64,000 nucleotides of DNA from Bugula neritina (taxonomy: Eukaryota; Animalia; Bryozoa): assembly GCA_964035545.1 (NCBI GenBank), contig OZ037769.1, positions 14,786,633-14,850,632 on the forward strand, in the 5' to 3' direction. This document shows, piece after piece, positions 1 to 64,000 of this stretch (the first letter of the stretch is position 1; every line of letters starts with the position of its first letter). The position numbers and the translations under genes were made by a program. A model generated the notes under the pieces. That model searched no databases. It was not told the DNA's origin and was given only the letters and a program-made list of their open reading frames with translations.

Positions 1-3000
1 AAGCTGTGAGTATGAACGAATCGAAATGGAGAGCCACTGAATTAGCCAATGAGACTGAGAATGGGGTGGGTTTAAATACTTGAAAGTTATTCAGCATTTT
101 ACCTTTCATTTCCTTACAATAGAGGGGTTTCAAACATCCCTCTAGAGGAATTTGTATTTTAAAGTTGTCTCCCCCTACAGGTATTGGGGGCAGTCTCCAT
201 AATATATAGAAGGCCCATAAAATAAGTAGAAATGTAAGGTTTGAGTGAAGACTACTACTAGTATAAGTTTCATTTTTTCTGAGATTAATATTTTGGCAAA
301 AGTACACATATGAGCAGTTTCAAAAAAATTTTAAAAAATTTTGTTAATGATAAATGGCACAAAAACAAAACTTCAAAGCATATTTGTGGTTTTGGTTATT
401 GAGCAAATCTGAAGCTGGCAGCTGTCATTATTATTTGCTTTGCTGACTGTAACCAGTCTGTTTAGAGCTGCTAACCTTTCAACTCTTAGAACAATAATAA
501 CATGCTCGTAGACTATATAGCTGCTAAACACTGTATAACTATATATATGTTTTAAAAGCATTTGTTTACATGGCATGCCTGCAAGTCAATGAATATATTT
601 AGAGAACAGTAAAAAGAAGCATATAAATTTCAGAATAGTTTCTTTTTTTCTGAGATAAATATTTTGGAAATGTCCCACAATTCAACATTTAAATAAAGTC
701 GGTAAAAGAATTGTTCACAGTGTATTCTTGCAAGCTGGTTTGCGTTTGTTCTGGCATGCCATTTTACAGTGGTCTAGTTAACTAGGTCAAAGTTCATTGA
801 GGTGGAATTGTTTTATTAACCTCGTGTGTTGATAAAATACTATCATTGGATAAGCAACTTCACAGTCTGATTAAATATCTGCGATACCTGCCTAGTAGAC
901 GATCCAAACTTAAAAAAATAATATACTAAATCCTTGTATTACATGTATGGATAAAAAATAATGCAACAAATTGGCTAAAGCATGTTCAAGTAATGTGAAA
1001 AACTCGAAATATAAATGAGTCAAACTAGAGCTAGTCAAGTGTGTGGTGTTTTTGGCCGATTTATATGTGCTGTTTAATCAGCTTGTTATGTAGTGATGTA
1101 ATCCTATATAATGTAATTTAAGTTAGACAGCTAAAGTTGGACAGTTCTCATCGTGCACTTTCTTGAACAAGCAGTTATGTAATATAGAAAGACAGCTACT
1201 CAACAGAGAGCTTCAAGCAAACAAAATTCTTGCAACGAGGTTGATTGAATACAAAACAGCTGCTGTTATTCTTATAGCAGCATGCATTGTATAAGAGATA
1301 GCTTGATGGTTCACATAGTTTACATCAATGAACTCAATAATTATTAAGCTATTCCAGCTCAGTGGTTTACATACAGTGACATACCACTGAAAATTATTAG
1401 AAACCACAGAAAAGATATAAAGGAGAGAATGCTGGCACAAAGGAAGTATAGCAATGTGGTCAAATATATGGCTGAAAACTGACTTAGAGATAAATAAGTA
1501 CAAAATGGACATAATATAGCTAAATCAGCAAAGCCAAATGATTTGATATAAAAAGTATTATCTGGGAATTTAGTGAAACTTTGTAGCATTATTTAAAACT
1601 CCACCTTTGAGCAAGACCCGTATGGAGTAAAGCCAATCTTAAATTCATTAGTGTCATAAGAATGCAGTCATTATGACATAGTTCGTTCTTTCTATACTTT
1701 ACAGCTGGTACTAAATGTACATTTCAACTCTTTTTTGGAAACAAGCCAAGTTGCTTTGGCTGAAAAGTGCTTTTTTGATGATTTTTTTTCTGCAATGCAG
1801 CAGTATATAATTTACAATGCTCCAAAAACATTTCTGTATTAGGAATGTTGGTATACCAACAGCTTGCAAGAATAATTATTTATTGAAAATACACTGTGAA
1901 ATTTTTTTACAGACTTAATTTAAACGTTGAATTGTGGGACATTTCCAAAATATTTATCTCAGAAAAAAAGAAACTATTCTGAAATTTATATGCTTCTTTT
2001 TACTGTTCTCTAAATATTTTCATTGACTTGCAGGCATGCCATGTAAACAAATGCTTTTAAAACATATATATAGTTATACAGTGTTTAGCATTTTTAGATA
2101 AGATGTTGTTTGAGATTACAAATTTAATCTATCTATTTTAATACATATCTTTATATTTATAATAATTTTTTTGATATATAGAAATATTAGATAGTAGGGT
2201 GGCTTAGTTATTTTCATAGTATAGGTGTGTAAGTACGTGAACATGTTAATACAAATGAGCCAGTGCCTTCATAAACGTACAGGCATGTGTTCCAACCCAT
2301 AATTTGGAGCATTTGGAGTTCAGTAAGACAGAGCCCACTAGTGCAGCTATATAGTCTACGAGCATGTTATTATTGTTCTAAGAGTTGAAAGGTTAGCAGC
2401 TCTAAACAGACTGGTTACAGTCAGCAAAGCAAATAATAATCACCGGCTTTCCATGTACCGATCTCAGATCGATCTCGCTGAGATCGATCTGAGAAATGTG
2501 CTGATCAGATCGATCGTTTTTCCATGAGAGTGTCAGATCGATCTAGCGGAGTTGCCTCCTCTTAAGTGAAGAGTACTTTAATATTATATTTTTTAACCCA
2601 CCTGGGTGATTCAAGCTAATGCTTTTGAAAAAACAAAATTTCCATAGTCTAAAATTCAGTGCCAGCTATAAACTCTACGCAGTAAAGCTTTTAGTAAGAA
2701 GCAATTTAGCCAACTTAAGATAATTCATTTTAATATTTTAGTTTGACAGCTTATATAAAATTAATAGCTGTTGTGCAGATTATTCATAAACTTACAGGAC
2801 TATTGGGCTTAAAAATAAGCAGCAAATAACTAATGAAAGTAAGTTTTACTAGCCATTTAAATTCAATTTAAATGCTCCTACTTTTTCCACCTTCTACCGT
2901 CTATAATTTTATATAATTGAGTTTGTTTAATCATAGTACTGAAAGTCAAAGTTTTGGCATCTGAAAATGTGGCTATAGTAATTATTAAGCAATTTGCTTA

Positions 3001-6000
3001 GTAATTACCAATAAATTATCATTTTTATTAGCGGCGACATTTTAGCGAACGTCTTTTTCTATTTCTCAGATCGAACTTTCGTCTTTCCATGACCTTATTG
3101 CCTTGAGATCGATCTGAGTTCGAGCTCTACAGACCGACCAGCTCAGAACGACTGAGATCGATCTTTAGCGTCTTTCCATGGATCGATCTCAGCGAGATCG
3201 ATCTGAGATCGGTACATGGAAAGCCGGTGAATGACAGCTGCCAGCTTCAGATTTGCTCAATAACCAAAACCACAAATATGCTTTGAAGTTTTGTTTTTGT
3301 GCCATTTATCATTAACAAAATTTTTTAAAAATTTTTTGAAACTGCTCATATGTGTACTTTTGCCAAAATATTAATCTCAGAAAAAATGAAACTTATACTA
3401 GTAGTAGTCTTCACTCAAACCTTACATTTCTACTTATTTTATGGGCCTTCTATATATTATGGAGACTGCCCCCAATACCTGTAGGGGGAGACAACTTTAA
3501 AATACAAATTCCTCTACAGGGATGTTTGAAACCCCTCTATTAATGCAAAAATCTATATAGTATATTAAGTAGATATATGCAATGTTGATGTAGAAGTTTA
3601 CTGGGTTGTTTATTTGTATGATTTTATTTTCCGCTTTTGCGTTGCACTTTTTTTATGAAATGATTTGATAACATAAATAAAAATACTGGAAGATTTAATA
3701 AAAACTATTAAAATGCAATTGAATTATTGTTTTCTTACAGAACAAATTAATATTTTAGCAATTAACACACGTGTTTAAAGTTTAAGCAACTAGAATGTCT
3801 AGTTTTATCAATATTCACACACCATATGTTTCTGTAGGATTCTTACCAGCACGTTCAAAATGTGTTGACAAGGAGTCTGGGTGAGCGACTCTCACATAAT
3901 AGAGCTAAGCTAAGCAATGGAACTGAAGCTAATGGCTATCATCACACTTTAGACAGGGACCTGGGCCAGCAAGTCGGGGGTGGAGATGAGAGACCCTCAC
4001 TGCAGAGAAACGATTCCGTGCTCACTGAGGAGGCTGTGAGTTGATCTGATTATCTCCCAATACCATGCTCTTGCAGTTCAATAATGCTTATTTTCACTTT
4101 TATCTTATGTACAAAGGACCAGACACCATCCAGTCTAGACTAGTGGTTTTATGTTGAAAAATTGCTCTTAAAGTGTATCATTATTAATTAAAAGTATCAA
4201 AATTAATTCAAATCAGCATGGTAAAACTTTTGTTGATGTCAGTCGAAGTGAGAAAGTTTAATTTTCTTCTAGTCCTTGTGGCTAGTTCCACTAAAATATA
4301 TTTGAGCTCTGAGCAGCCTGCAGCTATGTGAAGATACTCAAAACAGCCGATTTTGCATTTAGCCATGTACCTTAAAAGTTTGGAGTTGTCTATCTCCTAA
4401 GATCATCGTATTTTCTTTGATGAGAGGATAACTCCCGCTCTTGCTCGATTCGCTATATAAGAACTGTTCACACATTGTGATCCTGTTAACTCGCTAACTT
4501 TATAGTATTCATCTAAATTTTTATGTTTAGTGGATTGAGTTATTTATAAGTTTATTTATTAAGTTCTGATTTCTCGTCATCGCAATTGATTTCAAAATAT
4601 TGGTTCCAGTTGATTTCATTTCTCTAATCGTTGGTTTCTCACCTCGGTCTCTGTTTGCCAGGTAAGGGGACATACTCTCCTCAGTTCTCTCTCCTCCAAG
4701 GATGCAGAAGACTTTGACAACTACTTGACAGAAGTCCAACTGAATGCAGATGTACCTCAGGAGGCTGGCCTTACTAACAGGTAGGTGTGAATATCTGTAT
4801 AGGTGTGTATGTGTCAGGTAGGTGTGAGTTCTTTACCTGTATGTGAATATAAGATAGGTGCATTGGAGTACAGTTTATTGGTGTAGACTTCCCATGATAC
4901 TTGTATTATAGTTGTACTGTCACCATCAAGCAGATTACACTAGCTCTTATATGGTATAAAAATATTAGAGTAGATATAATAGGTTCAAGCAAGCTGTAGT
5001 ATTGTATACTCACTATGTGTAGTGTTAGAACTACACTTGAAGTTAGATACTAGATGCTAGTATACACCTATTGCCGTTACTAAAATAACTGTAAATATTG
5101 TTCTGTTGCAGCCATTTACTGGTGTGTCTCACAATATTATAGTGTTTACTCATATTTCAACAGCAACTTTGTGGTAGCACAGATATTCGACTGTAAATAT
5201 GTGTGATTTTAAGTTTAGTGTCTTCAAAAGTTTGACTTCTTGTCTATTGACTGCAACATCCTTCTTTCATAACTCTTTTTATAATTCCATGAAGATCCTG
5301 ACGGTCAATCTAGTTATTGTTTAAAGAATGAAAGAATGCGTTTTAGTTAAGCTTTGCTGTTATATTCCTCATGTCAATGTAGATTCCCAGATGTATGTAT
5401 GTATGGTTTCTTTACCATATCTGCTTTTAGCTGATGTTTTCACATCAGTTGCTTCCAACTCTTTCAGGGACGAATACATAGATGATGTGGTAAACGGATC
5501 AAGTCCACTCGTATACGGTGACCTACATCCACCAACCAATAGGAATAAAAAGCAACTCACCAATGGCCATCAGTCTCCTATATTCAATGGACACGCGGAC
5601 CGCCAGGTGAACGGAAGTGACCTCAATTCAGATGAGTACATCAAAAGACCTAAGAAACCGTCCAACAACTACCACCAGTAAGTGTTGGAAATAAGAAAAA
5701 AAAATATTCGTAGAGCTAAATCAGCCACTAGTTCAACTAGTGAATCTACACCCGATTCATCTATCCATGGAAAGTTAGATCAGATCTTAGCAAGACTAAA
5801 TGACTTTGATAGTAGGTTGAAGAAAGTAGAAATTGAACAGGCTGAAGTAATTAAAACCTGCAAATTTTTGAGCAAAGAATTTGATGATATCAAGTTACTA
5901 AGAAATGAAATGAAGTGTTTCCTAAAAGATTTTCCAGATGTGAAAGACCGTGTGGATCAACTAGAATTCCAAGATCGTAAAAAACAGTTGACATTAAATG

Positions 6001-9000
6001 GAATACCACAAAAATCTGGAGAGAACTTACTACATGCCATGAAAGTTATGAGTGAAAAACTAAAATGCGAACTTCAACCCTACCATGACATAGACTCAAT
6101 TTTTAGAGTCAAGACATCTGACAAAGTTATAATTAAATTTATTCACGCTCATAAACGTGACAAGTTCTTTGGATCATTTAGAAAAAACCCTCTAAATGCA
6201 ACAGACTTAGGTTTTAAAGACAACTCTAAGCTCTACATAAATGAAGTGCTGAGCAAACCTCAAGCTGCTCTTTTTCATGAGACTCGCATGTTCAAAAAAG
6301 AACATAAATACCGTTTTGCATGGACATCAAACCAAAGAATCTTCCTAAGGAAAGACAGTGATAGTAATGCAATACAGATCAATTCGACAGATGATTTAGA
6401 TGACCTCGCTTAAACACATGATTACTCCATATCCTCTGATTTTTAATTTCTGTAACTATATTTTTTTTTCAAATTCATGGAAGCACACCTAAACTGTGAT
6501 CAATACACGCCAGAACAGTTTAGAAATAATATAAAAAATAATTCCAATTCTCTTACTATTTTGAATGTTAATGTACAAAGCCTTCGTAAAAATTTTGATT
6601 CCCTAGAAACATTTATGTTTAGTGTTCCTAAACCTTTTGATGTTGTTTGTATTACTGAAAGTTTTCTTTATGATAATGAAGTACATAATTTTCCCATAAA
6701 TGATTATGTTTTTATAGGTAAGCAGAGACAGAGTAAAGGAGGTGGTGTCGGGGCCTATGTGCGCAGTAGTGCTGTGGCTGAAGTCAAGGAAAGTCGAGCA
6801 CTTTTTGCAGGCAGTGAATCTTTACATTTGGAGCTAAAGGGTGGTCTCTTTGGGTGCTTTAGGAGTGGTCTTCACCTCACAATCATTTACAGGCAACCAT
6901 CGGCGGACATTGGAGCTTTTCTCTCTGACCTGGAGCAGTACATCAGTTCTTCTAATTTTCCACATCATGTCATACTAGGTGATATCAATATCGACACTCT
7001 TAAATCCGATCCTGTGAGTACATCTTACCTCAACATCCTATCCTGCTCTCATTTTATAAATTCAATTCAGATTCCTACACGATACAATTCTTGCTTAGAT
7101 CATATAAATGTTAATTTTTATGATAAATTCTTAACATCTGGAACAATAACAACAAGCATAGCAGATCACTTGCCTACTTTTATCAAAATAGAAAATTTAA
7201 CTAACTATTTTAATATAACTAAATCTACAAACATTAGAAATTATAAGAAAATAAATGAAGAACTATTTTTGAAAGATCTTTCTAAAGTAGACTGGAACTC
7301 CGAAGTATATGCCAAGAAAGATGTGAATTCTAGGTATGACAGTTTCTTTAAAATATTTATGGATTTATGCAATAAACATGCTCCATTAGTAAAATTCTCA
7401 ACAAATTGGCCACGCAAACTTAAAACAAATAAAAGACCCTGGATTAGTGTTGAATTAATTAAGCTGATGAACAAAAGGGATTATGTTTATAGACAATCCT
7501 TAAATTCCCCTCTAAACTTGAAACTTAAATTTAAACATAAAACTCTAAAAAATTTAGTTACGAAGAATTTGCGTAGATCCAAGACTTTATATTTTGAATC
7601 TTTTTTTGAAAATACTTCAGATTCTAGTAAATGTTGGAAAGTCATAAACGAACATCTAGGAAAAAATCGATCAAAGAGATTAAATGCTCCTAAAAGTTTA
7701 ACATCTGAAAATATTACACTAACTGAAAATAAGGACATAGCAAACAGTTTTAATAAATACTTTACTTCCATAGGAACAACGTTATCAAAGAAATTCACTG
7801 ACGACAATTTTGATTTTACAGCTCAGAAGTCAGATAAAAAACTTGATGAACAGTTTAGCTTTACAAATATTGAAAGCACAGTCATTGAAAGCTTACTTAA
7901 AGATGTAAACCCAGCCAAAGCTGCAGGATTAGATTTAGCTCCCACCAACCTAATAAAAATATCTGCATCTCATCTTTCAAAGCCTTTAGCTTACATTATA
8001 AACACAATTATCAATGATGGCGCTTTTCCAAATGAACTAAAAAAAGCTAAAGTTGTTCCTCTACACAAAAAAGGCATAGCTACTGATGTAAGTAATTACC
8101 GCCCAATTTCTATACTACCTGTTTTCAGTAAGATAGCTGAAAAGATTTTAAATAAGCAAATAGTAGATTTTCTAGAAAGCAAAAATTATTTAACTGATAA
8201 GCAGTACGGCTTTAGACGAAATAGAAACACAAATATTGCCTTAATTAATCTAACAAATAAGGTTTTAAATGCCATGAACAATGGTAATTCTGTAGCTGGA
8301 ATTTTCCTCGATTTTAGTAAGGCCTTTGACACAATAAATCATGAAATCTTATTAGCTAAATTAAAAATGCTCCACTTTTCAAGTCACAGTGTGAAGCTAA
8401 TTAAAAATTATCTGTCCAATCGTCAACAGTCTACTATTATTAACAACACATATTCTGACTTTATTCATATCACATGTGGAGTACCACAAGGATCCATACT
8501 TGGTCCCACACTATTCCTAATTTATATAAATGATCTTCCAGATGTAACTATGCATTTAGACCCTATATTATTTGCCGATGATACGAACCTCTTCTTTGAA
8601 TCAAAAAATCTATTAAACAATATGGACGTCATAAACTGTGAATTAAAGAAAATTGAAAATTGGTGCAATAAAAATAAATTAACTGTAAATATGAGTAAAA
8701 CAAACTATATGATAATCAAAACAGCGCAAAATAAACAAGATTTAAATGGCTTTGCCTTAGAAATGTTTAACAAAAAATTAGTGGAAGTAAAATCAACTAC
8801 CTTCTTAGGTATTATAATAGATTCACATCTTTCTTGGCAACAACATTGCAGCAAACTTTGTCAAAACCTAAGGCCCTTAGTAGGCTTGATAAGTAAATGT
8901 TCCAATCACCTACCTAGAAAAATTCTAATACAAATATATAACTCTTTTGTAAATTCTAAATTAACATATTGCCTAGAATCGTGGGGTAATGCAGCAAACA

Positions 9001-11177
9001 TTTATCTTGAACCACTACATTTACTGCAAAAGAAAATACTGAGAATTATATATAAAAAGCATCACCTTTCCCCATCTAAACCACTGTTTCTTAGTTCTTC
9101 AATCATGCCTATTCACACTCTACACAAATTCAAATTAATACTGCTCTCACATAAACTTTACTATTCTCAACTAACACATCTCACACATAACTATCCCACA
9201 AGATTTTCAGAGTTCAGCCTACAAACTCCTCCATCATCAACTGCTGCAGGTCAACGAAGAGTGGAATTCCAATGTTCGTCGCTATGGAATAAATTGCCTA
9301 GTTCTATTCGTGCTGTGGAGAGGGAGGCTGGTTTCAAACTTGCCCTGAGAGACCATCTAATGGCAAATTTCCAGATAAAAAAATAATACTTTTTTAAGTT
9401 GCTAAAACTTCCAAAAACCTAAACAAAAATCTTATATAACTGTCAACCATTCATGGCTCGGTGCCCCGACTAGCTACAGTGCTATTGCGCCATAGGCCCT
9501 GTCATTTTGTTTATTTTTTTCTCAATTAATTTTTTCCCGACTATGACAAAATAAAAAAACAAACAAACAAACAAATATAAGCATACCATTTTAAAAACTT
9601 GCAATTTTTGCTATTCCTTTTTGATATCTCTTTAACTTTCTGGCGAGTCTTTGGTTTACTTTATCAAGCATTTGAACTATTGAAGTATGAGTCAGTGTGA
9701 GTTTATGAATCACTGCGATTAGATGAGTCACCGTTAGTTTATGAGTCATAGTGAGTATATGAGTCATTATAGGTTTGAGTCATTGTGCCTTTTCTTACCT
9801 ATACCTAGATAACTTCAGCTAGCCAGGCACTGTTAGTACTTTGGGTGAAACCTACCACCTTTTCATATTAGAATTAATTGTATATGTGCATTCGAGGGTG
9901 CAATTTGTTTACAAGTTAGGTTTATATGCTTGCTATAATATTTAAAGGCAAATTGCTAGTGCATGCTATAATGTATATGTTTTATATTATAGCAGAAGCA
10001 AGTCTAAGTCTGACAATGTGGAGGATGACAGAGTAAAGGAAATGAAATTAGCATTAGAAAGAAGGAGGAAAGAGGTACAAAAATTACACGAGCATTGTAT
10101 AATATGTGTGTACAGCAGGAGTTTTAGTCATATCAGTTCATTTTCCGACGGCATGAAGCCACAACCTTCTCTATTCTTGTAATTAATACATTTTATTGGA
10201 GCCGTGGTCTAGGGGTTAAAGCTCTGGCCTAGCAAACACCAGCTCATGGGTTTGAACCCCAACAAAGACCGTTGGTGATGTTAGGAAGGGCATCTAGTCA
10301 TAATTGCTCCTGTGCCTCATTTAAATAAGTCCTTAGCCTGATTTAACAAACCCCTTTCCATCAGGAGTTCTCACCGGGATGGTGACTATAAATTTGAATG
10401 TGTTTTTTGTTTATACACTTCATTATATGGTATATTACTTTGTCGTTTGTTACTTTTACGACTTTGTTTGACCTGAGGGGTTATAAACAGCCGCTGACTC
10501 AACGCTCACTGATGCTGCTGTTTACTTTAGCTGACTGACAAACTGAAAGCTACTGCCAGACAAACTCAAGAGCTTCGAGCAGCAAGACTGGAGAGTGAGA
10601 AGCGAGAACGAGATCGGCAGCAAAGAAGGTCTAGTCGCAGGTAGATATCGTCTGTATAACCTGCGTGTTGTGGAATCTTCTAAATGGCTAGCAGTAGGAG
10701 TTGTACTTTGTATTCACTGATATATAGGATGCTAAAGGATTGTGAAAATAATAAAAGAAAAGGAAAAGAAAAGAGTTCCAAGGAGAAAGGCAGATTGACT
10801 GAACAGGTTAGTATGTGATGGGTATAGTGATTAGATATCTAGTGAATATGTTGATATATTTGGTAATGATATAACCAAATAATATACCGTTAGCTTTACT
10901 GTAGTTTCTTCTATACTTGCCATGGTTTCTAAGCGCATTTACTCTGTGTCTGCCTTATTTCACATTGCTGTGCAGCTTATACTGCATTCTATAGGTACGA
11001 ACTGTAAAGTCTATGCAGACACCTACCAACAAAACCCGGTCTCCGCATGAAAGAGATACGTTTGACAAGAAGGTACTAAAAGCTGAGCTCAACAACTGGG
11101 TTACTACAGGTCAAAGGTCACAGCGGGCTCGATCTCGCTCAGCCAATAGAAATCAGTCTCAGTTCACATTAGCTTAG
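1..11177 (+). CDS. 3' part of an unidentified multi-exon gene; charged/disordered C-terminus with a short coiled coil, ends ...NQSQFTLA*
   Basis: Phase-compatible GT-AG exons chain without stops: <1-65, 3838-4035, 4662-4780, 5468-5677, 9993-10074, 10531-10640, 10728-10806, 10995-11177 (TAG 11175-11177). AATAAA at 11764. No recognisable domain. Confidence 0.8.
118..3541. mobile_element. Non-autonomous long-TIR (foldback-like) DNA transposon in an intron
   Basis: 118-~737 is the reverse complement of ~1860-3541 once two right-arm-only segments are removed (2091-2345, 2441-3232). Outer parts are almost identical (AGAGGGGTTTCAAACATCCC.../...GGGATGTTTGAAACCCCTCT). The spacer has no credible ORF. 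TSD ambiguous (2-bp TA or AT possible). Confidence 0.8.
2441..3229. mobile_element. 789-bp MITE with 49-bp perfect TIRs, CAC...GTG ends and 3-bp AAT TSD (CMC/EnSpm/Chapaev-like by termini)
   Basis: TIR CACCGGCTTTCCATGTACCGATCTCAGATCGATCTCGCTGAGATCGATC at 2441-2489, with its reverse complement at 3181-3229. The empty site is visible in the opposite arm (around 421-445). Many subterminal AGATCGATCT and TTTCCATG motifs. Confidence 0.9.
5697..6413 (+). CDS. LINE ORF1 (coiled coil + L1-type RRM/FP25K-like C-terminal domain), N-terminally truncated
   Basis: Coiled-coil segment, LTLNGIPQKSGENL motif, and C-terminal LYINEVLS...YRFAWTSNQRIFLRKD...INSTDDL motif typical of CR1-group ORF1. No ATG at the 5' end. 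Confidence 0.8.
   Translation, partial: KKNIRRAKSATSSTSESTPDSSIHGKLDQILARLNDFDSRLKKVEIEQAEVIKTCKFLSKEFDDIKLLRNEMKCFLKDFPDVKDRVDQLEFQDRKKQLTLNGIPQKSGENLLHAMKVMSEKLKCELQPYHDIDSIFRVKTSDKVIIKFIHAHKRDKFFGSFRKNPLNATDLGFKDNSKLYINEVLSKPQAALFHETRMFKKEHKYRFAWTSNQRIFLRKDSDSNAIQINSTDDLDDLA
6477..9386 (+). CDS. LINE ORF2: APE endonuclease + reverse transcriptase, 969 aa, uninterrupted
   Basis: APE motifs NVQS, ITES, GGGV, GDINID, DHI, ADH. RT motifs YRPISIL, QYGFR, FLDFSKAFDT, GVPQGSILGPTLF, FADD, FLG. Confidence 0.96.
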   Translation: MEAHLNCDQYTPEQFRNNIKNNSNSLTILNVNVQSLRKNFDSLETFMFSVPKPFDVVCITESFLYDNEVHNFPINDYVFIGKQRQSKGGGVGAYVRSSAVAEVKESRALFAGSESLHLELKGGLFGCFRSGLHLTIIYRQPSADIGAFLSDLEQYISSSNFPHHVILGDINIDTLKSDPVSTSYLNILSCSHFINSIQIPTRYNSCLDHINVNFYDKFLTSGTITTSIADHLPTFIKIENLTNYFNITKSTNIRNYKKINEELFLKDLSKVDWNSEVYAKKDVNSRYDSFFKIFMDLCNKHAPLVKFSTNWPRKLKTNKRPWISVELIKLMNKRDYVYRQSLNSPLNLKLKFKHKTLKNLVTKNLRRSKTLYFESFFENTSDSSKCWKVINEHLGKNRSKRLNAPKSLTSENITLTENKDIANSFNKYFTSIGTTLSKKFTDDNFDFTAQKSDKKLDEQFSFTNIESTVIESLLKDVNPAKAAGLDLAPTNLIKISASHLSKPLAYIINTIINDGAFPNELKKAKVVPLHKKGIATDVSNYRPISILPVFSKIAEKILNKQIVDFLESKNYLTDKQYGFRRNRNTNIALINLTNKVLNAMNNGNSVAGIFLDFSKAFDTINHEILLAKLKMLHFSSHSVKLIKNYLSNRQQSTIINNTYSDFIHITCGVPQGSILGPTLFLIYINDLPDVTMHLDPILFADDTNLFFESKNLLNNMDVINCELKKIENWCNKNKLTVNMSKTNYMIIKTAQNKQDLNGFALEMFNKKLVEVKSTTFLGIIIDSHLSWQQHCSKLCQNLRPLVGLISKCSNHLPRKILIQIYNSFVNSKLTYCLESWGNAANIYLEPLHLLQKKILRIIYKKHHLSPSKPLFLSSSIMPIHTLHKFKLILLSHKLYYSQLTHLTHNYPTRFSEFSLQTPPSSTAAGQRRVEFQCSSLWNKLPSSIRAVEREAGFKLALRDHLMANFQIKK
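9688..9782. repeat. Degenerate ~18-bp tandem repeat, each unit with TGAGTCA
   Basis: TGAGTCA at 9688, 9725, 9742, 9760 and 9776, plus TGAATCA at ~9706. Confidence 0.7.
10198..10395 (+). mobile_element. tRNA-derived SINE, copy 1
   Basis: A-box-like TGGTCTAGGGG and B-box-like GGTTTGAACCC. Colinear over ~200 bp with the reverse complement of 48036-48258. Confidence 0.85.
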
Positions 11178-11952
11178 TTTGTTAAAATCACTTTTTTGTA
11201 ACAGATCCGTTTTGGCTTCCAAGTTTTAAACGTATAAAGTTGTTTTTCAATCTATGACTTTCAGCAGTAAGCAAAAGCCATTGTTTTTTTAATTTTTGGC
11301 TGAAATCTGTGTACATAGTATAATAGTATGGAGTTTATAGAGTTAGTCTAGTTGAGTCCTATATGAACAAGTTGTGAGGCAAAAATTGTAGCAGCAAATT
11401 ATATTTCGTAAACACAACATAGATGGTACAACATTCTTTTTAAATCTTCATATATCTTTGTTCAAAACTTTACTCATAAGTGAAGCTTATTAAAAAGTTA
11501 GTTTTGTCATCAGTTTTTTCTTTTCTGCACTTTCAATATCCGGTATGAAATAGTCACATTTCTATATACTTAATTAATTTCATTCTTTATTTTTATTAAT
11601 TTTTTACAGTCATCTATTCTTTCAAGTTTTTCGTGTGTTCTAAGAGTTTTATTTATGTGAAGTCACTTTAGTTTTTCTCATGTTTTACAATGGTTTGTAG
11701 GTGATCTATATTTCTTATTTATTGTTGGATTATAGCAACAGATAATTATGATAACTAATATTTAATAAATATTCATCACTGCTGTTTTTATAGTAAATGT
11801 TTACTGTTTGTTATTCCAATTATATGACAAATATTTGGTAAATTAACAGATTTTGCTGTCTGGTACCAAATTCTGCAAGAAAATTAGAACAAGATTATAA
11901 GCATTTTATAACAGAGAAATATTACATCTTAAATATCAACCGATCTGTCAAA

Positions 11953-13095
11953 CTACTTCATTCCGCAGAAAGCCGCCCAGCAGCTGTAGTTTGCCACTAC
12001 AACTGGGTGAATCAGTCTGTAAATATAGTCATGATCCGTCTGTGTGGAGCATCTCATCACCTCGACTGGCCAGAAAGAGTTTTTGCAGGTATCCCTACTC
12101 ACCTGACTGGCACTAAAGCTAACTTTTACACCCACCTGTGCCGGCATTTCTGCATCCGTCCACATCGGATATACAGTTCCACAGCTACGCATCTTTGGAC
12201 AAGTGTTGAGCATTCTGTTTCCTGCCGCTCCAGTGAATCTGAACCAGCGAGTGTCTTGGTGTAAGTCACAAGCGTATCCTTTTAGAGCGTGGGCTCCGCC
12301 TCCTTTGTAACCACTTCCATGGCGATCACTTCTTGATGGATCCGTGAAGTTGGTTGCTGTAAGACATTCGGCTGGCTGTGGTAATACTTCAGTTGGCTTG
12401 AAGACTACGACAGGCTTTGTGGTGACAGTTGGTTTGGTTGTAGCTGATGTGACTGTGTGCATTATGGTCGTTCTAGTAGTTATTTTAGATGTAGCTGCTG
12501 TCGTAGTTGGTAGAGTGGCTGCCGTTGATGTAATTTGCTTAGAGCTTGTAAATGTTGTATTAACTGTTATGGTTGGTGTTGCTGTAGTGACTGTTGTAAG
12601 AGTTATAGTGGTTCTGTTTGATATTGTAGTTGTCATGATTGTTTCAACGAATGTGGTAGTTTTTGTTGGTGTGGAAGTTGGGGTACTTGAATTTGGTGTA
12701 GTGGCTTCATTTGTGGTGGTTGTAGCTGGTGTGGTGGTTGTTGTTGGTGTAGTAACTGTTGGTTTAGACATTTTACTTGAAGCATTGCTTGTAGTAGGCA
12801 AATTAGTAGCAGTAATTGTAGAATTCTCTTCTCTACATCTGGTTAATTTATTCAACATTTCCTGATAAACTCTTTTCTCAGCTTTTAGTAACGACTTCTC
12901 GTCTCCAACGAGATTTCTCTGACTTCCCGGTTGATATTCGTAATCTGGACATTCTCTGGCCAGTGTCTGCTTCAGTACTGTAATTCTTAGCTGGTAATCT
13001 GCCAATTCTTGTCCTGTTGAATCAGAAAGTATTGTCGCCTTCACTTGTAGACTGATTGACAGGCCTAATGTGAATATAAGTAATACATTCTTCAT
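11953..13095 (-). CDS. Secreted mucin-like protein with C-terminal UMOD/GP2/OIT3-like D8C domain, 380 aa, intronless
   Basis: Signal peptide MKNVLLIFTLGLSISLQVKA; Thr-rich stalk; motif CD...WFRFTGAAGNRMLNTC...CGT..P.W...V.VMRC...YIYRL...C...FC; 8 Cys in the domain. Confidence 0.9.
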   Translation of the reverse strand: MKNVLLIFTLGLSISLQVKATILSDSTGQELADYQLRITVLKQTLARECPDYEYQPGSQRNLVGDEKSLLKAEKRVYQEMLNKLTRCREENSTITATNLPTTSNASSKMSKPTVTTPTTTTTPATTTTNEATTPNSSTPTSTPTKTTTFVETIMTTTISNRTTITLTTVTTATPTITVNTTFTSSKQITSTAATLPTTTAATSKITTRTTIMHTVTSATTKPTVTTKPVVVFKPTEVLPQPAECLTATNFTDPSRSDRHGSGYKGGGAHALKGYACDLHQDTRWFRFTGAAGNRMLNTCPKMRSCGTVYPMWTDAEMPAQVGVKVSFSASQVSRDTCKNSFWPVEVMRCSTQTDHDYIYRLIHPVVVANYSCWAAFCGMK

Positions 13096-13483
13096 GGTTC
13101 CTAATATTTATAATCATAAATTTTTTTTTCAATTTAAGAAGTAATAAACCTTGCTAAATGTATGTGCTAAATACTAATATCTCCTATTACTATTACCAAT
13201 AGCTCTTATGATATTTTAGTTTGTTTATACAGATGCTATCTCCCATAATGTGTTTCTCAGTTCCTTGTATAGCAGTAAATAAAAATGGGCCTAGTAATTT
13301 CAGAGCTATTAATTTTAAAACTTATGAATATATCTAATATATCTAATGTAATATATATATTTCATATATATCATGTAGGTTGCAATGCAATTTGCTCGAA
13401 TAACTTTGTTTTAAAACAAATGTCAAAAATATATAGATCATCAAAAATTGCATTTTCACAAAATTCCCTAGTACATCCACAAT

Positions 13484-14527
13484 CTAAATCATACCACAAA
13501 ATCCCTCTCCACAAACAAAATTTGAAGATCTGTTAGGGTTAACCACTTTATATATATAGTCATAAGCTTTTGTTGAGCATTTTATGACCTGCACGTCCTT
13601 CGTGTACCACTTGCAACGTGCAGAGTCGAGCACACCATAAGTTGTGACTAATGACATCACTCCAACCTCCTTCGGCATCTCGGCATCTGTCCAGAAAGGG
13701 AAATATGCTCCACAACTTTTAGATTTTGGACAAGAGTTTAGCATTCTGTTGCCAGCAGCACCAGTAAACCTAAACCAGCCGGTGTCTTGGTGAAGGTCAC
13801 ATACGTACCCTCCATTTGAATGCGGTCCACGGGGTCGATACCCGCTTCCGTTGTAGTCACGTCTCCAGGAGTCAGAGAAATTTGTGGCAGTTAAGCATTC
13901 AGCTGGTTGTAGTGTTTTATTAGTAGTTGTGTTCTCTGTAGAAACAGTAGTTGATGTAGTAGCTGTAGTTGGTGTAGTGGCTGTAGTTGGTGCAGTAACT
14001 GTGGTTGGTGTATTGGCTGTAGTTGGTGTAGAAGCTGTAGTTGATGTAGTAACTGTAGTTGGTGTAAAAGCTGTAGTTGGTGTAGTGGCTGTAGTTGGTG
14101 TAGTAACTGTAGTTGATGTAGTAACTGTAGTTGGTGTAAAATCTGTAGTTGGTGTCGGTGCTGTAGTTGGTGTATTGGCTGTAGTTGATACAGTAGCTGT
14201 AATTAGTGTGGTCGTTATTGCTGGTAATCTAGTTGGAATAGCTGTAGTAGAAGATGAGTTCAATTTCTTACAGTTTAGCCAATCTGTAAACATTTTCAGA
14301 TAAACTCTTTTGTCTGCTTCCAAATGCAGCAGACTTTCGCTGTCAGTCAGCTGACGCCTGTCTTTCTGGTAGTAGTCGTACATAGGGCACTCTTCTGTCA
14401 GCAGCTCTCTTAGGACTCTCAGTCTCAATTTATAATCCTCCAGTTCACGGCTGATTGAACTCGACAGCACGGCAGCATTGGTGACGACTGCTAGAACCAG
14501 AAGTGAAAAGCTCAGTTTGCAAATCAT
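13484..14527 (-). CDS. Paralogous secreted mucin-like D8C-domain protein, 347 aa, intronless
   Basis: Signal peptide; same N-terminal module (ELEDYKLRLRVL...ECP...ADKRVY...C); 18-bp repeats encoding (TTPTTA)n; QPAECLTATNF...CDLHQDTGWFRFTGAAGNRMLNSCP nearly identical to the neighbour. Confidence 0.9.
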   Translation of the reverse strand: MICKLSFSLLVLAVVTNAAVLSSSISRELEDYKLRLRVLRELLTEECPMYDYYQKDRRQLTDSESLLHLEADKRVYLKMFTDWLNCKKLNSSSTTAIPTRLPAITTTLITATVSTTANTPTTAPTPTTDFTPTTVTTSTTVTTPTTATTPTTAFTPTTVTTSTTASTPTTANTPTTVTAPTTATTPTTATTSTTVSTENTTTNKTLQPAECLTATNFSDSWRRDYNGSGYRPRGPHSNGGYVCDLHQDTGWFRFTGAAGNRMLNSCPKSKSCGAYFPFWTDAEMPKEVGVMSLVTTYGVLDSARCKWYTKDVQVIKCSTKAYDYIYKVVNPNRSSNFVCGEGFCGMI

Positions 14528-15665
14528 TGCAGTCTTGCCAATAGAAGTTTTAATTCAAATGCAATGAAGTGTAGCATAAGGCTAATGTATGTTAAATATC
14601 TGGTGTTTCAGATGCTGGTTCCCATAGCTACTAGCTCATGGTCACATGACCATACAAAGAAGTTAACAAACAGCATATAGGCTTATAAATTACATGGCTA
14701 GTAAATTCTACTTCAAACTTAATAATTATATTATATACAATGGTAGAGCCAGTGGTAGCAATTTAACATAATATCACCAACTACTTTCATTTTTTATTTT
14801 AAAATATGTATGTACTTATTTGATGCACATACACATTTCATACAAAATATGCAAGTACACTTTTGGTTTGAGTAAAATTAACATCAAAATATCTTGGATG
14901 TTGCATTTTAGTTAGTGAATTACTCAATTGCTAACATAAGCCAAGAATTATTATAGCTTTTGAAGTTTTTCCTTCCATTTTTGTTCATATGCCTACTTAT
15001 ATTATAGCCAGTATTTACACTGAACTTCGCAACGTGTTGTCATGTCTGCGATATGCAATAAATAAATCAATCAATCAATCAAGAAGCATGTGCAGTCGTG
15101 CATTGCTTGTTGGGCAAATCAATTGAAAAATAATAAGGTACCCATTATCTAGTGTAGAAAATATTAATTTATCACAGTGCAAGTGTACTTGGGAGTTATC
15201 TCCTCTAAAACAAGGATATTGATATTTAAATAATAATATTATGTTAGGAAACTAGAGATTGTGTTACAAGTAATATACTATGTAGTATTGATATTCATGA
15301 TACAATGCACTTGACAAGGGTTTAGCTGAAGTAGCTGCTGAGATGTGAGCTGGTCAAACAAGACCAACTCTAGTTTTCAGTAAAAGCAAATAACACTGAA
15401 TACCTTAAGTCACATGTCAAACAGCTCTCAATGCAGTTACTATGTTTATTTTGGTTTATAAATGAAAGTTGTTTAGCATATAGTGTAACAGGAGTTTGTG
15501 GCCCTGAATGCATCTCCCACTCTATTATTAGTTTGTAGTTTGTAGAAATTAAGGCTAAATCAAGTTGCAGCAGTAAATGTTGCATAAAAGTTTGGAGGTC
15601 AGTGAGGGCTACTACAACTTTTCACGGACAGTAGCTATGGATTATACATGCATTGATGTCTAAAG

Positions 15666-15751
15666 ATGGCGAGGCAGAGTCGGGAGACATCTGTGAGCTC
15701 TTTAAGTAACAGCAATGATGAGAGAATCGCAGCTGTCACTGCAGAACTCAG
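15666..15751 (+). CDS. Putative first coding exon of filamin (MARQSRETSVSSLSNSNDERIAAVTAEL)
   Basis: Good Kozak context AAGATGG and donor CAG|GTGGGT. The phase-2 end joins in frame to the acceptor at 24175 ([13 protein letters not shown]). Confidence 0.55.
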
Positions 15752-16766
15752 GTGGGTAGTTACTGTGTAGAGTCTGCAGTGGCCTTGTCGGCTTGGCAGC
15801 CATCACACTGTATGATGTCTTGCTAAGTTCACAAAACACGTGTTGTCAACTAATACTCATCAACATTTGTTTCACTCAACAATACAGAGGTGGGTGCAGC
15901 AATGGAGAAATTGTGAAAAGCCTGTGTTCTAGATTAGAAATGTAGCCAAATAAGTTATATTCTTATGATAATTTCAGTCCCAGCAAGCCAAAGTTTTATG
16001 ACAAACTTAAAAACTGCAGGCTATCTCAATTTCTTCACTGCTTAAAAATACAATTATCATAAAGAGAAGACAACTTCTCCTTCTTAGTTTTCAATATAAG
16101 CTAACAGTGGCTCTCACTCTAGATCTTAAATTCATGTAAAACTGTTTCACTATTAATAGATATACTATTGCGCTGAAACTTATAGATAGATATTTTATTC
16201 TGAAATTTAATTTTAATAATGCCTGCGCTATATTTCTAAGCTTCTAGCAGCTAGTGTGAAGCTATAAGAAATTATATAGCTTTAACTTTCTGTTTATGAC
16301 TAGTATTTTATACAATTTTCAATAATAAATAGTTATTTATTAGGTTCATGTTTTCACATATCATTTCATGCTCATGCCTGCACCAGTCATGGCAGTTAGC
16401 AGACACGATGCTGCGTCAGCTGAACTGGCAGCAGAGAGTATATGATGTAATATCCTGTTAATTAGCCGCTAGTAAATTATTCTGAATATATAAACTGTAA
16501 TCTGCAGCAGGCTATGAATTGAGTTTCTTATTTTTATTGCCCTGTAATGTTCGAGAAATCTCTGCCATGAGCTCTAATGATAAGCACAGAGTTCAATTAA
16601 GCAACAGCTAAATGTTTCCTAATAATTAACAACATAATGAGTTACAGTCATACACCTAGTTCACAAGCAAGGGGTGCCTACAAGAGCCCCCCAACCTACC
16701 AAACAGTGCAAAGCACAGGCTAACTAATGGTAAATACAATCAGTGGTATCTGATTTCATGCACTGC

Positions 16767-16776
16767 CCAAATTAGG
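16767..16776. promoter_or_regulatory. Perfect CArG box (SRF site) in the filamin 5' region
   Basis: CCAAATTAGG = CC(A/T)6GG, ~260 nt upstream of an orphan GTAAGT donor at 17037. Confidence 0.35.
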
Positions 16777-19700
16777 AAGGCTGAGAGGTAATTACTTGTG
16801 TGTTGTAATTACACAGTATTAGTGGAGGTGCTGTGTAAAGGTAAACAGCAGCATTGTCTATAGATAAAGGTCATCTGCCCTTGACTACCTCACTGTGTAC
16901 TGCATGTATATTTCGAAGGATAATAATAAACACAGCCTTAGATATATCTGGTTAGTAGGGCTATACTAATTAACTAGCTAACCCATCACTGCTTTCTCTC
17001 TTTGGATATTATTCTTACAATTTCAACTCTGTAAGGGTAAGTTATATTTTAATAAAATATTCATAAAAGTTTTATTTTTATAATTGAGCTACATATACAC
17101 AGCTACATGATATGCTGCAATAATTACAAGTATTGGCAATTATTATTATACGAGGGAAAATTGAAATTTTAACTTATCAGTTACTCCTTCATATAAACTT
17201 GTAAAACTTTCAAATACTGAAAGCCATCAACATTTAGTATTTACTAATTAGAAAGAATCAGTATCCTAATTTAATATTCATAAATAATAGGACTTAGCAA
17301 TACTTTATGACTTGTCACACCTATAATTTATATATCATATACTAATTTGATTATATATTAGATTAAATTTCACTATGCTCTAGAGTCTTATAGAGTCTAG
17401 TACTATATTATATACACTACATTACGTATATATTATACTGTGTCATAATATTATATAATCTTGTATTATACTATATTATGATAGAATCTAATATAATGTA
17501 ACATAGTTTGCCATATACAACTTGCATTATGGTACAACAATAAATATTATTAGTTATTGAAAATAAACTAGTGTATGCCTCATTTTAATATAAATATATA
17601 TGTTTTTGTCAAAAGCTGTGTGATTAAGTTATTTAATTGTGTTAAATAGCTATAATTTTTTCGGTTAACCCTTGGAGGATAAGCAAAATATAGTTGAATA
17701 TCCTATGTCCCGTTTAATACTCAAGATATCTTAATTATGGGCTGGTGGTAAAAGACCCCCTAACTGAAGAATAAAATTTATAAAATGCAGATCTGCTGGG
17801 TTAGGTAATTATATGCAGTAAGTTAATTCATAACTGATAAAACATATAAACTGGGAAATGAATATACAGGCTCAAACCTCTCTCAGTATGAAGCATTCAA
17901 CTAATTATTATGCACTGACCATACAAACATAAACTGACACAATAATAAACCTTGCTTTTTTTCTCTTAAATGTATATATGTATATGATGCTGTATTTCTG
18001 CTGCCTCTGCCATAAAGCAATTACCAAGCAGAGCTTCTTGTAGCTTGCCTGTAGTTTATCAAATAATGAATAATGATTATAACCAGATATGATGTAATAA
18101 ATATGGCTTGTAGACCTTCTTTGTCTAAAATTCATTTCCCTTTGGCTTCAGATTTATTTTTCTTTGGAAGTAAACTACCGAGCAATGATTTGAAACAGTC
18201 AAACCATTAGTTGAGTATTGGCTGTAGTATAGGGGGTGGATGCTTTATTCTGTAGTCACACAACTTCTTGTGTTATGTATACTAAAACTAGAAGGCTGCT
18301 ACATGTATGAACAGCATGTCTGTGCGTCTTGACTTTTAACTCTTGGCCATACATTTATAGGGGATTTCCCATCTAGACTAAAGATTATTTTGTCATGAGA
18401 AGCTAACCTTGTAGCGCAGCTGTAATTACTATTAATAGTATTTGTTTATCTATTATAACTAACTATATAATAGATGTACGATATAATACAATATAATATA
18501 GGTGCTGTTGCAGTTGGTTACTATTAAAGATGCGAGACATATTATTTACTGGCCGTTGGCTAGCAAATGTAGATTAAATCTCCCCCATGTCTACTCATGA
18601 GTACATAGCATATTACTATTATATATAGCTCTTCTAGTTCTTATATTATTTGAGCAGCTATGGGTAAGGAAATATACTGTGTATACAAACTGTACCCTAA
18701 ACACACTCTGATAAGCTATTTTTAATGAGCTACTGTGAAATATGGGCTTTGGCCTTATATACTAATACTAACAAGATGTTTCCAAGCTAGTGCACACAAA
18801 CTGTATATGTAGAGTAGGTATAATTGCATGCAGGAAACCAATGCTATTTAGTCACTGTATAAGCTCAGACTTAACGTATATACTCTAGCCATAAGCCACT
18901 GCTTCAATATATCACAAAAGATTGTGAAATGTAAAAGTTTAACATCTTCCGACATGTCTAGGCTAACAAATACCATAACTGAAAAGTTCATGAATTCAAG
19001 ACATCATGCAATTCTGTGTTTAAGTGACCAGTCACTTGCATATTGAAGTTTTAGATAAGTGAAGACATTTTTTGATATGAAAAAATCAAGGTATTATGGG
19101 TAATTTATTTAAGCTATGGGTAAAGCCTGTATTAGGGGCAGTAATCAATACGAAACTAGAATTTTAAGACTTGTTGTTGCCTACAAACAAACGTTTCAAT
19201 GTTAACTATGAAATTGTTGATATATTCAACATAGTAAGTACAATTATTAGGAAAACTACATGAAATAATGCATTATCTTTTTTATAAAATATTACAAGTT
19301 TGTCGACCGTTAATTTCAATCATTGAATACCTACACCTTTTGCTTATCATATGATAGCAGAGTAGATGTGGCGGTTTTATTAGAAATTGCTCAGGAAATG
19401 ATATTTAAACAGCTATAGAGATTTTGTTAATCACATGGGCTGACAACAATATAGCAGCCTCAATATTCAATGTATTTGACATTATATACTTTATAAAGTT
19501 TGTTTCCTTTGATGTGATGACAGGTCATAGCTAGTGGTTGCATGTATCTTTCTACATAATTATTGTACAGTAGCAGCTATTTACATATGATAGATAACAA
19601 AGTTTATCTATAATATAATACTTGTAACATGCTAAAGAGTAACTTTATACAATGTTATGTTTCAGTCATATGTTAGTGAATTCTAGAACAATATATAGAA

Positions 19701-22700
19701 ATGTAAAATATTCACCACAATGACAATGCATGCTAAATTTATGCATATTCAGTTTTTATGTGCCAAATAATAAAACATCATAACAGTACTGTATATTTAT
19801 ACCAGAGCCTTAGTTCTTAATGATTTTGTTATAATTGATTGTTTATATTATGGAGCATGCATGTAATTCATAGATTTAGAGCTAGGTCAGTTCCAATAGC
19901 ACGTTACTTTGGCCTTTCTTTGCTTTAGCTTCAAGAGTTTTCTTTCTCTGGAAAAATTCTATCGGCCATCCAAATCAACTCCTATCGACTAGCACTGAAT
20001 AATTATCTGCAATATTTCAACATATTAGTGTAGGTGTGAATTGTGAAATTCGTTAACAGTGATGGGATGAAAAACATTATGTTCAGTTGATGTGTTTATT
20101 TAAAAATTCAGGTACTTTTGGTGAAATTTCAATTTCTTTAGGATTTCCTGTTTAACAATAAGGGGCAGCATTTTGCTGTCCTATAATTTCGTTTGCTATA
20201 AATGATTTTTACTAGAACATATTTTTTAAACTTTTCCCTCTATAATAAGCATACATTGTGTTTTGGCCTGGTGTTCGATGTTTTACTATACAACAGAGAA
20301 ACCAGAAGAATAATCTTCTACTGAAATAAATAAGCAGCAGAAAACTGGTCTGTAGCAAATACTATAAGAAAACTTTAAATGTCTTTTGCAATTCAAATGC
20401 TTTTAGGAACTATTTAAAAAATTTTACATACAATAAAGAAAGTTATGCTTAAGTTAAACATGATTAGCTTAGTAATACACCAAGTATGTAGAGCCAAAGC
20501 AACATGTTTACGATTTTTATTGCAGTTAATTTTATAGCAATATATTGAATACAGTATTATTATGATGAACCAAGTTGAGTAATAACTACATGAAAGTATT
20601 TTACACCATCGTTTACTTGTTGCATGCATTATAATAAGATGAACTACATTCATTGCTCAACTATTTGGACTAACAAACACCTACTTCTGTTGTAATTAAT
20701 TACATAACGCCATGAGACTATAGATTATGTAATATTAACAGGTAACTACATTACTTTATGCAGCTAAGCAGTTGGTTGCTAAATCTCAAGGAATGTGGAA
20801 TCATCACCACTTTGCTATTTCTATTAGATAATTGCTTTATTAGCCAAATGGGAACATCACAGGTGCTATTTTTATAATATAATGTAATTGTGCAGTTGTA
20901 AAAGTGTTATGCAATATATTATAACTTAGTATTATACCTTCACAATACCTCACATCAAATATTTTGTACGTTAAATAAACTATAATAAACTACCAGTGAG
21001 TATTTTTGTTTTACTAATTACCATGAGAAAATGTACATGTATTAGTTTTACAAGTTAGGTAGGTGTTTTACAACAACTCTACTAAAAAAAAGTAACAATG
21101 TGTTTTATACAAGCTTAAATAATAGATATTATTAAATTGTAATATCTATAGCTAAAGAAGGTTAGCATTTTAAATTCCAATTAAGTTACTGCAAGGTTTT
21201 AATTATTACTTTTTAGATGCTACGTTATATGAGGGGTTTAATTAGGTGGGATTTACTTTCTTGTATTTAATGTTGAAAAATTTAGTATGCTTAAAGCTTT
21301 TTTATGAAAAAGCGTTTAATTATCATTTTAGAATTAACTTTCACTAATAAGCAAGCATGTTTTTCAACATCAAAACAGTGTGGGCTGCGGAAGTTGTTAT
21401 AGCCTCAGAGCCTGCTGACCTTTCCTTTGTACTAATCAAATCAGTATTCACAGTCTATCTTATAGAAGATAAACATTTAGAAGTCAATTAACTTGCATAG
21501 GAGATCCAGTTATTCTTCATTGTGAAGCATGTTGTTAGTGAAATATTGTAAATTTGGAATAATATTTATTTACACCAGTTAAATCAACTAATACATTACA
21601 TACACAAGTTAAAATAAATTGGCCATTACTTTGCTTTCAGTGTTTAATAAGGATTGCAGTGTATGTTATAATTATCTAATTAATCAATCTATTACCAAAA
21701 ACATTATAAATTGTTATCTTATTTATATAATTAATCTAAAGTGATTTTAAGTAAAGTAATTCAAAATATATAGGTATATTGATTATCTTAATGAACATGT
21801 GGGCAGAAGTCTATCATCCAAGGAGAAAATTGGGGGAAACATAGTGGTACATCCTTTTACTATGACTCATAGTCAGTCTAATATTCATAATGAACTAGCA
21901 TTATATAATAATAGTAATTATACTACGCCATCTCTCACCTGTGTACTAGTGGCATGAGAGAAGAATGCTATGAGGCAGAATATGTAAATCAGATATGAAT
22001 GATAACTGTCTACTATACTATGAATTCATATCACTTGAGAGTGAGTGACTGTAGAACAGTGGAACTACTTGTATACTCAATTGTGGGGAACACAATGCTA
22101 TCTGTATCATCTTAAATTATTGTAGCTATAGCAAAGGTATAACAGAATATTACTGCTTCAAGCTTAACAGTTATTTTTATATTGTAACAGCATATATGAG
22201 TGACTTTATATTGCACATGTTAGTATTAGATAGCTGAGTGAATCTTATAGCATGGATTATTACGAGTGTATGGCTATACCTCATGGAGCTTCCAGGTAAA
22301 CCAGTAGATTACTTAACCAAAACCATTGTCATGATTACAGTGCAGAGTTGTTGTGTAGAAACTCACATTTTAACTTAGAAATGCATTAGTAAGTGTATTT
22401 TTAAAGCAGCTGTGTACTATATTATTTGAGAAAAACAAAGCTGGAAATCTGGGATTTAAAGCTCTTAAGGTTATAGTATGCTTGAATGTGTTGAACACTA
22501 TTTCTGTTAATTCTTACTGCAACTACTGAAGAATAAAGGGTCAAGGCAATGAGACTGTCACAATAACTATATCAAAATGAGGCTTGATTGACTGCTGCCT
22601 GCAGTCTCTGTGAACTTGACAACAACTTATCTTTGTACACTAATAACAGTGGAGCGTATAGTGCTGGTTCATTATAATTAATTATATATAGCATAATATT

Positions 22701-22834
22701 TCACCCAATGTTCAGTGATTGACCTTTGAACTGTCATACACTTCATCAGTAATGATAAAACAAAGAGAATTGCAAGCTGGTAACTTATGGTATATAAAAT
22801 GTAATACGATATGTAGTCAGCTAGCCCTGGCTTG

Positions 22835-23024
22835 TATAATGGAATACTTCTATAAGCAGCTAGGATTTGGGGTGACAGAGTGCAGTAGTTTGAGGTTCTA
22901 GAGTTTGGAGTTTGGGGTTTAAATCGGAACTTGGAACCCCCCCACTTCAAACTTGAGACACTAAGCTATACTGTACTCAGTCACCCCCAACTTGAAGCTG
23001 CTCATAGCAACTTTCTCTATGATA
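22835..23024. repeat. Diverged ~190-bp palindrome, probable old MITE
   Basis: CTATAAGCAGCT...TGGGGTGACAGAGTGCAGTA...AGTTTGGAGT pairs imperfectly with ACTTCAAACT...TACTGTACTCAGTCACCCCCA...AGCTGCTCATAG. Confidence 0.65.
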
Positions 23025-24196
23025 TAGAAATTACAGTAAAAATAGACTGAGTTCTGTGGCTAGACAACATTAATAACTAAGGCTAAGGTTAAATTCTTCA
23101 AGCTGACACAAACAATGGTAAACTTAAAAGGTAGTTATGCATAAGAGTGTTTTGGCCAACAAATTGTATATATTTTGTAAGAGGGTTTGTAAATTATAAT
23201 ACAAGATTTAGTGCAGTACTATATTATTAAAGGCCTTCTAATTGCTATTACTAGCATATATTTAGAAAATTAGATTGACTAACAAGCAAAGTAATGGCAC
23301 TCAATAGGGATATAATTAAAGAAGTTAGAAACTAGTTAAGGCATGCTTGTATATAATGTACTAACCGATGCAATTAATTCCTTTCTTGTCTAATGTACAT
23401 ATGCGAGTAAGTAATAGGGCATTGCTGACTGTAATAACTACCATCTTGATTACATCAGCAGGTACTTCATAAAAGGGCAGCAAATGTCGGCCATCATTAT
23501 AATAATAATAAATGCTGCCTTACATAGAAGTACTTACTTACTTACTTACGGTACTTACTTACAGAGTCGCAATATATATGACTTTAAGCTCAATATACAG
23601 CTTGAGAAGCCAAATCAATAGCAAAAGTTAAATCACAAGCAAATAGCTTTTTATGCTGCCTAAATAATATTTTTCCATTAAATATATAATGCATGCTGAA
23701 TTTTTAATCAAACTTAATCAAAAATTTTAACTGGAATCATTTATAGTGCAGTAAAACCAATTTGTCTGATTATTTGATTGCCATGTAATTTCAACTTTCA
23801 ACGTTAAACTTAACAAAATTGAAAATTGTTTTAGAGCAAAGTTTTGCTGGAAATTTTAAAAATTTCTTAATTCATCAAGCAGTTGTTTCTAAATTCATGC
23901 TTAATTAAAAATTGCAAATAATTATTCACTTTTGCAGTTAATGTGTTGTCCATATGTAGTCAAATATAGGTATGCAAACGCTGCCCACAGTGTCTCTTTT
24001 ACCTGCCATATAAACTCACTTTATACAAGCTGATGAGATTCTAATGAGCTACATTAAATCATACATTTGCAATAAACTTTCTTTTAAAACAAAAGATCTT
24101 TTTTATTAACTTCTCGAAAAATGTACTCAAAATAATTATGTGTTAATATTTATGTCATTGATGTACTCTTGCAGAAGCCTGTGGCCCAAAGATAAG

Positions 24197-27100
24197 ATGT
24201 ATATGGACGATGACTATGACGGGGAGGAGTGGTACTCAGATGAAGAGGAATTGGCTGCGGAACGTGAGCTAGCTGAAGACGCTCAGTGGAAGCTCATTCA
24301 GAAGAATACCTTCACGAGATGGTGCAATGAGCATCTGAAGCCAGCTCAAAAGGTAGAACATTATGTAATAGATTCTTAAAGGTCACACTAGTACGTACTT
24401 AATATTGTACTATAATCTATATACAATATATTGCTGCAGATGTTTGAGAAATACAAGAGGGGGTATAAAAGTGTTTATGCTTTCTTAAACGCGCCGTTCA
24501 ATGATTGAACCATGCAACAGTGTGTTAGAGGTTATACCACAAAGCGCACTGGAAGTTACCTTGAATGACATGCAATAGTGAATGATTTAACTAGTATACA
24601 TTGCTTTGTGTGTTATATCATAGTTTTCCAGACATGTTTAGTTGCAGCCTGCCAGGTTTCCGATCTAATACTTCCCTACTTTAGGTCTTTCTGTAAAAGT
24701 AGCTACCCCATAATTGATTTAAGTCATAACAATAATTAATCGGCTTTAGACGTGTACCTAGAAATATGGTAAGGACAACTCCATAGCTGAAAAGATACTA
24801 TTTTCGAGTTTGCACCTATTTTCATAAAAATAAAAGCACGTGTGTTTAGTAATATAGCAAAGGACCTAATGTTAATTCTTTCACTCGTATAGTATACACG
24901 ATGTTTTTTTGTTCACTTTTTGCGAGTATTTAAGGCCAAAGGCTAGAACAAATTGCCATGAGATTAGCTAATAACGAACAGCCAAGAAGAAGTGAAAGCT
25001 ATGAGATAGTTAAAATAATTATTGATTTCCTGAATTGCAATTGTGAATTATGTAATGTAAACGTGAAAAGAACGTTTAATTTATTGCTCTGAAAACTGTG
25101 TCATTTTTTTTCCTACTCATCAGCCATTATTGCAACTTGTTTAGCTTTAAGTTAAAGTCAACTCTTTCAGTTTCAGTCATTGACTTAAACTTAAAGTTAA
25201 TAACTATCTCAGTCTGAATCTGAAAGTTAAAGTGGATCACTCAATCTACTCCTTACATTGAAATTTGAACTTGAATCTTAGAACTTCACCGTTATCCTGA
25301 TTTTTATAGCTAGTAATTTTACTTTCACAGTAATCGAAAGCTCCGACTTATTTTAACTAATAATTTTTTAGTAGTAATCATAATGATGATCATAAGTGAT
25401 AATAATAATGGTAATGATTAAATCATTTATAATATTTTTGATTAAGCTTGCATACTATATCTAATAGTAATACTAGCACTAAGAAAAAGTCAGATATCAA
25501 TAATAATCTAATGATAACCATAGTCATAATGATAACCATAATCATAATGTAAAACTGAATGCCATGTTTGAGGTTAAATAAAATTTTGGAGTTTCAGAAA
25601 GAATTTTAAATATTACCTGTAAATTTTTTAAGACTAAAACCAGCACTCAGAGTTATAAATGTTTTTTATCTATGTTTTAATTTTTGTTTCAAATTTAAAG
25701 TCACAAAACTTGAAAATAATTTTGTAGTTTGTATGTTTCAATTGCACTTCTTGGAGTGCAGGTTTAGCTTACTTTAATGTAATCTTAGACTGGGACTGTA
25801 AACTATACAGTTACTGTGAATCAAAAAATTAGTACCAAAATTGATATAATTCATAAATTTCTATCATTTTAACAATTAATTGCTTCATCTTGTAGTTTTG
25901 GTGTGATATTTCACTCTTTGCGTTGTATGTATTTTTATAAACAACTTTTTGACGTTTTATTGTGAGTAAATTGTATGAGTACTGTGTAAATTATGTATCA
26001 TGTTCATTCTAGCTCAATTACCAATAGTAGGTTAGCAAACACTTGTCATGATCCAAGCTATGATGTACAGTGTATGATATACTATGATGAGTGCCGCAGC
26101 ATGGCATATTCAATTATAATGGGATACACAGCTACACACCTGCATCAGATTAATAAGTAGAGCATTAGTTGTAATTTTACTTGATTTCAGACTGTGTCTA
26201 ACATTGAGTTTGATCTTTCTGACGGGTTGAATCTCATATCATTGGTCGAGATTTTGGCTGGTAAGAAATTTCGTCATATCAACAGACGACCCAATTTTCG
26301 ATCTCAGAAACTAGAGAATGTTACAAATGTGCTGAAGTTCTTGGAAGAAGAAGAAGGAATTAGAATTGTCAACATTGGTGAGCTTTTATTGTTAAGAAAA
26401 TTGTGAACTCCCAAACAGTCCAAGTAATATGATTTGAGTTTTGAGTCAAAGAAAAAAATTGATAGCATAAGCAAAGTAGGTTGGTTAAAACTATTCTATT
26501 TTGTATCAACTAGTTTACAAGAGTCTTTGAACATCTATTAAAGCTACGCTGATTGAAAGTTGGTTCTTGGTGCACAGAGCCCAAGCCACCAATACGTCAT
26601 CTACTCGCCCTCTCGAATTTACCCATGGAAACTTCGTTCCGCTATTTTCTATACTGACAAGTATCTTTGATATGTTGCAGACAGTACTGATATTATCGAC
26701 AGTAAAATCAAACTGATTCTGGGTTTGATATGGACTCTTATCCTGCACTACTCTATCTCCATGCCTCTCTGGGAGGGAGAGGAAGACTATGGCCCTCCCG
26801 GGGCAAGGGAAGGACCGACGCCGAAGCAGCGTTTACTCATCTGGGTGCAGAATAAAGTTCCAGAGCTGCCTATTCGTAACTTCACCACAGATTGGAATGA
26901 TGGTAAAGCTATCGGAGCTTTGGTTGATGCTGTTGGCCCAGGTAATGTAGATTACTTAACCTCTAGTTGGTGAAGGTTTAGTAATGATTTTGATAGAAAT
27001 CATTGGAGGTTGATAAGTTGAATTTCTGAAGAAATAGTTCTAATTATTCCGACTGTTTAAAAGTTTCATAGAACAAGTAATACAATGGTGGTTAAAGTTG

Positions 27101-30100
27101 GATAGTTTTTTCTGATAATTAATGAGTGTCGGGACTTGTTGGTAGGCCTTTGTCCTGACTGGCAAGACTGGGATCCTAACCAAGCTAAGAGGAATGCTAC
27201 TGAGGCTATGGATCTGGCAGAGAAGTACCTGGATGTGCCACAGGTTTGCCGTTTGTTGAGGTTGTATTCTGCAGCAGATGTAGTCTGTAGCAGACGTTTA
27301 TATAGCAGACATATGTGTAGCAGACGTATATATAGCAGACATATATATAGCAGACATATATATAGCAGACGTATATATAGCAGACGTATGTATAGCAGAC
27401 ATATATATATAGCAGACGTATATATAGCAGACATATATATATAGCAGACGTATATATAGCAGACATATATATAGCAGACGCATATATATCAGACGTATAT
27501 ATAGCAGACGTAGTCTGCAGCAGTTATAATATTTACTTTATGATTATACTAAGTGTAATTTATGTAATTGGTTGCCAATGTTTCTGCTGAGAGACTGTTA
27601 ATGTTGTTAACGGAATCTGATGTAGAAGTTTTCCAATAATCATCTTGTCATAGTGATATTCAAAACTTATTCTGTTAACCTTTTAACTTGACTCTCTTTA
27701 TGTCCATTGAGATGGGAGATTGTCACATGTGCATCGCTCTACCATATACTCTACCATACTCTACCGTACTCTAGCCTACTCTACCATACTCTACTCTACC
27801 CTACTCTACTCTACTCTACTCTACTCTACTCTACTCTACTCTACTCTACCCTACTCTACTCTACCCCACTGTACTCTACTCAAATCTACTCTACCATACT
27901 CTACCCTACTCTACCCTACTCTACAGTACTCTACCGTATACTCTACCCTACTCTACTCTACCATCCTCTACGATATACTCAGAGAAAGAAACTGAAGTTA
28001 TAAATTTTTCCAGTTGTTCAATGTGTTGTATCTTCCTCTGTTAGCTGATAAAACCAGAAGAGATGGTAAACCCGAAGGTGGACGAGCAGTCTATGATGAC
28101 GTACCTCTCACAGTTCCCCAATGCTAAACTCACTCCTCAAGCACCGAGCAAACCCAAGACAAACGCTGCCAGAGTCAGAGCTTATGGTCCTGGTCAGTAT
28201 TTCTTTTATTTTATCTTCTGAAGATGTGTTTTTTTAATTTTTTTGTTTCAGCTTTTGATATCTCTTTACTTGATGTAATACAGTATTGTGAGGGCAAAGG
28301 TTATAGACCTATTGACGGAGTAGCTATATTTAACCTGTAAAAATAATTTTGTCAAACAATTCAATATCTTCAACTGTAGCATTTTTGTAGGTGTTTTTCA
28401 TTAACCTTTTTTATTCTGAGGGCGTCACACCTAACATTTCATATTTAGTTTTTTATTATTAACATAAAATTGGAGATTTTTATTTCAATAGAGTTACATA
28501 GCTGGATTGTGTTTATGATGAGTTTCAAGTGAAATGATTATATAACATTTCTTGCTCAGGGCTTGAGCCGCAGGGTAACTGTATCGGTCGTCCTGCCAAC
28601 TTTAAGATTGAGACTTTCGCTGCCGGGAAGGGCGAGCCACTGGTTCTGGTGAAGAACCCTCGTGGTCAGCCCGAACGTGTAAGTGACGCCTGCAGACGTC
28701 AGCTAGCAGCGACTGTCGACAGCGGCTGTCGTTGTGTGTGTGTTTTGTAGAACTGTGCTGTTAACTGAGTCATGGGAATGCAGCTGTTGCATCATGTCTA
28801 CAAAGTATTCCGGAATGTCTCTGGTCTACTAATCTTTATGGTTGTTATACTAATAGATTAAGCATGTGTTATGTTTTCACAATATCCCCAACATTCATAC
28901 TGTATTAAGACATGGGTGGCTAAAGTAAAATCAGTTCCAGTTATTTCCTTTTTAACTTTTTTGCAGGGTCAAGCTGTATAGGTTGTTTATTTAAAGACAA
29001 ATAATTTTTTAAAAAAAGGAAAGAGTATCTATAAAAATTTACGTATATGTTTCTTGACACAGTGTCATGAGTACATTGTTTTAAATGTGGTTTAATTTTA
29101 TACAATTTTTCGGAAGACTTTGGGTTTGTGGCTACTTTACAAAATTCTTCTTTTGTATCTGTTAGCTTGTGAACCTTGTGTTACTCGTTGTGTTATACTC
29201 TCTCTGCATGACAATGTGTCTGTTTACTAGGATTGATGGCTAACGGTGTGATTGTGGATACGTTTGCCTATTTTTATATTGAAACCTTTGAGGCTGGCAT
29301 TGGGCCAATAGCTGTGGGAGTTTATAGCCCCAGTGGTCAACCCGAGCAGGTAATATTGTTACTATTCTGCTAGAAGCATGTTAACTAATATTTACACTAG
29401 ATCTACAGTAAATTGATGTTTAAGGTTTATGCTAGTATCTATAATTTTATGGCATGCAGTCCTTTACCTCTTTGCATGTGTTGAACTATCTTGTGAGATT
29501 CATGTTAACCGTGAAAGCTCGGATACACTTACTGAAAATGAAATGGAAATAATTGAAATATTACCAAAAAACTTCCAACTGACTGTAAAGCAGAAGCCTT
29601 GGAATCATTAGAGAAGGTTTATTTCTGTCAGAAAAAAGTGTTTTGGTTTTCCAAGTTTAAATACTGCAGTAAATCTTGTCACAAGTTTGATTGGGCAACT
29701 GCAATTCTAGTAAATATGAACATTTGCTAATGTTTTCTTCCGCATTAACCTACCAAGTATGTTCCAACACTTTAGGATTCAAATATTACATTATATGGAT
29801 TTTCATTTTGACAGGAGAATACAATTCTAAATATTCAAGCTTTCTGCTTTATTGGTGCTTTGTAAAAAAATAGTACCAATTTAAATGTTCACTCAATACT
29901 TTAGTAAACTTTAGGCGTTTTATTTATTCTTAGTTTGTACGTTTGCAATGTAACACTCATATGTAGCATTTGGACATAGTGCTGTATTTATACACATGTC
30001 TGTATGTTTTTCAGTGCGACGTGGTGTTTAATAATGACAGAAATCTAACCTACGCTTGTCAGTATGTACCTACCATGGAAGGCGAATATACAGTAAGTGT

Positions 30101-33100
30101 ACAGTTGTATATATAGTAAGTATAGCTACGCACGTTGTATGTAAGGTAATGATAGGTACGTAAGTTGTATGTATATTAGTGGTTCCTCTCACTTAACATG
30201 ACATTTTGATATGATTACATGCTGCTAATAGTAATTTATATTTCCTTTTTCCAAATGTGGTATTCCTACTTTAATCAGTCAGAGCAGATAAATCCCAATC
30301 TAATGATGAGCTAAATTCACAGCAGAGTACAGAAACTGTTTTTAGCTCAAAATAATGTTTTGTTCAAATTCAGATCTCACATATCCAATACAAATAGTTA
30401 CTATTAAACTAGCAAGAACTCAGTAATATGAAGACTGAACTGAAATGTCTGAACAGCATAGTCTTTCTGTAAAACAATAACTCACATGACAATATACTAA
30501 ACTTCGGAAATAAATTTCGAAAGGAGTTATCTGTGCATAAAAACTGACCAACATAATCTTATTGTGTTTGTTAAAGGTGATGATACAGTTTGCTGGTCAA
30601 GAAATTCCGAAATCTCCATATAAGGTAATGGTGGAGGGGGCACCAGGCGACCCGTCAAAGGTCACTGCAGCTGGTCCAGGGCTACAGCCACACGGGCTAC
30701 AGGCTGGAAAGAAAACTTACTTTGAAGTTTATACTGAAGGTGAAGGTCGTTTAGTAGTTTACTGTTTCGAACTGAAAAGCTGTTTTCACTACTTCAATAT
30801 TTTAACAAGCCTTACTTCTCTGATACATTGACTTTCCACCTGGCTTCTGCTTCTGCGAATCTTTCGCCTTTTAAGATATGAGGCTAAAGCAAGCAATTAT
30901 ATATGTTGTAATAGTATTCCTTTGAAATGCGTCTTGTAGTTCCAATATTTTGTGAAAAAACCTGTACCTCAGCGATTAGGTTTAAGAGTTATCTATTCTA
31001 TTTTGGTCTGTGTGTTATATGATATATGATAAAGTTTATATAGAATGTACCAATATAAATTTAACCATATCCTAATTTTTAAAACAACAGACCTTCCACG
31101 AGATTGTATTCAGTCTGAAATTGTTCCAGAATTTTCTTCAATTGAATATTTTCTCTTTCATTGTATTTGTTCATTTAACATCTTCTGATGCCTTGAGTTT
31201 AGTGTAAAGAAACATGGTGCTGTTTTTATTTGTCTGCAAATTTTATGAGTAGTAGTCTTACTATATGTTACCCTTGTAAAATTTACACTGTCACCACTAT
31301 AGAATGCGATATGTTACACTCTTTCCTTATAATGAAATACTAACAACCTGTAAAATTACTGTGTTAATATTTATGTGTTAGCATGTGCTCCTAAGCACTA
31401 GTTTGAGCATGGTACGAGCAGGTGAAGGTATTGTTATTCACCCCCCCGGACTGTATATGTATGTCACACTGTAGGAGCTGGAACTGGCAATGTGGAGATA
31501 ATCATCATAGACCCTCACGGTCAGAAAGACACAACTAAGCCCCGTATAGCCCGGTCTACAGAGACCACATACTATGTGGAGTATTTACCTCGGGACGTGG
31601 GCAAGTACACCGTCCACATCTTCTTTGCTGGACAAGAGATCCCAGCTAGTCCTTATCCAGTCAACGTCGGAGCTCGTAAGTTCTTGCGTGTTTTTTTGTC
31701 TGTCTCTCTGTATGCCTGTCTGTTTGTATGTATGTCTTATAATTTTGCTTTCTTTGGTAAAGCTGTTGTTTGAAGCTGTTTATTTTCTACCATCAGCTCT
31801 TTGGTAACGTATAATGTTAGGGTATTATTTGGTTTAAAGTTTAAGTTGAAAGAGAAGTTGATAAAACTCAATTTAGTTATAAATACAGTTTGTCAATAGT
31901 TGAAATATTGGTCAATGAGTAGCAAAGTTTGAAAAGGCAATAACTGAAGGAAACCTGTAAGATTCTGTAGAAAGTTCTAGTTTATTGCTGTGTTCATTTC
32001 ATCGTAAACTGTTATTAGTATGAGTGGTACACAAGAGGCTGGCTGGTTATAAAATTTTGGATTTTGCTGTCAGTGTCATAGCTGTTGTGTTTAGTACTTG
32101 AGTACTCATTACTGTATAGATCAGCTGACTTGTGACATCATGTGACATCTAATGCAATAACTTGTAGCTGTGGAACCTAAGAAGTGCTATGCTACGGGAC
32201 GAGGTATCCAACCCCGTGGTGTGAGAGTTGGTGACTTGGCGGACATCAAAGTACACACTGAAGGTGCTGGAGAGGGGGAGGTTACTGGCACCCTTGTTGG
32301 ACCTGGTAAGAGTTGTATAGGCTTTCAGGCTAACCTTATTGTATATTCACTTGACATAATAAATCGTAATTTATGTCTGTGATTATAAATGTTTTTTTCT
32401 CCATTTTTGCCACACAAACTGCATTTGGGTTTAAGTTCCATATATTAGTGAGTTTTTGTTGAAATGGTGCAATTTGGTGCTCATAGATTATTGTGCATCT
32501 TCTGGTAAGAAAATCTGTTCAGGGTTGTGTCCTCTATGCTAGCTTCCTTTATATTGCCATGGTGAGTCCACTTTGGTAATTTCTTGCAGCCCCGTGTCAA
32601 TGGAGTCTATAACTAAACATAAACACTGTTTGGCAGCTTTAAAAAAAACTATACCATAGTTTATGATGGTTTTGGAGATAAATAATGCTATTTGCTAACA
32701 ATACGCAACATACCCACTGTTTTATTTGGGTAAACAGCTATATTATGTTTTGGGTAATGTTTTAATATTTTTGGTAGTTATTAAAGTAGGTGATGCAAAA
32801 TACTTGGGTTTCCGGATTGGCAAAATTTTGACTTTTGCTCAATCGTTTATAAACCAACTGGTGGACAGCTTTTTTCATATTCATATTTCTTAGTGTAGTT
32901 ATACTCTCAAGTATAATTTATTGAAATAAAGTTAACCCCAAGTGAGAGTCTAATTATATTATTGTTTTAGAAGTGAACGAGGATCCTGGTAAGTCTAATG
33001 CTGTTTGTGACCATCTTTTGAACTGTAAATTTCTCTCTGGTATACAATGTGGTGTTTCCCTTATTTGGAGTTGTGCACACTTTCTCTTCACAACACTCAA

Positions 33101-36100
33101 CTGTGAATTTTCACTTATATGAAAGTTATTTAGATTGCAATCATCATAATTTAAAAAATCAGTTGCGGGAGAAAACCACTGCTGTACAGCATTTAATATT
33201 GGTTTGTGGTGCAACCCTTTGCCTAATAATGACGTAGAACTTGCTAACAAATAGTTTATCAATTTGATAATAGCAAATTTCAAAACAATTTGGTGAAAAA
33301 AGTCACTTTGATACAATATTTAGTATTGATTTGTGGTGCAACCCTGTTGCTAATGATGTAGTTGCTATCCAATTGAACATATTTAGAGAAACATAGGAGA
33401 AACACAGGGTGAAACATAAATTATCGAGGCAGGAGTTTTCCAAATACTTCTTTTACAGAATTTGCATTCAATCCATCTTTTGTGTTTTAAAACTTCACAT
33501 TTTCTGACTAAAATTTAATCATTCTGCGAGCCTGTTATGCAAGCTGCTGATTGGACCGCTAGTAGATTAGTTGCTATTGAAACAAATCAACTGCTGTTGC
33601 TAAGTAAAGCACTAAACTAATGCATTGTGGGAACTGTAGGTCGAGAAGAGCCATTGAGCTTCAAGCCAGTAGATGCCAACACATATGAGACAGCCTATGT
33701 ACCCAAACAGCCTGGGATCTACACTATCAATCTCAAGTATGGCACGGGACATATTCAGAAGAGCCCATTCAAGGTAAGCTATATCACTAGTCTGCCAACG
33801 CTAAATATGGAAATGTTTTTCAACTAAAGCAAATGGTGTGGAGTTTTGTTGAATCGTTATTCATTTCAACTGGCGTTGTCTGAGTTTAACAAATAGTTAT
33901 TCTGAGATAGTTTTGCCTGACAAAATCTGGCGGCCATTTTTCACAGGCTGACAGGAAGATAGGATCTGAGTTTATGGCTCACAACACATTAGAAATTGTG
34001 GATATTATCTGTGATTTGTGTGTTTATCAGCGCTGAGTGAACTGTTGAGTGTTTCTTGTAGGTAAATATTGGTCCCCACAAGGAGAGTAACATCAGAGCC
34101 TATGGTCCTGGGCTAGAAGGTGGTATAGCCAATAAACCAGCTGATTTTGTTGTGGAGACTAACGGCGAAGTCGGAGCTCTGGGTTTCGCCATTGAAGGTT
34201 TGTTCATTGTTCTGCTGATGGCTCATTTATCAAGAAATCTTAAATAATTTGGCTTAATTAGCCCGAGTGAATATAAGTAATATTAATAACTACACAGGAG
34301 AACTAAGATATTCAACATTTGCGTGCGATGTGTGTTCCAGGGCCATCCCAGGCTAAGATAGACTGTGTAGACCAAGGAGATGGTTCTGCAGACGTTAGTT
34401 ACTTGCCTACAATAGCAGGAGAATACGCCGTGCATGTTCTCTGTGACAATGAAGATATACCAAAGTCTCCCTTCATGGCACAGATTGGTCCAGCTACCCG
34501 GGAATTCAACCCAGCTCAGGTGAGTTCTAACTCAGCTCAGGTAAGTTCTAACTCAGCTTAGGTGAGTTCTAACCTAGCTTAGGTGAGTTCTAACCCAGCT
34601 CTGGTGTCTGTGTTGGTGCACTATAAGGTTACTACACATTGTTTTACTCTCTGAAGCTGCTATTTACAGTAACCGCAACAATCAAACATACCAACTATGT
34701 TTTCTAAATGTTCTAGTGACTTCCAATACCATCTGCTATCAATGGGTAATGTAAATATTTTGTTAAAATTTGATTTTGCCTCAACAGTGAATAGCAAGAT
34801 TTGAAAAAATAAGAATTTTCCAGCTTTCAATGAATTCATCGACTTCCACAATCTATTTTATATTTGATATTACAGTCCGTATCACTGTGACTTTGATCTC
34901 TGTGTTGATTAAATCACACTCTTGTTGACTAAGCAACTTTACCTCCCACTCTGTGCCAACTGGCACTTCCCGTGAGTCATGTTTCTAGTCACACGTCTGC
35001 GAATGACTCATCCTGTATACTTCAGGTTATAGCCTTTGGACCTGGCTTAGAGAAACACGGAGTGGTGCAAAACAAATGGGCCCAGTTTACAGTTGACACT
35101 CGTGCTGCTGGCCGGGCCCCTCTCAAGGTCTACTGTGAAGATGCCGAAGGTAGAGCTCTATATAATGTTGTACTGCAAAAAAGTCATAGTTTTATAATCG
35201 AGTGATGATTGCATTTGAAACAAAAATAAAGTAATATTTTTTTTTGGAATTATGACTTGTAGGTCAGCAGGTTAACATCCAGGTCAAGGACAACCGAGAT
35301 GGTACATTCAGTTGCCAGTATCTGCCTAAGAAGCCGATAAAGCACACTATTATCATATCGTATGGCGGGGTGAACATCCCCAAGAGTCCCTACAGGGTAC
35401 ATTGCTCTATATTCTATTCTCATATCTATAGTTCATTTCTATAGCATCCTGTCTATTTATTACTTAATGCCGTAGTTCCTTAGTTTGTTTATATAAACCT
35501 CATCTATAGCTCCATGGTCTATTATTAGAGCTCCTATGTATTACTTTGCCAACTTATTGCTATAGCTTCTATCTGTTGCTTACTATTCTATGTTTATGGG
35601 TTCTAAACTGTGCCATATAAACTCATATATATTCTTTTTGCTGCATGTATTATTGGACTATAAGTTTAAGTATTTGTGATTTATTGATGCAACGTACTGT
35701 ACCGAGTACAACAAAATATATTTTACAATGTATCAAAAACAAGATTTCAAGAAATAGCATGAAAGTATCACATACTTTTTTCATGATGTTTTCACACTTT
35801 TACTTTCTTACAACACAGAGCTCATTCTTCTGTTGTTATACAGATCTCTATGCTTTAGGCTCAGTAGATCTCAACCTTATTAATTATTTAAAACGTGATG
35901 AACAACCAATGACCTTCAATAAAACAACCACCTTGTTTCTCACCTGAGACCCGGTGTTTACACAGGTATATGTTCAAGAGCCCAGCAGGCCAGAGAACGT
36001 CAAGGTATACGGACCCGGAGTCGACGGCCCCGTCAAAACCTTCCAACCCACCCACTTCTTTGTGGACTGCTCTGAGGCCGGGCCAGGAGACGTGGCCATC

Positions 36101-39100
36101 TCTCTGTGTGACGAGAGAGGACTGGACGTACCCGTAGAGGCTGCCGACAACGGGGAGGGTCTCTTTAGGTGAGTGTGTCGGCATCAACATGTTCAGCAGC
36201 AAACATATATTGTGCTTTGTTGTTACTTGGGGACAGCATTCGCATTTAATCTACTAGTTGCGTTTGTTTCACATTTTTAAACAGTGCTTATCATATCTCT
36301 GGTAGCAAATTAGATGAAAAAAGAAAATTAGAAGTATCGGGTGTTTCATATTTTACTGTAAGATTATTTGTGTGAATGACTTAAACTTGATGATGAATAC
36401 AAATTAGAATATGCAAAAGAATGATGATTTGACAATTACGTGCCCAGAGAAACAAAAACCAGGCTCAATCTAACTTATTGATATCATAACTCAGCGTGCT
36501 CTTTGAGTATTCATCATATTTTTGGAAATGTGTATCATGTTAGTTTAAATAATTGGATTGCGTTTAAATTTCAGGATTGAGTACGAGCCAAAGTCAGTAG
36601 GGATGTATACTGCCAATATACTCTTTGCTGACCAGGAGATACCAACCAGTCCTTACAAGATCAATGTGGAGCCCAACATTGATGTCAGTAAGATCAAGGT
36701 GGTGGGACTGGAACCACGTAAGTCTAAACTGTATTTGTGATCAGCTAGTATTAATGACGTTCCCTCCTACAGACTTGTGTAATGTTATTAGAAAAACATT
36801 TAGGGTTGTTTTTAAGGAAATTTGCTGTGGAATGAAATGCCTACCCCATTCTAAATCAAGCTTTTAGTTGGCAATAAAAGAATGAATATTGGATTCTGAA
36901 GCAATAGGCCCTTACTAATCTACCAATGCAATGATGTAATTTCCTGTCCCGATAACCAAACAGTGTTGAAGTGATGGAGTTAGCCCCCTCCCCAAGTATT
37001 GGTGACCCTAGCACCACTAGTGTGATTTACCACTTTAACTGCAGTTGCATTCTAAATACTATAAATTCTATATACTAGCCTATTGTGTGATGGTTTACTA
37101 CACATTTGATGCTGTGAAACATCACCACCTTTAGATTTAATTAGATTTAGTGAGTCATTTTGAATACAGAATGATACACTTCCTGTTTGCATTTCATTGG
37201 TCATGTGTACAGTGACATCATCATTGAGTCGTACTGACCTGTATTACAGGGAATCTTTCTCGCAGTCATCAAATATAATTTACTTCTGCTTTCTTTCATC
37301 TCTTGTCACAAGAAACTAGCATTTAGCATCTGGAATCTGGGTCATACTTGTTGTCCTGGTCATTCAGAGAGCTGACTAGTAATCAATGCTCAATTATCAT
37401 AGTTCCTCTTAACCACAACTCCTCAATTTATCAACTAGAAATCCCGATCGATGTCCCAACTGATTTTGTGATACAAGATGATGGGGCGGGAAAAGCTCCT
37501 GTCAGCGTGAGTGTGAGGTCACCCGCGGGTCGCACCGTGCTGCCAATGGTAGAGGAGCATCCTCAAGGTCATCATGTCACATTTATACCAAGAGAGCCCG
37601 GTCCTCATGATATCAGCATAGCGTACGGAGGGGTGAGCATCCCCTCTAGTCCGTACACCACCACTTGTGTTGAACCGGTCACAGAAGAACAGCCCATCCA
37701 GGCTCAAGAGAAAGCCAAGCCTGTTCAGGCCACTCAAATGCCTGTTCCTGACGCTGGCAAAGTCAAAGCATACGGCGATGGTTTGTACCGAGGCATAACC
37801 ACCAAACCAGCCGAGTTCACTATCGATACTCAAGAGGCGGGTCCGGGAGCACTCGGGCTCACCATTGAAGGTCCAATAGAAGCCAAGATGGAGGCCCGTG
37901 ACCTTGGAGACGGCACATGTCAGGTCACCTACTACCCAACTGAGGCTGGAGAATACACCATCAACATATTCTACTGCAATGAGCCGATACCCGGTGTGCC
38001 TTATGTGGCTAATATACAGTCGGGAGTTGTAATTGATGTTAGTGGGGTGACTGCCTACGGCCCGGGACTGCAGCCAAATGGTATGGAACTGTGGTCTGCT
38101 ATGCATGGTTTCCTGTCGGTTCTGTTTGATGCATGTTTGTTTGATGCTCTACATGTCCTGAATTGACTTGCATGCCGTTGCTTGTCTGTACACCAACTCT
38201 AATGGACGAAGACTATAGTTCAAAGGGGAAGCCATGTTGCAATATTTGTATTAAATAACCGAGTTTTAATCGGAATAGCATGCTTTCTAGTTTGACTCTA
38301 ACTAACTTTTAGCTGCCATATTAGTTCTTTTCTGTGAGTTTGTTTTAGAAGCAAGCCGGGAAACTATCTGTATGTCTATGTACTGTTTCTGTTGCCATGA
38401 TCAAGTACATCTGCTAATTCTCTTTTGCCATTTTGAAGTCATTCCCCATACATTTACACACTCTCAGCAAAGCTCAAAGTCAAGCTATTTATAGCTCATA
38501 TTACTTTATCAGTGTGTTTAAAAAGGTTTAGTCTGTTCTTGTTCAATTTTCGTTCCGAATGCAGCATGTCTGTACATGTTCTCATTTATATTTACTGATC
38601 TACTTTCTAGTCCAAGTCTTATAGATCTATATTTAAAATTCACTTTTCATTTTCTAGTTGTGACTAAAATCAAATTGGGGATTCACCTCAGTTCTTTTTA
38701 TAAAACTTTTGTTCAATTGAATTTTTCTCAATTTAAATTAATGCACACAAATACAATAAAACTATCATTATGATAAAAGTGGCATATAATTGTGCTATAA
38801 AGGAGTTATTACCATTTTGCTGGAAAACCAGTTTAAATTATTACACTAAACATTATTTTGTACAAAATTTCTACTCTATACTGTTTCAGGAGTCTTCATG
38901 GACTCAACAACTGATTTCACCGTTGATGCTAGATCGGTGACACCCAGCTCTGCCGGGAAAGTAAGGGCCATAATCACCAACCCTTCTGGTACTAAGAATG
39001 ACACTCTGGTTACACCCAACGGGGACGGTACATACCACGTCTCCTACGCTCCTTCTGAGAAAGGTTGGTTTTACTGCTTTTTCTGGTCATATTGATGCTA

Positions 39101-42100
39101 GGACTACTATTGTTATGTAGCAGCTTATTTGCTGTTATACTAAAATAATTTGAATAACCAATGTGTTTGTTATTTTTTCTGTAACTAGCTCAATAGCATT
39201 ATGAACTCCTAGAATCTAGATAGTAAGTTGAAAGAAGCACCAATTATGATTTATTCTGTGTATTTTTATTATGTTAGCAAATTATTTTAAAATAAAGTTA
39301 ATGGTTTAGCAAAACATTTGAATCTCTGCATAACCTGTTTACACTCAGTCATGTGATCACTATTGTAGGACCACACAAGGTTGACGTCACCTATGAAAAC
39401 CTTCCCATACCCCAGAGTCCATTCTCAGTCAATGTGTCGCCTGGTAATGATCCTAACAGAGTGAAAGCCTATGGTCCTGGTCTGGAGAAGGGCATTACCA
39501 ACCAGCCCCAAACCTTTACTATTGAGACTAAAGGAGCTGGGCAAGGCAGTCTCTCATTGGCTGTTGAAGGTTAGATCTATCCTGTTTATTTTAGGTGGAA
39601 TATTCTAGAAAACAATCTATGTTTGTCTTATGCTGTCATTGAGCTCCATTTAACTAGTATTTTAGGAAGAAATTCTCATGTCTAGTTTTGAATTGATGGC
39701 ACTTATTTGTAGTTAATTGACTTAAACATGTTTCCCAGGCTAATCAAGCATTTTATTCCAAGTTTTGACTCAGTTATGCGCCTGATGTGACCATAAATAT
39801 TGCCCAAGTTAGTTGTCGGGTAACTCAACCTGAGCCCCTTATATTTTTCATTCTTAGGGCCGAGCAAGGCGGAAGTATCTTGTAAAGACAACCACGACGG
39901 GACATGCACTGTTGACTATCTGCCCACCAAGGCCGGTGACTATGACATCTCCATCAAGTTTGCTGATAAGAATATACCAGGTGAGCTTGCAGACTGACTT
40001 CAGACATTTCTCTTGCGGCGTTTTGGCCTGCAGTGGATGATCTTTTAACACACTGCCTTTCTGTGGTGTTATTATTGTTTCTTTTATAATGATATAATTA
40101 CAAGTGTGTTAGTTATGTATGCAAGTAGTATGTACTGTTGACATTTACTGTTGATATTTCCTGTTGACATTTACTGTTGAAGTGTACTGTTGACATAAAG
40201 GTTCTAACTCTAATTATTTAATATGATGGATAATACATAGCTTGGTAATAACTGTTTTCTCACGGCCATAGTTTAGAAATCCTCTCAAATACAACTTGGT
40301 TGTTCATTTTCTTTGAGGGATACAGCACAAATGCTTTAAAATATGTGTTTCGATACTAATTTATATTAGAAAACTCCACTACTTCTGCCCTCTAATGCAG
40401 TACCATGTGTATTACCATGGTGTATTATCTTCTGTAGATCTGCTTTGTGATACTTGCATATAACACTTGATCTCTACTTGCATCAATTATTAATATTTGC
40501 TTTGCACAGCTTTGTCACAGTTTGTTAAACTCTTGTCTCCCTCTATTAGGTTCACCGTTTAAAGTGCCTATTGAGGACGCCTTGGATCCTAGCAAGTGTC
40601 GCATGTATGGTCCAGGTCTGAATCCGGAGGGGGTGAGAGCCACCCTACCCGCCACGTTTACTGTGGATTGCACTGAGGCAGGAAAAGGTCCTTTGGAGGT
40701 AGGTTTAAGTACTTTCTTTTTATTTTTAAAGTGTTACTCTATAAGCAAGTTTTTTTGCTTATTATTTGATTGTTAATATCGACTGGATACAAATCTGATT
40801 GGATGTTTTATCAGGGATTTTGTGAGAATAGAATTGTTTATTTGCAATTCTTTTGTCAACATAAATACTCGTAACAGCTGCATATTATTTCCAATTTGTT
40901 GCGCGACTCTTTTTTATTAAAAGCTGCTGGGTTTGATTTTATTCATTTGGTGTTTAATACTATTATACAGTTAGAATTTATTTCATGTGAATCTAAACAA
41001 TTTTAATATGCATATTTTTGTAGCCAAGTTTTTCACTGTTTGATTCTTAAATTCATAGGTATTGTATGACGATGGGAGGGGTAACAAACGCCCCGCCGAA
41101 ACTCACCAAGTGCAACCTGGTGTCTATCAATGTACCTACTACCCTGCTGAAGAAGGCCTGTGTGAAATCACTGCCAAGTATGCAGGGAAAGACATCCCTG
41201 GCAGGTGAGTGCTTGCAGCTGTCACTCATATGTTCTGGAAATGTAGGTACAGGTGGTTGTTTTGTCAAGCTTTCATTTAGGAGTTGTGCAATAAACTCTT
41301 GTATAATTATTATGTTCTGTATGCTTAAAAGTTGATATTGTGTTTGTTTTAAGATTGCTATCTTCTTTGTATGGAGAATATATGTATAGTATGTATATTA
41401 TATGTATGCCATGCATGTGTATTGGGATTGAGTTTTAGAATAAAAGATTACTACTGTGTTGATAACTTGTTTCTTTGTGAATTGTATTGCTAGTATTTCT
41501 CACACATTATACTTGATATGATAATGTACAAGTATTAAAGTTGAAAGTCATGTTATTTAATTGATACATTCATAGTATTTGTATTTAGCCTATCACAAGC
41601 CATAGCCTCTGTTCTTATCTCTGATCAGAATGTCCAATCAAATTTTTATATGTTTTTTTTACAACTATTTTCGAAATTTTACTCAAATAATCTGCGACTG
41701 TTTTGTAGTCCAGTGAAGCAGAAGATATTGCCGGTGTTTGACCCTTCCAAGGTCGTTGTGAGTGGTCCCGGAGTTCAGAGCGGTATACCTGCCAGTCTGC
41801 CGACTTCCTTCCTTGTCGATACGACTGATGCCGGAGACGCTGACCTTGACATAGCCATACAGGTTTGTTGTTTGTGTATGCGTAGTTGCCGTGGTTACCA
41901 TGTGTGTTGTATATTATATTAGTTTTTGGTGCAATCTACCGTTACCAGAGTTACCATGTTTTTCAATTATATTAGTTGTTGGTGTATGTATAGTTACCGT
42001 GGTTACCACATGTTTTACATTAACTTAGTTGTTTGTGTATACATAGTTACTATGGTTACCACATGTCACCTCTACCTGCAGGCTCCGGACGGCACGTTCC

Positions 42101-45100
42101 TCAGGCCGAACATCACAGACAACCGAGACGCAACTGTCAGCGTCTCCTACACACCTGCGGAATGCGGCGTCTACCAGCCTAAGGTCAGATATGGAGGAAA
42201 GTCTGTTCCCGGCTCTCCCTTCCAGGTGCACACCAGGCCCTCTGGCAATGCTGCTGCCTGTCACGTCAACGGTGAGTCACTTCTGTCACATGACTCATCA
42301 GAGAGATGACACGCAAGTATTTTGCTTACAAAGATCAAATGGAGGCTTTGAAGTTCTAGTTTTTCAAATTTTTGAGAATTCAAATACTTTAGTCGGTTTC
42401 AATGACTATTGTGGGCGTATTAAATGCACTAGTTGAGAACTATTTTTCACATCTGTGTGATTTCAGACGCGAAGAGGAAAGTCATAGTAGGTGAGGAGTG
42501 TGTAATCAACGTAGACAAGTCTCGAGCTGGTCCAGGTAACGTCACGGCACGCATCAAGTCTCCATCTGGTCAACCTGCGGACATAGACATCGAAGATAAC
42601 AATGATGGTACTGTGTCGGTGTACTACACGCCACGTCATCCAGGTGTGTGTTCTTTCCTTCCTGTAGAAGAGGTGGGACAATTCCATATGTTGAGCTAAT
42701 TGGATTTCATATTTATGCGTTTAATGGCTTAGTAGTTTTCTCAAAAACGTATAATGTTGGAATTTTTCATACGGTGCGTGTTTTAACCATTGGGATGGAT
42801 TTAGTTTAAAATCACTCACTTTTTGATAAATCATCTCTTCCCTCTCATATTCACTCCACTATTTGTTAAAATTTTATTCCTCGACTTTTTTGTCAACAGG
42901 AATATACCAAGTCAACCTGAAGTTTGGTGGAGTGGAAATACCAGGAGGCCAGTTTGATGTGGAGGTTAGTATGCTGACCTTAAGTTCAAGGTCATTCATG
43001 TTGCCCTTTCAACTTAACTGCCTGTCATACTGTTCTAGAATTTTCTGTTTTAGGCGATGATATGTACAGCCAACAGGATGATAAATTATAACCATTCAAT
43101 ATTTCTCTCTTTTAGGTTTGGGCTACTCTTCACTTAATGTATACTTATGTTCTTTTATTGTTAGGCTTATTTACCATTAAATGACAGAAAGCACCTTAGA
43201 GAAATACAGCATATAGTATCTCATCAGAGCTCAAACTGTTTCTTAGAGATCTTTTATAGGTCCATCCACACACCATGTAGCTGATAGTTTTGTTAGATCC
43301 CAGTAGAGCCGCTTCAGACTTAAGATTTCTTTTAACAAACTTGCATGACTGCTTAAAGTTCTGTGAAATATAAAAACTTCTTTAGCTAAGCATTGTAGAT
43401 CTGTGCACCAGTTCAAACATTTTCTGCAGCCGGTTTCAATAGAATCTGTCTATTTTATTCTATTCAATTGGGAATTGTTTGTTGTATCAGGCTCTTCCAG
43501 AGTCCGCTATGCAGCCCCAGGTTCAGGCAACAACCGACTTTGAGAATGCCCCACACCAACAACACCAGCCCAATATAACGAGCACCACCACCTCAGACCA
43601 GTACACGCATCCTCAAGTTCATGCCTCAACTGATGTCTCAAACGCATCGCCTAATGTTAATCAGCCGTATTTTACTGGTTCTGTTGAAACTGACCAGAGC
43701 AAGAGGCCCCAGACATCATTGTCGCCTGAGTCATTGCTAACATCACCCCAGCAAAACCAGCCTTCGAATTACCAATCTCCACAGTATCAGAGGCAACAAA
43801 GTCATCCTCAGCCGAACCAGAGCCAGCCTTACCAGAATCAGCCCAACCAGAACCAACCCTACCAGAACCAGCCCAATCAGAACCAGCCCTACCAGAATCA
43901 GCCCTACTCAAACCAACCTACCGAAAACCAACCTAACCAGAAGCAGCCCTACCAGAAGCAGCCCAACCAGAACCAGCTCTATCAAAATCAGCCCAATCAG
44001 AACCAGCCCTACCAGAATCAGCCCAATCAGGGCCAGCCTTTCGCAAATCAGCCCAATCAGAACCAGCCCTACCAGAACCAGCCCAACCAGAACCAGCCCT
44101 ATCAAAATCAGCCCAATCAGAGCCAGCCTTACGCAAATCAGCCCAATCAGAACCAACCCTACCAGGATCAGCCCAATCAGGGCCAGCCTTTCGCAAATCA
44201 GCCCAATCAGAACCAGCCCTACCAGAACCAGCCCAACCAGAACCAGCCCAACCAGAACCAGCCCAACCAGAACCAGCCCTATCAAAATCAGCCGAATCAG
44301 AGCCAGCCTTACGCAAATCAGCCCAACTCAAACCAACCTAACCAAAACCAACTTAACCAGAACCAGTTCTATGAGAATCAGTCTCATTCAAACCAGCCTG
44401 GCCAGAACAAGCCTCACCATGGCCAGCCTCAACAGAACCAGCCTTATCAACAAGTGCCCCAACAAAGCCTGTTTCAGCCACATCAGCCTCAACAAAACCA
44501 GCCCCAGCCCAATGCCATCACAACTACAACTACTGAACAGACCCAGCAGTTTTATCAACGGAAGGTTTCTCCTAGCACTGAGGATAATAATTATTCTAAC
44601 TGGCCGCAACAAAATCAACCCCAACAATACCCAGCCGTGCAAAATCTACCCCGGCAAGTCCAGCCTCAGCATCAGGCATACCAGCCCCAGCGCAACCTGC
44701 CCCAATCTAATGTTATCACAACTGAGAGGACTCAACAGTTTCAACAGAAGACTGCTCCTGATTCTACCAATCAGAACTATCCTACAACTCGTGGTGGCCA
44801 GTCTCTGCCTTCTCAGACGAATCCAGAGGTATAGCAGAGCTGGGTGTCTCTGCATGATCTTTCTGCTGTTTCAGCTGGAGTCACTGGCCGTTTGTCTATT
44901 TGATGACTTTTGTCCTATTGCACAGTATGGCTACTTTGGGATTTCTCCTCTATTGCACAGATGGCTACTTTGGGATTTCTCTTCTATTGCACAGTATGGC
45001 TACTTGGGAATTTCCCTTCTATTGCTCAGTAATGATGCTCTACCGGCTTTTTCTTCTTTGAGTGATACAAAGTCTGATAAACATTTCTTCAACTGGTTAA

Positions 45101-48100
45101 ATGATGATAATAAATATGGTCTCTCTTGTCTATTGTTGTGGTCTCTACCTTTGTGCTGTTTACTAACATTTGACTATGGCTAGTCATATAAAGTCTATGC
45201 ATTTTAGTTTACAGTCATTGCGCTGACTCTGAGTGATAAACATCTCTTTTGCATGCCAACACTTCAGATAAATGCTAGTTTCTAAGTTTTGTTTTATCTT
45301 GGGGATTAGCATGTTCAGTCTTTTGATTAATTTTGTTACATTGGGTGAGTTATTTTTCGGAAAAGTCTGCCTTTGAATCAATACTCACTTGTCGGACTCA
45401 TAGTAATTTGACTTTTTCTTTATCATCTTCCTGTAATTGTTTATAAGGTTTTGCTGTTTTGTACAGTTAATAACAAAATGGTTTATTTATTGTCAGTCAA
45501 CTGCCGTGTGACTGCAATTCTTAACAGCTCATTTGATTAATTCAGGCTACACCTGAAGGTGAAGGTCAGGAATTCTCTCAGACAACGATTACGTCAGAAT
45601 ATCACTCTCAAAGTAGTCTGCCCACTATTACCACCGAGGTACAGCGAATTTGCTGCTGCTGCTGCTGTCAAATCCTCTTCCCTTCTTATAACTATTAGGT
45701 GCATGCTCTTTCACGGGATGAAATCTCCCCGACTTCCTCTTTTCTCATTAGCTATTCATTTTCATATTGAAAAGGATGATTTGCCTACTCTTAATGATCA
45801 TTTAGTTATCTCTTCTTTTGAACGCTGGAACTGTCTTTTAGCTTTGCTTGACTCAATTAACTTTCTGTTGCTAGCTACAAAAAGTTTCTTGCTCTGACTT
45901 GTGTTTATTTGCCTATGCTCTGCATCAGACATGGTTGATCTTTTCTTGCATCAAGTGATGTCAAATGATCATCTCATAATCATTTCTTGACATTTTCTAC
46001 AAATGTTTTACTTCAATGAAATTGGTGAATTATGCAATTTAAAACTGCTCGCAGGTCGACTCTCAGCGCCGAACAATCGTCACGGAGACTCACCGAACGT
46101 ACACTATCAACAGCAATGTGCCGCAGACGCCGCAAAACGTAATTATGTGTTACCTCATAGCTACTCTTCTGCACACGTCCTGTCGCTATGCTGTCTACAT
46201 GTTGCTATTGCTTTGTCACAATGTTGTGTATCAGTCCGCTATTGCTTTGTCACAATACTGTGTATCAGTCCGCTATTGCTTTGTCACAATACTGTGTATC
46301 AGTCCGCTATTGCTTTGTCACAACACTGTGTATCAGTCCGTTATTGCTTTGTCACAGTCACAATATTCTTCCTCATCTGATATTGCTGGACCACAGAGCT
46401 TTATGTTGGCGATTATTGCATTTTATGTCTTCCAATGATAACACCAATCCTTGCAATGGTTATGGTTAGTTTTAAGATATGCAAGTTTATGTTTGTTTTC
46501 TGTTCTATTGACGGAGGCTTCAGTACAGGCCTGGTGCTCTAACCTAGCATGAGTCCTCTATAAATTTAATGAGCTTCATTTGCTTCAAGACTTGTAATAT
46601 ATTATCGAGTAACAGCAAATAGCCCAACTAACTTCAAGGTTATCTCAAACCAGAGACTTCCTAATGGCGTAGAATAACTATTTGCTTATAATTATTTTTC
46701 ATTTATTTTGCTTTAAAATGATGTACCATCTAATATAATTGCCGATTGGCTCATGCAATTGCACAGTATCCAACCACGCTGCTTGTTGGCTTAGTCAAGA
46801 TAGTTTACTTTACTTTAGTTTTAATGCCCATTACAATTTTTTTAGTAATACTGGATAATATATGTCAGTTTATCTGTTCTCTGTTTACCAAGCATGCATA
46901 TGGTGTCATGTATATAGTCTGATGTATGTTGTCTGATGTATGTTGTCTGATGTATGTCGTCTGATGTATGTTGTCTGATGTATATTGTCTTATGCTGCTC
47001 ACAATGTATCTGTAAACTGTATTCAAATGTGTTCTTTTACAGCTATGCATGACCTACAATATCAGGGTATGTGTGCTTTTTATTCACTCATTCTTACTTT
47101 CCAGGTCTGCCAGGCTTTTTAACGCTCATTTGCTCTTGGAGGCTGAAGGGAATATTATTAGTATCGGCATTGATTTACTTTATGGTGTGATACAGTCTTA
47201 TTACACGTGTTCATCTTTAGACAAAACATTAAATTGTAGTACAGTTTACGTTATTAGTATATTTGATACAATTTAAGTTGGCACAGTAATGCTTTTAAGG
47301 CTTCTGCTTTAATTAAATGCCATGATTCCTGTTAAGAAAAACCAATGGCCAGACTTTAAAACTTGGGAACTCTTGCATTACAAAAAGTAAATAATTTTTT
47401 CTCTATTTTGTTTTTTTTTTCAATTAAAATGCTTCATGCCTTGCTAATTGCTAGATATATACGTGTTATATTCTTTCTATTGCCATCTATATTCTTCTAG
47501 GATAGTTGAAGGTGCATTTCTATAATGCGATCAGTCCCAACTTGTGTTTATGTTGATTCGGGGCTGGACACATTATAGAGACGTACATCATTTCAGTCTC
47601 ACTCAATCATGAGTGACTGTACCAGCCTGTGATCTACAGTGGCCTTCAACATCCTGCTGATCCATGTCACTAACTTCAGGGAGCACAACTCCTTCACCCA
47701 TAGCCCAAGTTCTATAACCTCTTCTGTTGTTTCTTTGTAGGCTGACTACATATCGGTTGACAGAGTAGATAGTAGTTATCAGGCTATGAAACAGTCTGCT
47801 CCCACCAACATGTTTCACCCAGTTGACTTTGTAATCCCTACTGGACCTGTCTTCAACTACACATCAGGTTGGCTGGTCATCAGTTGCATTCTAGATTATA
47901 CTAAATCTGATTCTAGATTAGACTGAATATGGTGATAGATTACACAGAATATGATAATAGATTATACTGAATTTCATCATAGATTACACAAATTTTTTGA
48001 TAGTTTTGATGATGGAATAGATGTGTATATATAGAAGAAAAAAACCTCACGCGACTTTATAGTCACTATCCCTGCGAAAAACCCCTGATGGAACAGGTTT

Positions 48101-51100
48101 TTGTTAAATCGGGCTAAGGACTTATTCATACGTGGCACAGGAGTAATTATGACTGGATGCTCTTCTTAACATCACCAATGGCCTTAGTGGAGTTTAAACC
48201 CATGAGTTTGTGCTTACCAGGCAAATGATCTAACCTCTACACCACGGCTGCTCCCTGCATATATAGAGAAAAAGACTATGATTACATAATGTGGATATTA
48301 TTTTTCTATTGATCTTGCTTAATGTGTTTAGACTCTCAGTCTATCTTAGTTTCCAATATTTGTAGCTAAAGTTGTTACGCCCTCTGGACACACACACCTA
48401 CCTGAAATAGTTGACAACGGAGATGGAAGTGTTACCATAAAGTACCAGCCTATAGAAACAGGCTTACACAATCTGCATGTGGCATACAACAACAAACCTA
48501 TCGAAGGTGTGTAGTAATAAGTTGATGCTGTGTGCTACATTTTTTTCTCCGGCACAAGTCATCGCTATGGTTACCAAACTGTTCTGTTTCCTGTGAGTGA
48601 AGCTGACGTAGTGGTTTCTTGACCTTGAACTTTCTGTAGTACATCCTGCAGCCAATCAGAACTGTTGTAGAATATTCTGTGGCCAATCAGCAATGCTGTA
48701 GTATATTCTGTGGCCAATCAGCAATGGATAATCAACTCTGATAAAAGAAAAGTTACTATTCTCTTATTCCCAACCTCAAAGAGCGAAGGCTAAAGACTAG
48801 TTTTAATTTGTCAACTTACTTCCGTAACTTACTTACTTTTCCATTACGCTACGGAAAACTCTTGGTGATTCTCTTTCTTTTCTCTTCTTATCCTTGATGT
48901 CAAAAATTTATCTCTTTGTCTAATGATTTATCAGATTGATATGTAATTCTCGGCAGGTGCGCAGCTTAACACAAACATTATCTGAAGAAGTATTTGTTGT
49001 GTTGCAGGTACTGCCCTGAAATACCATGTGGTTGGCACATATCACTCCCGATTGTGGTTCAAAGGTATTGTAAAACCAGAAATACAAGCTGCCCATTTCA
49101 CATCCACAACTCTCTCAGCTAGACCCAGTTACGCTCAGTTCCCATTCTAACTAATCCGGGGGCTTTTTAAAATTCCAGGCAATAGCTTTATTTCTGGCTT
49201 TTACAGTAGCTTATTTCGTTCCCACAGACCATATGATTTGGAATTTTCCTTTCTTTATTTGCCCTCACCTCCCCTCTTTCTCTGGTCATATGCTTTTCTA
49301 TATTCGCTGATTTTGCTGAAACTGAAAAGTTAGTTAGTCTGTGGTCCTATGTTTATAGGAAGTCCCTACCAGTTCTACGTAGATGCAGTTGACAGCGGCA
49401 TTGTGGCGGCGTATGGCCCAGGGCTAAGTTATGGAGTGGCCGGGGAACCATGCTCTTTCACCATAGACACTAAGAATGCTGGAGCTGGTATGTAATACTT
49501 CATCAAATAATTTCTGGTGGTTATAATAATTTTATCAACAAGGAGTTGTCTTTCCTTTAGTTTCAATAACTTGGTGTAATCTTTTTCGATTTTCTCAAAG
49601 GCAATGCAACTCCAATGTTTTAAATCAATCATTTCTACCTATTGAATGTTTTGTATTGCTACAACACTGTTAGCTAATATACGTCTTCTATGTAAAGGAA
49701 AGACAACTTTGTATTGTAAAGAATTTTCACCGTTTATTTACCAAAACATATGGCAAAAAGTAGACACAATAATACAAACCTGCCCTGTAATAGGTGGACT
49801 CAGTCTGGCTGTTGAAGGCCCGTCTAAGACTGAAATCAGTTGTCATGACAACCATGACGGCACATGCACTGTGACCTTCGTGCCGAGGGTCGCTGGCGAG
49901 TATCGAGCCTCGGTCAAGGTCAATGGGCAGCATATCCCGGGCTCTCCATTCTTGGTTAAAGTGCAGCCCAGACCAGGTTAGCTGCATGCTGCCACTGCGT
50001 GTCACGCTGCCACTGCGTGTCACGCTGCCACTGCGTGTCACGCTGCCGGGTGTCTGCTTGTTGTGCTGTCGGGTCTCTGCGTGTTTGGCTCCTTTTCCGG
50101 CTTTTAGCTTCTGTCAAAAATAGAGGTGACAATTCCTTACTCTAACACCAAAGAGTTAGGCGCTTTGTTCCTTTTACAGAGCTCAGTACTAATGAAATAT
50201 CCCTTCCAAGCCCAATTGCTTTGTTCATAGAAAAAATATACTGATTCTACTCCATTTTTTGTAAATTACTAAATTTAAAGCCTCATTCATGAAATCATGA
50301 TTTCGGGTCATTTAGTTTAAACTATAGAGACAGCAATATAGGAGGCTGGTTTGCAGTTCTCGCGCCAAGTGATATATAGCCTGCCTTCTGTTGCTAAACA
50401 AAGGTAGTGCCACATCTCTGAAGAAACTGAGGAATGACATGTAATTACAAGTCTATAATCTCATTCCTGTTGGTGTAAGGAATGAGTCCGTGTGTTGTGA
50501 AGTTTTAGCATGCTGCATGGTTTGATTGGTTGCAGGTGCATTATCCCTGGCTATTGAAGGCCCTAGCAGAGTTGATATTACCTGCGATGACAATAAGCGT
50601 GGACTATGCAGAGTTTGCTATATTACTCAAGCCGAGGGAGAATATCACGTCATCATAAAATTTGATGGTCAGAATATTATCGGCAGTCCATTTAAGGCTC
50701 TGATATACGGTGGGTATCGGGCTAAGGTTTTGGTGATTTTATTTATGCTTTGTGGTTCTGTAGCATGCCGTGTGTATTTAACAAGAAACAATGCTGTAAT
50801 TTTACTAAATTTACGAATATTATTGTGAAATGTGTCGTTTACTATTTACAGCACTATAAAAGAGACATTAAACAGCATATGCTTGTTATTTTATTGTCAG
50901 TTATTTTGGAGATTTACAAATGTGGAGACTTATTTATTTTAATATTTTTCTCTATAAATTCTAATCAATTGTTTTTGAGCCTCCAACTGAAATGTTGCTT
51001 TGATGATGTTTAAATTATTTCGGGATATTTCACACCATATATTCTTTAATATGTATCTGAAAGCATTTCGAAAATTATAGTCGGTGAGTTTTGTATAATG

Positions 51101-54100
51101 GATGTGATTTAGGGGAGATCCAAGAGCGGTCCCAGTTCTCGATGGGTACAGCTAGTGAGTTCTCGCTAACCGTGAAAGAGTACGACATCAACACTCTTAC
51201 AGCAGATATCACGACTCCTTCTGGTAAATCTGAATCCTGTATTCTCAAGAAGCTGCCCAATGGTCACTTAGGTGAGTCATGAGCCATCAGATAGTGTGAG
51301 TCATGAGTCATCATAAAGTGCTAGTCATACACTAGAATGAGTCATCATATAGTGTTAGTCATACACTAGAATGAGTCATCATATAGTGTGAGTCATACGC
51401 TATAATGAGTCATCATATAGTGTTGGTCATACACTAGAGTGAGTCATCATATAGTATGAGTCATACACTAGAGTGAGTCATCATATAGTATGAGTCATAC
51501 ACTAGAGTGAGTCATCATATAGTGTTAGTCATACACTAGAGTGAGTCATTATATAGTATAAGTCATACACTAGAGTGAGTGAGTCCTGCTATGAAACATT
51601 TGTAAGTAGTAGTAGGAGTTATTTGAAGTTACAGACAGTCGATAGTTTCAGTCATTAAAATTAGTTATTCCTCTACATTATAGAACTGGCTGGAAGTAAA
51701 TAAAACTCTCACGCAAACTAATAAATAGGATTACTACAGATTCTGCTAGACATTTTATGTTCATACTGTACCCCAATAGAACAGCAATTTATCATCTATT
51801 CTAACTGTGTCGGCTGTCTAAATTATGAGTAGAAATTATGGTTTCATAATAAATTTTGCTTGCTTTAGCCAAATAGTTGAAATTGATAAACTATCCCTGT
51901 CCTGCTCACTCACTGGTCACTCTCCGAAACCTGTTTTATACAGCACAAGTTACTTAAATTATGCATTTATACTCCACTCAACTCTTAAAGTTGTCTACTC
52001 TTTACACAGGGATTTCGTTCACACCTCACGAGACTGGAGTTCATCTGGTCAACGTATACAAATACAGGCAGCATATTCCCGGCTCACCTTTCAAGATAGA
52101 TGTTTCGAGGAACGAGGTTGGCGATGCCAGTAAAGTCCGCGTGTACGGAGAAGGTCTCTACAGAGGTTATCTACATCAGATTACTGAGTTTGTAGTCGAC
52201 ACTCGTGATGCAGGTAATACTTTGGCTACCGAGTGTTACCCCTTTTAGAGAATAAACTTGTTAAAACAATTGATTTTTAGTACATTTTAGTCAAAGTTTT
52301 CTAAAAAGACTTATTGCTTCCATGAGTGTTTTTGTGTGGAGAAACAGAAATTCAAAGTACTTTTTGGAAGCTGATTTAAATTATTTATTCTGCACTCTTT
52401 TTCATTTGTGTGCCATGCAATTGCTTGCTTGACTTGCATATTGGACTTCTGCAATGCTTCTTTATGTTTTGCCCTTGTTGAATTTTGCTGTTAACTGAAT
52501 TATATTTTTACAAAAAATGAATGATGACTGCTTTATAGCTGTTTCACTCACTTTCCTTTATACTATTTTTTAAGTTTTGTATGAAATGGTTTAGAGTAGT
52601 GAAAATATCATTGAAAACTGGTTATTTTAATACAAAGTTTGTTTTAAAGTTCAATTCTCGAACAATTAGAAATTCTCAAAAATCTCATCTGAGCTAAGTT
52701 TTTCCTTTTCAAACACATATTATTTATTTTTGTTTTACCAAAGAATATTTTAGCCTATCTTTATGTATAAAGCTTTGTCTATGTTCCCCTTGTCAGAGAT
52801 GTGTTCTAATCTTTGTGGTTCTCATAGCATGGCATGGTGTGAATTAATTTTACTTTAATTCATTGCAGTTCCAAACAGGTTTGTATGAATTGCTGGTAAG
52901 TCACACAATTTATGTTTTCATTTTAATAAAGAGTTCTTGCTTTTGCAATAAAGCATTTCCAAAGGTTTTTCCACAAAAAAAAACTGTCATTCAGTTAGTG
53001 CGAAAAATTCAACATAGAAGAGCTTTTTCATAAATTATAATCTTAAAAGTACAACCACCACGAAAGCAAATCTTTTGTAAAAGGTAAAGCTCTTTTGATA
53101 ACTCTCAGAGTTATCTTCTCTCAAACCATATAACTGGGAAAGATAATTACTTTGAACAATTTTTTTTTTAAAAGTTCTGAAAAAATAATGATACCCATGC
53201 CATATAAATTAAAAATCGCACACCTTTCAAACTGCAACTGAGCATTTCTATCTAGATATATGCATACAGAATTGATCTAAAATATCGTGACCACGCAGTA
53301 CTTTAATGGACTTTGAAATCTATAACATTGCGTCAGTAACTTTGCCTTCACAGAGCTGGTCAATAATATATAAAAGCTTGCAAATAAAACAAGTACTTTT
53401 TAGTCAACCCAAAAGGTGTTTATTTTACTACCTTCTATCTACTGGAGATTTCTATGTATTCTTAATTTATTATTTACCACTCATAGCTCGTATAACCTAT
53501 TCATAGTTCAACCTATTTATAGTAAGGTTAGCAGACCAATTATAGTAAATTCATCTCAAGTAAACTTCAATGAAATATTTTAACAGATGAAAAAAGCTCC
53601 TAGCCATCTTCTGCCATCTACTGCGTTCTTTTATCTTCCTACTTCATGCTAGAACTGAGTTTAATCGTCATCTTTTTGTGCAATTCAAAAATATTTTATT
53701 GCAGAAGGTCAAAAATATTTTAAATAGTACATCATTATTTAATTTCATATGCTATTGAGCTTTGATATCGTGAAATTGGTATTTCAGATGGACATTTTAT
53801 AATGGTTGGTAGAATTGGGTCATATCAAGTGTTGTAGTGATAGGTAGTAAAAAGTTCTTGGTGGCAGCAGATTGGTTATTAAAGAGAAGACAAGTCTTGT
53901 AAGGTTTAAATGTTTAACACTCACTCATTATATAACTCTAAAACTCATATTTAAGCTGTTACTGTTCCTCTACACATTACTTCTACCTTATCTTAGCTAA
54001 CTCAAGAGGTCTGCCCTGTAACGAGTAGACAATTACTTGTACAGGGTAGACAACTACAAGTATGCAGACTACAAAGTTTCCACTTTACCATTTAAGGTGT

Positions 54101-57100
54101 GAAAGCAGTTTCACTGCAATCATAGTCAATATCTGCCCTTCTATGATTCATGTGCTTTGTTTACGAAAATATCTGAATTCTTAGCAGTTATGAAGTTACA
54201 TTCTCTCAACAGTACACTGGTTACTACAGTAAACATCATGTTGCATGACTTTATTATAACTCACCATCTGTATTTCCTGCATTGTAACCTGTAAAAATAG
54301 AAGCAAAATCACAAGGAGTAGACAAATCATGGCAGCTAATAAAGAAAACGGATTGTTTACAACAATTTCAATTGTTTGGTTGTCAGAAGCCCTAATTGCT
54401 ATTCACTTAGAAATACTATGTCTATTTTAGCACCAAATAAGCATAATATGCATAACTATAGAATACTGAATACTAGTTTATTTTGGTATAAGTTGATTCA
54501 GCAGCTTGTCTGTTTACAACGGCAGCGGCTGTATGTATTCTTTAATGCTGCCAGTTCTAAGCTGCACTGCTTGCATTAATTGGCAATTGCATCAGCACTA
54601 TACCAGCGGAGGCAGTTAAACAGCATCTTGCAACAGTGTAGAGAAATTTAATGAGCATTAAACATAGCCTGGAAACATTAAATCATAGCCAGCTGACTCG
54701 GAATTCCCTTAGAAACCCCTATACAGTATGATTAGTTTAGTTTGGAGCTCAGTCTTGAGTTCAGGAGTTTTTCTTTTCTTTGTAAATTAAGTAAAATATA
54801 CACCGAGGCTTTATTAATGTGTATAATATGATAGATTAGATTTTAAACACGTTAGCTGCATGATGCCGAAGATCGCTGCTGTATCAAACGAATAAATAAT
54901 TGTTCTTATACGGAGTTTACCAACACACAACACAATAACAGCAAATAAATTCAATTCTTGCATTGGCTGAAAAGTCTACCGATGAGGGTAGGTGGATAAT
55001 TAGGCATTCATAACCAAGAAATGGCAGTAATATTTTAGAAATGATTCAGAAATAAAGGGCAACAATAAAGGAGCAATTATCACTATATGCAAGTCATAAG
55101 CTATCATTTACTAGCTTAACCTAGAAACCACACGCCAAGCGCGAATATTTACAATGTGGTCATAAAAACAATATTAATATTGCTGACTTGCTTCGCAGCA
55201 CCTATTGCAGTTATTTTGTATTTGTCTGCTGACTATACAAGTGTTCTGCTATTCATTCTCTTGGAATATTTCTTAAGGCAGCATGAGTAATTATTCATGT
55301 ACGTATCTTCTCTACCCTTTTACTATTTACCTCTTTACATATATAAATATATATACTTGTTAGTTTAACGCAGCCTAGCTATTAATTATATTGCCATAAT
55401 CTTTACTCATCATTCTCATCCTAATCTATATTTGTCAAATATTAATTTATATTTCTTTTGGTTATAGAAAAATTTTAGTAATAGCCTCTGTATTCTCAAA
55501 TCCCATTTCATGTTTTAATTATTTCCGTAGGATAATTTTGAAACAATTGCAATAAACTAGAAAGTTTGAGCAATAAATGCTACGAATTTTAAAACATGAA
55601 GTATGTTTTTCTGCCAGCTAAGTATTAGTAAAGCCCTTTTTGTAAAAAATTGATTTTATACTAAAATAATATTTTCCTACTTTTGTTAAGAGTTGTCTCT
55701 CTTTACTTTGGACAACAAAGCAATGATTGTGTTGAATTTCAACCTAACCCCCATTTGTTAGGGTAAACAACTCCCTGTCTCATGCTGAATAATACAAAAT
55801 TCCAGCATATAGACTTTTATTCACAGTTTTATCTACGAAGCTTTGCATTTGTGTTGAAAAAACCATAGTTAAATATCATGAGACTAGCTGTGTTTCCAGT
55901 TAAGGGGCGATTTTTATCTTGTGACTTTCACTGAACTTTGCTAGATGGAAAGGGGCGACTCTCATCTCCCCTTCCCATCTAACAAAGTACAGTGAAAGTC
56001 ACTCTACTAATCTTGTAATGGTGCAGATTCAAACATAGTCTGAATTCTAGTTACTGTAACATTATGAGACTGTTTTGACACAATTTCGTTCATTTTATGG
56101 GAAATTTTCAGCTTAAAATTGAAAGTAGAATAAACTCTGTTCAAAGTCACTGGTTCAAAACCTTGAGATTAAATTGTAATTAACAAAAAACCTTTCATTT
56201 ATATAAATAACAGTATAAGATGGCAAACGTATTTTACAAATCCAAAATTTGGCGTTAATACCTTAATGACTCCTTAGTGATACTTTATAGGGAGTTTCCT
56301 CATAGTACAATGAAGTGGAAGAAGCTATTTTTACAGTGGACAAAGCAACTGCTTTGGTTAAAATTATTAAAAATTAAGTTATTATAATAGTAACACAGGA
56401 ATATCTTATTAGGCAGAATACATGCAGTTTTTCTTCTCTCTTACTCTCTCTTTCAACAAGTAGACAGTTATCTTCTAACATATTAACTTGTAATAATCCT
56501 GATTATTACAAGACATTCTTTTGGTAATTATCTCGTTATACAGTCAGCTGAGTATACAGCACAATAGGCCTCAGGGTGAGCTCATTTTCTAGAAGAATTC
56601 CAGCAACAATATTGGATGTTATCAATTAGTCTATGTAATTAGCTCGTAATCTAATGGTTTATCATCATTTGAGAGGGTCTTTTACTGTTTGTAGTGTGTA
56701 TTTTTTAATATAAATGTTTTTTTCTAGATGGTTTGACCAAATTATTTTGTAACTTGGAGTGCATGTAGAACTCCAAGATGGACTACCAAATATGACCGCT
56801 TTCAATAAATTTGATGGAAAATGATGTATTATAATGGAAAATTATGTACATATACAATTTCGATTTGGTTTTTCCCTTTTAAAACATACTTTGAATTTTT
56901 TTTTTCTCAAATTGAATTTTCTCAACAAAACACTGCTCTACTTTAAAGTAAAACTTCTAGGCCATGCCAGAGTAGTCCTCTAAAACTTAAGGTGGACAGT
57001 TCTTTAGACAAGCTTATTTAGTAATATGTCCGGGTATTTAATGTTGGATATTTTTATAAATATTTTCATTGATGTAGACTTCAAAAAATCTAATCAATTA

Positions 57101-60100
57101 TTGCTTATGCAGTATAAAGATGGTGCTGCCTTCAACGCTGCCTAATTTCTAAGTAAATCTGACATTTCCTTTATAAAATGCTAACTGTTTATACAAGTAT
57201 GGCTCTTGATCCAAGAGCTGCTGAGTACAATATACCGCACACAGTTGCTAAGTGAGTGTAATTGATTACAGTTGCCTGCTTCACGATTTCTAACACTAAT
57301 GTAATCAGACAGAACCGTGTTTCAACCAATCAGCTTCGAGCATTTTTTCAAGATTTGGGTTTCGTTTACAAGCCTTCCAAGAATTTGACATTTACTAGGG
57401 AGGTTTGGATGTAGTGAAGCAATCGAGAATCTTGTATAATATAAGTTGGAATAAAATGCCTGCCGCAAAGCAAACCGTCACGTTTGACCGTGCACCTGGT
57501 GCTGGTCCCATAACTAAAGGCGGTACGAGTCTGGAATTCCTAGAGAGTGAGTCTCAAAAATAATGTTTTTTTCTTGAATTGAAAATCTGCTATGTCATTC
57601 CTATCTTATACTTAAAATTAGCGAAAAAGTTTCCATTTCTCATTATCTTCTCACTAACTTATGGATTCTTTCAACTTTTGCGAATGGAATTTCACAAATT
57701 TGTATTGTTGTTGCCACGTGACACTAAAAACTATTCTATTTTCTGTTTTATATAATTTGTTGCAATTTATTGCTGTCTTTGTTTCATATAACATTGGTAA
57801 TATATAAAAAATAATAATATAAATAAAATTGTTTTAAAAAAGGGTTTTCCTTGTTGAAAATATTAAGTATTTCATGACTTGCTGTGGTAGACTGCCATCT
57901 TTTCTTTCGAGTGCAAAATAGTTTTCTTGCATTTAGTAAATTTATCCTTTTTAACTTCTGTAAATGATTTCGAAATATCCAAATGCTGTTTATGGCTTCT
58001 GCAATACAACCCAATAATTTTATTTATGACTTTCTGAAAATTAATTTTATATGAAAAGTTTGATTTTGTACCCAGTATAAAGCTCTTGAATAGGGTCTAA
58101 AACCAACTTTTTGCAATATATATTTTGGAGACTTTAGTATACTGCAACGGGAAAATTTCTGTATTCTATAATTTCTAAATTGGAAATCCTATTCTCATAG
58201 CACTTTATATTGCATATAGAAACCTAGTTCCAAACTTTCTAAGACTATCATCTGTTTACTTTCCTAATAGTGAATATAACTAAAGTCAAGTACTTGTGAC
58301 CTTTGCTAGTGTTGAGCACAGTCTATTAGATATAATAGTGTCAAATCTAGCCCTAGAGTGCCACTTGGACTCGTACTGTTTGCTGTGGGGATTATATCAA
58401 TGCATTGAGATAGTTTTGATGGACGGCATTATATTTATTGTGTTAGAAGTTGATGTATAATATAGGTAACTGAATATCCTTCTGCAAATATGATGTACTT
58501 ATGGAGCTGTTGGAACTTTATGTTCAAAGAATCCTATTGGATGCACAAGATCACTGTATAACTAATCCACAGTATATCTGTTTAATCTGGGCATGGCCAG
58601 GCAAACAATTTAGGCTGCATTGTAAATGTGCTCCTGCAAAAACTACATGACGTTAGTTGCTATTCAAATTTTAGGAAAATTGGAATAAATTTATTATCCC
58701 TCATCATTCTTTCTCATCTACTGATATATCAGCTATACTCTGTGCTCAATGTTGTATTTTAAGCCTTCTGTAAAGCTGAGAAAAGTAGAGTTTATCTACT
58801 GTTTTAGTATTTCAAACAAATGATCACAATACCTCTTGTTACTCTAATAACTTTAAACTCATAACCTAAAATTTCATTGCCTAAAACTCATAAGGTTGAG
58901 TATATTTTTATTCCATCAACTTTCAACTCTATCATCTCATAACTTTACCATTTCTTACCTCAAACTCATAGACACTCAAATTTCTCACAGTTTTTATAAT
59001 AATTGTAACAATGTGTTATCATTTTGCAGAAATCGCCTGAATTAAAATCAGTCTTGCAAAAACTGCGCATAATAAATGAACAAAAAGTATTAGAGTATAA
59101 AAACTTATTAAAATACAAAACCTTTGCTGGCATGGGTATCATTATTTTGTATCTGTCAGCGAGTGTGTTACCTGAGTTGGACTGTTGCAGGTTACGGAGG
59201 TTTGAGCCTGTCTGTGGAGGGCCCCAGTAAGGCCGACATCACGTGTAAAGACAAACCTGATGGAACCTGTGGGGTCACCTACAAGCCCACCCAACCTGGC
59301 ACTTATGTCATCGCCATCAAGTTTGCTGACGAGCACGTACCAGGTGAGTCAGCAGTTTCTATGCCTTACAGCTGGAGAGGGGCAGCTGGTGTGTTTGTAA
59401 CCGCCTTTGATATCTAGAGAAACATATATCAGAAAACTTTAGAGCTCATTGGATTGTTGTTGAAGCAGGAACCGCTTGTCATTTCCCTTCAGAACACTAA
59501 TTTAGTTGGAGTTTCTTTGACTTAAAATGTTTGGGGAAAAAAGCTTGCATTTCCTATCTAATTCTTGTTTCAGTTAATCAAGATAATATATAAATATAAA
59601 TATAAATACGTTTATTCATTTTCATGGAAAATAATATTATATTGCATTATGTAGGGAGCAGGGACACATAAGTTATCATTTAACATTGCACAATGCATTC
59701 ATGAGCACTTTTTCATCTCTGCATTGTAGGTCTATGGTTTAATGTAAATAGCCTTCTAGTAGATATATCCAAGTCTAGTGACTTTATAACCATTTTCTCC
59801 TCTCAGTATACCTTGGCAATGTGGAATGGGTTAAACCTTCTTGGCTGTTGTTATCCATATTTTACGGTGTTGGTGTCTTTTGATAAAAAGGGAGGAAAGT
59901 TATGACACTACCAATTTAAAAGAGGCCCAGATTCTGTCTCTGTGATACCAGAATTGAGAAAATTATAACAAAAAATGCTTTTATGTACTATACTTTAATT
60001 ACCATATTATAAAATAATACAATTGTTGTGTTGAGATTCCATAGCAGCCCCTATAGTGTAACAGCTTGCAAGTTATAAGTCTAAAGTTCGATACCCGGTG

Positions 60101-62606
60101 GATTTCAAGTTTTTATAACAATTAAGTGATATAACTTCATATACATTACAAGTGTCTATAGTATATATAATCTCAAACATCACTTTGCCATATACCAAGG
60201 GTTCAGCCAGCACAATTAGCTGTAATAGCTGATGTGTGTTATATTATACTGTAGCTGTATTCTATACACAAACAGTGTGTTTGTAATGAACATGTAGGAT
60301 GAAACTAACAATCATATCATAACCACTGCAGCTAATAAATAACCACTTACTGCTTGTTATCTCAACAAGGTGTAGGCAAACCATACTAATTATTATATCT
60401 GTTTCTTACCTGCATATTTCTTTTAATTAGTTACAGACATGGTTTATATTGGTAGCGCTGCCTACTTAAATGCTGCCTTAAATCTTTGTGGTATTGGCTT
60501 AAGTTGTTGAAAGGTAGAACGCTATAAGTGTAAAGGCTTGCAGATGGCAACATATTAGCTCAAAACCTCTCAGTTTACAAAGGTGTTTTCACCATTCCCC
60601 AAATTAGAAAAAGCAACATTTTTTTTAAATTAGGAAACCTTAAAATATTAAATTTTAAATATTTTTTCCTCTATGCCCCTCACCCATTTGATAATCTAAA
60701 AATATACTAGTCTCAGCTTAAGTTGTTTCAAATGCTGAATAAATATTTAATTTTAGTTCCATTAACACTTTTACAAGACTATATTGGAGTAAAATATAGA
60801 CATAGTATCCTATAATCGGTTTAAGTTCACCTGCTAGATTGAAATTCTGACCATGTGCCAAGTCCTTTAGGTGTTTCAAGGCAAACAAATTCCTAATAAT
60901 CAATTTTTGAATTCCATCTCAAGTGGGCTTGAGTCAAATCCGAACGAGGTAATCTCAACTGGCACCTCACCTGTAGTAAAATCTTCTATTTTAAACATCC
61001 TTTGAGTGGGAAAGTATTTTTATGTTTGATTCAATTTTTAAAACCCCAAGACTGTCTAATCTACTGATTGTACAGCCCCTTCCGCGCAGACAAAAGTTAA
61101 CTCTTACGCAATTAGTAGACCACATGTGCTCCCACCTGGGCTATGGCTCACATATGCGTACAGGAATGTGCAGAGAGACTCATGTAAAGTTACATTCTGT
61201 TTTGATGTGCTATTTCTGTAACATTTCTCTGGTCTGCACTCGTCTAGCCCAAGTCTTTACCTGCTTTCAATGTAGTGTCTGGGATGTTAAGCAAGATGAA
61301 TACAGTTGGTACTGTTTAGTGTGATAAAATGGAAACATTCCTTTATAAAATAGTTGCTCAAGTTTATTAATGGCAATAAAACTAATATTTCAACAACTGT
61401 TGCCGTTTTAGGGCAAGAAAATTATGGATATATATTTAGCATTAGGGGTATAAATATATACGTAAGAAACTGTAAATGGCAAATTAGAATATATTTTGCT
61501 CTATAGATTTTTTATGGATCAATTAGGTAGTGTCAGTGTTCCTGCATTTTCCTCAAAACTAAAAAAAATTCTCGCTCCACATTGCCAAGGTATTCAGCTT
61601 CAATTCATTTTTATAATAATAGTTGTATTAAGGTATAGTTTTACATGACCTACATCTACTTACATGTTGATGAGTTCGAAGTTTCTCTGCCACGGCAGGC
61701 AATTCATAAATTTGCTACTTTCTGTTGACAGGCAGCCCATTCAACTGTAAGATTGGTGGAGTGACCACCAATAAGGAAGAGTCTATCGTCTCTCGAACTG
61801 TCAAGGTTGTAGAGACGACACATGTGGGCAGTGTCTGTGAGCTCGTGCTCAAAGTGCCAGGTGAGTTGTGGTGCTCAGGCTAGGTTGTTAGTTATATATG
61901 AGTTCCTTATCTAGCCTGCGGTCTTATCAAATATCTAGCAAAGGCACAAATGCTTGACTGGTGAAAATGTTTTTTTGTCATGATTTTTGTAACTTGCTAT
62001 TTTAATAAGATATTACAATAAATTTATCTACATATGTCTTTTTCTGATAATTTTTCTGTTTATGGTTGATGATAGTTGAAATTGTTTAACCTACCTTTTA
62101 GTTGTAAATTTCAACAGAAATTCTGTAAGGTGAAGTTGTGCCCACATCTCTGTGCCAAAAATTTTCTTCTTTTTCCAAACAATTCACTTTACTAGGAGTT
62201 GCTTTCTCGGTCTATATAGATGATTAATTTGCATTATTTCACTAGTGATTTCTCACAGGCTAATCTGCTATGACATTTAGACCTCATGTATTTGACCTCT
62301 AGGCCTGATGTCGTCTGCTAATTGCCAATAAGGGGCGAAGCTAATCATAGCCTTATTTCTATTTGACAGGTTCAGACCCGATGGACATGGTCGCCTCCGT
62401 AACGTCGCCCGAGGGCAAGACTGAGCTCTGCGACATAGTAGATCAATCAGATGATCATTATACTATTAAGTTTAGTCCCAAGGAAATGGGCGTTCATATT
62501 ATTTGTGTTAAACATAAGGGACTGCATATCCCGGGCAGTCCATTTCAGTTTACTGTTGGACCCATAGTTGAAGGAGGGGCGCATAAAGTGCATGCCAATG
62601 GCGACG
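24197..62606 (+). CDS. FLNA: Filamin (filamin-A/cheerio-like): CH1-CH2 actin-binding domain, 13 Ig repeats, long hinge, then equivalents of vertebrate Ig16-Ig21; 3' end outside the window
   Basis: Hallmarks: [63 protein letters not shown], and repeated AYGPG...GSPF Ig units. Exons: 24175-24352, 26191-26377, 26681-26941, 27146-27243, 28045-28192, 28560-28678 or 29231-29349, 30015-30092, 30577-30739, 31475-31675, 32168-32305, 33640-33773, 34062-34197, 34341-34519, 35026-35149, 35263-35396, 35966-36168, 36575-36717, 37439-38080, 38890-39063, 39369-39569, 39858-39980, 40550-40698, 41059-41204, 41709-41862, 42082-42271, 42467-42643, 42900-42964, 43491-44828, 45546-45638, 46055-46138, 47741-47867, 48366-48506, 49359-49487, 49794-49976 or 50536-50709, 51113-51271, 52010-52213, 59191-59343, 61732-61860, 62370-62606. 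All are GT-AG and phase-compatible. The symbol denotes the family, not 1:1 orthology. Confidence 0.97.
27284..27515. repeat. Minisatellite, ~16-bp unit TAGCAGAC(A/G)TATATA
   Basis: About 13 tandem copies with variable TA length. Confidence 0.92.
27738..27978. repeat. (CTACT)n pentanucleotide microsatellite
   Basis: Directly visible; degenerate at the edges. Confidence 0.93.
28560..28678 (+). CDS. FLNA: Filamin Ig1 exon variant A (mutually exclusive pair 1)
   Basis: 119 nt, phase 1 to 0; [40 protein letters not shown]. Confidence 0.9.
29231..29349 (+). CDS. FLNA: Filamin Ig1 exon variant B (mutually exclusive pair 1)
   Basis: 119 nt, phase 1 to 0, TTTACTAG|...CAG|GTAATA; [40 protein letters not shown], 19/40 identical to variant A. 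Confidence 0.85.
32971..32988 (+). CDS. FLNA: Candidate 18-nt filamin microexon (EVNEDP) in Ig3
   Basis: ATTGTTTTAG|AAGTGAACGAGGATCCTG|GTAAGT; phase 1-1 like the host intron; no stop. Confidence 0.65.
34508..34606 (+). repeat. 21-bp tandem repeat spanning an exon-intron junction (duplicated 5' splice sites)
   Basis: Unit AACYCAGCTYAG|GTRAGTTCT, ~4.7 copies. Confidence 0.9.
43491..44828 (+). CDS. FLNA: Filamin hinge exon, 446 aa, Q/N/P/Y-rich with ([10 protein letters not shown])n repeats
   Basis: GTATCAG|GCT...GAG|GTATAG; 1338 nt, phase 0-0, open throughout; lies between the Ig15-like and Ig16-like repeats. Confidence 0.82.
43810..44370 (+). repeat. Coding 15/30-bp tandem repeat with 150-bp higher-order period
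   Basis: AACCAGCCCTACCAG / AATCAGCCCAATCAG units; the GGCCAGCCTTTCGCA variant recurs at 44031 and 44181. Confidence 0.93.
46204..46356. repeat. 34-bp minisatellite, ~4.5 copies
   Basis: Unit GCTATTGCTTTGTCACAATACTGTGTATCAGTCC. Confidence 0.92.
46917..46990. repeat. 14-bp tandem repeat, ~5 copies
   Basis: Unit GTCTGATGTATGTT. Confidence 0.88.
48036..48258 (-). mobile_element. tRNA-derived SINE, copy 2
   Basis: Reverse complement reads GCCGTGGTGTAGAGG...GGTTTAAACTCC...TTGGTGATGTTAAGAAGAGCATCCAGTCATAATTACTCCTGTGCC...GTGACTATAAA, followed by a T-rich tail. Candidate TSD ATATATAGA at 48027-48035 and 48259-48267. Confidence 0.85.
49794..49976 (+). CDS. FLNA: Filamin Ig17-equivalent exon variant A (mutually exclusive pair 2)
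   Basis: 183 nt, phase 1-1; [60 protein letters not shown]. Confidence 0.88.
49988..50047. repeat. 18-bp tandem repeat, ~3.3 copies
   Basis: Unit GCTGCCACTGCGTGTCAC. Confidence 0.88.
50536..50709 (+). CDS. FLNA: Filamin Ig17-equivalent exon variant B (mutually exclusive pair 2)
   Basis: 174 nt, phase 1-1; [57 protein letters not shown]. No A/B-strand exon lies between the two variants. Confidence 0.86.
51272..51585. repeat. 34-bp minisatellite (~8 copies) starting at a splice donor, rich in (G)TGAGTCA
   Basis: Unit GAGTCATCATATAGTGTTAGTCATACACTAGAAT. Confidence 0.92.
55921..56002. repeat. 82-nt near-perfect hairpin (~35-bp stem)
   Basis: GTGACTTTCACTGAACTTTGCTAGATGGAAAGGGG ... CCCCTTCCCATCTAACAAAGTACAGTGAAAGTCAC, 3 mismatches. 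Confidence 0.85.
57456..57522 (+). CDS. Candidate internal first exon for a short C-terminal filamin isoform ([22 protein letters not shown])
   Basis: AAAATGC start; GC-rich island in an AT-rich 7-kb intron; phase-1 donor G|GTACGA matches exon 59191; CCAAT ~130 nt upstream. Confidence 0.45.
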
Positions 62607-64000
62607 GTAATGTAAAACCTTCTGTTAATGAAGTTAAATTTAGACATTATATACCACATTTCTAATCCTTCAGACTGACTGTGGTATAGCCTTGTGTTTC
62701 TAATGTGGACTGATTAGATCAGGGGGGGGGTTTGTTCGTCCCGCTAAGTTAGAGACAAACTTATTCTATAAGCGTCTGACGTTAACAATCATATGTCCAT
62801 CGTAGACTGATAAACATGTTTCTATGTTTCTTCCAGTACGAGAATGATGTTGATTAGCTCATTATGTTTGAGTGTAGAGCATATATTACTGTTTGGTTGT
62901 AATACAGTTATTTAATCTTATAAGATAGAGACAGTAGAACAAGCTAGACAGTGTAATAATTAACTGAATATTAGATGAAAGACATGAACTCAGCACCAGC
63001 TCTTGCTTTGGTGCACAGACGGTTGCTAAAACAATAACATATATTATTTTGTTATATTTATTATGCTGATTACTCACTGTAGTGTGATGTATTATTGAGT
63101 GTTGTCTTCCCTTTATGATTAGGTGCTCTTTCTAGAATTATCTTTTGTTGATTTTAAATATAAATCCAAATGGCTTCAGTTGCTTTATCTCTCATGTAGT
63201 AGACATTTTAAATCCCTAGCCATCTATAAATTGTTGAGAAAAAGTTGTTTTGTTACGGAGTTGTGCTCCTTTGGTGATGTAATGGTTCGTTGGTCTGATT
63301 AGTAAAGTAAGTATTTCTGTCAACTTGGTTGACTTTTCTGGGAAATTTTTTTTTACAAATTCAAACAGATTACAAGTTTTATCTTACTTTTCAGCTGCAA
63401 TAGAAATGTAAAGGCTGTGTTTATTTATAGTAGATATGGATGTCTTCCAATAATTGTGGCCTATTTGAATTTTGCTAAAAAAATTTCTCCCAGTGAGTGT
63501 GGAGTAATTTATTCTAGTATATATAAATTAAATATATAATATAATACATATAATAAATATAATATCCTGTAGTATACATAGTTTATATTGTAATATATAT
63601 TATATTATATGCAATAAGTTTAATTCATGTTTCATAACTTTGAGATTTGTTTAGGAAGTTTTCAACTCTTGTAATGTGCTGCAGTGTAATAAAGCAGTCA
63701 CACATCAGGCTTACATTTGACTAGTTATGGGTGGGAGAGTTTTAGATCCAGGGGAAATAACTCCTTGTTTGTCAGATACATTGTAATAGAAAATGATACA
63801 AAAGGAGTTAATTTCCCATTTAGAGAGTTGTTTAGCTTGATATTACTTGTTCATTGAGTTTAAAATATGAGATCCGCATTGTTTGTTTATAAATTGATAT
63901 TGTTGTAATATTTCATTGCCAATATAAATCGATTTTCCAAAAAAAATTTGCCGGATTTTTACAAGATTAACATCTTTTAGTATCTCAAAAAGCTTGTAAT

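Follow-up and report, generated by a model that had tools for sequence, protein, structure and literature searches.

RBFOX proteins bind UGCAUG, activating an exon from downstream and repressing it from upstream, typically in muscle and neurons. Filamin cross-links actin and senses mechanical force; ligands attach to the C-D face of its Ig17-21 region. Mutually exclusive exons under Rbfox control have been described for C. elegans egl-15 (5A/5B), alpha-actinin (NM/SM), and FGFR2 (IIIb/IIIc); Rbfox recognizes (U)GCAUG invariantly throughout the metazoans, and the position rule is established on such exons as well (PMC2777236). For a filamin, skipping of human FLNB exon 30, encoding hinge H1, is driven by QKI and RBFOX1 (PMC6103745). 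Invertebrate filamins are rich in isoforms: Drosophila cheerio has at least 10 transcripts (PMC5521747), and RefSeq holds isoforms X1-X27 for Ostrea edulis, up to X33 for Mytilus edulis, and up to X48 for Branchiostoma, besides those for Tubulanus and Lineus. These RefSeq entries are database predictions, on which a literature search found no paper.

The filamin gene compared here with these systems lies in a window of 64,000 nt (the whole stretch of DNA analysed, to which all positions refer) from the bryozoan Bugula neritina. It probably harbors at least four regulated splice choices, with UGCAUG placed for a coordinated Rbfox switch. As in egl-15, alpha-actinin, and FGFR2, (U)GCAUG is found upstream of the exon predicted to be repressed or downstream of the one predicted to be included, frequently several times over; these sites have been kept between species, and switching exons would change a ligand-binding module. 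It differs from them in being a bryozoan filamin known from its sequence alone, and in that one of its two exon pairs is also frame-enforced. With the multi-isoform invertebrate filamins it shares the apparent potential for many isoforms from one gene by means of optional rod repeats, hinge exons, and small cassettes, and its cassette sites at the junction of exons E17 and E19 (E17|E19) and at the hinge coincide with theirs. Oyster filamin, in contrast, has single copies at Ig1 and Ig17, mutually exclusive pairs being seen in bryozoan genes only, and the exon pair of Owenia sits at another exon. That the splicing control is a new example of a known mechanism, and not a new kind, is well supported.

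Of the 43 exons of a filamin gene, the + strand of the window contains the first 36 (coding exons E1-E36, 24194-64000); all junctions of the gene are GT-AG, and it forms a single open frame of 2,428 aa. The joined 43-exon model served as the reading-frame check; database searches were done exon by exon. Tandem calponin-homology domains are N-terminal (the exons at 26185-26970 match Pfam PF00307 and run collinear with oyster filamin residues 27-280), and further Pfam matches (PF00630) trace out a long rod, its hinge and C-terminal repeat included. Tblastn chains are collinear from end to end with Ostrea edulis XP_056000448.1 and Watersipora XP_067932450.1. The start codon is near 24197, upstream of position 28560, at which the first-pass annotation had begun; 28560 is the acceptor of E6a, and 62606, where that annotation ended, is the donor of E36. 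E37-E43 are situated outside the window, 0.4-3.8 kb past its edge. The alternative ends suggested earlier were not seen, as the gene simply runs on to 67760 (window numbering). In protein databases, B. neritina filamin is represented only by genomic ORF fragments (the sole matches in a word search with E18) and one AUGUSTUS model; a large profile search returned no close full-length representative and led to the oyster and Watersipora proteins.

The notion of a single invertebrate filamin gene doing the work of vertebrate FLNA/B/C does not hold, because another full-length filamin gene lies on contig C4 of the B. neritina genome. This paralogue likewise carries both exon pairs, a TGCATG doublet before the second (b) exon of pair 1, and, at the corresponding point of the rod, a cassette. 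It differs in being nearer to the Watersipora filamin than the window gene is, in having a 4,452-nt giant exon where the window gene has the 642-nt E18, and in its short hinge intron, which is devoid of a Q/N array.

At the hinge, a 30-nt microexon of phase 0-0 (43491-43520, + strand; acceptor score 8.4, donor 4.7) matches by position and motif AFPEEMMIDE of Watersipora and AVPEEELAIQE of the C4 paralogue. It also matches the oyster hinge cassette AVSPEEYEKYLEDQ, which is optional in Ostrea edulis RefSeq isoforms and present in the Saccostrea locus, too. It is the only conserved microexon found; the one claimed earlier had been given no coordinates and was not located. The hinge cassette site is common to Bugula, Watersipora, oysters, and nemerteans. 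From the same acceptor, a later donor at 44828 would yield, instead of the 10-aa microexon, a 1,338-nt exon (43491-44828, + strand) encoding a Q/N/P/Y-rich segment of 446 aa, which contains no stops in the exon frame versus 2 and 20 in the other frames. Alternatively, this "exon" could be an intronic CA-rich minisatellite at 43521-44828, stop-free through lack of T, with either the microexon or nothing spliced in, a tangible possibility though not the one we favor. A 15/30-bp tandem array does span 43808-44381, T content is only 15.5%, a second frame is partly open, the donor at 44828 scores only 5.9, and no homologue emerged from any search, the word search being blank. Moreover, a +1 C-run difference at 44688 in a sibling assembly (∼13% diverged; 87% overall identity) breaks the last 40 codons. 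However, this draft apparently also breaks the constitutive E25, judging from an aberrant gene-model end, and the remaining indels relative to it add up to a net -111 nt, which is divisible by 3. Differences in the non-repeat part (43521-43807) are distributed 2/1/11 by codon position (p 7e-4), whereas six intron controls are flat; the non-repeat sequences flanking the array have no stop codon in the frame needed (P about 0.04 and 0.01), and the corresponding hinge position of Lineus longissimus RefSeq X3 holds 381 aa of inserted low-complexity sequence. The putative Q/N-rich extension shows a coding substitution pattern. A TGCATG 23 nt downstream of its donor (44851-44856, + strand) is conserved in the sibling assembly and speaks for the exon as well; just past it the alignment collapses (62% identity, 35 gaps).

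With human FLNB, the coding reading of this region has in common an optional hinge-1 exon with a putative Rbfox link; it differs in that Bugula has a 10-aa microexon there, possibly extended by a low-complexity stretch of 446 aa. Support from motifs is weaker at the hinge than at the exon pairs, and no GCATG was found near the hinge microexon of the C4 paralogue. Three symmetric hinge exons had been proposed, and frame-compatible candidates do exist at 43491-44828, 45546-45638, and 46055-46138. The second of these, H2 (+ strand, phase 0-0), would encode 31 Thr/Ser-rich residues between weak splice sites (4.8 and 4.1) and is identical to the sibling assembly at 91/93 nt, compared with 84-92% in most flanking 100-nt windows. 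The third, H3 (+ strand, phase 0-0; acceptor 7.7, donor 3.8), would encode 28 aa, with 0, 1, and 5 differences from the sibling assembly at codon positions 1, 2, and 3 (p 0.018, or 0.05 when corrected). Neither H2 and H3 nor the C terminus of the long hinge exon has a counterpart in the C4 paralogue, Watersipora, or oyster.

The two pairs of duplicated exons recognized in the first-pass annotation are intact in the window, in the C4 paralogue, and in Watersipora. Pair 1 encodes the N-terminal half of Ig repeat 1 and consists of E6a (28560-28678) and E6b (29231-29349), both on the + strand, 119 nt long, and in phase 1; E6b has intact AG/GT and frame but a weak acceptor (4.7). Their length is not divisible by 3, so including both copies or neither shifts the frame. 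This would enforce an either/or choice that swaps the first half of the Ig repeat beside the actin-binding domain. E6a is present in the Bugula gene model KAF6016647.1 and conserved in the C4 paralogue (67% aa identity) and Watersipora (64%), and second copies are found at the same place in both. The a-types group across genes (64-74% identical), and the b-types of the C4 paralogue and Watersipora are 79% identical, whereas E6b of the window has diverged (44% to these b-types, 46% to E6a). A TGCATG is positioned 25 nt upstream of the E6b acceptor (29205-29210, + strand), and a second one at 29473, 125 nt downstream. The equivalents of E6b are preceded by TGCATGA at -33/-26 in C4 and -41/-34 in Watersipora, in introns that are otherwise unalignable, and the GCATG core at 29205 is retained in the sibling assembly. 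Bound at this upstream position, Rbfox would repress E6b and favor E6a.

Pair 2 comprises E31a (49794-49976, 183 nt) and E31b (50536-50709, 174 nt), both on the + strand and in phase 1, each with its own AG/GT. They encode strands C-G, the C-terminal half, of the Ig17-equivalent repeat, and their alternative use would swap its ligand-binding face. The GTTAG donor of E31a recurs in the first-copy exons of C4 and Watersipora; E31b has a strong acceptor (13.5) and a donor of 8.3. Both lengths being multiples of 3, this pair is not frame-enforced, which counts against a regulated switch. Yet the Watersipora subatra RefSeq isoforms X1 and X2 differ solely by the equivalent exons, one copy each, which are thereby annotated as mutually exclusive. 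The intervening intron (motif interval 49983-50519, + strand) contains two TGCATG, one at 49983 (+8 of E31a) and one at 50514 (-21 of E31b), both conserved in the sibling assembly, and AGCATG at -28. The equivalent introns of C4 (122 nt) and Watersipora (124 nt) contain two and four GCATG, respectively. Between the copies, the motif would be expected to activate E31a and repress E31b.

Conservation in related genomes, suggested as a check in the first-pass annotation, is borne out for the pairs, which recur with frame and splice sites intact in both copies in the C4 paralogue and Watersipora and have changed almost only synonymously relative to the sibling assembly. The synonymous and non-synonymous counts are 5 and 0 for E6a, 3 and 1 for E6b (115/119 nt identical, splice sites retained), 6 and 0 for E31a, and 7 and 1 for E31b, and 174 to 10 changed codons for the constitutive exons. 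These four exons and E18 align gap-free with AG/GT retained, and identity is 95-97% for the pair exons versus about 84% in introns. Against this counts that, compared with constitutive exons, E6b and E31b have drifted further from the corresponding Watersipora and C4 exons (44-49%). By its substitution pattern, each member of both pairs is under purifying selection, and both pairs are candidate mutually exclusive exon clusters, pair 1 by frame logic and pair 2 by the Watersipora isoforms.

The two-repeat cassette claimed earlier was also recovered. E18 (37439-38080, + strand, 642 nt) is symmetric and encodes two filamin repeats plus a linker; its acceptor is weak (-0.8) and its main donor scores 7.2. 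It is missing from Watersipora X1/X2 and the short oyster isoform, in which E17 joins E19 in the same phase. The long oyster isoforms have about 680 aa inserted exactly at the E17|E19 junction and the nemertean Tubulanus 205 aa; in both groups, the cassette is annotated as optional in RefSeq isoforms. Relative to the sibling assembly, E18 shows 23 synonymous and 1 non-synonymous change. It is included in the sole Bugula AUGUSTUS model and could be constitutive in the window gene. If it is a cassette, its inclusion would add two Ig repeats at an ancient rod-extension site and its skipping would omit them. Three TGCATG follow its donor at +23, +51, and +90 (38102-38174, + strand; sequence scan). 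In the equivalent genes, GCATG is located within 40 nt downstream of the cassette donor (C4 +40, Watersipora +19, Saccostrea +16), and none occurs upstream (within 200 nt in the three bryozoan genes, 250 nt in Saccostrea). Downstream of E18, as of the long hinge donor, the motif would promote inclusion. With E6b and E31b repressed and E18 included, Rbfox-expressing cells (typically muscle and neurons) would therefore make the longer E6a/E18/E31a filamin.

All 11 TGCATG sites reported in the first-pass annotation are present on the + strand at their positions. An enrichment over background was confirmed in part: the motif is at chance level in the window (46 vs 45.5 expected) and not clearly enriched on the sense strand of the gene (20 vs 13.8 ± 3.6, p about 0.07), and it is concentrated beside candidate exons. 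The suggested count within 150 nt gave 7 TGCATG near 4/5 candidate alternative exons versus 0/38 constitutive ones (Fisher 4e-5), GCATG at 4/4 versus 6/18 in the C4 paralogue, and TGCATG at 4/4 versus 5/28 in Watersipora (p 0.0035; antisense control flat), statistics that are based on five candidate exons, with some motifs of the short pair-2 introns entering twice. The sibling assembly retains 9/11 TGCATG versus an intron background of 47% (p 0.02) and 11/11 GCATG cores versus 52% (p 8e-4), and motif positions are conserved in the C4 paralogue, Watersipora, and the oyster cassette. TGCATG placement is thus non-random, though not enriched gene-wide.

From this placement, we infer binding by Rbfox and, with it, the directions of the effects and the tissues named above. 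It is unlikely, though worth weighing, that the exons are real but selected by something else, such as a different RNA-binding protein, competition between RNA structures, or the strength of the splice sites, with GCAUG otherwise conserved or bound. The exon-level evidence (Watersipora X1/X2, selection) would fit such control equally well, the role of Rbfox being predicted from sequence. The weak acceptors of E6b and E18 mean that general splice-site competition could matter, and since conservation of the hinge intron is broad (long stretches match the sibling assembly at 90-95%), other elements are present. However, three genes with otherwise unalignable introns carry this particular 5-6-mer in corresponding places, the oyster cassette has it alongside too, the antisense control is flat, and (U)GCAUG is the invariant metazoan Rbfox site (PMC2777236). 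That the duplicated exons are decaying relics, never spliced in and next to TGCATG by chance, is highly improbable despite the chance-level motif count window-wide, given that both copies retain frame, length, and splice sites in three genes, that they show synonymous-only patterns at exon-like identity, and that motif placement near exons is significant and replicated.

The Rbfox reading is consistent with an Rbfox-type RRM exon FGTILDVEIIFNERGSK at G000:C1:17139480-17139530, detected by a degenerate pattern search, whose best PDB matches are RBFOX1, RBFOX2, and ASD-1 (E 7e-5) and which represents a single exon of its gene. The Pfam Fox-1_C profile and a first degenerate pattern had no match in the genome, and none of its best 30 RRM_1 loci is Rbfox-like.

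Overall, the motifs, pairs, two-repeat exon, and hinge candidates of the first-pass annotation were confirmed as observations, and its tandem donors and alternative ends were not. Of its interpretation, the predicted combination of several independent splice sites in one filamin with Rbfox-like UGCAUG placement stands, without the single gene. The tandem donors after E18 (38107 and 38134) score 1.0 and 5.1 versus 7.2 for the main donor; they would add Cys/hydrophobic residues and, like those after E8, were rejected as weak. The "var-1-type" exon is probably E35 (61732-61860, + strand, 129 nt), which is symmetric, covers the end of the Ig19-equivalent and the first strand of the Ig20-equivalent repeat, and is one among many symmetric phase-1 exons; the window motif scan found no TGCATG nearby, and its claimed role as an alternative exon found no support.

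More broadly, filamin and Rbfox might be an ancient regulatory pair, a tentative and rather doubtful idea: rod and hinge-1 cassettes would have been GCAUG-flanked and optional before the bryozoan/mollusc split, with the hinge link persisting in human FLNB; bryozoans would have added two Rbfox-switched pairs, and in the window paralogue the hinge microexon would have become a 446-residue, Q/N-rich, prion-like or elastomeric, tissue-specific segment. The conserved sites suggest that the rod length and hinge of filamins came under Rbfox control long before the vertebrate FLNB case. Exon swaps at the Ig17 face and at Ig1 would give one gene filamins of differing partners and mechanics, and the conserved UGCAUG layout amounts to a specific regulatory circuit, open to testing, in a phylum that has received little study. 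As a mechanism, this is textbook, and many-isoform invertebrate filamins are already visible in RefSeq.

Open frames on the plus strand, with calponin-homology domains at 26.2–28.2 kb and many PF00630 filamin repeats, mark a filamin gene, onto which the GenBank protein KAF6016647.1 ("FLNB [Bugula neritina]") aligns exon by exon. The assembly that carries the window comprises 216.0 Mb. With three guide proteins (the Bugula model, Watersipora subatra filamin-A-like X1/X2, XP_067932450/51, and Ostrea edulis filamin-A-like X18), a model of 43 coding exons (E1–E43) was derived, with GT-AG introns throughout and a single frame of 2,428 aa; the joined model was internal to the script, and database searches were run exon by exon. 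The first-pass annotation had assigned a combinatorial splicing system to 28560–62606. These positions are indeed the acceptor of E6a and the donor of E36, but the gene runs from a start codon at ∼24197 to 67760 (window numbering), E37–E43 lying outside the window. Intron 4 contains tandem arrays at 27288–27512 (15-bp unit, 14.7 copies) and 27747–27961 (TACTC unit, 43 copies), and another intronic array (51304–51580; 34-bp unit, eight copies) begins ∼30 nt past the donor of E32.

Both duplicated-exon pairs noticed previously are present and intact on the plus strand, and both are retained in related genes. E6a (28560–28678) and E6b (29231–29349), the two copies of pair 1, are each 119 nt long and of phase 1, and therefore the frame shifts if both or neither are used. 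The pair 2 exons, E31a (49794–49976; 183 nt) and E31b (50536–50709; 174 nt), encode strands C–G of the Ig17-equivalent repeat. The paralogous filamin gene on contig C4 of the same genome and the Watersipora locus have kept both pairs in the same order, with frames and AG/GT sites intact; the oyster locus has single copies at both sites. First copies of pair 1 cluster across genes (64–74% identity), as do the second copies of C4 and Watersipora (79%); E6b of the window has diverged (about 44% identity to the other b-types, 46% to E6a). Because the oyster exon is nearest to the b-type, the a-type is apparently the derived form. The first copies of pair 2 have in common a GTTAG donor and an ending of "KV" plus extension, and the second copies a "KFD...GSPF" ending. 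The two Watersipora RefSeq isoforms differ by exactly the two pair 2 exons, and thus a mutually exclusive choice is annotated at the orthologous site. A literature search for mutually exclusive exons in filamin found no paper.

The proposed two-repeat cassette, E18 (37439–38080, plus strand; 642 nt, phase 1-1), exists at a site that is annotated as optional in other taxa, but its optional use in the window gene is suggested by position. Neither Watersipora X1/X2 nor the oyster short isoform has E18; in these, E17 is joined to E19 without a change of phase. Oyster long isoforms gain about 680 aa exactly at this junction, encoded by one exon, and here the nemertean Tubulanus has a two-repeat cassette of 205 aa. 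The matching intron holds giant single open exons of filamin repeats in Watersipora (L009:35460–43181; 7,722 nt) and in the C4 gene (G000:C4, c4rc 33929–38380, minus strand; 4,452 nt); in the collection used, the Watersipora stretch appears as its own nested gene call of 2,624 aa. The AUGUSTUS model of Bugula, built with transcriptome hints, includes E18, and skipping of this exon is a prediction from its location.

The exons were compared with those of a second B. neritina assembly (GCA_010799875.2, contig VXIV02003495.1), which spans the window as far as ∼52.2 kb. Identity is 87% overall with numerous indels (between 24 and 52 kb, differences of ∼13% overall and ∼16% in introns), which suggests a cryptic sibling lineage, presumably a different cryptic species. 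Constitutive exons are 95.7% identical, with 12/2/171 differences by codon position and, counted as changed codons, 174 synonymous and 10 non-synonymous changes. The corresponding counts are 5 and 0 for E6a, 3 and 1 for E6b, 23 and 1 for E18, 6 and 0 for E31a, and 7 and 1 for E31b. That changes are mostly synonymous and that these five candidate exons are gap-free with conserved splice sites indicates that translation of both members of each pair is frequent enough for purifying selection to act on them. Of the evidence gathered here for the exon pairs being functional, this is the strongest. In the sibling draft, constitutive exon E25 also appears to be broken by a single-base frameshift, judged by the aberrant end of the gene model; this would account for a filamin model that stops at 1,457 aa and is divided between two genes.

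The 11 TGCATG sites listed in the first-pass annotation are all real, but the motif is not enriched over background in the window (46 versus 45.5 expected), nor clearly so along the gene in sense orientation (20 versus 13.8 ± 3.6). The signal is placement, not abundance. Within 150 nt, seven motifs were found at E6b, E18, E31a, and E31b, i.e., at four of the five candidate exons, versus none of 38 constitutive exons (Fisher, 4 × 10−5; Poisson, 8 × 10−6), some motifs of the short pair 2 introns being counted for both adjacent exons. The result was repeated in the C4 gene (GCATG at 4/4 candidate versus 6/18 constitutive exons) and in Watersipora (TGCATG at 4/4 versus 5/28; p = 0.0035). The antisense control was flat in both, and so was the 6-mer control in the window gene, where the 5-mer CATGC was also somewhat enriched by candidate exons, partly via overlap with TGCATGC. 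Motif positions recur as well. TGCATGA precedes the b exon of pair 1 at −25 in the window, −33/−26 in C4, and −41/−34 in Watersipora, in introns otherwise not alignable, and the intron between the pair 2 exons contains two to four GCATG in all three genes. Downstream of the rod-cassette donor, GCATG lies at +23, +51, and +90 (window), +40 (C4), +19 (Watersipora), and +16 (Saccostrea); on the upstream side there is none within 200 nt (the three bryozoan genes) or 250 nt (Saccostrea). A rough calculation with the measured motif densities would give each coincidence a chance probability of about 10−5 to 10−6 if the genes were independent. The sibling assembly keeps 9 of the 11 TGCATG (intronic 6-mers, 47%; p = 0.02) and all 11 GCATG cores (intronic 5-mers, 52%; p = 8 × 10−4); of other intronic sites, sense or antisense, 3/9 are kept.

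Members of the Rbfox family bind (U)GCAUG, with repression of an exon when bound upstream of it and activation when bound downstream, a rule used on the mutually exclusive exons of egl-15, alpha-actinin, and FGFR2 (PMC2777236); the human FLNB hinge-1 exon is controlled by RBFOX1 and QKI (PMC6103745). That Rbfox is responsible, which way each element acts, and in which tissues are inferred from the sequence: Rbfox-positive cells would favour E6a (versus E6b) and E31a (versus E31b), and would include E18, perhaps together with the long hinge. The more than 100 isoforms proposed for the gene are arithmetic, not an observed number. An exon encoding FGTILDVEIIFNERGSK at G000:C1:17139480–17139530 has RBFOX1, RBFOX2, and ASD-1 as best PDB matches. 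A neighbouring gene, ∼11 kb before the window begins, has an RRM-containing exon (G000:C5:14775655–14775852, minus strand; L029), which is not Rbfox-like.

Candidate exons of the hinge, in intron 27 (42965–47740; phase 0), fared unequally. The 30-nt microexon at 43491–43520 (plus strand) is supported, agreeing in position and motif with AFPEEMMIDE in Watersipora, AVPEEELAIQE in C4, and the oyster cassette AVSPEEYEKYLEDQ, which is in some Ostrea edulis RefSeq isoforms and not in others, and whose exon also occurs in the Saccostrea locus. Candidate exons H2 (45546–45638, plus strand; 98% conserved in the sibling assembly) and H3 (46055–46138, plus strand; borderline third-position bias) have weak splice sites, and no counterparts were found in C4, Watersipora, or oyster. 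Past the microexon donor, the frame stays open to a second donor at 44828, yielding the 446-aa Q/N/P/Y exon noted previously. Its own frame has no stops (versus 2 and 20 in the others), its non-repeat stretch (43521–43807) differs from the sibling by 2/1/11 by codon position (p = 7 × 10−4; six intron controls flat), and its indels sum to −111 nt, a multiple of three, bar one single-base difference. Against it stand a 15/30-bp tandem array over 43808–44381, a T content of just 15.5%, and a +1 C-run difference at 44688 in the sibling assembly that disrupts the last 40 codons; neither a word search nor a comparison with C4, Watersipora, and oyster found a homologue. With moderate confidence, the long form is probably a real exon. 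Also in its favour, filamin X3 of the nemertean Lineus longissimus has a low-complexity insert at the corresponding hinge-1 site (381 aa, E/R/L/Q-rich; residues 1539–1919, compared with X7), which opens with an "A-I-P-x-E-x-Y" type motif, as in the oyster and bryozoan hinge cassettes. Two hinge-intron stretches (42965–43490 and 46139–47165) are 92–95% identical to the sibling, versus about 84% for other introns, without codon periodicity, and may be intronic regulatory sequence.

The suggestion that a single filamin gene does by splicing what vertebrates do with FLNA/B/C does not hold as stated because a second full-length filamin gene lies on C4 (about 9.27–9.31 Mb, minus strand); the window gene is thus not a single-gene stand-in for those paralogues. 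Per exon, the C4 gene is closer to Watersipora filamin (70–95% identity) than the window gene is (50–86%). RefSeq lists many-isoform invertebrate filamins, with isoform numbers reaching X27 in Ostrea, X33 in Mytilus, and X48 in amphioxus hybrids, and at least 10 transcripts are known for Drosophila cheerio (PMC5521747). Bugula filamin splicing is a real, well-supported further case of a known kind of system, not a new kind. In the annelid Owenia fusiformis, CAH1784407.1 and CAH1784408.1 differ by a 43-aa substitution block (residues 231–273) at the equivalent of window E5 (28045–28192), apparently a mutually exclusive pair, at another exon and in a separate phylum.

Follow-up and report, generated by a model that had tools for sequence, protein, structure and literature searches.

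The window analysed here, a stretch of 64,000 nucleotides, carries on its plus strand an animal filamin gene whose calponin-homology exons begin at ~24200 and whose Ig repeats extend beyond 62600. In a tree built from the flanking exons this filamin sits on a long branch of its own among the filamins of invertebrates and vertebrates. An earlier note on this DNA had described two paralogous exons for strands C-G of one repeat behind a single exon for strands A-B, and this arrangement was verified to exact coordinates (Table 1): both exons, hereafter A and B, match positions 41-93 of the Pfam Filamin family. As expected of tandem-duplicated exons, A and B are adjacent, homologous, in the same phase and of similar length (183 and 174 nt); they agree at 27 of 58 residues and at 93 aligned bases, with identical codons at 10 of the 26 identical-residue sites. 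The shared exon, A, B and the exon at 51113 all have AG/GT ends, phase 1 and lengths divisible by three. A profile scan revealed no C-G copy beyond these two, and a second shared exon is likewise absent between A and B.

Table 1. Features of the exon pair and of its flanks in the window
Feature	Position	Strand	Description
Shared exon	49359..49487	+	129 nt; end of Ig16 equivalent plus strands A-B of Ig17 equivalent; Pfam Filamin 2-34
Exon A	49794..49976	+	183 nt, between AG and GTTAGC; strands C-G with a proline-containing linker longer by 3 residues; evolves slowly (89-96% identity among 4 orthologous lineages) and has a near-canonical C-D face
Exon A donor	49977..49982	+	GTTAGC, weak, pyrimidine at +3
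TGCATG after exon A	49983..49988	+	intron +7; predicted RBFOX enhancer of A
GCATG + TGCATG tandem before exon B	50508..50519	+	-28 to -17; predicted RBFOX silencer of B
Exon B	50536..50709	+	174 nt, between AG and GTGGGT; alternative strands C-G; fast-evolving, yet frame open and length held at 174 nt
Next constitutive exon	51113..51271	+	start of Ig18-equivalent repeat

The repeat was assigned to class A as an Ig17 equivalent: it follows Ig16, precedes Ig18 and contains the C-D groove residues. It is the 15th repeat of this protein by count of C-G matches, and the name Ig17 rests on homology. The best single-stretch PDB matches were 5DCP/2K7P for A, and 2D7O followed by 5DCP/2K7P for B. We take 5DCP and 2D7O to be Ig17-containing constructs. 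2K7P is described as FLNA 16-17 in PMC3143143. This filamin seemingly lacks about four repeats of one bivalve filamin, P0003 (its residues ~919-1343 are unmatched in order; window 36713-37441), which makes the Ig17 equivalent approximately the 15th repeat, as in the numbering of fly Cheerio. Upstream of the filamin coding exons, a single long frame on the minus strand (11956-13107) combines a signal-like start with a mucin-like stalk rich in Thr and matches uromodulin D8C weakly (E 0.002, below Pfam's cut-off).

Splice joints of exons A and B

Joints were read from the contigs of four runs (X1, X2, X4 and X9, from four studies) among 13 runs found; the RNA nature of the four is a guess, none of the 13 being recorded as RNA, and the runs carry no tissue labels. 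The contigs of X2, X4 and X9 contained exons only, and X1 also had intron-containing contigs. The shared exon was joined to the upstream exon (48506) in all four runs, and also to both A and B. For the junctions 49487-49794/50536 and 49976/50709-51113, which the earlier note had proposed, both joints of A (to the shared exon and to 51113) were present in 4/4 runs. The joint from the shared exon to B was found at the exact GT..AG in 3/4 runs, X1 having two imperfect joints at depth 6-8, and the joint from B to 51113 in 2/4 (X2 and X9, with a one-letter allele difference), together with a 9-letter loose end in X4. Both joints of B were carried by single contigs in X2 and X9, and both joints of A by one in X1. 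All these joints coincide with predicted splice sites and recur between studies.

No joint from A to B was found in any of the four runs, nor any joint skipping both exons, in contigs, which drop rare forms and cannot prove absence, and with the short side of the joints of this pair measuring 20-30 letters, under the 31-letter bridging threshold. These joints support the mutual exclusivity claimed by the earlier note: both exons are joined to the flanks, and routine co-inclusion of A and B in this filamin is unlikely. A and B are a real, conserved exon pair, and a probably mutually exclusive one as read from contig joints. Contig depths for A versus B were 680 versus 6-8 in X1, 25-41 versus 50 in X2, 21-27 versus 11 in X4 and 39-40 versus 34 in X9; contig depth being a poor measure of expression, a variation of the A:B ratio between samples is only hinted at. 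The tissue switch suggested in the earlier note is conjectural, the runs differing solely in this contig depth.

Other alternative exons occur in the gene. A first pair of 119-nt exons in repeat 1, A1 (28560-28678) and B1 (29231-29349), has 18 of 39 residues alike, and its co-inclusion would shift the frame. In X2 each path of this pair occupies a separate contig; X9 shows the joints from A1 and from B1 to the next exon, its joint into B1 being imperfect and of low depth; in X1 the joint from A1 to the next exon (depth 1057) is the only one, and X4 barely covers the region. A joint from A1 to B1 was not found in the contigs of the runs. At both pairs X1 is A-dominant and X2 and X9 are mixed, which hints weakly that the pairs are co-regulated. 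Copies of GCATG flank B1, ~25 nt ahead of it and 27 nt past it, but the 150 nt following A1 contain none. An open, frame-preserving candidate exon of 1338 nt in the hinge ahead of repeat 16 (window 43491-44828) encodes Gln/Asn/Pro/Tyr-rich pentapeptide repeats of prion-like composition and has TGCATG at 44851, just past its donor. Further frame-preserving candidate hinge cassettes with AG/GT ends are located at 45546-45638 (93 nt), 46055-46138 (84 nt) and 47043-47066 (24 nt); TGCATG follows the 93-nt cassette at 45700, and another copy lies inside the 24-nt microexon.

Origin and divergence of the duplicated exons

A shared-exon alignment, used to scan metagenomes, yielded 144 confirmed loci, of which 80 were kept. 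In the flanking-exon tree, 11 loci clustered with the window (support 99/100) in two sister groups, gene 1 (99/96), comprising the window and L001-L003 and L005-L008, and gene 2 (98/93), comprising L004, L009/L014 and L010. Four datasets each contained one gene-1 and one gene-2 locus, so the two genes are probably paralogues. Two C-G exons were present in 9/11 in-clade loci, the contigs of the remaining two (L005 and L006) ending too early. The duplication was found in none of the 46 outgroup loci that span the interval (26 with introns; 69 non-clade loci in all). Likewise, a single C-G segment each was seen in the isoforms listed for mollusc filamins (48 cluster members besides the queries) and in the 29 of 150 representative proteins with a recognisable start of repeat 18. 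A search for homologues of exon B among longer proteins gave one match. The sole protein near-identical to B, P0221, is a read-through genomic frame and not a transcript.

Seven lineages were compared, namely the window, L001, L003 and L008 for gene 1 and L004, L009 and L010 for gene 2, leaving out near-copies (L002, L006, L007 and L014) and the short L005; exon ends in the relatives were taken from DNA only. In L010 the shared exon seems to begin at a different acceptor (~6006), later by a few codons, which may reflect an intron that has shifted or been added. The best tree placed all A exons together (97/81) and all B exons together (95/77), a grouping that points to one exon duplication preceding the gene duplication; a separate duplication in each paralogue stays compatible with the data (p-AU 0.15 and 0.087). 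Across the loci compared, the A/B duplication is old, lineage-restricted and kept in two paralogues.

The rates at which the two exons changed were unexpected in that the conserved exon is A in gene 1 and B in gene 2. Among gene-1 lineages identity was as high as given in Table 1 for A and 43-64% for B, whereas in gene 2 the order is reversed, with 48-62% for A and 91-95% for B. In the C-D region, the fast exons contain 3-7 residues absent from 30 outgroups, and the slow exons 0-1. Synonymous sites are saturated (pS 0.63-0.99 across comparisons), for which reason no dN/dS is estimated. Fast exons are nonetheless still under purifying selection, as judged from a pN of 0.23-0.37 far below a saturated pS of 0.71-0.92, from open frames and from the fixed length of B, 174 nt in 7/7 lineages. 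The A exon of gene 1 is 183 nt long with the same proline-containing tail in 4/4 lineages, and those of gene 2 vary in length and tail (174, 201 and 183 nt, inferred from DNA only). Gene 2 is a lineage-specific second filamin gene bearing the same exon pair; its downstream exon is conserved and strongly acidic (net charge -7), its upstream exon being the degenerate member.

GCATG at the inner ends of the A-B intron

According to PMC11874969, proteins of the RBFOX type bind GCAUG and usually enhance an exon from downstream and repress it from upstream, repression being described there as less clear-cut. The positions reported in the earlier note for TGCATG, 7 nt into the intron after A and ending 17 nt before B, were confirmed, and a further GCATG that it had overlooked was found at 50508-50512. 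The resulting tandem covers the zone where the branch point of B is expected; scans for consensus branch points gave no consistent site. In support of the activate-A/repress-B geometry proposed in that note, the motif recurs at both places in all seven lineages: GCATG lies within 60 nt past the donor of A (+8 to +31) and within 60 nt ahead of the acceptor of B (-14 to -56), there in two copies in 6/7. In L010, with an A-B intron of 62 nt, the two sites count toward both windows. Five other intron ends, used as controls, had GCATG in 3/35 cases (Fisher p 4e-6 for each site, a value that overstates independence because the seven lineages are related), and the background outside the A-B intron was 3-12% per window. 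GCATG was the sole 5-mer to reach 7/7; the strict hexamer TGCATG is present at 2/7 A donors and 5/7 B acceptors. Since TGCATG is common in the window (29 copies on the plus strand of the 64 kb), its significance rests on conservation between species. Over the filamin gene (26600-64000) TGCATG is skewed towards the sense strand, with 20 copies there and 8 on the antisense strand, ~11 being expected.

Inheritance of an unchanged intron does not explain this conservation. None of the 21 pairs of A-B introns aligned above its best shuffle, and with introns unalignable and synonymous sites saturated, simple inheritance does not account for the kept GCATG. A pyrimidine at +3 was found in 7/7 donors of A, versus 1/7 donors of the shared exon and 1/7 donors of B. 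The conservation of GCATG at both inner intron ends, against 3/35 in the controls, makes control of the A/B choice by an RBFOX protein likely, as predicted from the motifs. In the window (50132-50155/50460-50483) and in L008 (1297-1323/1519-1545), imperfect long-range stems can be drawn by which the central part of the A-B intron would be looped out; overall folding is not significant, and X1 has insertions in one arm.

Consequences for the repeat and interpretation

Filamin ligands are described as adding a strand beside strand C and packing into the C-D groove (bioRxiv 2025.05.02.651884, PMC10164935). Compared with the class A repeats Ig17, 19 and 21 of FLNA as presented in PMC3143143, PMC5882645 and PMC10164935, exon A retains the C-D groove motif and exon B retains it for the most part. 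Seven ligand-contact residues of FLNa21 given in PMC5882645 were mapped via the structure-match alignment and read S-L-A-T-I-C-D in A and S-L-A-V-I-C-D in B, so that one of the seven differs (Thr to Val at the A2281 equivalent). Identity between A and B is 7/9 in strand C, 4/9 in strand D, 5/12 in the D-E turn plus strand E and 11/27 in F-G, the differences falling mostly at outward D-strand positions, in the D-E turn and in strands E-G. The earlier note had pointed to the D strand and the D-E turn of B; the D strand of B is not conserved among orthologues, and the extra Cys of B is real, but private to this species.

These data bear on what the exchange of exons would achieve. The earlier note had envisaged a switch of binding specificity, in which A and B would each bind a different, conserved beta-strand partner via the C-D groove. 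Strands C and D do sit in the exchanged exon, Val occupies the A2281 equivalent in 3/4 gene-1 B exons versus 1/30 outgroups, and 4/4 gene-1 B exons share a derived D-E turn (Gly-Leu-Cys-Arg/Lys for Gly-Thr-Cys-Ser/Thr), at whose derived column 30/30 outgroups have Thr. However, the other six contacts in the window are the same, the F2285 equivalent is Cys, Tyr, Cys and Thr across the four B exons, and the drift of B among orthologues is unlike the usual trace of a fixed second ligand. We consider this version of the switch overstated and unlikely; the data would fit a canonical form and a tuned or weakened one better than a ligand X and a ligand Y. The majority of A/B differences being outside strand C, the exchange might instead tune mechanics, with strands E-G and the linker changing the packing against repeat 16 or the tether to the masking strand of repeat 18, and not the groove. 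The common tail of A in gene 1 and the constant length of B would agree with this, as would the pairing of repeats 16-17 and 18-19 described in PMC3622079 and the masking of repeat 19 by the repeat-18 equivalent described in bioRxiv 2025.05.02.651884. Yet the A tails of gene 2 vary; we regard a purely mechanical role as distinctly unlikely. That one exon is a tolerated, functionally neutral spare, spliced at some level, is highly improbable: B evolves several times faster than A and in X1 is joined at no more than trace depth (~6-8 versus 680), but reading frame, exon length, splice sites and adjacent motifs have persisted although synonymous divergence is saturated, pN is far below pS, and the depth of B is near that of A in X2 and X9.

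Exclusivity itself could be imposed by RNA pairing, by steric closeness of the splice sites or by another factor reading the same sequence, rather than by RBFOX. As GCAUG contains the palindrome CAUG, the two motif sites could pair, and the motif regions do pair in the minimum-energy fold of the A-B intron of the window; long stems are present in the two longest A-B introns. Folding z-scores were weak (-1.46 and -1.76), however, and cognate duplexes between the A side and the B side were no stabler than cross-species pairs (63% of permutations as low), on which grounds pairing of the two motif regions was rejected. Conserved, covarying complementary elements of the kind that define docking/selector arrays were not found in the A-B introns. 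Steric closeness would suit the 62-nt intron of L010, but the intron is 559 nt long here and the relatives use adjacent introns of 72-99 nt. Taken together, these routes to exclusivity are quite improbable.

We think it fairly probable that A and B are tandem-duplicated C-G copies of filamin repeat 17, spliced either-or after one A-B exon common to both, that a protein of the RBFOX family likely does the switching, and that the outcome is likely a conserved and a tuned form rather than two fixed ligand specificities. Under this proposal, an active RBFOX protein bound just beyond the weak donor of A would promote A and, bound at the expected branch region of B, would block B; when RBFOX is low, the donor of A would fail and B would be the default. 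As neither exon disturbs the frame, the choice cannot be enforced by nonsense-mediated decay. The slow exon would retain the ancestral class A groove, and the fast exon would retain the fold while changing the D-E turn, strands E-G, the edge of the groove and the linker that leads to repeat 18, with a changed affinity or domain packing as the predicted outcome.

Exon pairs of this kind have precedents. In human FGFR2, an Ig-like ligand-binding domain has a shared first half and alternative second halves from the duplicated exons IIIb and IIIc; RBFOX favours the upstream exon, each form is conserved, and the two are proven to differ in ligand. The filamin pair resembles FGFR2 in the swap itself, but here one form drifts and the groove barely changes. 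In C. elegans, the exclusive pairs egl-15 5A/5B and unc-32 7a/7b are likewise resolved by RBFOX proteins that select one exon by tissue: as described in PMC3585155, ASD-1/FOX-1 act through an upstream UGCAUG to repress egl-15 5B, and unc-32 7a is selected. Unlike in those genes, both ends of the intron between A and B carry sites here, a filamin repeat is the target, and the regulator and any co-factor are putative. The pair also shares with the tandem duplicated exon substitutions presented in PMC9741552 and PMC5740500 that the exons are adjacent, homologous, of similar length and the same phase, used singly and old, and differs in that the conserved member stands in opposite positions in two paralogues. 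The names FLNA, FLNB, FLNC and filamin are absent from those supplements of the two papers that were covered, whose tables may use other identifiers, and filamin gene names are absent from the main text of bioRxiv 2023.04.29.538821. Splicing of FLNB exon 30, in the hinge, is described as regulated by QKI and RBFOX1 (PMC6103745); it removes the hinge, whereas the pair described here exchanges half a repeat. No paper describing this filamin pair was found in a search of openly accessible papers and of tables that give gene names. The class of mechanism is known; within the literature searched, its use on a ligand repeat of filamin and the mirror-image fate of the exons in two paralogues were not found described.

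Filamin repeats 16-21 are a well-studied force sensor, and among the animals compared the ligand repeats have a single form per gene. An either-or repeat 17 provides natural paired domains for identifying residues that tune ligand binding and force response; if the proposed reading is right, cells could choose between a slowly and a rapidly evolving version of a force-sensing scaffold. With GCATG kept at both of its ends, the short A-B intron (62-559 nt) suits the study of exclusivity imposed by one factor without frame-shift decay, and the opposite fates of the exons in two paralogues offer a clear-cut case for testing how function is divided after duplication of exons and of genes. Tentatively, and with more doubt than confidence, we suggest that one RBFOX switch predating the filamin gene duplication may now flip which paralogue bears the canonical repeat 17: with RBFOX on, gene 1 would use its conserved exon and gene 2 its degenerate one, with RBFOX off the reverse, and in gene 1 this program would further exchange half of repeat 1 and hinge cassettes. 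If true, this would be subfunctionalisation of a reciprocal kind, in which the duplicated exons of two duplicated mechanosensor genes share out the roles.
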